Source: Amoebophrya sp. A120 (lineage: Eukaryota > Protista > Dinoflagellata). Taken from it: a stretch of DNA of 64,000 nucleotides. The notes beneath the pieces are model-generated. The model had not been told where the DNA came from, searched no databases, and saw only the letters and a program-made list of their open reading frames with translations. The position numbers were made by a program, and so were the translations under genes. The stretch is from contig CAJINV010000006.1 of the NCBI GenBank assembly GCA_905178155.1, positions 3,844,130-3,908,129 of the forward strand. The letters are read 5' to 3'. This document shows positions 1-64,000 of the stretch, one piece after another. The stretch's first letter is position 1. Each line of letters opens with the position of its first letter.

Positions 1-3000
1 TTTGTAAAGCACGAACGGCAATACAAGCATCAACAAGAGTGCCGGTTTTGCATGACAAATTTGCATCACATGAGTGTCTCCTTAGGCTACCACAACTTGC
101 CATGTAAGCGCTACCAAGAAACAAAGGGTGGATTGGGTATTTTGCATGACAAATGAGGGAATGGAGGGGAGTTATGCATTGTCATAGATGCTTCCGCAGA
201 GTCACTCTCCCGCAACACCAACTCGTCCTTTATCAGCTCCTTTTTCCCCTCATTTTCCTCGTCCTCGTTATCGATCGCACTCATGCCCCGGCTGCTCGCG
301 ACGAAATAGGTCACCCTCCTTTGCAGCCTTTCCCGCATATCACACAGAAAAAAAAGCTGCTAACACGTCATGGTCAACTACATGTGATGCAAAAATGAAT
401 ACCAATACGTATCTATAATAGTATTGCCACGTATCCTTCATCTACACAGCACGCGTATAGGCTCGGCTATGGCGGATCATTTTTGATTTTTGCATCACAG
501 ATTTTTGATATGGTGTGCTTCGCTTTTTTCATCTGTGGGATACCGCATGGAACGGCAGGTGACGCCCGGTTTTTTCTTCATGAAGTATCGTTCCTTAAAT
601 TCCAGCGCGTTCTCCGTTTGAAACCCGGTCTATGCATCACAAAAGCATCGTGGCTGAAGTAGTGTGCAAAATTTCGCATCACATCGGAGGTCTAAGGGCA
701 GTCCGTCCCTGTGCCTTTTCTAGGCCTACTAAAACCAATAAATCGCGACTACGTAGTGTAAACTTCTACTGAAAAGCTAAATTGGAAAACTTAGTAAGGC
801 TACTTCTACGTAAGCGCTTGTAAATAAGTACGCGATCAAAAAAGGTTTTGGCATCGCATAATTGTTGCCACCACAACAAGTGCGAATACCGCATCACATC
901 GGAGGTCTACGGGCAGTTCGTCCCTTTGCCATTCAGAGGCCTACTAAAGCCAGTATATGCTAAGCTACCTCGTAACGTAAACTTCTACGGGAAAACTAAA
1001 TCGGAAAAAACTTAGCATTGCTACTTAAGCGCTTGTTTTGTTGAAAAGGGAATAGTCATGCGAGGTATATCCGTTTTTTAGTGATGGGATTTATATTAAA
1101 TCCTTGTCGTGCTGCTATAGCAGGAACTACTTGCACGATACTTTTGCAGCGGATACGTTTGGATCTTTGTCAATCTCTTCACTGTATTTCGACGTCGATC
1201 CTATCAAATGCAAAAGTGTCTGCGTCTGGAAGGTTGGAACTTGTGATGCCAACTTTGGACTCTAAAAAAATCTGTATTGCATGACCCGCAAGAGGAGTCT
1301 AGTTCTTTGTGCTACGCGGGGAGGGCGTCTGTCATGCGGAGTAGGCATGATCAGTAAGCCCTCTAGAAAATCTGTGCCGCTAGGTCGTGCATTACAGACA
1401 TCCTGGGTCATGCAAAACATGCATGACAACTCTCAGAATCTTCCAGACCCAGACATTTTTGCATTTGATAGATCCGGGCAACAGCCCAAACGTCCGGTGC
1501 ATTGCGACTACAATGAGTTCCATCTCCGGCTTCGTAAACACGAGCTGGCAGGGAATTTGCCCCACGTCGTCGTCCTGTAGATCCACTTGATCCTTCAACA
1601 CGTCAAAAAAGTTGACGTCAAAAGTCGGCCGCCAGAAGTGCGTGTAATCGTGGATGAACCTGGTTTTCGTTTTTTATGTTTGTTATTCGTTAGGAAGTTG
1701 TCCTATGAATGCGCTTTCGCATCACAGAATGATATCCGGATTCATCACCAGCCTGTCATGCACAGCAGCGAGAAGAAGTGGAACATTTGCTTCGTACTGT
1801 TTCATCCATGATCATAGAAGGAAGTACTTAGTAGTACCCCATGCTGCTCTTAAAAGCCAGCTTCTGCTTTGCATTCCGCTGCATTCGGACATAGAGTCTC
1901 TCCACTAACTCTGCCGTCAAAAACGCGTCCCGCACTTCAGCCGGCATCTTGTACTCTGCGACGAAGTGCTCGCGCTCGTTGAGGCGCCGCCCGGATACTG
2001 TTGTTTGATGGAATACGAATATCTTTTATTTTTTCAGAAGCATCAAAACCCTCCGTCTTTTCATACTTGCGTATCCACAAACCTTTCCGCATGACAAATG
2101 CACACGGTCTCTGACGGCAAAAGAGGATTGGAACATTGAAATGAATATATCGACATCATCAAAATACACATCCCGGGCTCCGTTTTCCCTAGTAAGTCCT
2201 TTCCCGCTTCGGCAAATCGGACCGGTCGTTCGACTTGGACGTACGTCTGTAGTTCCTTCAGCATTAACCCTTCTGTTTGTTCGAAAAAGTGCGACGCCTG
2301 CTTCTATGCAATACAAATTTCCCCATGGCATGTACAAAATACATCACAAATTTCGCCAACAACTTAGGGCACACAGTTTGCCATGCTGAACAGGATTGAA
2401 AGGAACAAGCTTTGTCATGCAGCAACGGCATTTGTACTTGTACGGTTGGAAATTAACTGTGGATAGCTTCAGAAAGGGTTGCATCAGGCTCAAGTGCGTG
2501 CGAAACTTCGTCTGGATGCACTTCACGTGCTCGAAAAACCGCTTCAGGCCCTCTATTATCGGCACGGTATCCTGAGTAAAAACGTACCCACACCAGAGTT
2601 GTAATGCAAATCTGCATGCTGAAAATGTTTCTCATGCGGAGCCCCATGAGTAGCATTTTCTAGTCGTGTTTTGCAATTTGTCATGCTCTAATCAGCATGG
2701 TATGCTAGATCTGTGATGCTGCTGAGGTAGCTCAAACAGCACTACACTACGAATCCAAATTTGTCATGCAAAACAGCCAAAACTTGTGGATTTGTCTAGC
2801 CGATTCCCCATCTTGACTCTGGTGTGGGTACGTTTTTACTCAGGATACACGGACGGGGTTGTTCTCGCGAGGAAGTTTACCAGCCTTTGCGCGTGGAACT
2901 TCTTGATCCTTGGTTTTATCAGCAACCGGTATCATATATGCATTGCAAATACGTCTGGGAGGTGGTGTGGAAACTTGTGATGCGAAACTTCAAGGAAAAT

Positions 3001-6000
3001 CATATCTGTGATGCACGACGTCCGAATAGGATTGACCAACTTTTTTGTCATGCTGGATTATAGCAGTTTCTCATGCTTAAATCGAACGAATATGCAAGAA
3101 GCTGAGGAAAACTTGTCATGCTGTTAAGCCGAGCAAGCGGGTAGTGTGCGACGCAAGTAGCAGCAACACAAGTTTCGAGATGTACGTAAGGGAAAATGTT
3201 CCACCGGCCCCAGTTTTCCACAAATTGAAAAAAAAAAAAATCGCTCCGTCTCCTCCGGTAGTGGCTGACGTTGTGCGTCACCTTGGTCCACTTTCCCAAG
3301 TTCCTCGTGGCCGCGCATCCGGGTTCAATGATATGCAATGCAAAATCTGAACTAGCTAGCGGCGCACAATAGTAACTAGATTAAGACTAACACTTTGAAG
3401 ATGCGTGTAGCTTTGTCCTATTTTCTAAGACAATTTTCTGTAGCCCGGCAGGATGAACCGTCATGGAGGTCAGCAAGGCGGACGCTCCGAGCAGCGGCCA
3501 GCGGTGTAGACGTTGTAGTGCGGATACCTCGTCCCGAAGCGCAGCAGTTATTGTTCGCCGAGGTTCATCTGGACGGGCCTCTGTGGGACCTTGTGCGGCA
3601 AGATCTCCGCATCCGGATCTGGTGGCGGTCGGGAGGCAGCTAGCGAGCAAGAACAAACGAAGAAACAGCGACGACTGGCGCAATGGCCTTCCTTCTCCGA
3701 CCAATGCGCGGCCACTTCATTGCATGTCAGCAGCAGCTGCCTACGCCCCAAAGCCCAAAAATCAGCAGAATGGAGCGGCAGGAAGATCGTAGTGGGCACG
3801 ATAGCAAACCAGGGCCCTGCAATATCGATCACGATCGCGCAGCCTTCAGGAAATAGAATCGCCGCGCTTGAAGTCACAGGGCGGAAGGTCTCCGGCGCTA
3901 GTAGCTACAAAAACCCGGAACGCGGTCCGCCAAAGTGAGGCCCTTTTGGCCGGGGCCGATACAAGGCCCAACACCAATCACAGCACGAGCCGCAACACCA
4001 ACAGGCCAGAGGCGTCAAATGTTGCGCATTTACAAGAAGCACCTTCAGGCCGTGCCAAGTGCCCCTCTTGGAATCACCAAAGAAGCCACCGGCCTGCTAG
4101 AAGATAGTCACCCAAAAAGCACTGCTTTGCACTTGTCTAGGTTCGTAGCAGCATGAAACTTCTTGCGCGCCATATGAAACGGGGGCGCGGCCGCGACAAA
4201 TTGAGGCGGAGAAACGGAAGCAGTTCATGCACATGCTGGGCCCGGGGATCAGCGTTCTGGCGTCCCTGAAACAGGTCGGGAGCCCCTTCTCTTTTGCCCC
4301 GGCCGGCTCGTCGTTCGAGTTGGCGACGACCTTCCGAAGACCGCCGATCGTGCTGGAGCTGGCTGGTGGGGTGAAATTGGGCTCAGCGGCCCATCGGGAT
4401 CGTCATCCTGAGCAAGCCCGGCCGCATCCTGTTGCGCAGCCTGCCCTCCTGGTTGCGCCGCCTGCTGCCGCTGCGTGTCGTTCTCGTCGACGCCGATTGC
4501 GTCCCCGATGCGGGCCGAACCCACAATGGCCTTCGCTATGATTGCCAAACACAGCGCCCGGCTTTTTTTCTGCCACCTTATTGCGCGGCAGCCACCCCAC
4601 CGCCCTGCCTCCGCGCCGCCGCACAAGATGGGGGCGGCTGTGTGCGGGCTCATGAAAATAAAGAGGAGTATGACTGCGGCGCGAAAATGCCACAGGGCGA
4701 CGGGCGCAGGGGGCGCAGACTCCGGCCGGCCCGGGCCGCGCGGGGGGCGCAACAATTTGCCGCGCCAGGGTAGCCAGAAGCCGGCGCGCGGCATTTCGGC
4801 GCCGGAGGGGCCGGCGCCGAAGGAGCCGAAAGCGAAAAACCGAGACGAGCCGAAGGGCCCCCGCCTCGCCAGTCTCCCCCGGGGGTCTCGCGATTTTTTT
4901 CGTTTCTTGTGGACGTTTTTGAATAAGGACCTGAGTCGGTCGATTTTGTGGCCATTTTGGGCGCCCCGAACCGGGTCGAATTTGCCCAATTTCCTCGTGA
5001 GTGTCCAGGGGAGGTCTCCGGGGTCGCCGGTAACCAACGTTGCCAAGAACTGGAGGCCCCACCGAGTCGCCTTCTGCGCGCCTTTCGCGCGACTTTGATG
5101 CCCACGCGGTCAGGCAAAGGCCACTGGCGTCTCGGGCAAGGCGCCCAAAAAATGGCGCCCGGGGTGGTGGGCCGGCGAAATCAGGTGGCGCGGGGCTGCC
5201 TGGGGGTTTTGTGTTCTCTAGGGTGCCTAGGTCCAGCGTGGCAGTTTTGGAAAAGTGGGACGCGTGCCTGTCTTGAGTGCGTCCTTTAAGTCTTGCCACC
5301 CTCCCTCCCGCGTTATGTCCTGGCGCCTGTTTGGGAGAATTCCCACCCTTTATGCTGCGCAAAAGTGTCTGCCACGGGGGAGCTCCTTCTAGGCATGTCA
5401 TGCACAGTCTGCATTGCGGAAAAATCTGCCATGCATGTCTTTCGGAGAGGCATAGCCCCCGGAGAGCACAAAGTCGGCCCATCTGGGGCGGTAGCGCGCT
5501 ACCGGGGTGGCAAAGGGATTCTCGTCGGGCGGGGGGCCCTCGAGGGTGGGGTCATTCGGCGTCCGGTGTGGCCAATTTTCTAGCAGCAGACACTGTTGCC
5601 GTCCTTGTCTCGAGTCGCTTTCCGACTCTTTTGCGCGCGTTTTTCCAGTATTGGTAGGTCACCCCATTGCTGAAGCCCTTTTCGTATTTTTCTCGCGGCG
5701 GCGTGTAGCGTCGTATGTTGTGCAAAGGTGCTGCGCAGGTAAGGTGGCCTGGTTAACGCTCTGCGGCTCAGGAGCCAGCTCTGTGCCACTGCGTGCGTTC
5801 TCCTATGGCTGGCCCACCATGCGGAGTCAGTTCCTATACCTGTGCAGCATCTTTGCAAAGCATAGCGCGACACTTTCGAGCTCTTGCTGCAGTGGTTGTT
5901 GCTGCGGTGCATCCGCCCGAGCTGCGGAAACGCCCGCGCGGTTCCGGTCACCTCCAGAGTGTGTTTCCATTCGGAACTGTTCTGGTCCGTCAGACCGACA

Positions 6001-9000
6001 CAAATTCAGTGGCCACTCTTTGGGTCACAGAGTGGCGCACCCGGGGGGGCCTCGCAAGAGATCTTGTCCTGCAGTCCGGGGACATAGGTCCCAAATATGC
6101 CCAAGCAGGACAGGGGCTTTTTCTTTGTTGGTTCTAGGTGCGTCCTGTTGCCTGTTGCCACCGTGAGGAGCATGCTACGAATCGAGCAACACAGGCACTA
6201 GTGGTTTGGGCTTTTCAAGTTCATCGCCGTCATTGGGTGCAGGGAGATCTACAATTATGGCGACAGTGCTGAGGTACTCATCTACCCACAACCAACGGCG
6301 AGCCATTGGCAGCAGATCTGCGAGCATGTTTGCTGTGTCGAGACGCGGCATCGAAACGGCCTCGCGACGACGTACTGCAGCAGACGAAACCGGCAGCCTC
6401 CATCCCGCCGGAAAATCTGGAAGCCGAAACCGGAGAGGTGGAGTGGATCCGGAGCCGGAGGTGCTGCGGTGTCGTAGCTCTAAAGCCTTAAAGTTAGCGT
6501 ATCTATTGTGCGCCACTAGCTAGTTCAGATTTTGTCTTCCATAAAACAACTCCGAGGCCGCGGAATGGGAGTCGACCTGGGTTGCCGGAATCGAATGCCG
6601 CCCAGCGAGTCCCCTGCTATGCGATACATATGTTGAAAAAAATTTTGCATTTTGTGGAAAACTGGGGCCGGTGGAAAATTTTCCCTTACGTAAGATGCTG
6701 ACCCAGACATATTTACATTTTCTACCGCACCCGCGCGATCTTAAAGAGAAACCGGAACACCTTTGTACCGCGCACTGCACGCTTCAACTTGTGGATAAAC
6801 CGAAATACCCGAACCATGGCGCACCACCGGCCCTCGTTGTACCGCTTCCGCGCGTCGGGGGAATTGTTCAGCAGCAGACGGTGCATGATAGCTGGAGTGG
6901 GAAAATGAAATTTGTGAAATTTCTACTTTCGTTTTGCTATTGCTTTTGGAACAAAAAAAAAACAAAGACAACTTTACAAGTACATGCGAAGCTCTGCTGC
7001 AACATGAAGGCGGCCCATCTTCGTATTCTCCATTCCTCGTCTAGAACTTCCTCATCCCCGGCGGCGGGCTTTTTTCCAAACTGCGCAAACCCGGGGATCA
7101 TGGTCATCATCAGATTCGTCCTATGCATTGCAAACATCGTCGATCTGGGTCTCGATTTGTGATGCGAAGTTTGAAGGACAACCATATTGTTCATATCTGT
7201 GATGCATGCTGTGGAGGAACTATGGCGATAATATTCTTTCCGATGCATGATCAAGAACTGGGAGCTAGTTTGTGAAAAATGCTCTTTGCACAGTTTTCCG
7301 GAGAACGACCCTGACATCATGTTTGCACCAACCATACTTCCCACTGGGTCCAGAACCCCCCGCGCCGGTGTTCAGCAGCAGCCCCTTCCTGGCGTATTTT
7401 CCCTCTTCCTGCAGGTAGGCCATCTTGTTCAAGTAAGAAACCCCGCTGTTTATCACACCCTCCATCTTCTCCCGTTTAGCTGAATTCAAATTCCGGGTTA
7501 CCTGATAGTTATTTTCATGTTTGATGAGATGATGTTGATCTCCAAACTTTATTTCACGTATAGCATACGTTAAATGCGATCACTTGCGATGCAGAGATGA
7601 CCCGCATACTGTAGTACTGGGCTTTTGTCATGCAGAAAAACGGATGCACGGCAAGAGTACGGAAAAAAAGCTCGAATTATATTTATACCCGTAACTCCTT
7701 GTGGAACCGTTCCTGTTTTATCTTCGCGTAGATCTTTTCCCTTTCGCTCAGCTTGAACTGGTTTATGCACTGCAAAAGCACTCCTCTTTGCACCAAAAAC
7801 TACGACCTGTGCAGCACTCATAGTGTGCAATTTGTAATGCTAGTAACTCCGGTAATATCAGCATAAGTTTAAGTACTACAAGGCAAAATTCATCTGTCAT
7901 GCAGTATCTTTGCAAAAAGTTGCGCCATGTCTTTCGTTTTTGTGGGAGTTTTTTTGCAGAGGATATGGTTCGTTTTGTTTTTATTTCGCGAAACGTAGTC
8001 CGTTAGCTGCCCGTCGCTCGGGGCGGTTTGTGGTCACTTATGCATTTTTGCAAACGTGTCTGGGAGGTCTGGAAGGATGCGAACCTGTGATGCGCATTTC
8101 ACAGCACGCACAAACCTCTCATGCATAGGCAGCAAAAGTTGCTCACTTCCTGGCACCGAAGTGGACGTCGATTTGTCATGCGGATTAGGCGTTGCGAAAC
8201 CTTCTCAAGACCTGTGATGCTAGGGCCGGCTTCCATGCCAGACCTTCCGTGTCATGCAAAAACAGCATGGCAGAAATCTGCATTCTTCCAGACCCAAGCA
8301 TTTTTGCATTTGATATCGCTGCTTCAAGTCAAATTCCATCTTGACCCTCTCGAGAAGGCATCAAATGCAAATAGGTCTGGGTCTGGAAATTTGTGATGCT
8401 AGAATGTGCATGACAGAAACGCTCCCTCATGGAGGACAGCGTGACAAGTTTGCAGAGCGCTTCCTCATACGCACTCCGCATGAGAAACTGCGTTGTTGTA
8501 TGACAAGAGAGGCTGCGACTTTTGTTGGTCATGCAATACAGATCTTCTCACAGGAATGCAAGACCAGCATTACAAGTTCCAACTTTCCAGACCCAGACAT
8601 ATTTGCAATGCATAGAAAGGACGGGTTACCCAATCCGAGACAGGATTTCTGGATTTTCTCCACGTCCACCGTTTCAGTTACGTCGTTGCTCGAGGCTGCC
8701 CCCTTGTTGCTGGTTTTGTTTCCGTGCTGGTCGAGGATTTTTATGGGTAGCAACTGCCCAGAGGGTATCCTGTGAAAAAACGTCCCCACCCCAGAGTTGT
8801 CATGCAAACCTGCGTGCCTATAATGTTTCTCATGCGCAGACCCATGAGAAGCATTCCCTAGTCGTGTTTTGGAATTTGTGATGCGCGAATAAGCGTGATA
8901 TGCTAGATCTGTGATGCTTCTGAATCTGAGCCAGCCAAACCGGCATGCACTACAACATGGCCAAACTTGTCATGCGCAACAACCAAAAGTGGCTGATTTG

Positions 9001-9465
9001 TCTAGCATATTTCCCATCTTGACTATGGGGTGGGAACGTTTTTTCTCAGGATAGAGGGGGAAAAGGCTAGAGACTTCGGGCTCGCATCCGCACCCGCCGC
9101 GTTCGCTAGTTTAGCCGCCTTCTGCCGCTGCAGTTTCAGCCGGACCTCCGCGCGGATTTTCGCGTTTCTTATCGTGTGCAGATTGTGGAAGCCAAAGGAT
9201 TCGCCCTCGATCTTTACTTCCGGCTCGGTTATGCAATGTAAATTTCCCGCATATGTACAAAATGAGCATGACAAATCTTGCTAACTTGCAGTGTCCAACT
9301 TGTCATGCTAGACTAGGACTGAAGGCAAGTTTTCTCATGCAGAGACTGCATTTGTACGTCGTGTACGGGAAATTTACTGTGGATATCGGCATCGTCGTCT
9401 TTACTCCCCCCGCCCGCGCCGCCCGGCGGGTTCGAACTGGAGGCGGCGCCACCCTGTTGCTCCAT
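1..9465 (-). CDS. Multi-exon hypothetical protein with IQ-like motifs (gene 1; 3' end runs off the left edge of the window)
   Basis: ATG at 9465 (MEQQGGAASS...). Removing introners 9230-9385 and 8766-9053 plus one direct repeat each joins the frame (...DDDA|EPEVKIEG...AFSPS|GQLLPIK...). Other joins: KIARVR|LLIKPRIKK (across 2930-6723), TTPSV|PIIEGLKRFFEHVKCIQTKFRTHL (across 2568-2847), GLLPGS|TSKYSEE (across 1202-1470). IQ-like segments are VKCIQTKFRTHL and AAFMLQQSF. Some introns (~1650-1925, ~6890-6990, ~7490-7690) are degenerate and unresolved. Confidence 0.7.
1202..1470. mobile_element. Introner family A (mostly ~250-290 bp; TIR TATSNNNTGYAAAWRTGTCTGGGTCTGGAA), representative copy, TSD GATCC
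   Basis: TIR and 5-bp direct repeats read directly. Other members: 2930-6723 (holds a nested element), 7122-7336, 8039-8315, 8359-8614, 11670-11921, 11960-12221, 18023-18300, 18662-18931, 19578-19862, 20072-20354, 25853-26104, 26792-27053, 31282-31548, 35502-35753, 35836-36098, 38329-38607, 38980-39239, 40041-40295, 40851-41116, 41324-41558, 43874-44136, 45705-45971, 48554-48814, 48889-49162, 50516-50778, 51414-51682, 52575-52835, 53277-53554, 53918-54203, 60004-60275. Confidence 0.95.
2305..2465. mobile_element. Introner family G (~155 bp; ends TATGCAAT..AAATTT / AAATTTACTGTGGATA), representative copy, TSD GCTTC
   Basis: Other members: 9230-9385, 36780-36929 (TGAGT), and a partial copy at ~13660-13764. 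Confidence 0.88.
3183..6692. mobile_element. 3.5-kb TIR DNA element nested in a family A introner
   Basis: 42-bp TIR TACGTAAGGGAAAATKTTCCACCGGCCCCAGTTTTCCACAAA at 3183-3224 and 6651-6692 (one mismatch). TSD AGATG at 3178-3182 and 6693-6697. The host introner's right arm resumes after it (...ACAAGTTTCGAGATG|CTGACCCAGACAT). No intact transposase ORF was recognised. Confidence 0.9.
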
Positions 9466-10215
9466 TTTATTTGTGATGTACTAGTTCTGCGTCTTATACC
9501 CTTTCTCGGTCGAGAAGAGCAGATACTAGTTGCGGCTGACAACCGTGGTGATGAAGTAAGGTTCTACCACGCTATCAAAATTCTTGTTCTACTTGAGGTT
9601 CTAGAGAACTAGTCCTAGTGTTTCATCTTGTTTGTTGCATAAGTTAGTCAACTCTAGTTCTTCATCAACCAAAAGCAAAACAAGACTACTTGCAGTTGCT
9701 AGATAGTACCAATTGCGATTTACCCACCTGCCTGCCACAAACAACATCGCTCACGAACAAATCAACTGTGGACGCGACGCGATCGGAAAGTAGAACCCTC
9801 TCCAAGTATAACTTCATCTGGTTACTGAGGCTGAACAAGAGCAAGACACAACGACGACGACCACGTGTAGACGTAGGACTACCAGTAGACCTCGACCTGT
9901 AACTGAAGACGCTCTAGTACTGTGGTTCTTGTGCCCTCGATCGATATCTAGACTGTCGCGCGTTCTCCAGCCTCCTCACAGTTTCATTAACATCGTGGAT
10001 TCCCACGACGTGGAGGGGGCGAGATTTTACATTACTAATTTCACCAGTAGTACGACTTCTAATTCGACCAAAATGACGCTATCGACCACTACGAGTACGA
10101 AGAGGAAATAAATATTGAGAAGAAATAACGCCACAACCGGTCATGATGCTGGATGCGTAAACGATAAAAACGATCATACGAAGTCGAAGCGATTACTTCC
10201 ACACAATCAAAAATG

Positions 10216-11081
10216 AACAGCCACCAGCAAACCATCGTCCGCACACGAAGGGTCAAAAATGGAGTAGGCGTGGGCCTGCGGGCCTAAATTCCGGTGGGTT
10301 GGTCGGTTGGTTGGTTGGTTTTGGACAGACGACATTTGACCGAATTTACGAAGTATGGAGAAAAATCCCTGCTCGCTCTTGGCGAAGAGCGGAAAACCAT
10401 GCACCTGTCGCGGAGACAATAATCTCCTCGAAAAGATTATTGTCTCCCCGACAGGTAGATGGTTTTTTGTGGAGATTATTGTCTCACTCGCCGATACGTA
10501 GAGGTCGGAAATTGAAAATCGGAGCCCTGCCCTCGGGGGTGGGGCGGCTCCACGGTTTTGAATTTAGAAGACAGCCGCAACGGCAAGGAGGGCGAAACAC
10601 GATAAGGGGGTGGTCGGGGCGCGCGGCGCACCTGCCTCCCTACCGGGGCTGCAGCCCGCCGCTGCGAGGCAGAGTGCGATGTGTCCACGCAACACAGACG
10701 CCAATCTGTGTTGCGCGGACGCCAATCTGTGTTGCGCGCACCACAAATCTGTGCTGCGCGCAGCTCGCCGCAGACACAAATCTCCGCTACGCGTAGCACA
10801 AATCTGTGTCGCGCACAAATCTGTGCTGCGTGTTGCGCACAAATCTGTGTTGCGTGGACGCAAATCTGTGTTGCGCGCAGCAAAAATCAGTGTTGCGCGC
10901 AGCTCGCCGCGAGCACCAATCTGTGTTGCGTGGACGCAATCGGAGCTCCGGGGGGCCTCGTGAGAATTTGCGCGAGATAGAAAGAGGTCGGGGCTCCAGT
11001 GCTGCATTTTTCTCCAGCCGCGACCTGCGTTTCCTCAACAGCCACCAGCAAACCATCGTCCGCACACGAAGGGTCAAAAAT
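10216..11081. mobile_element. 776-bp insert flanked by a perfect 45-bp direct repeat
   Basis: AACAGCCACCAGCAAACCATCGTCCGCACACGAAGGGTCAAAAAT occurs at 10216-10260 and 11037-11081. The interior holds a long hairpin and a minisatellite. Confidence 0.7.
10690..10940 (+). repeat. Imperfect minisatellite, ~20-bp unit with core CAAATCTGTGYTGCG
   Basis: About ten head-to-tail variants such as CACAAATCTGTGTTGCGTGGA and CGCCAATCTGTGTTGCGCGGA. Confidence 0.9.
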
Positions 11082-11241
11082 ACCAATATGCAGCTAAGCA
11101 AACCACTGTGGGTTTTTTCAACAACGGCGGCCACTCCAGCAAGAAGTGAGGGCGTAGACCACGTGGTCTCAAATCGATTGCAATTCTAGTTTACGGTTAG
11201 TATAAAGTGTGTGTGTTTGTTGTTCGTTTATTTTCTTTTCA

Positions 11242-13313
11242 TCAAACCCAAATTTTTTCGGGTTTCAGCATCAAGGTTTCTCGGTGCGATAGTTTTACGC
11301 TGTACCGATTTTCCTCGTTCACCCCGTCTTCACTCGCTATCACCCCAAAACAACCGTTCAAAAACGGCTTCGCCTGCAGGTTCTGTATCACCACCGGCGT
11401 GCCCTTCGGCCACTTGATCTTATGCAGCGGAAAACGGAATAAACCATTGTACATACTACTACGCGTAATTTTTGCATGCTAAATTTCAATTCTTTTTCGG
11501 AGACATAAGAACTGTGACGCAAATTCAAGTAAGAAGGCGCATCTGTTGCCAGACTCAGACTGCAAAAACTACAAGTACCACGAGTAGTTGTACGACACTT
11601 TTATTTATTTCACCGGATATATTTGCGAGGGTAGCAAAAACTCCTTCGTTTTTGCTTTCACGTACCCCGTATCAAATGTAAAAATGTCTGGGTCTGGAAG
11701 AATTCAAGTTTGTCATGCTTGTCTGGCATGACTCTTAAATCTGTCATGCACGTTAACAAAGAGCCCCACTTTTCTGTCATGCAGAAACGTAGTTTGTCAT
11801 GCAGAATAGGCAACACCTAGAAGCTCAGAAACTTGTCATGTTGAGCCAGCAATTGTTGCCTCCTCATGAAATGCCACACAGCATCACAAGTTTCCAGACG
11901 CAGACATTTTTACATTTGATACCCCGTTTCCCGTTCCGCGTCGACCGGCTGCGCCACCTTATGCACTGCAAAAATGTCTGGGTCTGGAAGGTTGGAACTT
12001 GTCATGCTAAATCTGAATCGCGCAAAAATCTGTGTTGCATGATTACCAAATGCTGCCCACTTTTGATCAAGTTGAGAGGCAGTTTCTCATGCAAGATAGG
12101 CATGATAGTGATCTCACGGAATCTGTCATGCTAGGTCCTCCATTACAGATCATATGGGTCATGGAAAACCTGCATGACAAGTCGAGCAAAGTTCCAGACC
12201 CAGACATTTTTGCAATGCATACACCTCTGAGGAGTGCCACGAAAAGTGTTCGACTTTCGTGGCCGACTCAGTATAATCGGGCTCATTTGTCGGTATGGTT
12301 ACCGGAAACAAGTTCCTCCGTCTCAACGCGGTCAAAGGTTGATTTGCAGCAGCGCTGAGATTGTTCTCTTCCGTGAGCTCGATGATTTCCACTAAGACCC
12401 GAACATCCTGCCCCTTGTAGTTGTACCCTCGCACCTTGGCAAGCTTCCCGTTCAGCTCCTGCCGGGCCTCGAGGAATAAAATCTTGCAGAAAGATATCGC
12501 AAGAAAAAAGTGTTACAGTTACACATGGTGTTGCAGGCCCAGTATGACAGACAACCTCTGTCATGCCAGAAATGCTTTTGAGCCTCGTTTCATACGTGTT
12601 TTCCCTTATGATCTTTGCATTCCAAGTTCTCTTTCTCATGCGGAGAAAATTTGTGTTGCTAAAATGACAGCGAGTGTGTAACTGTAACACTTTTTTCTCG
12701 TGATAAAAGAATCCAGGGGCAGAGGGCGGGACCCGGCGAGGGCGCAGGTTTCCAGCGTGGACTGTAAGTACTTCTTGACCACTTGGTTCTCCAATTGTAA
12801 ACTCCCACCCGAGGAGTTCTGGTCCACCGACTGCGCATACCGGATCACGTCCTCCCGGAGCCCGGCTAGGCAACTCCCCGCATCATCGTAGTTGGAGATG
12901 AGATGGATGCTGGGAATCCCCTGCACGCCGTATTTGATGCACATCTGGTCGCGGAGCCCTGCCTTTGCAAAATCGACCGCGAGCCAATCGTGCGGCATTT
13001 CCTGTCCGAAATACTGCTGAAATTCCTGGTCCGATTTGTCCCGCGAAACAAACACGATCCTGACCGTGCCCGGCGGAAACTTCTGGGAGAACTGGGCGAC
13101 CAGGGGGGTAAACTGCCGGCAGGGCGGACACCAGTGGGCGGAGAAGTAGAAGATAACCACTTCCCCTTTCTTCAGCGAAACCTGGTCGGCGGTTTTGGAA
13201 ACCACTTTCCCCGCGAGCTTCTCCTGGAAGGTCAAGTGGGGAAAAAACTTGTAGATGATGTGGCTGTTGGAAGCTGCCAGGGGGTCGACCCCTTTATTTG
13301 ATGTGGAAGCCAT
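11242..13313 (-). CDS. Thioredoxin-fold oxidoreductase of tryparedoxin/nucleoredoxin type, with two C-terminal 'L..xPxLNG..G.V...RY.V'-type modules
   Basis: FYFSAHWCPPCRQFTP, IVFVSRDKSDQEF and KYGVQGIPSIHLI are TryX/nucleoredoxin-like motifs. The frame is restored across introners 12495-12705, 11960-12221 and 11670-11921. The last exon (11242-~11455, VIQNLQAKPFLNGCFGVI...RYSVKL...LKPEKI) resembles the earlier FLEARQELNGKLAKV...VRVLV segment. The last intron (~11456-11619) is not exactly resolved. Confidence 0.85.
12495..12705. mobile_element. Introner family E (~160-220 bp; TIR TATCNNNNGAAAAAAGTGT...), representative copy, TSD AAAGA
   Basis: Other members, probably several subfamilies: 338-542 (CCGCA), 16384-16544 (TAGAA), 19256-19475 (AGACA), 21059-21275, 28250-28464, 51740-51959 (GACAC), 52903-53111 (AAATG). 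Confidence 0.9.
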
Positions 13314-13336
13314 CTTGGGCTTCACTTTAGTACTGT

Positions 13337-16300
13337 ACTACACTACGAATCCAAATTTGTCATGCAAAACAGCCAACACTTGTGGACGTGTCTAGCCGAT
13401 TCCCCATCTTGACTATGGTGTGGGTACGTTTTTACTCAGAATATTTCATTATGTTTGCTCGTAAGTCCTAGGAATGCGTCTTTGCACCATAGACTGATAA
13501 GATCATAACATATGCGTACTCATCACCAACATGTCATGCGCAGCAACGAGAAGAAGTGGAACATTTGTGTCCCTGTCCTGCTGTACTGTTTCATCGTATA
13601 GAAAAACTTACTTAAGTACCCCATGCTGCTCTTAAAAGCCAGCTTCTGCTTTGCATATGGCCAACTTAGAGCACACAGTTTGCCATGCTAAACAGGATTG
13701 AAGGGAAGCTTTGTCATGCATCAACGGCATTTGTACGTGTACGGGTGGAAATTAAATGTGGATAGCTTCAGAAAGGGTTGCATTAGGCTCAAGTGCGTGC
13801 GAAATTTCGTCTGAATGCACTTCACATGCTCGAAAAACCGCTTCAGGCCCTTTTGAAGAGAAACCGGAATCTTGAAGAGAAACCGGAACACCTTCGTTAT
13901 CAAAATGAAAAATCCCCCCACCCCATACTCAAACTAGAAACTTGTGATGCAGATTTGTGGTCACAAATCAGCTTTGTCATGCTAGAAGGGAAAAGATGCG
14001 AGCTGTAGTGCTGGTTGGCGTGGGAATAAACCTTCGCATCTTCAGCATGACAGGGGGCAGCTGGAAGTGGGAAACAGCATGAAAAATTGCCTGCAAACGA
14101 GGCCACAGCTGCGTCGGTCTCTTGGCCTTCTAGCATTACAAGTCGATTTGTGAGTGTACAACTCAAACACAGCATCACAAATTTCGTTTTCGATATGGGG
14201 ACGAGGGGGGATTTATTTTCCTTTTGATATTCGTCCCGCGCACTGCACGCTTCAATTTGTGGAGAAACCGAAACACCCGAACCATGGCGCACCACCGGCC
14301 TTCGTTGTACCGCTTGCGCGCGTCGAGAGAATTGCTCAGCAGCAGACGGTGCATGATAGCTGGAGTGGGAAAATTTATGAAGTTAGAACTTGTCATTGTG
14401 AAATTTGTACGCTGGTTTTGCTTTTGGAACGGAAAAAAAGCAAAGATCTTTGGGCGGGAGCCGAACTGCTTCAGATTTCTCGGCAGCTTCGTCTGGCTGT
14501 GTTGTGTCCCGAGATCTGGGAAAGTTTCCAAATTTCGGATGTGGAAAGGGGTCGACCCCTTTATTTGATGTGGAAGCCATCTTGGTCTTCATTTAGCAGT
14601 GCCTCCGTTATGCACTGCAAAAGCATCGTACTAGTGTAAATTGCATTACAAATTTTGCCAGCATGAGAAATAAAATTTGTCATGCGGATTTACATTAAGA
14701 AAAAAATTTGTAATGCATGACTGCAATTACTACGAGTACGATACTTTTGCAGAGGATATCCGTTTATCATCGACAAACCGACGTCTTCTTCCGCGTGGGA
14801 TGCTATGACAGTGCACAACTTTCCCTCCCTCTCATTTGTCAAGCATGAACAGCAATACAAGCATCAACAAGAGTGCCGGTTTTGCATGACAAATTTGCAG
14901 CACATGAGTGTCCTTAGGCTACCACAACTTGCCATGTAAACGCTGCCAAGAGGCAAAGGGTGGATTGGGTATTTTGCATGACAAATGAGGGAATGAAGGG
15001 TGAGTTGTGTACTGTCCTAGATGCTTCCGCAGAGTCACTCTCCCGCAACACCAACTCGTCCTTTATCAGCTCCTTTTTCCCCTCATTCGCGTGGTATGGT
15101 GAGTAAAAAGGTCCCCACACGACCAGAGTCAACATGGGAAATCTGCTAGACAAATCAGCAGGCTTTGGCTGTTGCGCATGACAGATTTGGGCTCGCAAGG
15201 TAGTCCGATGCTTAGCTAGTGCAGCAGCATCACAGACCTAGCACATTATGCGGATTTGAGCATCAGAAATCTCAATCATGGGTCTCCGCATGAGAAACAT
15301 TAACATTTCCAGCAGCATGCAGATTTGCATTACAACTCTGGGAGGGTCGTGGGGACGTTTTTACAAATGATACGTGGTTTTCCTTCTTCACCCACAAATT
15401 CTTCTTCTTCAATTCCTCCTCCAACTCCCGGCGCACCAATATGGAATGCAAATCTGTCTGACTCTGGGTCTGGAAATTTGTGATGCTAAAATGTGCATGA
15501 CGAAAACACCCCCTCATGCAGGAAAGCATGACAAGGTTGCAGAGCACTTCCTCATACGCGCTCCGCATGAGAAACTGCGTTTTTGTATGACAAGAGAGGC
15601 CTCGACTTTTGTGGGTCGACCCCTTTATTTGATGTGGAAGCCATCTTGGTCTTCCCTTTAGTACTGTTGATCTTAGGAACAGCAAAAAATCTTCGGCTTG
15701 AAGTATTACTTCAAAATGTCCGCTTAGGTCCTCAGGGGACCTTCGACCCACCCAGGTGGGTGGGCCTTAGGTCCCCTGCCCTAAAAATTATTACAAGATA
15801 ACAAGGAGCCTAGACGCTCTGGTGGTGTCGGCCTACTGTTACACCACACGGCGCAACCCCCGGCGAATCACGACCGGAATAAGCGCACCGATACCGATAC
15901 CAGCTAGCTCGGGCGTCTGCGCCCAACCAAAAAAGAAAGGTCATGAGTTCGGCTCTTCATGGAAAAAGGGGCGACGCCTCCCACCCCTTGGTCTGCCCCC
16001 GGTGGCGCGAGCTTTTAGCCCGAGCTTCCAACAACTAAGAAAAAAGTGAAGCTTCCAGACCCAGACATTTTTACATTTGATAGTAAATTCCTCCCGTCCA
16101 ATCCGGCACCGCCGTGAATTGGAAGGAGCGGTAAAAGGAATTTCGGTACAGTATCACAGACGCACCTTTCGCGCAAAACCCGTACTTATGCGTATCGACG
16201 GAGATGGACGTGCAGCCGTATCCTGGGCAAAAGTACTATCGCTGCACTCGAAGTACCTCTAATCGCAGACATGCAAGACAAATTTCTTTTGCAAGGTAAA

Positions 16301-16337
16301 GCACCATGACAAATTCCATTTGTCATGCTCATGCTGA
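13337..16337 (-). pseudogene. Scrambled fragments of gene 1 and of the S1P lyase gene, interleaved with copies of the thioredoxin start region
   Basis: Approximate matches: 13337-13443 to 2741-2847; 13450-13655 to 1680-1875; 13660-13851 to 2357-2552; 13872-14455 to 6741-6965; 14850-15087 to 1-254; 16083-16329 to 18581-19099 (lacking one introner). Confidence 0.88.
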
Positions 16338-17394
16338 GACCCCTTTATTTGATGTGGAAGCCATCTTGGTCTTCACTTTAGAATATCACAGGAAAAAGTG
16401 TTAACGTTAACGGTTTTCACAGATTGCATTCATGCATCACAAATGTAGCCCAATATGCATGCTATGCATGACAAATTCTGACACGTCTTGTGATGCATTT
16501 CTGCATCACAAATTCCGTTAACGTTAACACTTTTTCTTGTGATATAGAAGTACTGTTGATCTTACAAACAGATAAAAAAAAAAACAGCTTGAAGTAATAT
16601 AAACAAGCGTTGAAAGTCAAATGATCAGTCTACTAGGTGCTAGGGATGAGAGGAGAAAGCGAGCTCCACATAAGTGTGCCGTTGATCTCGAGGGGCTAAA
16701 AGTGATGCTGTATTGCAGCGGCAACCTAGTACAGAAAGCTAGCGCCGTGCGGGTTCTACAAACCAAAGAACGGAATTGCGGCGTCTTCTCGTCGTGCCTG
16801 GTTAAAAACAAAATCTAAATGGAAAGAAAACGAAAAAGTATACCGAGCAAAAAATGATTTTCATAGGCTTTTGAGGTCGTGGTCCTGCAATGTCAGGTGC
16901 AGCAGATGCAGAAGCAGATGTAAACATCAAGGCAAATAAGGGCAAAAGATGGCTCTCAGCATGTTGAACGTCTACGTCAAGGTCAACATTCTAAGTACAA
17001 ACGTAAAAATAACAATTGTACTGGATCGCTAGACAAATTCGGACCCGGGAGCCGAAGCGTCATCTTCATGTTGATATCCTTTTCATCTCCTCACTGATCG
17101 AATGATGAAAAAGAACTATGTGCAAGATCATTGAGTACTAGTAGAAGAACATACGTCAGCTCTTGCATTCCGATTGCTGCGCAGGTGTAAGAGCAACTAC
17201 GTGTGCGAAAGAGTTCTTGGCTCTCATCTTCATTTGCACCAGCTCTAGCCGGACACCTGGTAATCACGTGGACATCAATAATTCTTGCCACCTTTACCTA
17301 CATCTTTGTTGTTCTTGTTCACAATCTTCGTGACTAGTAACACCAATCCCCGAAAAAACTCGACGTTCTCGCTTTATCAATCGATGTTTTCATA

Positions 17395-20300
17395 TCACTC
17401 TGCCGTTGCCGCCGGACTTCTTTGTTCTGCCGGCGTGGTTCCTGTGGTGGTGGAGGAATTATCGCCTGATGAACCACCGCCACAGATTTCGGACGAAGTA
17501 GAAGTAGAAGTAGATGGAGACGTCACTGTTTTCTGCACCTTGTAACACGAATCCAGGTACACCTTGGTCAGGTCTCCCGCGAGCGAATTTGGGATACTGG
17601 CCGCCATTCCGTAGACGCCGGCCGCGGCTTTCTTGTTCCACGCTGGATCTGCAAGACAAATCTCCACCGACTTTTCCAAATCCGCAACGAACCGACTCTC
17701 GCTCTCCTTGGTTGTTTCGTCCAGCACATAATCGGCCACCGCCACCGGGAGCGTGACACACAGGTGAATGCTTGGTGGGTTTTGCAAGGAGTTCAAGTTC
17801 CAGTCGAATTTCTCCCGCATTATGCTCGCAATCGCGTAGATGTTCACTTCTTTCGGTTTTCTCGACGCCAGACACACGACGGAGGTGTCGCACTTCCCTA
17901 GCTGTTGCAGGTACTGGCAAATCAAAGGCCGTCGTGGTGGTGGTGGTCCTGGTTCATCTTCTGCTGGTGTACTAGTGGTTTTTGTTGCAGCAGCTTCCTG
18001 TATCTCCGCCTCGATCCTGCGTTATGCATTGCAAATATGTTGTCTGGGTCTAGAAAAGTGCAGGTGAAGTTTGTAATGCAAATTTTGCACGACCCAGAGT
18101 GTCTGTTATGCAAGACCCAGCATCACAGGTCGCGCTTTGACAGCCTCGCGATGTTGCCTACTCTGCATGAGAAATCCGCTCTGAACATGGCCAAAAATAG
18201 ACAGCTTTTGCTGTTCATGCAATACAGATTTTTGTGGGCTCTGAAATGCGCATCACAAGATTCAACCTGCCAGTCCCAGACATGTTTTTTGCACTGCATA
18301 TGCGTGCGCAGGCGACAATTTTTCCCGTGCACTCCACATATCCGTCTCTTCCAAACGAAACCAAAGCGGCGTAAGTGGTCGCCGCAATGCCGCCGTTCTA
18401 TGAACTGCAAAAGTATCGTACTCGTAATCGTATAAATGCATGACAAATTCCCTCAGCATGAGAAATAAAATTTGTAATGCGGACTTACCTTGAGAAAAAA
18501 AATTGCAATGCATGATTGCAATACGAGTGCGATACTTTTGCACAGGATACGTTCCGGCTCCCGGCGATGGTGGGGGTCGCGTAAATTCCTCCCGTCCAAT
18601 CCGGCACGGCCGTAAACTGGAAGGAGCGGTAAAAGGAATTTCGGTACAGTATCACGGACGCTATCAAAAGTAAAAATGTCTGGGTCTGGAAGATTTCTAG
18701 ACTTGTCATGCAGGTTTTGCATGAGTCTTGATGTCTGTGATGCGTGCCCGAGCATCACAGATTTTTTGAGGGTTTGAGGGCTTCTTGATGCCTATTCCGC
18801 ATGACAAATGCCATCTCCGCGTAGCAAAAATCACATTCCCTTTGCCGCTCATGCAATACAGATTTTTTTGCAATCCAAATGCAGCATCACAAGTTCCAAT
18901 CTTCCAGACCCAGACATTTGTACATTTGATAGACGCACCTTTCGCGCAAAACCCGTACTTATGCGTGTCGACGGAGATGGAGGTGCAGCCTTATCCTGTG
19001 CAAAACTAGTCGCTGCACTCGAAGTACTTCTTATCGCAGTCATGCAAGACAAATTTCTTTTGCAAGGTAAATCACCATGACAAATTCCATTTGTCATGCT
19101 GAGTCAATTTGCAATGCAATCTGTTACTACTAGAAGTACGTGCGCGATAGTGCTTTTGAAGTTCATAAGCCGCGCAACTCGGCAAAAGTGAAGGGTTGAC
19201 TGGTCTTGCCTAATCCGGCCAGCTCGATGAAAGGGAGTAAAAACCCGCCCAGACATATCACAGGAAAAAAGTGTTACAGTTGCACACTTGTTGAAGTTTC
19301 TGCATCACAAAGTTGCTCGACATGGCAAAGAAAACCTGTACCTGTGATGCGCAGACTACAATGGAAAACACGAACGAAATGAGGCTGGCATGCATTTCCT
19401 GCATGACAGAGGGTGTCTGTCTTGCTTGTCTTCCATTAGAGTGTGTAAACTGGAAAACACTTTTTTCTCGGGATAAGACACGCGTCCACGTGAAAGGGAA
19501 TTTTGTTCGGCACGGCAATCTCGTCACTGATGCTCAACAACGGATCCATGGCTCCGTTCGGGTAGTTCGGGGCGGAGTTTCACATGCAAATATGTCTGGG
19601 TCCGGGAGAATGCAGATATTTGTCCTGCTCCTGCTGTTTTTGCATGACACAGAAGGGCTGGCATGGAAGCCCTAGCATCACAGGTTGCGAACAACAGGCA
19701 TCCCAATGCCTAATCCGCATGACAAATCACCTCTTTCTGCATGACAAGAAGTCGTAGTCGAGCCTTTTGCTGGCCATGCATGACAGATCTTGGCATGATG
19801 TAGAAATTCGCATCACAAATTCGAACTCTTCCAGTTCACCCAGATATAAAATGCATTTGATACGGAGCCCACAACCGCGACTGTGTCCTCGTCGACCAAT
19901 TTCTTCATTTCCGCGACGTTGACGCCTCCCGGAACTACTTTTCTGCAGCTCCCGGTCGAATCTACTACGTCTGCTTGTTCGCCAGCAGTAGCACCTCCCG
20001 CAACGATTCCGCACTTTCTTAACTTGATGCCGAAATACAGGGCCGCTTTGTCGAAGGCAGCGTGGGCGGTGTATGCATTGCAAATATGTCTGGGTCCTCT
20101 GGCAGGATGCGAACTTGTCATGCACATTTTGCAGGACCCGTGACGTCTGTGATGCTGGTGCTAGTGTCACAATCTTTATTTTGAGAGTGTCTTGATGCTA
20201 CTTCTATACGCATGAGAAATGCCCTCATCTCCGCGTGCCAAGAACTACTGGATTCCTCTTGCTGCTCATGCAAGAACACAGATACTTTCAGAATCCGCAG

Positions 20301-22292
20301 ACAGCATTACAAATTCCACTCTTCCGGATGACCCAGACATATTTGCAGTTGATACGGTGACAGGCAAGACAATGTTCGGAATCCGGGTGTTGCTGGGATC
20401 GGTTAGCTATTCTGTGCAAAAGCATCGCACTCGTACTAATTGCAAATCTGCATGACAACTCTTCTTCCAAACGTAAAACAGCATTACAAATTGCATTTTT
20501 CATGCTGAGCAAATTTGCAATGCAATTCATACGAAGTACGATGCTTTTGCAATGCATATTAGCTCGATGTTGTTCTCCGAAAGCCACTTATTCCGATACG
20601 ACAGCATCGCCATCAAAATGGATTCCGTTCCCCCAGTGGTCAGAGATCCACACACGACGCATCGTAAGGAAAAATTCCCCCTGCCTATATCGAAAAGGAA
20701 GCCACAGAAAATTTGCGATGCTGATTTGTGACCACAAATCGTCTCTGTCTTGCAAGAAGGCAAATCCACGTGCTGCGCCGCATTATGCAGGTGGTTTGTT
20801 ATGCTTTTGGGCCTACAGTGTGGACACTTGTAATGCTAGGCGTCTATGGAAAAACCTCGCCGCCCAGGGTTGGCATATGCCTGCAGTCCTCTACTGCAAG
20901 ACAAATCTGATTTGTGTACGGAAATCCAGCATCACAGATTTCCGTTTCGATATGGGGAGGGGGGATTTTTCTTTTTGATACGAGGGTGGCACTGGTTTGT
21001 ACTTCCTGACGTGACTGCTCTACTTTCCCTTGTTGACTAGTAGTTGCGCCGGTAAACGTATCCAAGAAAAAATCTGTGTTAGTGTAACTTTCTTTCTTTT
21101 TGGTTGGCAGCATCACAAATTTGCTCTACATGACAGAGAAAACCAGTCATGCGCGGATTGTCCAGGGAAAACACACAGGAAAAGAGGACATCATGGCTGT
21201 CTGGCATGACAGGTGTATACTCTGTTGCATGTTCTGCATCACAGAGTTACACTTACACAGTTTTCTTCTTGGATAAAACAGGTCGCCCACCATGGCGATC
21301 ACTTCGGCTTCCAGCTGCCGGCAATTGTTGAACAAGTCGGAGTGGAGCGGGTTGGAGAGTATGAAATGCAAAAGCATCGTACTAGTATGAATTGCATTAC
21401 AAATTTTTCCAGCATGAGAAATGAAATTTGTCATGCGGATTTACTAATGCATGACTGCAATTACTACGAGTACGATACTTTTGCAAAGGATAGAGAGCAT
21501 AAACATCCCGTACGCTTCCTTCATCACAGTGTTCACATCAATCGCCAGTGCAGAGGAAGAGTTGTCTTTAGTTTTGCTCCTGGGTTCATCTTGTTTCGTG
21601 GGCATCTTGTTCAAGTCCGCGGATTGATAGTAGACGGCGCCGGATATTTTCCCGTTGTTCCAGTGGGCTTTGTCTTCGTCCGCTCGAGATTGCAGGAGTT
21701 GGAGGATCTTTTCCTTGGGAAGCCCCGCCGCTGGCAAAGCGGTGTAACAGGAGGAGGAGGAAGACGCTGAAGATGTTCTTACTCGCTCAGTGTTACTTCC
21801 TTGTTTCAACACTTCTCTTGTCGTTATAATTGTCGCGTCCAAGTTTTTGGACAATTCGGTGTCAAAGCCCGTTTCCATCTTCACCATCTCTTTCTCGATT
21901 TTGCTCCGCGTGCCGAACAGGTTGTACTTTTTGAGCACGTTTTGAAAAACCGCCTGGACCAAAAAACGCTCGTACACGTAGAATTTAGCCACTTGAAAAA
22001 TGGAGTTGTTGTGATCCTTCAGCAGAGTCTGCATCGGCTTCCAGACGTGTTTGCGGATCAGAAACACCGCAAAGAGGAAGTTGAAGATTTGCCGGAGTTG
22101 TTTTTTGTGCAGAACGTGCTTCTTCAAAAAGCTGTCCAGCTTAGGCGGAATTGGTAGCAGTAGATTGTCCGTATTCACGACTGCCAGCGAAAGAAACTGG
22201 ACTTTGTGTTGCAGAAACAGCAAGAAAGCTGGGTAGGTCAACAGCCAGTCGGCTGTGGAGGAGTTCGTGGGGAACGGTGCGGGCGGGGGCAT
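17395..22292 (-). CDS. SGPL1: Sphingosine-1-phosphate lyase (PLP-dependent group II decarboxylase family), interrupted by 11 introners
   Basis: Motifs seen after removing introners: [83 protein letters not shown] (PLP lysine), DWTGGIYATPTIAGSR, LNSLQNPPSIHLCVT, GVYGMAASIP. A hydrophobic N-terminal segment is present. Start codon 22292 is inferred. Confidence 0.93.
18399..18549. mobile_element. Introner family B (~150 bp; TIR TATSNNNTGCAAAAGYATCGTACT), representative copy, TSD CGTTC
   Basis: Other members: 631-1155 (expanded), 7764-7965, 14609-14758, 18992-19167, 20408-20558, 21360-21492, 26594-26743, 35254-35403, 37042-37190, 39290-39451, 40577-40729, 45041-45190, 46753-46908, 50869-51038, 53609-53757, 56726-56893. 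Most have perfect 5-bp direct repeats. Confidence 0.95.
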
Positions 22293-23413
22293 CTTGATGT
22301 TGTGGCTTTTGCTTAAGTATATTTGCCGACGTCGACGTGATGTGCACAAAATAATAGTAGGAACGTACCACTTGAAGCAGTTTGCTGCAGGTCCGTCACA
22401 CGACTGCCAGTCCTCTAATGAGGTTACAACTCACTGGGTACTTGATACAGAATCATCATCTCATTGTTGTAATACCTGTTCCTGTTCCTGTAGCGGTTTT
22501 GGTAATATCAAGCTCTTCAACTTACACAAATGTCGCAGCGACCGGACGAGTCAGCGAGAGAGACTACTACTTCACTTGCTTCTATAGTTACAAGGCTCAA
22601 GGACCTCCCGAGCAGATGAGAACTAATGATCTGCGTACAACGACTACAACAGGGCGAGACAGTTGTACCATGACGGAGACCACGGGGGGAGTAAACCTAA
22701 ACAATCTTTTTCTTTATACGGAAAATGGTGAGTAGATGTAGAAGTTGGAGTAGACCTGAACCAGAGGATTGATTGAAGAGACCAAAAAACTTGCAAGCTC
22801 CTTGGATAAAGAATTCAGAAGCCCAACGCACTCTGATCTTTCAGTTCTCCAGAGAGGAAAAAAAAAAGGACACTCGTGTCAATTTGTGGGTGAGGGTGAC
22901 TACATGATGTCTGTCAAACAAAAAAATACCGACGGTGTGGTCTTGTTGGTGTTTTTCTCGAACAACCACGGGCAATACAGCTAGTAGCACTTCTCCTCGA
23001 AGATCTCTCAAAGAAAAAGTTTGCCAGCGCTCGCAGTTTCATGTTCGGAGCATTTGCATTGGAATAAAATCATCAACATGTACGAGCGACCGGCTGCTGT
23101 TTTGCAGCGGTCGCAGCTGCAGCCCGGCCCGGTCGCAGGCACCACGAAAGGTTTACACACTTCTGAATGGGGAACAAACAAGTAAGTAAGTAGCTAGGAG
23201 GATCATGGTCCACGTCCTCTACTACTTGTAGAGTGCCATCTTCAGGAAACATGTTGCTGCTGTTTTTCACAGAGGTATTGTTTTGCCCGGAGGTGGACGA
23301 GCAGAAGGCGAAGCTTCTCTTCCTTCCTGACGTAAAACTGAAGTAAGTAAATCAAAATTACTTAGAAAGATCCCCTCCTTCTATCATGCAGCTATTCGAC
23401 TTCATCGGATTGT

Positions 23414-24656
23414 TCAAAAAAACTTCGGCTCAGCAGTGGCCGTGCTGTGTGATGAAGTAAAAGGCATTGATGTTGCGTCGTCAAATTGAACTCCGACCTC
23501 CACCGGCGGCCACTGATCGTTGTCCGGAGGAACAGTCTGGTGACCGACACTGCTACTTCTTCTCGAGGACATGTACATCTGTGTAGAAGTTTCACCATCT
23601 GGACTACTTGTTGTACTCGAACAAGATATTACCGCAGGATCTGGATCACTATATGATCCCCCTGCTGCATGACTGTGGTCAACATCATCTACTTTTGTCG
23701 TCCTAGGTGGAGTACTAGATGAACTGTTGAACACGTCGGCCGCACTGCTCCCCGAGGCTGGTTCGTACCGCCGATCATGTGCAGAAGCACCACCCGCTCC
23801 GGAGTAGAATAGATCCGACTGGTAAAATCCTTCTCCTGTAGAGGAAGTTCCGCCGCCCATAGAACTAGACGGTATTAAGCTGCTGCTGCCCAGATGTTGG
23901 TTCACGACCCCCAGTGCTGGCGCCGCGCCCCCGGCGTTCAGACTCGCCATATTCCGCAGCGCACTGGAGGTACTGAGCATGCTACCGCTTGCACTTGGTA
24001 ACGCGTCGAAAGCTGCGCCCCCAGCAACAGAAGATCCGCTACTGTCTAAGCCACTGCTTGCTGCTAGAGAGTTGACAAAATCTGCGTTGGTGGATTTGAT
24101 TATGGAGTTGAAGTCCTGGGGTGCTTTCCGTCTCTTCTGCTCCCTCTCTGCGCGAAGCTCCTCAACCATCTCTTCCCCACGCTGCGCCATCTCTTGCACG
24201 CGCCGCTGGGTGGCCTGATAGATTTTCATTTTTTTATATTGATATATAAAGTACGATCGTTCATCATCTTGACGTTGATGCTAATATTACCGCATGACAG
24301 GCTACAACTTGCTTCCCTCTCTCTCAAATACTTCTTCCAACCGCCTGGCGCTGCATATTAAGTAGTATCAGCTTTTGTTCAATGTCGTGATCAGGATCCA
24401 TCCAGCACAACAACCTGCTCATTTTCCTTCCTACCTCATCCCTGAGCAGCACCACTGCCGTCAGCTGGCTCGCCAAAAACGGGACCGCAAGGTGCCCAAC
24501 CACCCGGAAAGAAGTGCGGATCTGCAGTTTTCGTTTCGCTAATTGCTGCCAGCCGTACCACCCCGCAACGGAGGTCGTGAGCCAACCTAGTGTGAAATTC
24601 CGGGCGAGGGAAAAGAAGAAATCCTTTTCCTCCTTCGAAAAAGCACGGTCGACCAT
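23414..24656 (-). CDS. Hypothetical protein, probably two exons: N-terminal hydrophobic helices, then a coiled-coil and Ser/Gly-rich tail
   Basis: ORFs 24324-24707 (MVDRAFSKEEK...TLGWLTTSVAGWYGW...) and 23414-24229 are co-oriented and ~95 bp apart. The join is inferred and no introner is recognisable here. Confidence 0.5.
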
Positions 24657-25814
24657 GGTGTCTGTGAATCTCTTGAATGTTGTTGGTTGCGTCTTTAATA
24701 TTGACAAAAAGAATTGACTTGTTCAAATCTTTACTTCTAGCTTGTAGGTCGTGAGCAGCAGATGAGAGAATAAGTTCGACTTCTGATGATTGGATCACGA
24801 CAGGAGTTTATTAGTCTCGAAGGTAACTGTATGTGTCCACCAATCTATCTACAAAGCAGGAGCTGCTTTTACTTCATCCTCATGAATAAAGCAAAAAGAC
24901 GGAGCGACCGGCGCACGCTGCGAGCTTACGCTTAGCAGATCCGCAAGGCGAAATAGAAAATCAAATACAGCTGTTTTCATACTGCTGAACAAGCAGATGA
25001 CTCCGGCTGAGAATGATCCTGATCACTGCTGGGTTTGTTCTTCGAGTCTTACCTTGTATCACATGCGGTACTGCAACTTGCGGCCAAAGCCACGATGTGG
25101 AACTACATAGACTTCTTGTACCGCAAAATTCTAGATAAAACAACGGACAATTAGAAAACCTCCGGGAGGTGCAGCTGACCCCCCAAAGCACAGATCATGA
25201 GAGGGCGCGCGGAACATCAATCGGAAACAAGCAGCACAGCATGCTGTTTCGGTTCCAAATTTGGTTTGTATTTCCACCTGTCTCGTAGTACCGTAGCGAG
25301 ATGAAGCATCGTCTTCTGCCGGAAGATAGCAACAGAGCTGTGCGGGAGACAATGACAAATCGAGTTGTGCGTGGGTTTGCGAAGATGCTGGATGATACTG
25401 TCGTGGTTTTCCAAAACGGCACACTACAGCTATATGTTGTTTTGGAAAAAATCTGTCAAAAAAATCCAGTGCCGGTGATGGAAATTATTTGAAGACAAAA
25501 ATCTTCTGCGCATAATTTTTTTTAGATTCCACCAGACTCAAAGTAATACACCAACTGCTCTGTCAAAGAGCTTCGTACATAGTAATAAATCCTTCTATAA
25601 ATCCTTCTATCGTCCAACGCGTTGTCTACTTCCTTGGTAAATAAAAGCACGAGCGTGTTCGTGGTTTATTTCTGTATAACGGTGTAAGCAGCAGGAGCAG
25701 CAGCAGCAGCAGCAGCTTGATCTCGTTTTCATAGTAAAAATTTCATCTTCGTATTATCGAAACTACTACACCTCCTCGTCAGAAGAACAAGTCAGCAGAT
25801 CATATATCATTCCA

Positions 25815-28800
25815 CTACACCAAGGTCACTTTGATCGTTCTCCCGTTCATTTTATCAAATGCAAAAATGTCTGGGTCTGGAAAAAATCACGTTTGTCATG
25901 CTTGTCTGGCATGACTCTTAAATCTGTCATGCACGTTACCCAAGAGCTCAGTTTTTCTGTGATGCAGAAGCGCAGTTTGTCATGCAGAATAGGCAAGACC
26001 TAGGAGCTCAGAAACTTGTCATGCTGAGCCAGCATGTGTAGCCTCATCATGAGACGCCACTCAGCATCACAAGTTTCCAGACCCAGACATTTTTACATTT
26101 GATACATTTCCCCGCCATCGTACTGCGCCAGCGCCTCGTATGAGAGTGCACAACTTCTCCTCGCCCTCATTTGTCATGCAAAACCGCAAATCCATTTGTT
26201 GCCCTGTGGCACTGTTCGCATGACAAATTTTGGAAGGCCAGACAGTACCACCTTCGGCGCATGCACTTGTCATGCACAGGCCCCAAGAGTGCTGGCGTGT
26301 GCATTGCTGTTCATGCCATACAAATGAGGGGAAGGGCATGTTGTGCACTCTCATACCTCGCCCGCGCACTTCTTATCGGCAAACGCGATCCAGGCAATCT
26401 GCGTGACCCGACACAGCTCCGTGTGCAGCGTTTTCCCAATGTCTTCGAAGGACTTCTGCAGTTCGCCCCTCGCGATGTCGATGGGGCAGTTGGCGATTTG
26501 GATCAGTTTCCCCGAGTTTTTAAATTTGGACAACGAATGCGGAATCCCGTCCTTGTTTCGCGGCACCGCGACCGGGCCTTTGGAAACAACTACTATGAAC
26601 TGCAAAAGCATCGTACTAGTAGAAATTGCAATACAAATTTGCTTAGCATGAGAAATGGAATTTGTGATGCAGATTTTCGTTAAGAGAGAGATTTGTAATG
26701 CATGGTTGCAATTACTACGAGTACGATACTTTTGCCGTTCATAACCACTGCAGCAGGACCATTACCGGAATTTTTGTGGTTCTTGTTGCTCTATGAAATG
26801 CAAATGCGTCTGGGTCTGGAAGGTTGTAATGCGGAGTGGGGAATCATGAGGAAGCAACAAGTGCTGGCTCAGCATGACAAGTTTCTGAGCTTCTACCTAG
26901 GTGTTGCCCATTCTGCATGACAAGCTGCGTTTCATCTGCACGGCAGAAAAATGGGGCTCTCGGGAGGTAACGTGCATGACAGATTTGAGAGTCATGCCAG
27001 ACAAGCATGACAAACATGCATTCTTCCGGACCCAGACATTTCTGCAGTTGATATGCTCCCCCCCTTTTGTTGGAAATTCGAGTATCGCTTGTCGTGCTGG
27101 TGGTGAGACGGTTCGAAGTCGGAGGAATCCGGATAGTTCTGTTTGTTCCCACTTGTCCCTTTGTTCCGTGGCACAATTCGGTAGTAGGTCTGACCGCCGT
27201 TGTTTTTCGAGTAGTTCTGATGTTGACCATCGTCCCAACTGCTGTCGTAATGATTTCCTTTTGTAGAATTTCCGCCACCGTGCTGATGATCTAAACCCCA
27301 GCTGTCTTGCTTGCCGTAACCATAGTCGTTAGTACTCCCACCACTGCCCTTGTAGTGCTGCTGGTGGTCCCCGTTGCTCGACGTCCATGTTGATGAATTG
27401 TAGTCCTGTTTTCCAGGACCACTAGCAGTGCTACCGTAGCTTCCGTAGTAGGAACTAGGTTCGTGGTGAGGACCTCCGCCCGGGGGTCCGTAAGAAGTGG
27501 TACTGCTTGGAGGGTGCTGACCCCCGTAGTAGGTCGAGGTCGCCCCTGGAGGAGCATAATACTCCCCCGGCGGCGGGGGCCCATACGACCCGCCCTTCCC
27601 CGGAGGCGGCCCGATCGCAGGCGGACCTCCTGCTGGCTCGCCGTAGTAGTGCTGGTTGTTGTGTTGATCTCCTGCTGCCATTCTGCCCGCATTGAAACCG
27701 GCTTCCCAGAGACTGTGGGGCGACGGCGGAGCTGCTGCGTGATGGTAGGACGAGCCTTTGTGGGTCGTCGTCCCTTTTGCTCCGTAGGAATGATAATGGG
27801 TTCCTTTCCCGGAAGTCGTGTATGGCTGGTGGCTTGCGTAGTGCGTCTTCGATGTTGCTGCCCCTTTGCCAGTGTAGCTGGTGCTTCCCTTCGTAGTGAT
27901 TGTAGCACCCTGATGTTTATTATTTGTTGAAAAAGATGAAATAGAAGCAGTAGTATCTGAGCAAAAACAGCTTCATTATTTGAATCAAATCATCAGTACA
28001 AAAATTCTCCATCAAAAATGCAGCAATCTTCCAGTTTATCGAGAACTTCTTGTTCTTCTATCGGGGCCGCTCTAGTACTGTAGTTTTATCAAGCAAAAAT
28101 TTACCTTTCCCTTCCCCTTCTTCGGCGCGATTGCACTTTTCAACACGGTGCCCAGCTTCAAACCCGCCTTGCCCGCGCCCTTTACGGCTTTCAGAACCCC
28201 AATTTTCGCCCGCGCATTCTTCAAGCGGTCCGCCAACTGTCTCTTTTGCTATCCAAGAAAAAAAGTGTGTAAGTGTAAGTTTCTTGCAGGAATAGCATCA
28301 CAAGTTTGCTCTGCATGACACAGAAAATCTATCATGCGTAGCTAGTACTTGAAAACACGCACGAAAATAGCCTCTGGTGCATGTCCAGCATGACAAGTGT
28401 AACAGTTTTGCATTTTCTGCAACACAAAGTAAAAGTTACACTTACAAAGTTTTTTTCTTGGATATCTGCGCCAGAGAGTTTAACCCCTTGTGGTTCGAGA
28501 TGGTTTTGTTCAATGGACCTCCTGTGGCTGCGGTCTTATTGTTCGTTGCAGAAGTACTGTTTTTGTTCAACTGTTTATTCTTCCTTGCCTTCAACGCCAA
28601 CTGTACTACCTCGTCCAAGGGCTTGTCCACCTTCTCGCTCGCGGTCAGTTCCTTTACAGGCTTATTATTATTCTTTTCCGTGGCTGTTCCTGCTGCTGCT
28701 GTCGTTGTGTTTTTCTTGATGAAAGTAATCTTGCTGTACGAAGCCGTGGGAGTCTTGCCACCTTTTCCCTTCTGGTGGAAAGAACCGAAATTCTGCTTCC

Positions 28801-29143
28801 CTCCCTTTCCCTGCTGGTTGTAATTGTAGGAATTCGGCTGGTACGCATAGTAGGTCGGTGTAGTAGTCTTTCCCGCGCCCCCGCCGCCTTTGCTAGTATT
28901 GTAGTGGTTGAAGTTGAAGTTCTTACCACTCGTACCTTGCTGATTTTTCCCGTACGGGGAACTGTAATTGTTGCCATGATTCTGCGCCGCGTAAGGCGCT
29001 GTTCCCTTCGCCCGGAAGGTTTTCGTTGCAGAGCCTTTATTTTTTCCATAGGAAGTAGAATTCGGTGTAGAAGTCGTCGTTGTGTTCTTCTTGAACTTCG
29101 CCTCGATCATATCGTCGAGACTCTTGTCGAGATTTTTCGCCAT
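25815..29143 (-). CDS. ALY/REF (Yra1/THOC4)-like RNA-binding mRNA export adaptor
   Basis: N-terminal MAKNLDKSLDDMIE resembles the REF-N motif (MDMSLDDII), with a second copy EKVDKPLDEVV. The middle is G/Y/P/Q-rich. A C-terminal RRM is reconstructed across introners 26139-26355 and 25853-26104: LIQIANCPIDIARGELQKSFEDIG...IAWIAFADKKCAGE|ALAQYDGGEM|NGRTIKVTLV*. The link across ~27930-28050 is not resolved. Confidence 0.7.
26139..26355. mobile_element. Introner family F (~215-245 bp; TIR TATGASAGTGCACAAC), representative copy, TSD CCTCG
   Basis: Other members: <1-186 (partial), 14804-15019 (GATGC), 47905-48147 (CTCGA). Confidence 0.9.
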
Positions 29144-31139
29144 TTTGGTCAAGGATTTTTGTCGGTGTCTGCTAGAGTCTGCTTTGAAATGCAGCTTAAA
29201 GATGACCTTTACACAGGATAAAAACGATGCTGAGTAGACATCAAACTACGTCAATAAACTTGTATTTACTGTTCTTCAGGCTCTTCTTCCACTTCTAAGG
29301 ATAAAGCGAAAAAGAAGAGCCCTATCGAAAAACAAAACCAAAAAAGTCTGCTACCAAAAAATGAATCAATTCCACAGGAATTATCTTCATCCGTACTAGT
29401 TGTGAGCTAAAGAAGGTATGGTCGTGTTGTCGCAAGGTGGTCGTGGTCTCTGCGGGAGATCATTTGTTTTTGTTGTAGATGTAGTTGTTTGCGAATGGAC
29501 GAAAAATAAACGGTATAAGGAAAATTCAGAAATCGTAAATTGCCTACGAACAGAACCCCAGTACGACCTCCCGGTAGGGTACTATCATGAATGGGACACT
29601 CGTCTTCTTACGTTTGGTCGACTTTAGCAAAAGTCAGACGTTCTTGTTGGAGCACGTAGCGGAATGATCTGAAGTGTGAACGAAGATCTATTTGTTTCGA
29701 TAAAAATTTCAGCGCTATTCATTCACTTTCGGAAAATTGTCGACAGATCCAGTACGGAGGTGAGCATGATGATGATTTTAGAGAGAAGCTAATACAACCT
29801 AAACCCATTGGAGAACGATATGAGGCCATATTTCTGCTCTTTGTTGGACGATATATTCACGTACGATAAAGTACGGACAATTCAACTCTGTGGTGGTCTA
29901 GGCCACGTCAGATCTTCTTTTTCAAAAAAGCCCAAAAACGCTTGCCGTCTGAACAGTCAGATTTTGTTTTCGTTTGCGTAACACCAGCAATACCAGCCCC
30001 TTTGACGAACGAACTGGCACTGCATGTACAAACGTAGCTGAATTCGAGGAAATTTAAAGGTGGCACTCTATCCAACATATGTACAGTTGAGTGAAGATTA
30101 TTTGCAATTTATATTTTCCAAAGCGGTCGGCGTGCTTGGGGCTACCATGAGATACTTGAACTGAATTATATAGTGGCGCATATTGATATTTGCTGCTAAA
30201 AATTGCATGCCTGCTAATGTTCCAATTCTTATTGAAAAAAATCCTACCGTGGTCGTATTCTGAAAAAAATCAACAACGTATGCTATTCCTAAAAATCGTA
30301 TTGCCATTGAAATGCTTTATGCTAATACTCGGACTATGTAAAAACGCTCCGCTTTTGTTTGCTATTATACAAAACCGCGCTATTGCTTTCAAAAAGATCT
30401 TGTGTGTCGGAAGAAATGATTCTGATGGTTTCTTGGCTGCTGCAGCCTGTGATCACGTCTGAAATTTATCATTTGCAAGGTGTTGTACTATTGAGAGCCT
30501 GCGATAACATTGGTGTTTGCTGTATTAAAATGAAATATTAGATTGAAGTCCGCCTATTACTTCTATGCGGCATTCGCATTATTCAAAAAGTTTCCCGAAT
30601 ACGATAATCAATATCGCTGTGTGAGGACAGAGAAAGTGGAAGACTCGATTTCCGAAACTGGCATGAAATCGCAAATCATTGCAGAAAAGTAAAAGTTTAT
30701 GAGCTGATGCTTGCAAACTCCTGAGTGTATTAGTAAGTAAGTGTATGCTCTTGGACAAAAGCTGATTTGCCTAGCTGTTCGTAGTTTAGATGCGTAGTAG
30801 ACATGTAGTTGATGTGATACGATGTCAGATGAATTGAAATTCCAAGTGAAGTGTAAGTGTTCCTACATTTGTACGTGCTAGTAGTTGTAGTTCCAAAATG
30901 ACGTATAAAATTTCCTTTCAACGATAGAGGTAAGCTGCTAGTTGATAAATTCATTCCGGGGGTAGGCGTACTATTTTTGTGATTCTCAGATGCGATACGA
31001 GATGAAAAGTGTATTTTATGAAAAATGATAGTGGAAAAATACTTATGTTCTCGGCTAGAGTTCCACTTCTCGTGCCTCAACAACGAACTTTCCCCACAGT
31101 TTGTTTGTAGGGTACCTCTACAAGAAGTAACTCATCGAC

Positions 31140-34100
31140 TTACTCCCTCTGCAACTTGGGCATGGTATTCAGGTCCCGCCGTCGTTTCCGGATGAAGCCC
31201 TCGGGCAAATCTTTATCCTGCTGACTGTTCCGACTATTGTGCAACATCGGAGGTCCTGTTCCATTGCGCAGCAGCACCATGTATGGATTGTAAATATGTC
31301 TGGGTCTGGAAGAATGCAGAAGTTTGTCGTGCAGATTTTCCATGACCCATGAGGTCTGTGATGCATGCCCTAGCATCAGAGATTCTGCGAGGGCTTTCTG
31401 ATACTCATACCGCATGAGAAATGCCCTCTCCGCGTAGCACAGATTGCGCCTCTTTTATTGCTGTTCATGCAATACAGGTTTTATGTAGAGTGCAAAGGTA
31501 GCATCACAAGTTCCAACTTTCCAGACCCAGACATTTTTGCAGTTCATACCATGTTCGCATGTGCGGTCGGACTGCTAGAGCTGGCAGCTGCGTTGATTTT
31601 CGTGTCATAAACCGCCAAATCCGCAGGCACTGCTACGGGCGGCTTATTCGCGACCGCGCCGGACATATTATGAGCAGGAGGCACAGCACTCGTCGCACTA
31701 CCACCAGGATGATTCGCAGCAGCTCCACCGGTCAACATCTGACTCGAGGTAGCAGAAGAAGCTCCAGGTCGTCTTGTTTTCAGCGACTTCGCCCGCTTGA
31801 TGCTGGTCGGGCCCGGGACTAGGGTGGGGAGTGTGAAGGATTTGTTTTCCACTCCTACTTTTGAGGATGAATGAACTGCTGCTGTTTCAACATCTTTCTC
31901 CTGGTTAGAAGTTGTTCCTTCACGCAGGAGCAGAAGTTCCTTCTCCCGTTCCATCCCCTCCTGTGCGGTTGGAGAAAACGTCGTCGTCGTGAGCTGCTGC
32001 TCGTAATTTTCTGGCGGTTCTAAGGGAGAGAAAAACTGCTCGCTGTCGTGCAGGAAATTTTTGTCACCACCAGCTGCAAATGATCCACCACCAGCAGATG
32101 ACATCTCCATCAACTCGTGAGGTAACTGCCGGCTATCCGAGAAAAACAACCCAGGCGAGAGCAGTTTCGGCCGCGTGTGCTGGAAAGCCGGGTCTTCGCC
32201 CGGATTTGCCAGGAGGATCTTGGGTTTCTTGGACATGAGACTATTTTCCTGGATCGGCGAGAGTTGTTGCAGGCCGTTTTTGTCAAGAGGAAGAGACATT
32301 TGGTGTCCGTCGCCTGCAGGTTGATCACCGCCGAGCATCTCATTCAGCATATTCGGAAATACCATCCCAGGTTCTTGCGCAATTTTTTGCTCCACGTCTT
32401 CCGCGTAAAACATCATCAACTGATCTTCATTGTCTTTGCTGTTCTGCTCAATCAATGCGGCCTGCTGCTGCGCAGACTGTGTGTCTTTCTCCTGCATGAG
32501 CAGAATCTGGTCCTGCCCCAGATTCGCCATTTCTGGCGGTGTGATAGTTTTCCGGCTGTTTGCAGTCCCAGCACTTTGTCTAGACGCACCAGAGCTGGAA
32601 GACGAAGAATGGATTCGCGATCCGGTGGCAGCAGGGTGCAACAGATTGTTCTGCGGGTTTGTTCTCACAGGATTGTGTTCCCTTTGCGACTCACTGCTCG
32701 AGCTCTTGTTTTTCACAATGTTCAGCTGAATAATGTCGGCCCCTGACGCTTGTTGCTGCGAGTTGTCAGCTGCGCCAGCATTCTCTACTGCACCAGCAGT
32801 ACCCGATCCTGCTGCCATCACCTTTGCCGGGCTTTCTGGCTCTGGTAACGGGTTAAACGCGTCTTGCAAAGCGAGTTGTCCTTCTCTCGTCTCCACGACC
32901 CGGGACACCAGCCTGACCATCGGCGCCACGTATCCTGAGCAAAAACGTCCCCGCCCGAGTTGCAATGCAAATCTGCATGCCAAAAAAGTTTCTCATGCGG
33001 AGCCCCATGAGAAGCATTTTCCAGTCCTGCTTTGGAATTATTTGTCATGCTAGAATCAGCATGACGCGCTAGATCTGTGAGTCTGCTGAACTAGCTCAAC
33101 AGGACTACACTATGCGGGCATTCTTGTCATGCGAAACAACCAAGGCTGGTTGATTTGTCTAGCAGATTTCCGATCTTGACCATGGGGTGGGGACGTTTTT
33201 ACACAGGATACCACGGTCAGCATCCTTTCCCCACTCGCGGAGTGGGTGCCCAACCGCTGCATCCACATCCGCAGCGTTTCCCACTCTTCTAGCGTAGATT
33301 GCGGGAACAGTTGCTTCAGCTGGAGCCACATTTTCACCGCCTTCAACATCGGAACCCTTTGGCCAAAGTCAAACAATTCCTCCAGTAATTTCAACGTCGA
33401 GTGATCATGTGTATGCGCTCCGATCTTGTTCAAAAACGCAAGGTATTTCGTCAGTAACTTCGCGTAGTTCATATTAGTGTTATTTGGTGGGACAAACGCC
33501 GTGTTTTGTTGCTGCGCGGAATTCAATTGCGACTGCGGGATCACAATCGGGTCCCGGGCTAAGTTCGCGGATTTGTACCAGATCCCGACCTCCCGGATCA
33601 GATTTTGGTACGCGGAAATTTCGTTGTGGGAAAGCTTTGTCAGCTGGATTGGCGGCGGTTGCTCCGGTTCCTCAGCTACGACCTCTGCATGTTGGTGATC
33701 TTGATGTGGGTCCTGATCCTTTGTATGATTGTCTTTCATCGTCTCTTTCGAGGATTTTTTCTGCTGCCCGTTATTCGCTCCTCCACCTCCATACAGCGAC
33801 TTCAGATTCGCCTTCAATTCCTTCGGCGGGTGAAGATTCGGGTTTTGCCACTTGACCGGCTGGTATTTCCGAAGTCTTGACTCCTTCTTGTTCTTTTCAT
33901 GTGAGTCTTTATTTCCACCAGGTCCATTTTGATTGTCCTTTTCCTGCTGCATTTTCTGTTGCATCAACGTCTCGGCCGACTGTTTGATTTCCTGCAACGA
34001 GGGTCCGCAGAGGGCACGGTAGAGCGTCACCAAAGCCTCCGCTTGGTGCAACGCCTGGACCTCGTTGTGCATGTCCAGCTGCAGCTCATCCGCGATTCTC

Positions 34101-37100
34101 TCACCCAACGCCGTGAAAAACACCGACTGCTTCTTCCTCTTCGCACGGGTAGTGAACTGTAAAGCGTTATTCGTCGTAGCCAGCTTGCTCGGATCGCCTT
34201 GTTGTTTACTAGGCGCCGTTTTGGAACTATCGGCTTCTGGGTCTACGCTTGCTTCTTGGTGTTCTAAAACGCCGGCGAGTTGACTGTCCCCTGCTTCTTC
34301 GCCTTGCTCTTTTCCTGCGGGCGTAGTTGCAGTGACAACACTAACATCGGTCGGAGAGACGACAGTTGCTTTCTTCACAGCTGGAGAGGACGCCACTGCT
34401 GTTGCTGATGCTACAGGAACAGCTTCCGCTGAAGCGCCTCCTGCTGCTCCAAGACCAACAGCCTTTGGAAGATTCGGCGACGCGGCTCCCTGCACCGGGC
34501 TAGAAGGTTTACTGGGGGATTTCTTACCACCAGCATTAATGTTCTTCTTCTCGTCCTTCTCCTTACTTGGGCTTCTCGAAGCACTTCCACTACTTCCTTT
34601 CTTATCGCCACCAGCACTACCTTGGTCCTTTTCCTTTTCTTTCGAATCCTTGTTGTTTCCTGCAGCATTTTTCTCACCAGCGCCAGAACTTTTATCCCCA
34701 CCGCCGGCGCCAAACCCCTGCAGAGACTGCTGGACCCGGGAAAAAGTGTTTTCGGCCTCAACTTCGTCCTGCAGTGCCGTAATGGCTTTTTTCAGCCCAC
34801 CAAGTTCCTCCACTAACTCCAACAACCTGACCAACAGCCCCCGCTCCTTCTCCTCCGTAATCAACGGCGACCCCTCCAACGTCTGCAGGGCCAGTGTCTG
34901 CGCCTTCACGGATTCTAGCGGGACGCCGCGGAGTAGCCAGCAGAAGGTCTCTGACCCCCCGAAGAGCTGGAGCTGGTTCAAGAGCGCTTTGAGAGGGGAA
35001 AACCGGGACACTCGCTGCCAGCCGAGCCGCCCGCCCTGGTGTTCCTGAATGGAAGAAGAGTCGAGGGGGGAAGCGTTTTCATTTTGGGAGGCGGCGTTTT
35101 GTGATGTGCTATTCGCGACGTTCGTTTGTGGTCCCATGTAGTCAATCGTCGTGGTCGCTGTGTTTAAGTTCAACTTGACAGTACCCTTGGTCGTGTTTCC
35201 GTCCTTTTTATCCGAATTATTCAACGCCATTAAAACCGGTTCCCGCTTTTTCGTATCCTGTGCAAAAGTATCGTACTCGTAGTAATTGCATTTATGCATT
35301 ACAAATCTCTTTCTCAAGGCAAATCAGCATTACAAATTCAATTTGTAAGGCTGGGCTAATTTGTAATGCAATTTATACTAGTACGATGCTTTTGCATTTG
35401 ATATTTCGCGTTCGGTGACAACGTCGAGGATTGATGCGGGTAAATCGATTCCGAGTTCCACTCCGCTTTGCTCACGAACTTCTCGCTTTCGTCGTTCGTC
35501 GTATCAAGTGCAAAAGTGTCTGGGTCTGGAAACTTGTGATGCTGGGTGGCGTCTCATGATGAGGCTACAAATGCTGGCTCAGCATGACAAGTTTCTGAGT
35601 TCCTAGGTGTTGCCTATTCTGCATGACAAACTGCGCTTCTGCATCACAGAAAAACGGAGCTCTTGGGTAACGCGCATGACAGATTTAAGAGTCATGCCAG
35701 ACAAGCATGACAAACATGAATTCCTCCAGACCCAGACATTTTTACAGTTGATACGTCAACGGTAAAAACGACGCTTCCTCAAAATCTTCCTCGCTGGACT
35801 TGATTCTCCGTTCCTCTACCCCCGCCGGCTTCAACTATCAGATGCAAAAATGTCTGGGTCTGGAAGATTCTGACACTTGTCATGCACGTTTTGCCTGGGC
35901 CGTGATGTCAGTAATGCATGCCGTAGCATCACAGACTTTTCGAGGGCTTCGCGGTGCCTATTCCGCATGACAAATGCCCTCTCCGCGTAGCCAAAATTGC
36001 ATTCCCATTGCTGGCCATGCAATACAGATTTTTTTGGAATCCACATGCAGCATCACAAGTTCGGAATCTTCCAGACCCAGACATATTTGCATTTGATATC
36101 AACAACCCACTTCCCATCTTCACTTCCGTCCTCGGTGAGCTGATCCGGGGGGACACCAATTCCGTGTCTAGATCCACTAAGTCCCCTGGTTGTTCCCCCC
36201 CGAGCAACTGTGCGGTCTTCAACGCCTCGACGCAGAACAAAAATTCCGCCAAGTCCGAGCCTTTCACCGATTCTGTGAAAAAAGACGGTCCGCGGTTGGT
36301 TTTGTTCAGCCCTTTGATCACCTCTAACCAAACCGTCCAGTGGTCCTCGACGTTCTTCAGCGTGAACTGCCGCTCGATGATATTTTGCAGTTGCGAAAAC
36401 TTGCCGTTCAGAACGTTGTTGGGTTCAGCTTCATCTGGCAGATCTTGCTCGGCGTCCGAAGGTTCAGACGGGACTAAAAACTCGACCACCGTGTCATCAT
36501 CTTTTAGAGGTCTTCCCGCTTCGTTCTGGTCGTCGATTTGAGAGATAGATTCCAACTTCCGGCACTGTTCATTCTTCGTCAGCAATTTCCCGGTTTTCAA
36601 ATCCCGCATGCAGGAAACGGATAACAGTCGCGACCTTCTATCCTTGGAATTCGCGATCCCACTGCCCTTGTAGATCGCCGTCATGCCGTCTTTTATCGGA
36701 TCGGTGAGCGACATCCGCAGAAACCGCATGCCGGTCAGCCGCATCTCCTTCAGGATCTTCATACAGTTTCTAAATGAGTTATGCAATACAAATTTGCTGT
36801 ACATGCACAAAATGCATTACAAATTTTACCAACTTGGAGCATGCCACTTGTCATGCTGAATAGAATTAAAAGAAAGCCTTGTCATGCAGAAACCGCATCT
36901 GTACATGTACAGGAAATTTACTGTGGATATGAGTCGGTGAACCCGCAGAATTTTTCCTCCAACTCCTCTGCGTTTTCTAGGAAAAATTGAAATTTCTGCT
37001 CGGACAAAGTCTCCGCGAACTTCGCGTGGTCGGGGCAGTTTTATGCACTGCAAAAGCATCGTACTCGTAGTATTGCAACACAAATTGCCTCAGCATGACA

Positions 37101-40100
37101 AAGGGAATTTGTCATGGTGATTTAGCTACAAAATGAAATTTGTCTTGCATGACTGCGATTAGTACAAGTACGATACTTTTGCAGTGCATAAATTCGTGAC
37201 ACGAACGATTTCCTCCCCGAGCTTGAACGTGTTGAGCCAGTGAACTGTGGCGAGCCGCTGGATCAAGTCTTCGTCAAACTTCTTGTAGGTTTTGATACTA
37301 TTTGTCGACGCGTGATGCCTCTGGTTCTGCGCGTGCGCGTGACTATTGTACTTGTGAAAGACGTGGTCTAAAATTCGGTGGAGGCTGTTCTGTTCCGGGG
37401 ACAGCTCCACCTGTTTTTCTCCTTCCAAAGCCGTGTCGTAGTCGTCTCTCGGCAGCAATTCTTCTTTCGAGAGCTTCACGATCAGATTCATGTACTGAAG
37501 GTTATTGACCACGTCTTCGAAGGCAAAACCGTTCTTCCTTAGAAACTGAAGGACAATGACCAAGTCGGTCAACCGTAGTTCCTCCGTTTTCAACAGGGAT
37601 AAAAGGCTTTGCAGAGCGGACTTCTTCTTCGTTGCTGTGCTGTTCGATGTCATGCTAGAAGTGGGAGGAGGAGCTTTGCTGCTATCATAGACCTGTTCCA
37701 CACCATTGAACGCTTGCTCGATGGAGGCCGGGAGGTTGTCTTGTGATTCGGAAGAAAAGAGGTGTTGGTCTTTCACAGAGGGCTTGATGGAAGTGCTGTT
37801 GGCGCTGTTTGTGGTATTGTATCGGATATATGCATTTTGTTTTTAAAAACTTGTTGCACGACTATAGCGAGCGCCAATCTTCATGATCTTGCAACTGCTA
37901 CTGCAAGATGATGCTGCAACGAACAAACGGAGAATAAAACGCGAGGAACTACTTGTAGAATGATCTAACTAGTATACCTATACCAATACCTGTCATCAGC
38001 CGCGGCGTCTCCTCCGGCATGATCACCGCTCTGCTCCCCTTCCTCCCCCTCCATCTCATCATCCTTCGCCAATTTCATTTCCTCCACCTGTTTCCCCCGG
38101 TCGCGTTCCCACCTCTGCACCAACACCTTCGTCTTGTGCTTGTAGTCCTTCAAATCTGTGACTTTGAACGGCTTTTCGAGGAGTTGGCTCGGCGAGAATT
38201 CTACTTCTTTGCCCGACTTCGCCGCTGTTGTTTCCTTCAACCAATCCTCATGGATCTGCACGTCCTGCACTTGCTGTAGCAGATCCCACATTGCGGGCAG
38301 CTGCTGCACGTCCGGGGCGATCGCGCCGTATGCATTGCAAATATGTCTGGGTCTGGAAACATTAACTTTAACATGATGTGAACTTGTCATGCTACATTCC
38401 GGATGGTGCAAAAACCTGTGTTGCGTGATTACCAAAAGCTTCCCACTTTGGACGGAGTGGAGAGCCAGTTTCTCATGCAGGCGAGGCATGATACAGGTCG
38501 CGCAGAATCTGTCATGCTAGATCATGTATGACAGTTCTCATGCGTCATGGAAACCCTGCATGACAAGTCTTGCAACCTTCCAGACCCAGACATATTTGCA
38601 TTTGGTACGCCGATCAATTGCACGATTTTCAGAATCGGGAAGTGGTCGTACCCGCTACAGAATTTCTCCAAATACCTTGCCGACTTCACGATGTCTGTCC
38701 CGCCGCCGAAAAACCGGCTAGCCTTCTCGAATTCAAACAGACTGCAGTTTCCGTTGGAAAGCTGTCGCATGAACAGCTTGGCGTCCCGGAGGGTCTCCTG
38801 ACATTTCGTCGGGCCGCCGGTGTCCAATACGAGGGTTAGCGCGTCCCGGACATAGTCATCGTTCAGCTTCATCATCCTCGGCTCGGATAAGGTTTCCAAT
38901 AAAGGAATGACCCGCTTCGGCTTGCACTTCTGAACCTTCAACGCGAGTTCCCGAATACCCCCTTTCACCAACGACCCCTTATCAACTGCAAAAATGTCTG
39001 GGTCTGGAAGAGTCGGGGCTTGTCATGCACATTTTGCATGACCCGCGAGGTCTGTGATGCTGGTGGTAGCATCACATATCTTTTGAGAGCTTCTTGATGC
39101 TAATTACGCATGAGAAATGCCCTCTCCGCGTGCCAAGAACTGACTCCTCTTGCTGCTCATGCAACACAGATATTTTTAGAATCCGCAGACAGCATTACAA
39201 GTTCCGCTATTCCAGACCCAGACCTTTTTGCGATCCATACCCCTGTTCCATCAGCAGCATCAAGTCCCGCAACGGCATCTGTTCCTCTTTATGCATTGCA
39301 AAAGGATCGCACTAAGTGGGTGTGGGAATCGCATGAGAAATGTCCTCAGCATGAGAAATGGATTTTCTGATGCTGATTTACTTCGGGAATCAGATTTGTA
39401 ATGCAAGACTGCGAATAATACTATCAGTACGATTAACTTTTGCAGTGCATACTCTTTTCCCTGGAACAATTCCCGGTGGCAGTAATCCAAAACCTTTCCG
39501 GCTTCCACGTAGTGGTCCAGTTTCATTTCCGCGTTAATCGTGAGAATTTCCAGCGCCCGCGCCATCCCGCACCAGAAAACATTGCCCCGTCTGCCCTTCT
39601 CCATAATCTTATGCAGCTCGGAATTCTGGCTCGTCTGTTGCGGCACAACCGCTTCTGGGGCAGGTTGCTGCACAACCGCTGGCTTCATCGGAGTGGATGA
39701 TGCTCCTCCAGAACTCGCCGCCTGCGCCTGTTGCAACTGGGATTGTTTCTGCAATTTGGCCATCATGGCCGCCTGTTTCTTCTTCAACTTCGGCCGGATG
39801 TTTGCCGTGTGGAAACCTAATAATGGTTTGGTCCCGCACTGGTCTAAATGCAACAACAGCTGCACTGCGATTTGCTTGTGCTGCAGCAAATGCCGTTTCG
39901 TGTCCTGTTTCAGCATGTGCGCCTGCGGGTGCGGCACGATCTGCCCGTTCGCTAGCATCTGGAACGGGCCGGGGGCGGTTAGGAAGGAATTCCAGAAATT
40001 GACCGCGTCCCAGTAATTGCTTTTGTCTTTCTCGATCTTCTATGCATTGCAAATGTGTCTGGGTCTGGAAAAGTGAAACCTGTAATGCGTGTCTTGCATT

Positions 40101-43100
40101 CCTAGCAAATCTGTGTTGCGTGAGCAGCAGAAGAGCCGACTTTGTTGTCATGCAAATAAAACGCAATTTGTAATGTGTGCTAGACATCACGAAGCGTTTC
40201 AAAAACTTGTCGTGCTTGGCTGCCATGGCAAGCGTTGCAATCAGCAGCAAATCAGCATTACAGGTTTCCGGACCCAGAGTTATTTGCACTGCATATCTTC
40301 TTGTCCTTCTTCGCACTGGCGGCCATGGACCTGGTTCCCGGATTGTTATCCTCGAAGAAATGCACAAACTCGAAGAATTTATCTAATCCGCCAAAGCCCT
40401 GCACTTCGTTGAGAAGTGCGAGCATTTCTTCCACTTTGGGTATCCCGCTCATGTCGTCGTCCGCAGACTGTTTCAACGAGTTGAAGAAAGTGTAGGCCCA
40501 GTTGAGACCATCCACTTTCAGAAATTTGATGAACTTCTGGAACCTTTCCACTCGAACCATGGTGGAGAGCAAATCGCATCCTGTGCAAAAGTATCGCACT
40601 CGTAGTAATTGCAGTCATGCATTACAAGTCTTTTTCTTAAGCTAAATCCGCATTACAAATTTTCTTTCTCATGCTGAAGAAATTTGTAATGCATTTATAC
40701 GAGTACCTACGATGTTTTTACACAGGATAAATCGTGGTCACCGACGATTCCCTCGTTTAACAAATCGTTCTTTTTATTGTCGATTTCCGTATCGGACGCG
40801 TCCTCAAAATTGGTCGGCGGGTCGAGGACGAGTTGTAGCAATTCGTCCAATATGGATTGCAAAAGTGCCTGCTGGGAGGTCTGACAAAAACTTGTGATGC
40901 AAGTCTGCCACTGATGGACCCACTGCAGTTACTGCAGTGAAGCATTACAAGTTTCGGAGCTTCTACTATGTGTTGCGCATTCCGCATGGCAAACTGCGGT
41001 TTTGCATGACAGGCAAAAGGCTAGTTTCCTGTTCATGCATTACAGAGTTAAGATTCATGTGAGACAAGCATGACAAACTAGCAATCTTCCAGACCCAGAC
41101 ACATATGCAGTGCATATCCAGAATTGAGGCGAGTTTGGACTCGTCGAAATTGTCATAGTCGTCGTTCAACTGGTATTTTTCGAAGAGCAAGCTGTGAATG
41201 TCCTTCGTGATGGTCGTCTCCACCGGGTCTTTCGTCAATAATTCCGGGATGGTTTGCAGATTCTTCAACAAAAACGGCGCCTGGTCGTTCAGATTAATCT
41301 CGAAATAGGGGAGTTGTAACCGGTATCAAATGCAAAAATGTCTGAGTCTGGAAGAGTGCTAGGCTTGTCATGCAGCTTTTCCATGACCCGCGCGGTCTGG
41401 CATGCACGCCCTAGCTTGACAGACCGTAGAGATCCTGCATCTAAATTTGGTCAAAAGTGGACCTCTTTTGGTATATCATGCAACACAAATTTTTCCACGA
41501 TCCAGATGTAGCATGACAAGTTACACTCTTCCAGACCCAGACATATTTGCAATGCATAACCGGCAAGCGTGTAAAGACTGCGCGGTGGAATTGTCGTCTT
41601 TATCGGAGAACAAGTCCAGCCGGAGCCGGCACTTCGCGGTTTTGCTACTTGTAGTCCCGATCAGACCCGCTCTGGCCTTCTGGCCAAAGTCGATCAAATC
41701 ATCGTCATTCACTGTGGTTTTCGTGATGTTGGTAGTCGCGGAGTTGTTCTCCAAAGCGTCGGAGTCGACCGCTGATTTCCAGGTTTTGCCCAGAACCTGT
41801 GCGGGTGTAGCTGCTCCACCTGCTGACTTTTTGTTTTTGTCCGGCTGTTCACCAGAAGCTCCTGGCGATGCCCCCTGCTGCGCTTGCTGTTCAACCACGT
41901 CCGCGAGACAGCCGAAGGACCGAAGAAAGGCGGAGAGCTCGGAGTGGAGTTCCACTTGATCGGAGTGGTTCTGTCCTTTTGATAGTTTCTCATCCACTAA
42001 CGCTTTCACGTTCTCATCGATAGCTATTCCTGTCGGTTCCGCCTGGGACACAACTTCGTCGTGGTCGTTGTTCGTATCACCCACGGTGGCGGGCTCCGGC
42101 TCGTCGTGAGGCTCGGCGACCGCTGTGTGCTCGTCCTCGTCGCCTGGGCTTTCGTAGTTATTCTCCTCGTTTGCATTGGACTCCTTCGAGCCTTGCTGCG
42201 ACACGGAAGTTTGTTGGTCTTGCGAAGTGGTAGTAGTACCAGTCTTCCCAGCGCTTTTCCCCGGTGCAGGAGCTGCACCAGATCCAATCATCAACTTCCC
42301 GTATTTGACCGCCAAAGCCGCTCTGCCCCCAACCACTTTCTCGACCAAATCCAAGAACAAATCCTTCGATTCTAGAGAGTCGCAGAGTTTTGTCAGCTTC
42401 TGCACCAGAACCGGGTCAAGGGGGTGTTCTGGATCTTGGTCGACGTTTAAAGACCGTTTCAACAGCATCTCCGTGTCTACCAGCATCGTCTCCGCTTCTT
42501 CGGTGATATCCAACTCCAACCGTTGCTTCGCCACCGCTCTCGCTTTCTTCTTGCTCCCCTTTCCTCCCTTCGGCAACTGGGACGCTACCCGCGCCCGGAT
42601 TTTCTCCCAGTTCTGCGCCTTTTGGAGTCGCTGGTTGGCGTCGAGATTGGCTCCCGCTAGGTAGACGGAAAGCGCTTGTTTGTCGTTCGGAATTTCTTCG
42701 TAGAACTTCGTGCGCGAAGCGTCTTTGGCGCCGGAGGAGAGTTTCTCCGCATGTTGTTTCGCCAATTCGGTAAAGACAGGCGAGATGAGTAGGCATTTCG
42801 CGGCGTAGGAATCCGAAAACATCCTCTCCGGTAGCTTCACCAGCCGGTTGTCGCTCCAGGGCATGGGTTGCCCGGAAATAAATCGGGCCCGAATTTTCAC
42901 GGACACGTAGCAGTCGTGGTGGTTTGCGATCAGTGTTTCGAGGAGTTCCCGATTTATGTTGGAATTCGAGTTTTTTGTCCCGATGTGCTCCAAAACGACA
43001 TCCGCTAACACCAAGTTTCCCTGCAACACCGTCCCGTTCTGCTGTAATTCCTGGGGGAGCTCGGCGAAGTTGCTGAAAGCTACAAATTCCGGAGAGGTTT

Positions 43101-46100
43101 CATCAATCGGATTCTGCGTTCTAATCTTATTCCCGTATCGATCTGTGGAGAAGGAATAGGTCGGCTGTGGTTTCTTACTGCTGTAAAACCTGGACCTCGT
43201 CCCGTTGTATTTATTTGAAGACTTCTGCTGTCCGGCTGTTGTATTCCCGGGGAGACAAGACGACTTCGCGGTGGGTAAGGTCCCGACGTGAGAAAACAGG
43301 CAATTCCAGAACTTCCGAATCCGATGCGGATCGGAGTACTCTTTATTTCGATCCCGTTCGAACGCGATCCTCTTTCGCGCGTCCGCCGCGGTTCCATCGG
43401 GGTCGGCTAAGCAGTACGGGTGCTCGTTGCCCTTATCCGTCCACAGCTGGATTTCGTATTGGTAATCCAAGATCACCTGATCGTAGGAAACGTGCGCGTC
43501 CGGGATTTCTAAGTACAGCTTCGAATACGCTTTCTCGTAATCGGTGTGGAAAAATTTTATCCTGCCCATCTCCTGCGAGTTGTGTACAGTGTTTCTCGGT
43601 AAGGAGAGCTCAGAAAAATCGGACAGGCCAGCAATATCGGATTGGACCGCCGCTTTCAGAATGATTTTCGAAGATTTATTCGCCGGCGGGGTCGTGGGTG
43701 GGACCACTACTTCAACTGCAGGTTCCTCTGCTATAATCTGCGCTTGCTTCGAATTCCTTTTGCTGCCTTTCTGCGCCGCTGCTGCTGGGACCACGAATTC
43801 CTCCCCGGGATCGTCGTACAATCCGTCTTTCCTTACCCCATCGACAACTCCTTGATCTTCCACCTTCTCGCTTTATCAAATGCAAATATGTCTGGGTCTG
43901 GAAGAATCCGAACTTGTGATGCGTGTTGCGGATCATACAAAAATCTGTGTTGCATGACTTGCAAAAGGTCCCCACTTCTGGCCATGTTGAGAGGGCATTT
44001 CTCATAGCAGAATAGGCATCACCAAGGGGCTGCAGAACCTGTGATGCTAGGCCCTGCATTCCAGACCTGGCGGAGCTTGAAAAACTGCATGACAAATCTC
44101 GGAATCTTCCAGACCCAGACACTTTTGCATTTGATACGCTTTCCTTCGTGACAATGTGCATCAGCCAGTTTTCCGGCTATCAAAAGGAAAGATCCCCCCT
44201 CCCCATATCAAAACAAAACTTCTGATGCTGGATGTGGATACACAGATCAAGTCTGTGTTGCAGTAAAGGACTGCACGCAGATCGTAAGCCTAGGCAGGGG
44301 CCTCTTGATGTAGGCGCCTAGCATGGTAGACGGCTGCCCTGTAGGCCTTACAGCATTACAAATCTCATGCATCACGTGGCGGACAGCCTGAACTTGCCTT
44401 CTTGCAAGACAGACGCGATTTGTGCGCACAAATCTGCATCACAAATTTTCAGACGGATGCGTTTCCAATATGGGGAGGGGGGATTTTTCCTTGCAATACT
44501 GGCACTGGTTTTACTTTGATTAACACGTAATCCCCCTGGATCTTGTGATACAGACTTCCCGTCGGGAACTGTACCCAACCGGTGCAGGTGTTCGGATTGG
44601 TTAAGTGAGCTTTTTGGAACGGATCCGATAATTGTTTTTTCCCGGACAAAAATCCCGCGTTGAATTTCTTCACTTTTTTCTCTTCCTATCCTGAGGAAAA
44701 ACGTCCCTACCCCAGAGTTGTCATGCAAATCTACATGCTTCAATTGTCTCTCATGCGGAGCCCCAACTACATGAGACGCATTCTATAGCGCTGCTTTGAA
44801 ATTTGTGATGCTCCAATCAGCATAATAGAAATAGGCTAGAAGTGTGATGCTGCTGCACTAGCTCAGCGCGATTACACTACGCGGCTACACTTGTCATGCG
44901 CAACAGCCAAAGCTTGTTGATTTTGGTTGGAAAGTTCGCATCTTGACTATGGGCTGGGGACGTTTTAAAAAAAGGATACTTCCTCCAATAAAACCTCCAT
45001 CTCGTTTTCCTCCGCTACGCAGTACTCCAAAACCAAGTCATATCCTGGGCAAAAGTATCGTACTCGTAGTAATTGCATTTATGCATTACAAATCTCTTTC
45101 TCAAAGTAAATCAGCATTACAAATTCAATTTGTAATGCTGGGCTAATTTGTAATGCAATCTATACTAGTACGATGCTTTTGCATTGCATAAGTCATCAAA
45201 AGACTCAACTTTCTCTTTTCCTTGACCTAGACTAAAGCCGCCGGACTTCCCCGACACTGCAGACCGCGGCATCCTCAAAGTCGCTTCCTCAGTGGAAATC
45301 CGGATGATTTCCGGTCGTCCCGGCGCCTGCGGCCGTTGCCGTAACGGCGGAATGATGATATCCGAAGCCAAACTCGCGGTGCCCTCGATGGACTCGGGTT
45401 GGGGAATGGAGCCGGAGTGCGAGGAAAGATTCCCGAGCGAGGGGGCCTTCGACAAACTTTTTCCACTCGGTAGCTGCAGCAAACCACCGGTTTCGAGCGT
45501 GAGGGAAGAGTCGAACAAGTCGGAATTGTTGTTCATTAACCCCGGGATGCTTGTCAAACTGTCTTCTAATAGCATGCTCGAATTACCCGCGGCTTCCATC
45601 ATCCCGGTGTTAGAAACCGGTCTGTGCCGCGGTAAAACTGAAAACCTGTACGGCAACCCAGGGGTCAAATTACTCACGTGGAATCGGCAAACCGGCTCGC
45701 ACAGTATCAAATGCAAAAGTGTCTGGGTCTGGAAGATTCCGAGACTTGTCATGCGCGTTTTGCATGGGCCATGTTGTCTGTGATGCATGCCCTAGCATCA
45801 CAGACTTTTTGAGGGCTTCGTGATACCTATTCCGCCTGACAAATGCCCTGCTCTCCGCGTAGCCAAAATTGCATTCCCTCTGCTGGTCATGCAACACAAA
45901 TTTATTTAGACATCCAAATGCAGCATCACAAGTTTGGATTCTTCCAGACCCAGACATTTTTACATTTGATACACAGTTGCGTTTTCCCGTTCCATTTCGA
46001 TTCGATCTGAAAACGACTATGCCCTACCGTGCTGGTATTCTCCTCAAAAACATTTACCATCGGCTCCGCACGTACCACGTATTCCGTGACCGGTCCGAAG

Positions 46101-49100
46101 TATTTGCTGTTAAACTGTTCCGTCGGGTGCACCGGACGCCACTTCAACTCGCAGGAGGTGGGAGTGACGTTTTCAATCGTTGGCCTGCCTGGTTTCGGGC
46201 CGTGGATTTGGTACTGCACGGGTTCGCCGATTAATTGGAAGAACTGGTTTTTGTCCTTGTATTTCTCCGAAACGCGGTCCTGATTCGAGTGGGTACTTGC
46301 TTCTTCCGCGATAATGGCGAAGGAGAACACCTTTTCCAGCGAATTGTTCGGCGGTGGGCACTGCATGGTGATCAACCCGTCGAATTCGTTCTTCTTGATT
46401 TCCACTTTCGACCGGATTCTCGAGCTGTGGATCTTCGAAGTGGGCTGGGGGGGAATGACCGTGTACCCGGCGGGGGTATCTGGGATGATCTGCTCCTGTT
46501 GGGAGGAGACGACAACGGAACCGGATAGACAGGCGAGGTAGAGGGTTAGGTACTTTGTTGCACTTCCTGTTGTTCCTGCTGTAGTAGCGGTTTTCGGATT
46601 AGAGCTCGTTCTCGTCGTGAGGTTTTGACTCGACAGAAACGCCGATCGGGGCAGATTGTACGACAAAAATGCCGTTTCGCCCACGTGGTACTTCGTCTGA
46701 CTCATGCACAGCACATCCGACACGTTCGTCGGTAAGTGCCGCAACAACGAGTTATGAATTGCAAAAGCATCGCAGTCGTACTGGTATGAATTGCATTACA
46801 AATTTCATCAGCATGAGAAATGGAATTTGTAATGCTGATTGACCTTAGAAAAAAGATTTGTCACGCATCGCTGCAATTACTACGAGTACGATACTTTTGC
46901 ACAGGATACGAGTGGCACGTCGGCAAGTCCCCGGCCTTCTTCTCCCGCAAGATGTCGTAGAGTTTGGACACTTCAATATCCTGTGTAAAAACATCCCCAC
47001 CCCAGAGTTATCATGCGGATCTGCAAGCACACGAGCATTTGTAATGCGCATCCCCATGAGAGGCATTTCCCATTGTATTTTGGAACTTGTAATGCAGTGA
47101 ACAGGATAAGGAGATGAATTTGTTATGCGGCTTTCCTTGCTAAACTGGTGCATTACACTACAGCCTGCAACTTGTCATGCGTGGCTCCCAAAACCTCGAG
47201 GTTTGTGTTGCAAAATCCTCATCTTGACCCTGGTGTGGGGGCGTTTTTACACACGATATTCAAACCCAGTCAACGGTGGGTAGGTGAAGACCAATGGACC
47301 GTCCCGTGACTTTGTCATCTCGTTCACATGCGGACTCTGCGCGCTCGCCTATTGAGAGGAAAAATCCCCCCTCCCCATATCGAAAACGGAAATTTGTGAT
47401 GCTGATTTGTGGCCACAAATCATCTTTGTCTTGCATGTAGGGCCATAGGAGCCATTTGACGCATTCCAGAGCAAGTCTGTCATGCCCATTCGACTACGGC
47501 AAACCCCTTTGTCATGCGCAATTGCTAGCCTTCTGCATACACAGACAAGCTCAGAAAATGCCGCCAAGCACTTGCTGCAAGACAGATCTGATTTGTGTAC
47601 GCAAATCGAGCATCAGAAACTTCGTTTCGATATGTGGAGGGGGGATATTTCCTCTCAATATCGCTGCCATCGCGGCTTGCGCGCCGGCGCGCGCGGCGCG
47701 ACGCAGTTTGTTCATGTTGGACTTCAGGTTTTTGGATTGAGTCGTCGCTGGCTTATTGGAACCTAATCCTGCTTTGGTTGGCGAGGAAGCGCCAAGATGA
47801 CCTGATGTTCCTACCGCCGCGCCGGGTTTCGTGCTACTTGTTTTCGCGTTCAGCATCGTGTTCTCGTCCGCTGTGTCGGAAGTCGACTTCAGCAAGCTGC
47901 TCGATATGAGAGTGAAGACAACTCCCACTCCGCCTCATTTGAATTTGTATAGCATGAACAGCAAAAATACAAACACGACCACAAGTGGACGCTATGCATG
48001 ACAAGTTCGTGTGCCTAGTGTAGTACTGTTCGGGCTTGTTCATCCGGAATTTGTCATGCTAACAGTGCCGCAAGGAAGCGATTGGATTTGGGGTTTTGCA
48101 TGACAAGTTCAAATGTGAGCGAGAGGGTGGAGTTGTGCACTGTCATACTCGACCCCGTCCGCATCGACCGCATGCGCTTTTTCTCGTACGAGACCCGACT
48201 GCCCCGGGTCAGGTAAATCCCGAAAATTTCCGCCGCGAATTCTGTTTTTAACAGAGGTCTCCTCGGATCCAGGAACTTTTTCTTCGCCTGCTGTTTCAAG
48301 ATCGATTTTGGCGACGATGCCATTTGCCGTTCCTCCTCCTCCTCCACCGCCAACAGCCCGAGCTTCTGCATTAACAACTGTTCCACTTTAATACCCGGGG
48401 GTTTCGCGGCCCAGAGCCGGATGGCGAACTCTTCCAAGTCAAACCCATCTGCTTGGTGGAACGATTGTAAATATTGGTTTGTGGACATCGCCATCTGGTG
48501 CTTCAAATTTCGTCCCGAAGAAGAAGAAGTACTACGCATCTGCGTCGACAGCATATGCATTTCAAAAGTGTCTGGGTCTGGAAGATTGCAACTTGTCATG
48601 CTAAATCCGAATCATGCAAAAAAATGTGTTGCATGATTACCAAAAGAGGTCCACTTTCGAACAAGTTTAAAGGCAGTTTCTCATGCAGAATAGGCATGAA
48701 AGAGACCTCACAGCCTCTGTCATGCTAGGTCCCGCATTCCACACCTCAAGGGTCATGGAAAACCCGCATGACAAGTTCACATTCTTCCAGACCCAGACAT
48801 TTTTACATTTGGTACAGCAAGTACTGAAACAGTCCCTCGCAATCCGCCCGGTTCATATCCAAAGCGCCTCCGAAAACTTCGAAAAACTTATCAACTGCAA
48901 ATCTGTCTAGGTCTGGACGAGTGCAGATGTTTGCAATGCAGGTTTTGCATGACCCATGAGTCATGGAATGTGGGGCCTAGCATGACAGACGCGGTGAGGT
49001 CTCTGTCATGCCTATCCTGCATGAGAAAAATCTCCTACGACCCACTTGGTCGATTGTGGACAGCTTTTGGCACTCAAGCAACACAGATTTTTGTATGATT

Positions 49101-52100
49101 CAGATTCAGCATGACAAGTTGCAATCTTCCAGATCCAGACCCAGACATTTTTGCAATCCATAAAACTGCCATTTTTGCAAGTGCGGCGCCAGCCCGTTCT
49201 GCTGCGCTTCGACAGCGTATCAAAAGGGAAAATGCCCCCTCGCTCCCCATATCGAAACGAAGTTTCTTATGCTGAATCAATTTGCGAACACAAATCAGAC
49301 TTGTCTTTCTGGAGAGGACTGCAGGCCTATGCTCAGCCTGAGTAGGGAGGTTTTGAGCTAGGCGCTGAGCATGGCAAGCGTGTAGTCTCTAGGGCCAACA
49401 GCATCACGAACCGCCTGCAGAATGCGGCGGAGCCTGTGGAGTTGCGTTCTTGCAACACAGAGACGATTTGTGGTCACAAATCAGCATCACGAATTTTCTG
49501 ATGCGTCCCTTTTCGATATGGGGAGGGGGGATTTTTTCTTACGATACAGCGGGGTCGATCTTCAGGTCGCCTTCTGCTGCGCCGCCCAAATCCCCCTTGC
49601 TCATGCTGCGGTTGGTCAAGTTCAAAAAGTTCAACTTTTCAATTTCCTGCACCGGGGGAAGCAAGTGCGGGTCCGCGCCGACAATGAACTGCTCCGCTTT
49701 GCTCGTGTTTTCGTGGACGATTTGGTCACGCCACGTGAAAACCACTCTTTTCGTTTCAATCGTGTTGGCTTTTCCAGAGTGCGACGCCGCGGTGGTTTTT
49801 TTCCCGCCCTGTTTCAGATATTCTCCGGAGGAAAACAACAGCAAATTTTTCAACGACTGCACCCAGGAACCGTACTTTAATAGCAGCCGCTTCCGAAACA
49901 CAAATACCCCGACCTGCGGGGCGGACAGAGCGAGGAGGTGGAACCAGGTTTCCTTGGGGATTCCGTCGATCTTCCTGGTCTCAGTTCGCTGGGAAAAGTG
50001 CGTCATCTTCGATAAGCATTTCGCGTACTCGAAAAGCGCGTTTGCCTCGTCGTCCTGGACCTTCCGTCTCCGCGCCGCCAAGTGCCGGTACGCAGGGTCT
50101 TCATACGGGTCTTCGTGAAATGCCCAGCAGTATCCTGCGTAAAAACGTCCCCACCCCAGAGTTGTCATGCAGCTTTGCGATTACAGGAACATTTGTGATG
50201 CGCAGCTCTACGAGAGGCGTTTCCAGTCATGTTTTGGAATCTGTAATGCTGTAAAACAGGATGAGCTTCCCTTGCTAACCAGCACTTCCCTTGCTAACCA
50301 GCACTACACGGGAGACGGAAACTTGTCATGCACAACTCCCAAACCTTGGAGATTTGTGTTGCAGATTTACCAACTTGACTCTGGGGTGGGGACGTTTTTA
50401 CTCAGGATAAACAGTTGGACAGTTTCAGCGAGTCCTTGTTCGTTTCCACCAAGTTTTCAATCACCTGATTCCGCTGATCCTCCAGATCCTCTGGGTCTTG
50501 CGCGCTGGAACCGGGTATCAAATGCAAAAGTGTCTGGGTCTGGAATGTTGCAACCTGTGATGCTGTCTTTGGAAGGTAGGAAAAATCTGTATTGCATGAC
50601 CAGCAAGAGGAACTCAGTTTGTGCTACGCGGAGTGGGCATTTCTCATGCGGAATACGCATCAGAAGGACCGTCAAAAATCTGTGATGCTAGGTCATGCAT
50701 TACAGGCATCATGGGTTATGCAAAATATACATGACAAGTCTCGCAATCTTCCAGACCCAGACATTTTTGCACTTGATACCGGGAACGGCGGACGCGAGAA
50801 TTTGGTTGACTTCCAACTTGGTGAGTTCCGGCTCCTCTTCTTCCTCAAAATCGACCCCGATGTTGATCTATGCATTGCAAAAGCATCACACTACGTAGTG
50901 GTAGTAATTGCATTTCTGCATTACAAATCTAGTTCCTAAGGTCAATCCGCATTACAAATTGGATTATGTAATGTTGCTAACGCTAAGTCAATTTGTAATG
51001 CAATTTATACTAGAAGTGCGGTGCTTTTGCAACCCATATAATCTCCTTTTTCTTCGTTTCGGACTTGGATCCAGAGCGGCCGTCCACTTGAAACCCATCT
51101 TGGTCACCACCGTCGAAAAGTTGCTCTTGCTGCTGTGTTTTATCATCAACACCGCCCGGCGTCGCTGGCGCGGTACTGGTCGCGGATTCCTCCGCTAGAT
51201 TCCGGTCGTGAACCAGTTCTAGATACGCTTTCACCAAGTTTTCCCGAGTCACAAACTCCTGGATCTCAATCCCCGCGGATTTGGCTAGCTCCACGTTGCG
51301 ACCGAGAGAAGTTGTGTTATTTTTTCCGGTTTGTCCCCTTGCCGTTTTCGTCCCATCTGCTTCTTCCTGGTCTTCCTTGTACCTTAAATCTTGAAACGCC
51401 GCTTCGAAGCTGTTATGGATTGCAAAAGTGTCTGGGTCTGGAAGGTTCTGAGACTTGTCATGCACGGTTTACATGAGACGTGATGTCTGTGATGCATGCC
51501 CTAGCATCACAGGTTTTTTGAACGATTCATGATGCCTGTTCCCCATGACAAATGCCCTCTCTGCGTAGGAAAAATTAGAATCCTTTTGCTGCTCATGCAA
51601 CACAAATTTTTTTAGATATCGATATCCAAATGCAGCATCACAAGTTGCGTTCTTCCAGACCCAGACACTTTTGCATTTGATAGCTGTTGTATTTCTGCAG
51701 CACCATGGTTCGCAACTTCAGTAATTGCGAAGAGGACACTATCGAGCAAAAAAACTGTGTAAGTGTAACTTTGTAGGCAGAGGAGCATCACAAATTCGTT
51801 TTGCATTACAGAAAAAACCTGTCAAGCGCAGCTAGTACGTGAAAACACGTATGATACACAGCTATGCCTATGACGCACTTCCAGCATGACAAGATGTAAC
51901 TGTTTTGCAGTTTCTGCATCACAGATTTACACTTAAGTACACAGTTTTTTTCTTGCATAGACACGTCGCACAAAGCGGTCGCGATTTCATCCACGTGCAC
52001 CTTCTGATTCGGCATGTCCGCTAAGAAAGCCGGCCGCCCCGTCAGCATCTTGAAAATGTTCGACAAAAACTCCCGTTTCGTGATCAAAAAAAGGTTCTGC

Positions 52101-54704
52101 GCATTGGACAACCCGTCGAGAGGACCACTTTCAGATTGTAGTTCCCCGGTGGAAAAGTTGTTCGTATTGTCCCCCTGCGAATGAATTATCCGGTCAAGCA
52201 GCTGTGTCCCGTCGGCAGAGAAAATTTCCTTCACCTTCGGAATTTTCAAAATCCCGAGCTGCTTCTGCTCCGTCGGGAAGAAGGCCCGCTCCGCTAGGTC
52301 GACAAAAGCCGAGAAATGCACCATGTTCTGCTCCGACACGGCGGTGGTATTTGCGTTGTTCTTGAACAGAAGCGCTTCGATGACAGAGAGGATGCTGGTG
52401 CTGGATGACACAGACACTCCAGTGGACGCATTAACATCAAGCATCTGATCGTCAAGTGGTGGTCCCCCAAGAACTGCTGAGCCCCCGCTTGCCGTGGATT
52501 GCAGCAAGTTATCCCGGATCCGGGTCATCAGCAACTTCCCCAAGCGGTTCACGGAGTAGCACAGCATGGCCAGTTATCAAAAGCAAACATGTCTGGGTCT
52601 GGAAACTTCAACTTGTGATGCTGAGGTCTCGATGACTGAAATACCTTCCAATGCAGCCAAGCATGACAAGTCTCGCGCACACTTTCTCATGTGCAGCCCG
52701 CATGAGAAACTGCGCTTCTGTATGACAAAAGATGGCGTCTTTTTGCTAGTCATGACGCAACACAGATTTTACAAGAGTGCAGGACTAGCATTAAAAGTTC
52801 CATGCTTCCAGACCCAGACATGTTTGCAATGCATACCAGTTGCCGTCGCGCTTCCAGCGGCGACCCAAACGACCGTGGCAGGCTGTCCACCCTGGTCAAA
52901 TGTATCCCACGAAAAAACTGCTTCACTGTGAACTTGTGGTGCATGGAATGGAACACAAAACGATTTGTCTTGCTACACATGCAAGACATTGGATTTTTAA
53001 GTGTGTTTTCCCTTGGGAAGTGCGCATGGCAAATTTTCTGTACCATATGTAACAAACTTGTGATGCAGATCTTGCAAAATCATGACAGTGAAACAGTTTT
53101 TTACTGCGATAAAATGCACGTTCGGTGTGATCCGGTCTCCGGGGGAGTAGGAGATCAAATCGCAAGCGAGAAATTCGTGCATCAGGTTATAGTGCAACAC
53201 CTGAAAATAGTTCAGCTGGACCAAATTTTGGAGAAAAAAGTCCGTCGAGGACAAATTCAGGCTCCTCCGGGACCGTTATGCATTGCAAATACATCTGGGT
53301 CTGGAAACTTGTGATGCATGTCAGTGGATAGAAAGCACGTAGTGACGAACCACCAAGCATGACAGATTTTTTCGTAGGAGCGAGCTCCGTGTTCTTCCGT
53401 AATCCGCATGACAAAGTAAGACAAACAGCCTTCTTGCATGACAGATCGAAGAGGAGCTCTTGCTGGCCCCGCAATACAGAGTTCAGGGTCATGGAAAACC
53501 AGCATGACAAATCTGGCACTCTTCCAGACCCAGGAGACATATTTGCAATGCATAACCGTAACGCGTGCACCAAAGGCCACTCGACCAGATTCGACTGGTC
53601 CTCCAGCCTATCCTGTGCAAAAGTATCGTACTCGTATAAATGCAAGTCTTGCATCACAAATTTTTTTCTGAAGGTAAATCCGCATTACAAATTTTATATC
53701 TCATGCTGAGGAAATTTGTAATGCATTTATACGAGTACGATACTTTTGCAGTGCATACAGCCAGGGTTGCCAGGGTGGCGTTTTCAACTTGATCCGCATC
53801 TTCGTGAGCCAGGATCTCAATTTCAACACGGATTTTAAAGATAAGCGGCCCTTCTGCTCCTCTTCCTTCTGCTTCCGCTTGGCTTCCTGGATGAGCGGAT
53901 CGTCTTCCTCCTCCGTTTATGCATTGCAAATAAATATGTCTGGGCCCGGAAGAAGTGGAACTTGTAATGCGGATTCTGGAATAGGTAAAAATTTGTACTG
54001 CATGAGCACCAAAAGCTTCACATTTTTTCTTGCTACGAAAATAGGCTATTTGTCATGCGGTACAGGCATCAGGAGGCCAGTGCGAAAGCGAAACCTGTAG
54101 TGCTTTATTTGCGTGCATAAGAGACAGTTTGAGTGATCGAGAACAGGCATGACAAACTTTAACTTCTGCACTCGTCCAGACCCAGACACACTTGCATTTG
54201 ATACCGTTTCGAACTCCTCCATGGAGGAGGTTCCGGGAGTGGACACGAGACGAGAATCCCGTATCCTGCGTAAAAACTTCCCCACAGCACCAGCAGAGTC
54301 AAGATGGGAAATCTGCTAGACAAATCAGCCAGCCTTGGCTGTCTGGCATGACAAGTGTGCCCTCGTAGTGTAATCCTGTTTAGCTAGTTCAGAAGCATGA
54401 CAGATCTAGCATAGCATGCTGATCCTAGCATCACAAACTCCAAAACACGAATAGAAAATGCTTCTCATGAGACTCCGCATGAGAAACTTTTTTGGCATGC
54501 AGAATTGCATGACAACTCTGGGGTGGGGACGTTTTTACTCAGAATATCCCGCTCCGACTCTTCATCCCCGTCCCGGGGGGAGATCTCCGCGTCGTTGTCA
54601 GCTTTGTCGCCGCTCGCATGATCTTCGAGGGCCTCTAGCTGGTCATTCGCGGAGGAATTCTGTTCCTCCGCGTCGAGTGCGGTTGCGTCTACTTCGGCCG
54701 CCAT
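31140..54704 (-). CDS. Very large multi-exon protein with fibronectin type-III-like repeats and long low-complexity regions; 37 introners
   Basis: ATG at 54704 (MAAEVDATALD...) and stop at 31140. Long exons at 33211-35253, 41559-43873 and 31549-32930. FN3-like strings: PGRPTIENVTPTSCELKWRP...VTEYVVRAEP, FHVSNLTPGLPYRFSV, QAPGRPEIIRISTEEATLRM. The gap at ~37830-37990 (GACAG/GTATT donor-like) could be an ordinary intron or a gene boundary, so this could be two genes. Confidence 0.7.
32931..33210. mobile_element. Introner family C (~280 bp; TIR TATCCTGNGTAAAAACGTCCCCACCCCA), representative copy, TSD CCACG
   Basis: Other members with direct repeats: 2568-2847 (CACGG), 8766-9053 (GAGGG), 15095-15372 (CGTGG), 44687-44978 (CTTCC), 46977-47258 (TTCAA), 50131-50409, 54262-54546 (TCCCG). 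Confidence 0.93.
49218..49546. mobile_element. Introner family D (~320 bp; TIR TATCNNANGGAAAAATCCCCCCTCCCCATATCGAAA), representative copy, TSD CAGCG
   Basis: Other members: 13898-14229 (TTCGT), 20660-20980, 44178-44498, 47350-47660. Confidence 0.92.
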
Positions 54705-55289
54705 GATGTTCTCGTTTGCAAAAGATTATTTGTAGATCCTTTTGCAGGGCGGGGGTTGGTCAAACAACAACAATAAATAGACACAACTTTTTATTAACTT
54801 TAACTTTCCACCCCGGGAAATAAGTAATTCAAGCCCACCCTAGAGTTTTTGTTCTTTCGCCTGGAAAAAAAAGGGGCTGCTGATTAAGTAGTGAAGTTTT
54901 AAGAGAGTTACAACAATAAAAGTTACAACAATTTTAAACTCAAGTTTTGTAGTTGTTCTTGTGTGTCGTCCAAGTATTAACTAGAAGCCGACTTGTAGTG
55001 AGAGCTCCTGGAGAACAATGGATATCGAAGATTTGACTTACGGTTTTCCAACGTAGGCACAGTTCCTTATCCGTGTGGGTCAATTTTTTACAGTACAACA
55101 CGTAACGCAACGAGGGACGACGGCATTGACATTGTCATTACAATACAGAGGGGACGATTACACGAAGGCGCTTGGACGACGAATTTATTGACCAAGAGCA
55201 TACGATTTTTTTTTTTGCCCGTACGATTGGAAAAGCTAGCAGACCTGTACGGTTCTTTTTACGATATCTGTTCACGACGGACGAAGAGT

Positions 55290-56023
55290 TTAGAGCTTGG
55301 ACACCCATTAGAATTCACAATGGTTATTTTACGGAGATTTTACATCGTCAACTATCAGCGCCTCCCTTTCCAACCATCCTGCTCATGCCTTGACTAATGA
55401 CCGCGACAAGCTACCTGCGTTGCTAATCTTTTGGGGCCTGCACGCGGAAACTAGACAGGAAATCACGCACACCATCGGGCTAGAGTTGAAAACGCCCGAT
55501 ATTGTCGGTTTTTCTGTCGCCCGATACCATCGCGATTACGCTGTTACAGAAGGGCGAAAATGGGGCTGACTGCGCGTTTGGTTATTTTACGGGTTATTTT
55601 ACAAGACTGCGGCTGGTTATTTTACGAACGAACACCCGCGCACAAATCTAATCATGGCGGCACAATCCACATTTTTATAAAATAACCGGCGCGCAAAAAA
55701 GCAGCTTTTCATAAAATAACCAAGCAAATTTTCCGCAAAAATCTATGAAGCCGGAAAGTCAGTTCGTCGTGTCCGTTGTGGGCGAAGGCAGAGACTCTCG
55801 TCTCTGCCTTCGGACACAAGAAGGACCCACACTGCTAGCAGGGAAGACGCAACTAAGAAGGGGACACCAGAAGGGATCACAAGAAGAACCCGCATTGCAA
55901 TCAAAATTCTGAGCCCGAAAGCTGGTTCGTAATTTTTCCCCGCAACGCCGGCGAAATTCTAGCAACAATGTCAAATCTCCGCAAAATAACCTACCTAATT
56001 TCTAACGGCCATCCAAGCTGTAA
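55290..56023. mobile_element. Non-autonomous hAT-like element (MITE)
   Basis: 8-bp direct repeat CGAAGAGT at 55282-55289 and 56024-56031. Imperfect ~60-bp TIR (TTAGAGCTTGGA...GGTTATTTTACGGAGATTTTACATCGT versus TTACAGCTTGGA...GGTTATTTTGCGGAGATTTGACATTGT). Internal GGTTATTTTA repeats occur in both orientations. The hAT assignment rests on TSD length and the TAGAG-like terminus. Confidence 0.75.
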
Positions 56024-56537
56024 CGAAGAGTAGAGGATCCACGTTTGACTTTGATGTCTTTTCGTTTTCTTGTTTCACGGAAACAATTATACTGCATTAC
56101 GTTATTGCGATCGGAGGTTGGAAATCGTTACTTTTACGAAGTAGGACTCTAGTACCCAATGTCGTGTGCTGCTGCTTCACGTACTTTTCCTAGTTCATGT
56201 CCAACATCAAAAACGAAACTGCTACTACCACATCAAAGTTGCGCCACTGTACTATGTGTCGAGACGCAACTACTTGTGAGCTGCGCCAGCGCCTGTTTAT
56301 CCCCGTTCTTTCAAGAGCATGCAAAAGCAAGCGTGGCAACAATTAAAGGAGTAGCACAGCTGATACGAGGAACACGTAGAAAGGGAAGGCGCTAATAAAA
56401 CAGAGCAGTTTATCAGTTTGAGTTTCAGTTCGCAAAAATTATGGATCACCACCTGGATGATCACCATCATATATATCGGTCAACAGATGAGCTGCTGCTC
56501 CAAGCAATAGATTGTCAAAAGACACCACACTACGCTT

Positions 56538-58261
56538 CTATCTCTCCTTGCTAGAAGTCCACCACAGCCATAACCTCAGCAGCAGGCACCCTGCCGAAAA
56601 GACCGCGGCGGCAAAATTCGCGGCGCCCAGAAACTCCGCATTGTCGACTGTTACCAGCAAGTGAAACGCCCAGGAGGAGCAGACGAACAAGCCGAAAAAA
56701 TTCTGCGCGAAAGAGCCCATGTATTTATGAATTGTAAAAGTATCGCACTCGTAGTAATTGCAATCATGCATTACAAATTTTTTTCTAAAGGTGAATCCGC
56801 ACTACAGATTTTATTTCTCATGCTGAGGAAGTAGTTGTAGTTTTTTTGTAATGCATTTATACCAGTACGATACTTTTGCTTTTGCAATGCATAGTACTCC
56901 GCTTTCCGTAACTCAAACGCCTTGTACGCGTAGAACGCCGGGGAGCCCATGTAAACTAAAAAGGTTGTCATGCCGAGCAGCTGGAATACAAGTTTCACCT
57001 CCAGAATGAGAACCGTTGATTTGTAATCCTGATTTTTGTCTTCTTCACTTGCGTCGGATGAGTCGTCATTCGTCTCGTTATCGACCCAAGCGGTCAGTAC
57101 TGTCGGGTAGTCGATCGCAGCGGTGATAATGAAGATTATCGTGATCAATAGCAGGTAGCAAAGGAGAATTTTTGTCTGTCTCCTGAACTGTTTTTCGTAT
57201 AAATCCATTCTGTAGCAATGCCGGTAGAGGTAGACCCAGAGAAAGCCCGCAAGCGTCTGCACCGTGCAGGGGATGATCCCGGTACGGAGCCCGTCGAGGA
57301 ACATGAAAAGCGTCCACGTCCACCCGTTGGCGCACTGGGCCAGGAACTGGAGAGGCGGGGTTTCGAGGAAGAGATGGTGGTGGTGGTCTTGTTCTTCTTG
57401 GGGTTGGGCAACATTTTTTTCGTCCTGCTCGGATGAAAAGCGGTGGAAGTGTGCTTGGTCGCTGCTTTCAACGTGAAACGCCTCGTCCCCGGACGAGGGG
57501 GTCTTGTTTGATATTTCAACCGCTGTTAAGTTTTCGGCGGCGATTGTTATTGCTGAACCACCGGCACGAAGAATATGGTGCTTCTCAACCTGCTCCTTAT
57601 CGTTGTTTTGAAAAATTCTTGTAGTCCTAGTGCCGCCTTCCTCTCCTTCCTTGACAAAGCAAGTGCGTGGTGGAAGTGCACCAATAGCACAGCCAGCAGT
57701 GTCATGATTCTCATGATCCAACACCGCAGCGGTCGTGCTCGAAGAGGACGATTGTTCTATGATCAAGTTGTCATCCCCCGTGCTGGCTACAACTGCTCCT
57801 CCTGCATTTGTGGATGTTGCACCTGAACCAAGGCTGATCCTGATGGTGATTGCTTCATTTTCGCTCGCACTTTTGTTCGGCGACGAGAGGGCCACGTCGA
57901 TCACCGGATTACAAACGACGGCGTCATGGATAATGTCGTCTACTTGTAGCTCCTGATGCGGTTCTACTTGCTGCTGGTGCTGTTCTTGCTCTCGTTTCAC
58001 CTCCTGTGGTCGTGCCTCAACAGCTGCACCCTTGGCGTGGCGGTCTGTAATATCCTCATGCTTTCTCACCGCACGAAGACAAGGACAACATGTTTTTGTG
58101 TTTGTGTCGTGACAAAAATTTTGGCTCTCGTAGTACGTACTTTTCTTCCTCCTGACACGATAAATGTCGTAAAACAGCTGGGCAGGGCCAAAATAGAGAA
58201 ATATGGGGAAACCAGCTATGACAATGTCGTAGAGAAGAATTTGCCAGCGACTTTCAGACAT
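56538..58261 (-). CDS. SWEET/MtN3-like sugar transporter with a large low-complexity insertion; one introner (56726-56893)
   Basis: First repeat: FLYFGPAQLFYDIYRVRRKKST...PPLQFLAQCANGWTWTLF. Second repeat: LVYMGSPAFYAYKAFELRKAEY|MGSFAQNFFGLFVCSSWAFHLLVTVDNAEFLGAANF. These match the MtN3 'SP...KKST...P...N..W' and 'YGSP...EYM...SW...D...N' patterns. The frame is restored across the introner. Confidence 0.75.
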
Positions 58262-60275
58262 GAGAGCAGCGCGGCAATGCTTGAAAAACTGAATTGAGTG
58301 GAGGTCTACGGGACGTGGAAAGAAGTAGAGGAGCGACTGACAAGTACTACTTAGGCTCAGACGACATGCTACTTTACCTAAAACAGGTTGATACGTAGCC
58401 GGGCAGCCAGTGGGCTCTTGTCCTCTACTAGTTGTCCGAGCAGAGGCAATTTTAACCTTCTCTGTGAAGATCCAACTTATGGTGAAGTAGAACTTTAAAA
58501 GCAACGAATTCGTTGCGTCAGACAGAACGAGGTCGGCAACTACAACAGGTTTCTCTTCGAGGCACGGACCAAGAACGAGGTTCTTGTCGGACGAGGGAAA
58601 TGAAAAAAAGAGCAAGTAGTACTAGTACAACTCCACAGAACGATCACAACGTACGTTTGATACCTGAGCAAGCACGACGTAAAAAGAAAAACGCTACGAC
58701 AACGACCTGAACGACAGGACGATTACATACGATCTACAGAGCGCCAACAAGCAACCGGCATATAATCTGCGACCTTCGATGAATACTGAATAGTCAAAAC
58801 AACGAAAAAATCGCTGCACGAACGACGAGGAAAATATTGCTACAACATTCATCGTGCTGGCCTCTTCCTACCAGCACTTGTGCTTCTGGAGAAGTACAAC
58901 TCACCGGTCGTTTACAAGAAGAAGAACTTCGTCTGCTATAATTTCTGAATTCACAGTCGGTGCTCGCTATTGGCAAACCTGTACTCGTCCGGGTTCGAAG
59001 TCGGTGCTCGCTATTCACACCGGGGCCATTTTTAGGCTCGCTATGGCAAACCTGCAGCATCCAGGGACCCTGACAAGGCTCTCGCCCCCACGGCTTTTGG
59101 TAGATTAAGCAACATCCGTTCCCAACAATGACGAAGAACAACGCCGAAGAACACTTTTTAAGAGATAAGTCAGAAGGCTACTGGACGCCATTGCCATCAA
59201 TTTTTATCACAAGCAAAAAAACTTCTCACATGTTGGGTAGACGGCGACGGGCTACGACTTGACAGAGTAAAGCAATACAAAATAGGTCCCAGGCAGGCTA
59301 TGCACGTACGAATCAAGTCAAAGACGTCAAAGCGAGAGGAGAGTCGTAGTTGTAAAACTTTGAGTTTGGTGCGCATGTATTTTTATGTGGTTTGTTAATA
59401 TGTACTTTTGGTGTGTCTTTCTCAGAAACTACATACAAATTGTGTTGTTACTATGTATAAGGACATCTTTTTCCACATAGATATAACTTTCTGTGCGACC
59501 AGCGCGTAAATATTGATTGTTAAGGTAAAAATGGGAGCCAGGGTTACAGTACTTCATGTGGGATGCATTTTCGAAATACTCAGGGGGCAGAAAACTCTGA
59601 ACGAAGACTTCTTGAAGGCTGCTTGTACTTGTGCTTGCTAACTAGTGTCTGTCTCTGTAAAGTTCTTTTGAAAAATAAAGGGTGATGCTGAAGGAAAACC
59701 GATATGTTTAAAGCTGCGAGCTTGGCTGGAAGAGTTGTGGGTGATATCATGTATCGTATACCCGGACGCAAAAAAGAAAAACAAGTTGGCGTGGTATCAC
59801 AGTACTCTAGAAGAATACTTACGGACGAAGTCCAAAGGCGTACATACTTTTACCATGCTTAGTTAGACTTACCACTTTTTTGAAATTTTAGGCACTTGAC
59901 AGAAAATCAAAATTTGAGAAGATATTGAACTTGAAAAAATAAAAATGCGCTTTTGCGCAAAAAATGAAATACTTTTGCAATTCTTCGCTTAACTAGTTGA
60001 TTTCATGCACTGCAAATATCAATATGTGTCTGCGGTCATGCTAGGCCGGCGTGACTCGTCTCAGGTCTGTCAATGTCATGCAAATTAACACCACAGTGCT
60101 GCAGTTCTCTGTCATGCTCATGCAGAGCCGCTGTTTGCCATGCAAAACAGCCAACACCAACACCTATTTACTCAAGTCACAAACTTTTCATGCTGAGTCG
60201 GCAATTGCCGAGTCGTCATAATTCGTCTACCCGCATCACAAGTTTCCAGACCCAGATCGATATTTGCACTTGATA

Positions 60276-60793
60276 GTTTGTTGAACGTTTCTCCGTGCAG
60301 CTCCGCACCTTCTTGGGGGAAACACTGATCCGGCTTCTCCTGCTTACCATGCCCTTGCTCCATTGGCAACCGATTTTTCATACCCCCCTGAGGCGCCAAT
60401 TGTTCTCCTCCACGCATCCATAGCTTGATCCCAAGCTTGTTGGAAAACGCTCTTGCCCGGCTTCGCCGTCTTCGTGTCCGTCGCCGTCTTCATTTCCGTC
60501 GCCGTCTTCGCTTCCGTCGCCGTCTTTTGAGGAGCAGAAGTGCGATAACCGCCAATGCGCCCCGTGTTACTGCTCGACCTGCTCGAGCTCCTGCCACTGC
60601 TCGAGCTCCTGCCACTGCTCGAGCTCCTGCCACTGCTCGAGCTCCTGCCACTGCTCGAGCTCCTGCCACTGCTCGAGCTCCTGCCCCTGCCGCCCCTGAG
60701 TTCTCGCGGAGATGCGTCGTACGCCTTGGACCTCACCGTGTCGACCGCTTCGCCAATAAAGGGCTCACTCGCCTCCTGCTGCTTCTTGGCCAA
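60276..60793 (-). CDS. Possible exon of a small hypothetical protein with SSSSGR and TATExK repeats
   Basis: ORF 60344-60793 is co-oriented with the other genes, has in-frame 18-bp repeats and is followed by a degenerate family A introner (60004-60275). There is no ATG start and the C-terminal frame is unclear. Confidence 0.35.
60579..60685. repeat. 18-bp tandem repeat CTGCTCGAGCTCCTGCCA, ~6 copies
   Basis: Read directly; encodes SSSSGR on the minus strand. Confidence 0.95.
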
Positions 60794-63400
60794 ATCCAGA
60801 AACGCTTGCTGGATTGCTGGATTGCTGGATTGCTGGCGCTGTTAGCAAGTTAAAGTTCTAAAACTCTAATATTTGTGTTCATGAACAAGTAAGATCAAAC
60901 TAGGAACCCTAAACGGCCTAAAGCCTGAAACCCTGGGAGAACCGGCCGCGACGGACGCCCACCTTTTCACGTGGTGCGCCCCTACATGCATAGTTTTTTG
61001 GAAAAGAAAAGCAAAAAGAGAAGGATGAAGAAAAAAATCGAGCGAGGCGAGCGAATCTCTCGGCGGCCTATGAAGGACAATCCAGTGGCCAGCCGGGAGT
61101 CCAACACAGTAGGGCTTCAGCTGCGCTGGCTCTAAACCTGTACATAGTACAGGTTTAGAGCCAGACTCTATTTGTGTTCATGAAATAAGAATTAGACGCA
61201 CTAGCCGAGCGCCCCCATATCCTTACTCGAACGACACAGAAGTCAACATGGCGAGCAGAGTAAACAAATGCGCTCATTGAGCGCAAACGCAAGAACGCAG
61301 AATGCTATTTATAGATACCGGCTTCCAGTTCGACGGGCTGATCGGCGGCTTGTCGGCCTCGTCCAGCTGCCCCTTCATCTCGTGACCGGTCCAAAGCTAT
61401 GAAAATGAAAATAAATCCCCCCTCCTCAGCATATCCAGAACAAGGCCGCTGGCTTGCGCACTTACACAAAAAATAAAGTCGGTTTTGCTGTAAGGAACCC
61501 ACATTGACACTCGCAGCCTGCTGAGGAGCATACAAGTCTATTTGTTTAGCATGTTGGCAGACGCCTGCGCGTGCGCTGAAGCCCAGTAACAGCATGGCAA
61601 ATCGCCTCCATAATGCGGGGCGCAGCTCTTCGACTGCCTTCTTGCAAGACAGATTTGTGACTACAAGAAATGAATCTGCTTCATCGCAAATTTTTTCATT
61701 CTTTGAGTACTGAGCTGCGGAGGGGTTATTTTTCATCACGATAAAACCATTTTCTTCGCACGGTTCTCCTCCATCTTCTTCTCCGCTGCCGCCAGGGCGG
61801 CGGAGGAAATGAGCAACTTCTGCGCGGTTTTGGTCATCCTGGACAGCAATAAGAACGCCGGGACTTCTGTCGTGATTATTCGTCGTTCACCTGCAGTACG
61901 AATGGTGACAGAGTTTGATCTGGGTTTGGCAGCGTTCAATTATAGTTTTTAATAATTCAATAATAGTATATTAAGATTTTTATCATGACGAGGAATGCTA
62001 GGCTTTAATGCCATTGCTACGCCAGAGCATTTTAATAATATTAAAATGAATTCTTGCAGCGCGCTGCAAACCACCCGGCCAAATAGCGCAATGCGTGCTT
62101 GATGTTCGTGGCTGGAGGTGGCGATGCATCATGTTTACTAATGTTTCTGTTTGTGCTTATGTTCACGAAACATCAAAGCCCACAGGTATTGAAACTCAAA
62201 ATACCGGCCGTCTCTTCACGCCAGTTCTGATAGGTTTTGCGAAAGGATGGGCGCGCTTCTACTTGCGTCGAAAATCAACGACACGGCGAGCACCTGTGAT
62301 TCCAGTTGTCGTTCCTTGCGCTTTGGATTCATTCATCGCACCTAATTCAGGAATGCAGTGAAACTTCTAAGACGATTAAATCAAAGCGAGCGCTTAAAAG
62401 TCTGAAAGCACGACGCAAGAGAAGTAGAGAGCCCCTTGCGAAGTCATATACTTATCGCAACGCAAAATCAAAGCTGAAGGCTGAGTAGATCACTGCAGCC
62501 GGAGCGAACTGCGTGGATTTGTGATGCGATTCCTGTATTTTTGGATTAAAGCGAGGAAAAAGGAGGCGGAAGTAGACAGTAGCTGAAATGGGCGCGGCGC
62601 GTTAGTGGATACTTGTACTTCTGCCCTCGGGGCCCTATACAGCTTAAGGCAGGAGCACCCACGACCTAGGGGCGCTGAGCCCTGCAACCGCATATTAGCA
62701 GGTGCTTCTCTAGCTGGCAGCAGGTCGATCCGTCAACGCCGCCCGAAATCTATCATAATTTAAAAAGAAGTCCAATACCTCAGGTTTCGCGAGAGCGGTG
62801 GCGCTGCGAAGGTTGCGCTGCGTCTCTTCCGAACGAGTGCGCTATAATTTTTGGTTTCTTCTGAAGATTGCTCCTGGGAGCAAAAACGAAAAAAAAATCC
62901 TGCTCGCAAGGTGAAGGTTGCTGTTTTGGGATCATAAGAATATTTGCATCACTTCAACATAATATCCACACTATCCACACTTCTGCTACAGGCAGGTGTC
63001 TATCTACAACTTGTATTGGCTTTCATAATGTGTGTGACCACATACAGCCCCGTAAGTACGCAACGAGTACGGATCTTCGCACGAACCGCTTCCACCGCTT
63101 CTCCTTGTTGATATACTAGAACGATACACGATCGCGACCACGAGGGAGTCTACAACGTCAACGTTTTTCCACGAAGAGCGCGGCTCTGAATTTATCCTAC
63201 TGCACGACGTGGGCCACCCACGAGTTTCAATCAGAACGAAGCGATGCGATATACATATACTTCTCATCGTACACGATTATTAATTCGGCCTTGCGTTCGC
63301 ACGATGTTGCCGATGGCGCATTTGGCAGTAAAAGATATCATCTACGGTCGGTGCTTTCTGTTCTTTTTTTTTTTCTACAATGTCCATCTCCTTGAATTAC

Positions 63401-63920
63401 AACCTTCTCTGTGAAGATGATCCAAGTTATGGCACTAGTACCGTAGAACTTTGAAAGCAACGAGTTCGCTCCTCAGACAGAACGAGGTCAACAAAATCAA
63501 AATTCTAAAAATCGAGACGTGGAACAAGAGCAAGGTAGTTGTCGGACGAGGAAAATCATGAAGGAAAGAGCAACAACTCCACAGAACGATTATAATGTAC
63601 GTTTGGTACCTGGGCATGAGCATGACTGAGCAGGCACGACGGACATAAAAGGAAAACGAAACGACAACGACTTGAACGACAGGACGATTACCTACGATCT
63701 ACAGAGCGCCAACAAGCAACCTGCATATAATCTGCGAACTTCGACGGATAGTGAAAAAACCAAAAAAAAACGCTGTGCGAGCGACGAGGAAAATATGGCT
63801 ACAACATCGTGGCCTCTTCCTACCAGAAGTTATGCTTCTGGAGATGAAGCACTCATCGGTCGTTTACAAGAACTTCGTCCGCTATAATGTTGAGTTTCTG
63901 ATTTCAGAGTCGGCGTTCGC
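63401..63920 (+). repeat. Diverged direct duplicate of 58455-58970 (region upstream of the SWEET-like gene)
   Basis: Collinear shared blocks include AACCTTCTCTGTGAAGAT, CAGACAGAACGAGGTC, CAACTCCACAGAACGAT, TGAACGACAGGACGATTAC, TACGATCTACAGAGCGCCAACAAGCAACC and TGGCCTCTTCCTACCAG. Confidence 0.9.
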
Positions 63921-64000
63921 GTTATGGGTCGTGTTCCAATGTGAAGAAAGCATCTCCTTTCATAGTTTTGTCTTCTTGGGCAATTGTAGTTGCGGCGCTT

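What the first reader, a model, noticed from the sequence alone, without database searches (positions are those of the whole stretch)
1..60275. About 76 introns are TIR/TSD transposon-like elements that cannot be removed by GT-AG splicing
Seen: the elements begin TAT and end ATA (a few have mutated ends) and are flanked by a 5-bp direct repeat. Removing element plus one repeat restored conserved protein motifs wherever I translated the join (HVDAC|LGGF, MFML|SNPLH, GGEM|NGRTIKV, AEY|MGS). Several sense-strand repeats contain no G at all (CCCTC at 8766, TCTTT at 12495, CTCTC at 21360, TTCTA at 16384), so no sliding of a precise junction can give a GT/GC donor or AG acceptor. Established: IR/DR non-canonical introners are described in Amoebophrya, but the removal mechanism is unresolved as far as I know. 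Inference: a structure-guided RNA excision (TIR stem plus repeat pairing) or an unusual spliceosome operates here.
Basis: partly seen in the sequence, partly recalled or inferred. Interest (0 to 1): 0.8.

Follow-up and report, generated by a model that had tools for sequence, protein, structure and literature searches.

The report
Known Amoebophrya introners, fixed cut position
These are the already published transposon-derived introns of the plankton parasite Amoebophrya A120; transcript assemblies lack each tested copy plus exactly five bases, whichever way round it sits and mostly without GT-AG signals, which likely means that a relaxed spliceosome measures its cuts from the element's ends.

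Summary
Observation confirmed: 74 elements (133-346 bp; TAT...ATA ends, 5-bp repeat). 62 lie in six minus-strand genes; 12 are not shown to be introns. The window is Amoebophrya sp. A120 (an exon is 100% identical to a named A120 protein), and these are the introners of Farhat et al. 2021, so the class is already known. This scan has noted them before on other pieces of the same genome (27 notes). Added here: RNA contigs of one sample skip element+5 bases at 13 of 13 elements laid. At 6 of 6 sites with unequal repeats the upstream copy is kept, which fixes the cut at TAT or one base before it and disfavours a reverse-transcriptase artefact and 'repeat pairing'. Both orientations of a family are removed. 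A sister assembly has empty sites with one 5-mer, so the repeats are true target duplications. 5 of 73 elements do allow GT/GC-AG. The machinery is not shown: a U1-independent spliceosome cutting by distance (0.55) against a separate Euglena-like excision system (0.3). Tests for selection on RNA stem pairing were negative. One decayed copy (11421-11619) would settle the last base of the register.

The parts
31143..54704 (-). 4751-codon gene of no recognised family, holding 37 elements (starts 31282, 32931, 35254, 35502, 35836, 36780, 37042, 38329, 38980, 39290, 40041, 40577, 40851, 41324, 43874, 44178, 44687, 45041, 45705, 46753, 46977, 47350, 47905, 48554, 48889, 49218, 50131, 50516, 50869, 51414, 51740, 52575, 52903, 53277, 53609, 53918, 54262) and one GT-AG intron
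   Evidence: Stop-free after removing each element+5 and the canonical intron; at most 800 codons if +0, 1, 3, 4, 6 or 7 is removed; +2 also keeps the frame. Coordinates of one RNA contig fit element+5 for 9 elements by sums. No Pfam hit for 3 exons.
17395..22292 (-). Pyridoxal-dependent decarboxylase-fold gene (sphingosine-1-phosphate lyase-like by my reading of its motifs), 785 aa, with 11 elements: 18023-18300, 18399-18549, 18662-18931, 18992-19167, 19256-19475, 19578-19862, 20072-20354, 20408-20558, 20660-20980, 21059-21275, 21360-21492
   Evidence: Splice keeping the upstream repeat equals P0001 (A120, CAD7954282.1) at 785 of 785 residues; keeping the downstream repeat gives 2 differences. 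PF00282. 8 joints seen in RNA contigs.
25815..29146 (-). 671-codon gene with an RRM-like C-terminus (by eye); elements 25853-26104, 26139-26355 (reads GT..AG if cut one base before TAT), 26594-26743, 26792-27053, 28250-28464; GT-AG intron 27910-28104
   Evidence: All 5 elements and the canonical intron are skipped in X3, X4 and X5; ORF.
11240..13313 (-). Thioredoxin-like gene, 375 aa, with elements 11670-11921, 11960-12221, 12495-12705 and the decayed 11421-11619
   Evidence: PF13905; ORF.
11421..11619 (-). Decayed element whose two repeats differ at sense positions 2 and 5 (AAATA / AGATC): the only site found in the window where RNA can tell a cut at TAT from a cut one base before it
   Evidence: Removing it +5 extends the ORF from 322 to 375 aa; both registers give the same protein. 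Not tested on RNA (both lays were used before I found it).
8000..9470 (-). Gene fragment with elements 8039-8315, 8359-8614, 8766-9053, 9230-9385
   Evidence: 157 codons open after removal; no RNA laid.
56538..58300 (-). Gene with element 56726-56893
   Evidence: 529 codons open after removal; no RNA laid.
338..16544 (.). Ten elements outside modelled genes: 338-542, 1202-1470, 2305-2465, 2568-2847, 7764-7965, 13898-14229, 14609-14758, 14804-15019, 15095-15372, 16384-16544; several lie in a mosaic of copied exon fragments and element halves
   Evidence: Intron status not shown.
60004..61743 (.). Elements 60004-60275 and 61398-61743, host genes not modelled
   Evidence: coding-like flanks on the minus strand.
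37805..37989 (-). Ordinary GT-AG intron (185 nt) in the large gene
   Evidence: Accounts for the remaining 185 nt in the RNA contig sum; ends read.
22756..22757 (-). AG acceptor where a spliced leader is joined to the decarboxylase-fold mRNA
   Evidence: An 11-letter loose end of an X5 contig plus the genomic AG ends in TCAAG, the leader end given in Farhat 2021 methods. One contig.

Best explanation
The elements are short non-coding DNA-transposon copies that inserted into exons with a 5-bp target duplication and are missing from transcript assemblies as element plus five bases, likely cut out by a U1-independent spliceosome that reads the symmetric element ends and places its cuts by distance. 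Shown: insertion duplicates 5 bp; removal is precise; the upstream repeat (at least its first 4 bases) stays in the mRNA; removal works in both orientations and needs no AG. So the intron is either TAT...ATA plus the 5 downstream repeat bases, or N-TAT...ATA plus 4. Inferred: the second register (about 65-70%), in which the 5' end reads N-T-A-T like a GT-A-T donor with a relaxed first base; the 3' cut is set 4-5 bases past ATA by a ruler; the ends are brought together by the hairpin or by a protein on the symmetric subterminal 8-mer; catalysis is by U2/U5/U6. Mobilisation is likely in trans by an integrase-like DDE transposase (not found here).
For: Precise removal at 13 of 13 elements laid and at 9 more by sums. 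Upstream copy kept at 6 of 6 informative sites, covering repeat positions 1-4; P0001 agrees at 2 of 2 non-synonymous sites; L032 shows the upstream copy to be the ancestral one at 35502 and 37042. The same transcripts carry GT-AG splicing and leader trans-splicing. Farhat 2021 found U2, U4, U5, U6 and 83 of 89 spliceosomal proteins in A120 but no U1 (section read). In 261 oriented elements the first T of the sense 5' end never changes while its mirror A changes 7 times (p 0.016); repeat position 5 is poor in C against a symmetric-target model (p 0.015); one element reads GT..AG at register -1 (26139). A spliceosome adapted to non-canonical TIR/TSD introns is reported for Fritillaria (review PMC11282704, passages).
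Against: No AG enrichment at either candidate acceptor (24 and 16 of 261) and GT..AG at register -1 in 8 of 261, as chance predicts. Both orientations are spliced, so there is no one-way branch site or pyrimidine tract. The first A of ATA, a possible branch base, changes in 2 of 261 against 6 at its mirror (p 0.29): not shown to be protected. The T invariance is 1 of 14 positions tested and does not survive full correction. Support for register -1 from the mutation spectrum is only 1.3 log units on 9 cases. In Euglena, similar hairpin introns are thought to use other machinery (PMC12501133, passages). No lariat data. All RNA joints come from one sample, as assembled contigs.
Confidence: 0.55

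Rival explanations
1. A separate, non-spliceosomal RNA excision system (nuclease plus ligase, or a novel RNP) recognises the hairpin and the TAT/ATA ends, cuts with a 4-5 base stagger and joins the exons, as proposed for Euglena nonconventional introns.
For: Orientation independence; no AG preference; strong hairpin (z -6.9); U1 not found. With the cut at TAT, ATA sits at -8,-7,-6, the place given for the paired CTG of euglenid introns (PMC11282704 figure legend).
Against: No excess of G-U over A-C mismatches between the arms (251:218, p 0.14; a smaller set gave 171:129, p 0.018, which did not hold); sense folds are not more stable than antisense (98 of 170, p 0.12); arm positions 4-7 often differ and the terminal triplets were unpaired in the copy folded. 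The strand-specific constraint on the first T fits a donor-like signal.
Confidence: 0.3
2. RNA polymerase II skips the element during transcription: it stalls at the element end and the nascent RNA re-anneals to the downstream copy of the target duplication, so no intron RNA is made.
For: Predicts that the upstream copy is kept, that orientation does not matter and that no dinucleotides are needed, all as seen. Repeat position 5 is identical in 71 of 71 window elements tested.
Against: The upstream base is kept even with a mismatch at position 4 (28250, 37042), where a slip would more likely fall earlier; position-5 mismatches occur in 9 of 200 elements of the sister assembly and at 11421; an unspliced contig exists for 19578 (depth 10-13 against 68-69 spliced); I recall no precedent for efficient 150-350 nt skipping by this polymerase (own knowledge).
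Confidence: 0.06
3. The elements are excised from DNA in part of the life cycle or part of the nuclei, as ciliate internal eliminated sequences are, and the excised genes are transcribed.
For: TA-ended, precisely removed inserts in exons resemble such sequences (own knowledge). Only 15 of 2474 joints were shown, so rare excised DNA forms are not excluded.
Against: The DNA-like run X1 has contigs that run from exon into element at depth 25-37, the same as unique sequence (26-30); the assembly itself holds the elements; an unspliced contig stands beside the spliced one in X3 and X5. X1 may be the source of the assembly.
Confidence: 0.04
4. The joints are reverse-transcriptase template switches across hairpins flanked by direct repeats, and the mRNA keeps the elements.
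For: A hairpin between short direct repeats is the known substrate of such artefacts (own knowledge); all evidence here is cDNA-derived.
Against: A switch copies the downstream repeat first and should keep it; the upstream copy is kept at 6 of 6 sites. Joined forms dominate (depth 68-136). 51 of 73 elements would shift the frame if kept, and a 4751-codon frame stays open across 37 of them.
Confidence: 0.02

Closest known systems
Introner elements among the non-canonical introns of Amoebophrya sp. A120 (Farhat et al. 2021, PMC7789003; read sections 10-12, 16, 31, 32, 36 and searched passages of the supplement; figures not visible)
   Same: Same organism (P0001, 100% identity); inverted repeats start TAT, seven looser bases, then at least three A; direct repeats of 3-5 nt (a 5-bp example in the Fig. 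S19 legend); about 240 nt; 29,850 repeated copies genome-wide; no transposase found in A120; U1 not found.
   Different: The paper calls the splice sites variable relative to the hairpin and the border unknown. Here the repeat is always 5 bp and the cut is fixed to within one base, keeps the upstream copy and works in both orientations; the varied dinucleotides of its Table S4 likely reflect ambiguous mapping inside the repeat (inference).
Nonconventional introns of Euglena (PMC12501133, Significance section and passages; review PMC11282704, passages)
   Same: No GT-AG; inverted repeats at the ends; direct repeats at the junctions; coexist with ordinary introns; likely transposon origin.
   Different: Paired CAG/CTG at +4..6 and -8..-6 rather than TAT/ATA at the very ends; circular excision products and genetic tests are reported there, nothing of the kind here; A120 elements fall into recent repeat families.
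Non-canonical MITE-derived introns of the tunicate Fritillaria borealis (seen only through review PMC11282704, passages; primary paper not read)
   Same: TIR/TSD origin, non-GT-AG ends, removal ascribed to an adapted U2 spliceosome.
   Different: Preferred ends AG-AC or AG-AT exist there; here the 3' dinucleotide is whatever the target site supplied.
Introners of Micromonas, Aureococcus, Symbiodinium and others (PMC9860276 and PMC12130899, passages)
   Same: Non-autonomous DNA transposons with TIR and TSD that create introns on insertion without changing the mRNA.
   Different: Those carry or co-opt GT/GC and AG and so need a fitting target; A120 elements show no AG enrichment.
IS3EU/GingerRoot DNA transposons (PMC10045372, passages)
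   Same: TA..TA termini.
   Different: Their TSDs are usually 6 bp, here 5 bp; no transposase was found to place the elements.

Membership tests
Amoebophrya A120 introner elements (Farhat 2021) | Located in the A120 genome | tested here: met
   Exon 21495-22289 is 100% identical to P0001, named Amoebophrya sp. A120.
Amoebophrya A120 introner elements (Farhat 2021) | Inverted repeat starting TAT, 7 looser bases, then at least 3 A | tested here: met
   End profile: TAT at 1-3, A at 11-13 in 92-95 of 98 ends; definition.
Amoebophrya A120 introner elements (Farhat 2021) | Direct repeat of 3-5 nt at the borders | tested here: met
   55 of 73 perfect 5-mers, 16 with one mismatch, 2 with two.
Amoebophrya A120 introner elements (Farhat 2021) | Repeated families | tested here: met
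   Five families of 14-82 members among 170 elements of the window and the sister assembly.
Amoebophrya A120 introner elements (Farhat 2021) | Removed from RNA without GT-AG | tested here: met
   13 of 13 joints, 11 of them with no GT/GC-AG placement; one sample.
Non-autonomous TIR DNA transposon (MITE-like) | Target duplication made on insertion (empty site holds one copy) | tested here: met
   6 of 7 orthologous sites are empty with one 5-mer in L032 (one of them differs by a base); L032 has 3 insertions of its own.
Non-autonomous TIR DNA transposon (MITE-like) | A cognate autonomous element or transposase | tested here: inconclusive
   Only 470 kb scanned; 11 longer TA..TA candidates; no Pfam hit above a curated cut-off in 20 of 35 ORFs of the 3.5-kb one. 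No whole genome held.
IS3EU/GingerRoot | TA..TA termini | tested here: met
   definition.
IS3EU/GingerRoot | TSD usually 6 bp | tested here: not met
   5 bp at the empty sites; 0 of 71 elements have a 6-bp repeat. Not filed under this family.
U2-type spliceosomal intron | GT/GC donor and AG acceptor | tested here: not met
   Possible for 5 of 73 only; no AG enrichment in 261.
U2-type spliceosomal intron | Lariat with a branch adenosine; dependence on U2/U5/U6 | not testable with these tools
   Contigs cannot show lariats; conservation of the candidate branch A is inconclusive.
Euglena-type nonconventional intron | End pairing required for removal | tested here: inconclusive
   Hairpin present in the copy folded; no signal of selection on pairing.
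Euglena-type nonconventional intron | CAG/CTG at +4..6 and -8..-6 | tested here: not met
   Ends are TAT/ATA.

The most novel reading that the evidence does not exclude
Amoebophrya A120 runs a second, non-spliceosomal route for tens of thousands of exon insertions: a nuclease-ligase, or a polymerase jump, that recognises only the symmetric transposon ends and undoes the 5-bp target duplication at RNA level, in either orientation and at any target sequence. That would make any exon insertion of these transposons harmless.
Probability: 0.33. Interest if true: 0.88.

Novelty: already known. Interest (0 to 1): 0.45.

Why it matters
The elements are published, but how they leave the RNA is open in the papers I read. 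A fixed register turns a vague 'variable splice sites' into exact predicted intron ends, so lariat or circle assays and mutant minigenes can be designed. Removal that is blind to orientation and to target sequence explains how about 30,000 copies could spread through exons, and either outcome is of interest: a spliceosome that needs neither GT nor AG nor U1, or a second excision machine converging on the Euglena case. The score is held down because the class is described in this very genome, the register rests on one RNA sample, and the machinery was not identified.

Tried and rejected
No whole genome is held, so no genome-wide count was possible. The first lay was swamped by element repeats; its joint table was of no use and only the pieces table was used. 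Protein searches for the large gene and for an L029 exon found nothing; the L072 search returned a read-through of the same contig, so no orthologue could decide repeat position 5. L040 seemed to favour the cut at TAT through a stop codon, but the frame was probably the shadow strand; dropped. Frame alone cannot separate +2 from +5; RNA does. A G-U excess in 166 elements faded in 261. A protected branch A at the first base of ATA was not confirmed. Selection for AG or GT-AG targets was not seen. The viral collection holds no match to the end pattern. The 3.5-kb TA..TA element shows no transposase domain and little coding signal. Rows left out: 86 of 286 sister-assembly elements could not be oriented; 12 window elements outside modelled genes and the 74th were left out of the strand tests; two false candidates were dropped. 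Searches for a published mechanism gave 5, 14, 5 and 2 papers; I saw no mechanistic test for Amoebophrya in the passages read. Roy et al. 2023 (Curr Biol) and Henriet et al. 2019 were not read, and the supplementary figures S19-S25 of Farhat 2021 were visible only as legends; they may already show part of the register.
Full report
Observation. A strict scan for TAT...ATA with an identical 5-mer on both sides and similar arms finds 49 elements, against 0-1 in each of 10 shuffles. With imperfect copies the catalogue is 73 plus one decayed copy at 11421-11619. The 73 are 133-346 bp, cover 27% of the window, and have 5 of 5 repeat bases equal in 55, 4 of 5 in 16 and 3 of 5 in 2. 61 of the 73, and the 74th, lie in six minus-strand genes; 12 lie outside genes I could model and are not shown to be introns. 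Removing each element plus five bases and one GT-AG intron opens a 4751-codon frame across 37 elements; removing +0, 1, 3, 4, 6 or 7 leaves at most 800 codons, +8 leaves 2381, and +2 also keeps the frame.

Identity. Exon 21495-22289 is 100% identical to P0001, named Amoebophrya sp. A120. Farhat et al. 2021 (PMC7789003; sections 10-12, 16, 31, 32, 36 and supplement passages read, figures not visible) describe A120 introners whose inverted repeats start with TAT, seven looser bases and at least three A, with direct repeats of 3-5 nt and 29,850 repeated copies; they found U2, U4, U5 and U6 but no U1 and no transposase in A120, and call the splice sites variable relative to the hairpin. The end profile here is that motif. 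The class is therefore already known. A look-up of this scan's notes shows 27 earlier findings with these words, 8 listed, all on other pieces of the same genome; they are unchecked and count as leads only.

Removal from RNA. Runs X3-X5 are contigs of one sample with a guessed RNA label. They lack GT-AG introns and one contig ends in the spliced leader, so I treat them as cDNA. In 18900-29400 all 13 catalogued elements are skipped as element plus five bases in all three runs, at depth 68-136; one further joint, inside an element, is seen in one run at depth 8. One X3 contig fits element+5 for 9 more elements and a 185-nt GT-AG intron by coordinate sums. Raw runs X8 and X9 laid 8 and 4 reads and add nothing. 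The DNA-like run X1 runs from exons into elements at single-copy depth; only 15 of 2474 joints were shown, so rare excised DNA is not excluded.

Register. Where the two repeats differ, the joint shows which copy stays. It is the upstream copy at sense position 1 (18992, 21059), 2 (20660), 3 (26594), 4 (28250) and 1 and 4 (37042): 6 of 6. The public protein agrees: 785 of 785 residues with the upstream copy, 2 differences with the downstream one. So the intron is TAT...ATA plus five bases, or starts one base earlier and ends four past ATA. This disfavours a reverse-transcriptase switch, which should keep the downstream copy (inference), and repeat pairing, since 37042 is removed with 2 of 5 bases unequal. 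Position 5 is equal in all sites laid, so the last base is open. Indirect hints lean to the earlier cut: it gives N-T-A-T, like the donors GTATTG and GTAAAT of the two ordinary introns; element 26139 then reads GT..AG; position 5 is poor in C against a symmetric-target model (p 0.015); the mutation spectrum favours it by 1.3 log units on 9 cases. Two earlier notes claim this register; I could not verify it. The site 11421-11619 would decide it.

Transposon nature. A pattern scan gave 148 loci of one other assembly; L032 is orthologous to 32.9-38.7 kb at about 90% identity. Of 7 window elements there, 6 are empty sites with a single 5-mer (one differing by a base), 1 is shared, and L032 has 3 insertions absent from the window. 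At 35502 and 37042 the sister sequence matches the upstream copy, so the downstream copy is the one that drifted. A copied fragment at 16083-16217 likewise lacks element 18662 and holds one 5-mer. An 8-mer, TGT(G/C/A)ATGC, stands on either strand in 256 of 261 elements (12.6 per kb against 0.09 in coding sequence), mostly 30-50 bases in from each end, likely a binding site for the transposase or the excision factor. TA..TA ends recall IS3EU/GingerRoot, but those usually make 6-bp duplications (PMC10045372, passages), so I do not file them there. An A120 TIR family with LTR-like reading frames is described in PMC12130899 (passages) and is a lead for the mobiliser. No transposase was found in the 470 kb scanned.

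Signals. Families insert both ways relative to transcription (53:29, 15:18, 5:10, 12:2, 6:8), and direct RNA joints exist for both orientations in the two largest. A codon model oriented 59 of 59 called window sites correctly and 200 of 286 sister elements. In 261 oriented elements: AG before either candidate 3' cut in 24 and 16, GT..AG in 8 (chance about 8); first T of the 5' end unchanged in 261, its mirror changed in 7 (p 0.016, 1 of 14 positions tested); first A of ATA changed in 2 against 6 at its mirror (p 0.29), so the 'invariant adenosine' of earlier notes is not confirmed here; G-U against A-C mismatches 251:218 (p 0.14). Sense folds are not more stable than antisense (p 0.12, n 170). 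One element folds strongly (z -6.9) with its terminal triplets unpaired. A full unspliced contig was listed only for 19578, whose 3' end is mutated (depth 10-13 against 68-69, X3 and X5); 331 pieces were not shown, so this is a hint.

Mechanism. Best supported (0.55): a U1-independent spliceosome reads the symmetric ends, takes N-TAT or TAT as donor and sets the 3' cut by distance. It must already choose GT-AG donors without U1 if the reported loss is real, it acts on the same transcripts, and Fritillaria offers a precedent (review PMC11282704, passages). Against it: no acceptor signal, no one-way branch site, no lariat data. Rival (0.3): a separate hairpin- or end-guided excision system as proposed for Euglena (PMC12501133, passages). 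Minor rivals: polymerase jump (0.06), DNA excision (0.04), cDNA artefact (0.02). Steps shown are insertion with a 5-bp duplication, precise removal, retention of the upstream copy, orientation independence and lack of AG; the last base of the register, the recognition mode and the catalyst are inferred.

Verdict. Already known as a class; interest 0.45 for the fixed register, the empty sites and the orientation result, which I did not see stated in the sections of Farhat 2021 read or in passages from searches (Roy 2023, Henriet 2019 and the supplementary figures unseen), and which make the open mechanism directly testable.

Noticed in passing
window 3183-6692: A 3510-bp element with 50-bp terminal inverted repeats (94%), TAC...GTA ends and a perfect 5-bp target duplication (AGATG), 59% GC, nested in a decayed 260-bp-family introner (about 2937-6723), with a second inverted pair inside (3332-3372 / 6503-6543). 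No Pfam hit above a curated cut-off in 20 of 35 ORFs and weak coding signal. A long relative of the introners; possibly a decayed autonomous or cargo-carrying copy.
   Followed up: partly
window 13280-16380 and 1-2560: Mosaic of element halves and copied gene pieces: two exon pieces of the decarboxylase-fold gene (16083-16217, 95-97% identical, lacking element 18662 but followed by half of an element like 18992), four copies of the 5' start of the thioredoxin-like gene (13282, 14549, 15613, 16338), and pieces shared with 187-254, 1732-1874 and 2466-2552. Looks like fragment capture by the elements; an assembly fault is not excluded.
   Followed up: partly
window 19578-19862: The only element listed with a full unspliced contig (about 13-16% of local depth in X3 and X5) is the one whose sense 3' end is mutated from ATA to AAA: a hint that ATA affects efficiency.
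   Followed up: partly
window 22756-22757: Spliced-leader junction about 465 nt upstream of the start codon of the decarboxylase-fold gene (one X5 contig).
   Followed up: partly
window 31143-54704: A 4751-codon gene with 37 introners and no Pfam hit in 3 exons; one exon found no long relative in the protein search.
   Followed up: partly
L032 and family counts: The sister assembly shares 1 of 10 insertion sites with A120 over about 5.8 kb at 90% exon identity, so the same families spread separately in both; two families show an orientation bias (53:29 and 12:2).
   Followed up: partly
window 58448-58967 and 63395-63920; 6762-6968 and 14230-14446: Dispersed repeats without TAT...ATA ends (75% over 561 columns; 82% over 223).
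   Followed up: no

Follow-up and report, generated by a model that had tools for sequence, protein, structure and literature searches.

The segment at 13337-16337 of the window (the whole stretch of 64,000 nucleotides of Amoebophrya sp. A120 DNA that was analysed) is a real, transcribed 3-kb insertion of scrambled pieces of local genes, taken from a diverged copy of the neighbourhood in which it lies. The locus is read as a repair scar of a known kind with a diverged donor, and as a probable fossil of a second lineage. The evidence supports a donor that was a separately evolving, functional copy of the neighbourhood, held under purifying selection for about 0.2 dS. With the two leading readings of its origin taken together, the locus very probably records an exchange between lineages about that far apart. 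The first of these readings, template-switching break repair that copied a diverged homologous chromosome, is given about an even chance.

The window encodes Amoebophrya sp. A120 proteins, as found by exon-by-exon chaining of two database proteins on the minus strand. Gene 1 (1..9465, minus strand; P0004, 691 aa) runs past position 1 and matched no Pfam family in the domain search, and the S1P lyase-like gene (17397..22292, minus strand; P0125, 785 aa) has a best PDB match at E 9e-83; both are source loci of the patchwork. Between them lies a nucleoredoxin-like gene (Thioredoxin_8, E 7e-19) with its ATG at 13313, for which a close relative was not found among proteins of 111-354 aa. An Rfam search of 1-24000 gave no match. 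Introns of 130-330 bp with TAT...ATA inverted ends and 5-bp direct repeats, the introners, are abundant across the window.

Other repeats were recorded in the same DNA. A GC-rich 3.5-kb element at 3183-6692 is nested in a gene-1 introner, so that the protein model splices 3793 nt. Its terminal inverted repeats are 50 bp long and enclose another inverted pair, a 5-bp direct repeat is present, and its six ORFs have no Pfam match. A 530-nt gene-1 intron holds an internal duplication of 77% identity (675-821 and 890-1036). An insert of 776 bp at 10216-11081 contains tandem and inverted repeats and is flanked by an exact 45-bp direct repeat, which is close in length to the duplications that frame the patchwork. 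Toward the far end of the window lie a perfect tandem array with an 18-bp period (60579-60685) and a duplicated non-coding segment (58448-58967 and 63395-63920; 75% alike). The latter was ruled out as a second patchwork, being rich in indels and without an open frame, and none was seen among the other low-copy self-matches listed for the window.

In the patchwork, three inserts separate four copies of the 5' end of the nucleoredoxin-like gene (its first 45-55 bases or so), which start at about 13282, 14549, 15613, and 16338. Copy 1 (13281..13336, minus strand) carries the functional start, with the ATG at 13313 and a perfect 12-bp palindrome at 13281-13292; copies 2-4 start within a few bases of this palindrome. 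Copy 4 starts at its exact centre and runs on into the resident upstream DNA. The palindrome is a post hoc clue, since the window holds 32 perfect palindromes of 12 bp. The pieces come from gene 1, the S1P lyase gene, the nucleoredoxin upstream region, an out-of-window gene termed gene X, and repeats. In total, 1728 of the 3001 bases trace to single in-window sources (the donor-only introner counted), and all eight pieces with such a source keep its orientation. The preliminary description, which had reported fragments of both neighbours in scrambled order and source orientation, is borne out in this, although the lyase contributes one piece only (16083-16329). That description did not include the four nucleoredoxin 5' copies, the intron differences, or the transcription and splicing.

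Insert A (13337-14547) contains four gene-1 pieces, all on the minus strand, and a repeat. Piece A1 (13337..13443) is part of the gene-1 introner 2568-2847 (source 2741-2847, 95%) and ends exactly at the introner terminus. Piece A2 (13449..13656; source 1674-1874) combines a gene-1 GT-AG intron, which differs from its source by 10% substitutions and many indels, with 11 unchanged codons. Piece A3 (13662..13851; source 2360-2552) joins part of a gene-1 introner to an exon with four synonymous and no replacement differences. The A3/A4 junction bears a templated duplication (13853..13888) in which 17 bp at 13853-13869 are repeated exactly at 13872-13888. Piece A4 (13869..14446; source 6738-6968) is a gene-1 exon with part of a GT-AG intron, showing eight synonymous and three replacement differences, and is interrupted by an introner at 13898..14229 (minus strand) that has 5-bp direct repeats, is missing from the resident exon, and is spliced in RNA-like runs. 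The repeat at 14449..14542 has a copy at least 99% alike in another genomic context, and loose ends of contigs of sequencing run X1 fall at 14449 and 14542.

Copy 2 of the nucleoredoxin 5' end (14548..14596, minus strand) is preceded by a 9-bp duplicate of its own internal sequence (14538-14546). Insert B (14597-15612) begins with the gene-1 3' end (piece B, 14597..15087, minus strand; source 1-254 and beyond the window start), which carries two spliced introners at 14609-14758 and 14804-15020. A lyase origin considered for 14596-14758 was rejected, the 82% match being a family resemblance and the flanking exon belonging to gene 1 beyond the window start. The remainder of the insert is the gene X piece (15088..15612, minus strand), made of an introner (15095-15372), an exon (15373-15435), and part of another introner. 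An X1 contig matches it over 15373-15600 with 10 other letters. Its 23-residue translated piece had no protein match in the database search. The piece may resemble valyl-tRNA synthetase. The stretch 15463-15617 was also considered as a copy of 8376-8530, and a closer source exists outside the window.

Copy 3 and donor-type upstream sequence (15613..15708, minus strand) differ from the resident by substitutions at 10 of 64 sites and lack the resident introner. Insert C (15709-16337) opens with multi-copy sequence (15709..16047) containing a 22-bp hairpin at 15733-15778, followed by a truncated introner end (16048..16082, minus strand) that abuts a lyase exon exactly, at a place where the resident has no intron. 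Piece C (16083..16329, minus strand) holds two S1P-lyase exons with six synonymous and no replacement differences, joined without the resident introner 18662-18931, and part of the next introner. Copy 4 (16338..16383, minus strand) is on the resident side and gives an 11-codon upstream ORF. Beyond it, in the 5' leader, lies a resident-only introner (16384..16544, minus strand) with near-perfect inverted repeats and many exact copies, which is spliced.

Templated duplications or microhomology were found at 4 of the 13 junctions, namely, duplications of 17 bp (13853), 9 bp (14538), and 6 bp (16330) and a 4-bp microhomology (15613) that was judged from a family copy; the remaining junctions look blunt or have sources outside the window. 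The marks at these four junctions are compatible with the serial template switching that had been proposed for the locus. Aberrant transposition was considered for the junctions at introner termini, and the two cases are too few to tell from chance.

The stretch is present in public sequence data at the depth of single-copy DNA. Exact contigs of X1, which is possibly the assembly's own sample, cover 13414-13644, 13627-13925, and 14177-14365 at a depth of 42-52, where the nucleoredoxin exon has 44 and resident gene 1 has 48; over the patchwork as a whole, exact contigs lie at 36-56 versus 44-48 for neighbouring single-copy DNA. At 99% likeness, X1 gives depth in 30 of 30 bins of 14300-16700, the lowest being 34. 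At least 5 of the 13 junctions are bridged by at least 31 letters on each side (13443, 13851, 14446, 14596 in its spliced form, and 16329), at least three more by 30 letters (13656, 14547, and 15087), and a further four fall within an intron across which RNA-like runs join the flanking sequence; junction 13336 has no bridge among the matches listed. One X1 contig mixes resident and patchwork letters and is read as a putative bubble collapse in contig building. An assembly chimera of mixed strains, raised in the preliminary description, would be compatible with the lack of a listed contig spanning the whole stretch and with the possible identity of X1 with the assembly's sample, but neither junctions missing from the reads nor aberrant depth was found, and spliced joints in runs X3, X4, and X6 of a second study link unrelated pieces. 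It can be given almost no weight.

Runs X3, X4, and X6 are public runs of a different study code from X1 and are called RNA-like from their intron-skipping joints, none being recorded as RNA. They behave as RNA because their joints skip 13893-14229, 14604-14758, 14799-15019, 15090-15372, and 16379-16544, all of which are introners. X4 and X6 further join 15435 to 16084 with no ambiguous letters, which defines a chimeric intron (15436..16083, minus strand) of 648 nt that contains nucleoredoxin copy 3, has no direct repeat, and is spliced. One of its ends comes from the gene X introner and the other from the introner end abutting the lyase exon; the two can pair at a computed -30.8 kcal/mol versus -50.9 and -37.7 for two intact introners, and the cut falls 1 nt before the stem and 4 nt after it. 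P0004 and P0125 have 27 introns, of which 21 pass an inverted-repeat filter; the protein models allow registers 0, 1, and 2 in all 21, and registers 3, 4, and 5 fail in 2, 4, and 6, respectively. The chimeric intron uses register 1.

The spliced leader region from 16700 is about 1.6 kb long with 34 ATGs, and after splicing, two junctions are in frame and yield upstream ORFs of 62 and 112 codons. The link of leader and nucleoredoxin ORF on one molecule is absent from the contigs because these are interrupted where the 5' end is repeated. The cell probably either tolerates the insert, as a long 5' leader that is spliced, or removes it by putative spliced-leader trans-splicing. At 16545-17000, an X3 contig of 1697 letters covers the stretch and extends about 1.2 kb toward the lyase gene, which suggests that RNA is continuous across the lyase-nucleoredoxin interval. 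Raw RNA under the same species label (X9), compared at 88% likeness, gave 90 reads that all fell on one introner end and none on the genes.

The mostly silent character of the exonic differences, as claimed earlier, is confirmed by counts over five blocks with exon limits from the protein models (154 codons). The 104 synonymous sites carry 18 differences and the 358 replacement sites carry 3, giving a dS of 0.196, a dN of 0.0084, and a dN/dS of 0.043, which is not near 1; the neutral expectation is rejected (p=1.5e-9). A model in which the resident was selected and the copy was neutral from the day of its formation, with an expected replacement share of 0.63, is rejected as well (p=6e-6, or 7e-4 at a conservative 2:1 site ratio). 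The preliminary counts hold for 13765-13851 versus 2466-2552, where all four differences are synonymous. For 16083-16218 versus the lyase exons, the seven reported differences are present and six are synonymous, but the seventh (16218) is not exonic because the splice register places it in the intron end. For 14230-14370, a few replacements had been noted; the gene-1 block 13869-14370, with the introner removed, has eight synonymous and three replacement differences, and these three are all the replacements in the data set. Two exon pieces of 11 and 22 codons have no changes, and the synonymous divergence is uneven, with 0 of 19 sites changed in two gene-1 pieces versus 18 of 85 elsewhere.

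The unconstrained parts are 10-17% diverged with many indels, while the protein is conserved. GT-AG introns differ at 23 of 217 sites (10.6%) with 17 indels in alignments that are rough where indel-rich, and donor-type and resident-type upstream DNA differ at 10 of 64 sites. Introner bodies differ at 31 of 508 sites (6.1%) versus 17% at synonymous sites, and since introners thus diverge less than synonymous sites (p=5e-4), the comparison suggests at the sequence level that they are under constraint or homogenised. If all replacements post-date the capture, its age corresponds to a divergence of 0.8% with an upper 95% limit of 2.5% (0.0245), far below dS. Over 27 nt of coding sequence, the four framing copies show no difference. 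On the basis of this identity, the repeat twin of at least 99%, and the replacement age limit, the capture is young, at most about 2.5% divergence.

Donor and resident differ firmly at three introner sites and probably at two more, and share seven; introner 14609-14758 was left out of this comparison. One firm difference is donor-only (13898-14229) and two are resident-only (18662-18931 and 16384-16544, the latter with a 3-bp indel beside it). The introner end at 16048-16082 is probably a donor-only insertion, and so, probably, is the gene X introner 15095-15372, where the resident gene X contig runs on unlike the patchwork. Any of these differences could postdate the capture. Introner 16384-16544, with an exact-match depth in the thousands versus about 45, looks young and may postdate the event. 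The introners here show TAT-starting terminal inverted repeats, direct repeats of 3-5 nt, and removal in RNA-like runs. The same TAT inverted-repeat and direct-repeat type is described for Amoebophrya A120 by Farhat et al. (PMC7789003, section 11), who inferred introner mobility, called proliferation 'still ongoing', and left the splicing mechanism open. In its available text, that paper compares only distant strains and does not contain the term 'polymorphi'; its supplementary Figs S19-S25 concern direct-repeat positions and could be relevant to the splice register. In Micromonas, introners are known to be polymorphic for presence or absence (PMC4540971).

When gene-1 and lyase exons were searched against the longer predicted proteins, each found the resident protein only, in a one-member cluster; as long-protein searches, these are weak evidence. 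Contigs over the exon pieces are unbroken and at single-copy depth, and a metagenome scan with a gene-1 exon gave one locus at 40% identity and no close relative. Because no intact paralogue was found and the contigs are single-copy, the donor is best taken to be the same neighbourhood in a second lineage. Of the earlier proposal, the separate functional donor is thus upheld by the dN/dS and the differing introner sites, and an extant paralogous segment was not found.

In the proposed mechanism, a break would have formed in the nucleoredoxin 5' end, at the palindrome centre with which copy 4 begins. Synthesis would then have stalled near the palindrome three times, switching to templates as distant as 13 kb or more and restarting just upstream of the nucleoredoxin gene, which would leave duplications of 45-95 bp. 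The template would be the homologous chromosome of a second lineage in the same nucleus, in a zygote or hybrid cell. One replicative repair event is inferred, and three separate events are possible. The several discontinuous templated segments within one insertion are those of FoSTeS/MMBIR-type switching, and the purifying selection relative to the resident is that of an inter-homologue or introgressed donor. Human complex insertions with microhomology and iterative template switches have been described (PMC5120786), and meiotic breaks, normally repaired on the homologue, can yield templated insertions (PMC7615360).

The choice of a homologue over the chromosome's own earlier alleles is an inference from the right edge of the insert. 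A switch of lineage at the break predicts donor-type and resident-type upstream sequences that differ right up to this edge, and they do, with a 3-bp indel about 45 bp away. A homologous template is favoured because resident-type sequence runs within about 45 bp of the edge. Against this, a template that is 5-10% diverged should be a poor target for strand invasion. The main competitor, a cis insertion from the chromosome's own alleles, after which recombination or introgression replaced the flanking lyase, promoter, and gene-1 alleles, is a tentative but substantial possibility. The insert would have kept the old alleles because it had no homologue to pair with. This account predicts the same dN/dS and intron differences, and thereby qualifies the earlier argument from silent changes: a decaying local duplicate would lack the silent bias, but a cis duplicate with resident alleles later swapped shows it too. 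Templated insertions arise often in mitosis, and if the age is near 1% divergence, recombination would have had many generations in which to act. If sex is not rare, the cis insertion fits nearly as well as a homologous template, but it requires that an exchange ended no more than about 45 bp from the right edge of the insert, beside a large heterology, and that alleles have a dS near 0.2 and many intron polymorphisms.

Readings that dispense with an exchange fare worse. A segmental duplicate that arose long ago in the same genome, stayed functional for a while, and was then lost would explain the purifying selection and independent introner gains and need no second lineage, but it is improbable, as no gene-1 or lyase paralogue was found among the predicted proteins, the exon contigs are single-copy and unbroken, and few tandem duplicates are reported by Farhat et al. 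(PMC7789003, section 5). Template jumping by a reverse transcriptase along a partly spliced pre-mRNA of the co-oriented block, with long target duplications, would suit the uniform orientation, the precise lack of introner 18662-18931, and the exact 45-bp duplication at the separate 776-bp insert 3 kb away. It is nevertheless highly improbable, given that most introns are kept, donor-only introns are present, no poly-A tail is seen, and a diverged donor is still required. The chance is slighter still that selection maintained an old local duplicate where it lies, as a gene for a chimeric peptide, for although the upstream ORFs of 62 and 112 codons could be its product, the lyase piece, with its six synonymous and no replacement differences, has no in-frame start, and the framing copies and captured repeat look young.

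Repair from a diverged homologue would mean that one genome preserves a trace of exchange, in a group for which mating has yet to be observed. Syndinean sexual cycles are stated to remain unknown, with gamete fusion not observed (PMC13693241, 2026), and little gene flow was inferred between Amoebophrya ribotypes (Cai et al.). The locus also supplies close-range presence/absence data for the introners whose mobility was inferred by Farhat et al., and its chimeric intron is a natural experiment on their splicing mechanism. The literature searched, which includes few subscription papers, contains no description of a comparable locus, of introner differences between alleles, or of genomic evidence for exchange in Amoebophrya. 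This is one locus with known repair chemistry, and the searches made (metagenome scan and public runs) found no second strain or population sample showing the donor alleles. A bolder reading, which is possible but rather doubtful, is that a hybrid of two cryptic lineages repaired a break by serial copying of the partner's chromosome and so left a relic of an unsampled genome within A120, that introners turn over at up to 5 of 12 sites within 0.2 dS, and that splicing is set by the pairing of any two related inverted-repeat ends in a fixed register (1 nt before, 4 nt after), without direct repeats or splice-site sequence.

Among known systems, FoSTeS/MMBIR and chromoanasynthesis resemble the locus in their several local fragments, duplicated flanks, and, at some junctions, microhomology or short templated insertions, but the templates here are about 0.2 dS from the resident with differing intron sites, all pieces share one orientation, and the same 5' gene end was re-copied three times (PMC5120786). 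Polymerase-theta end joining at meiotic breaks likewise gives insertions templated near the break with repeated priming (PMC7615360). The pieces here, in contrast, are 100-600 bp long and come from up to 13 kb or more away. Typical polymerase-theta inserts are smaller. Helitron or Pack-MULE capture also splices same-orientation gene fragments into a chimeric transcript, but here no element termini frame the patchwork, with no framing inverted repeats among the longest 25 of 71 pairs, the inserts are bordered by host-gene duplications of 45-95 bp, and the pieces come from the immediate neighbourhood. The published Amoebophrya A120 introners (PMC7789003, sections 11, 12, and 16; PMC12130899) share with the locus their TAT inverted repeats, short direct repeats, non-canonical splice ends, and RNA splicing. 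Whereas those accounts, in the parts cited, compare distant strains or copies within a genome, closely related gene copies differ here in where their introners lie, and splicing also removes a chimeric intron that lacks direct repeats.
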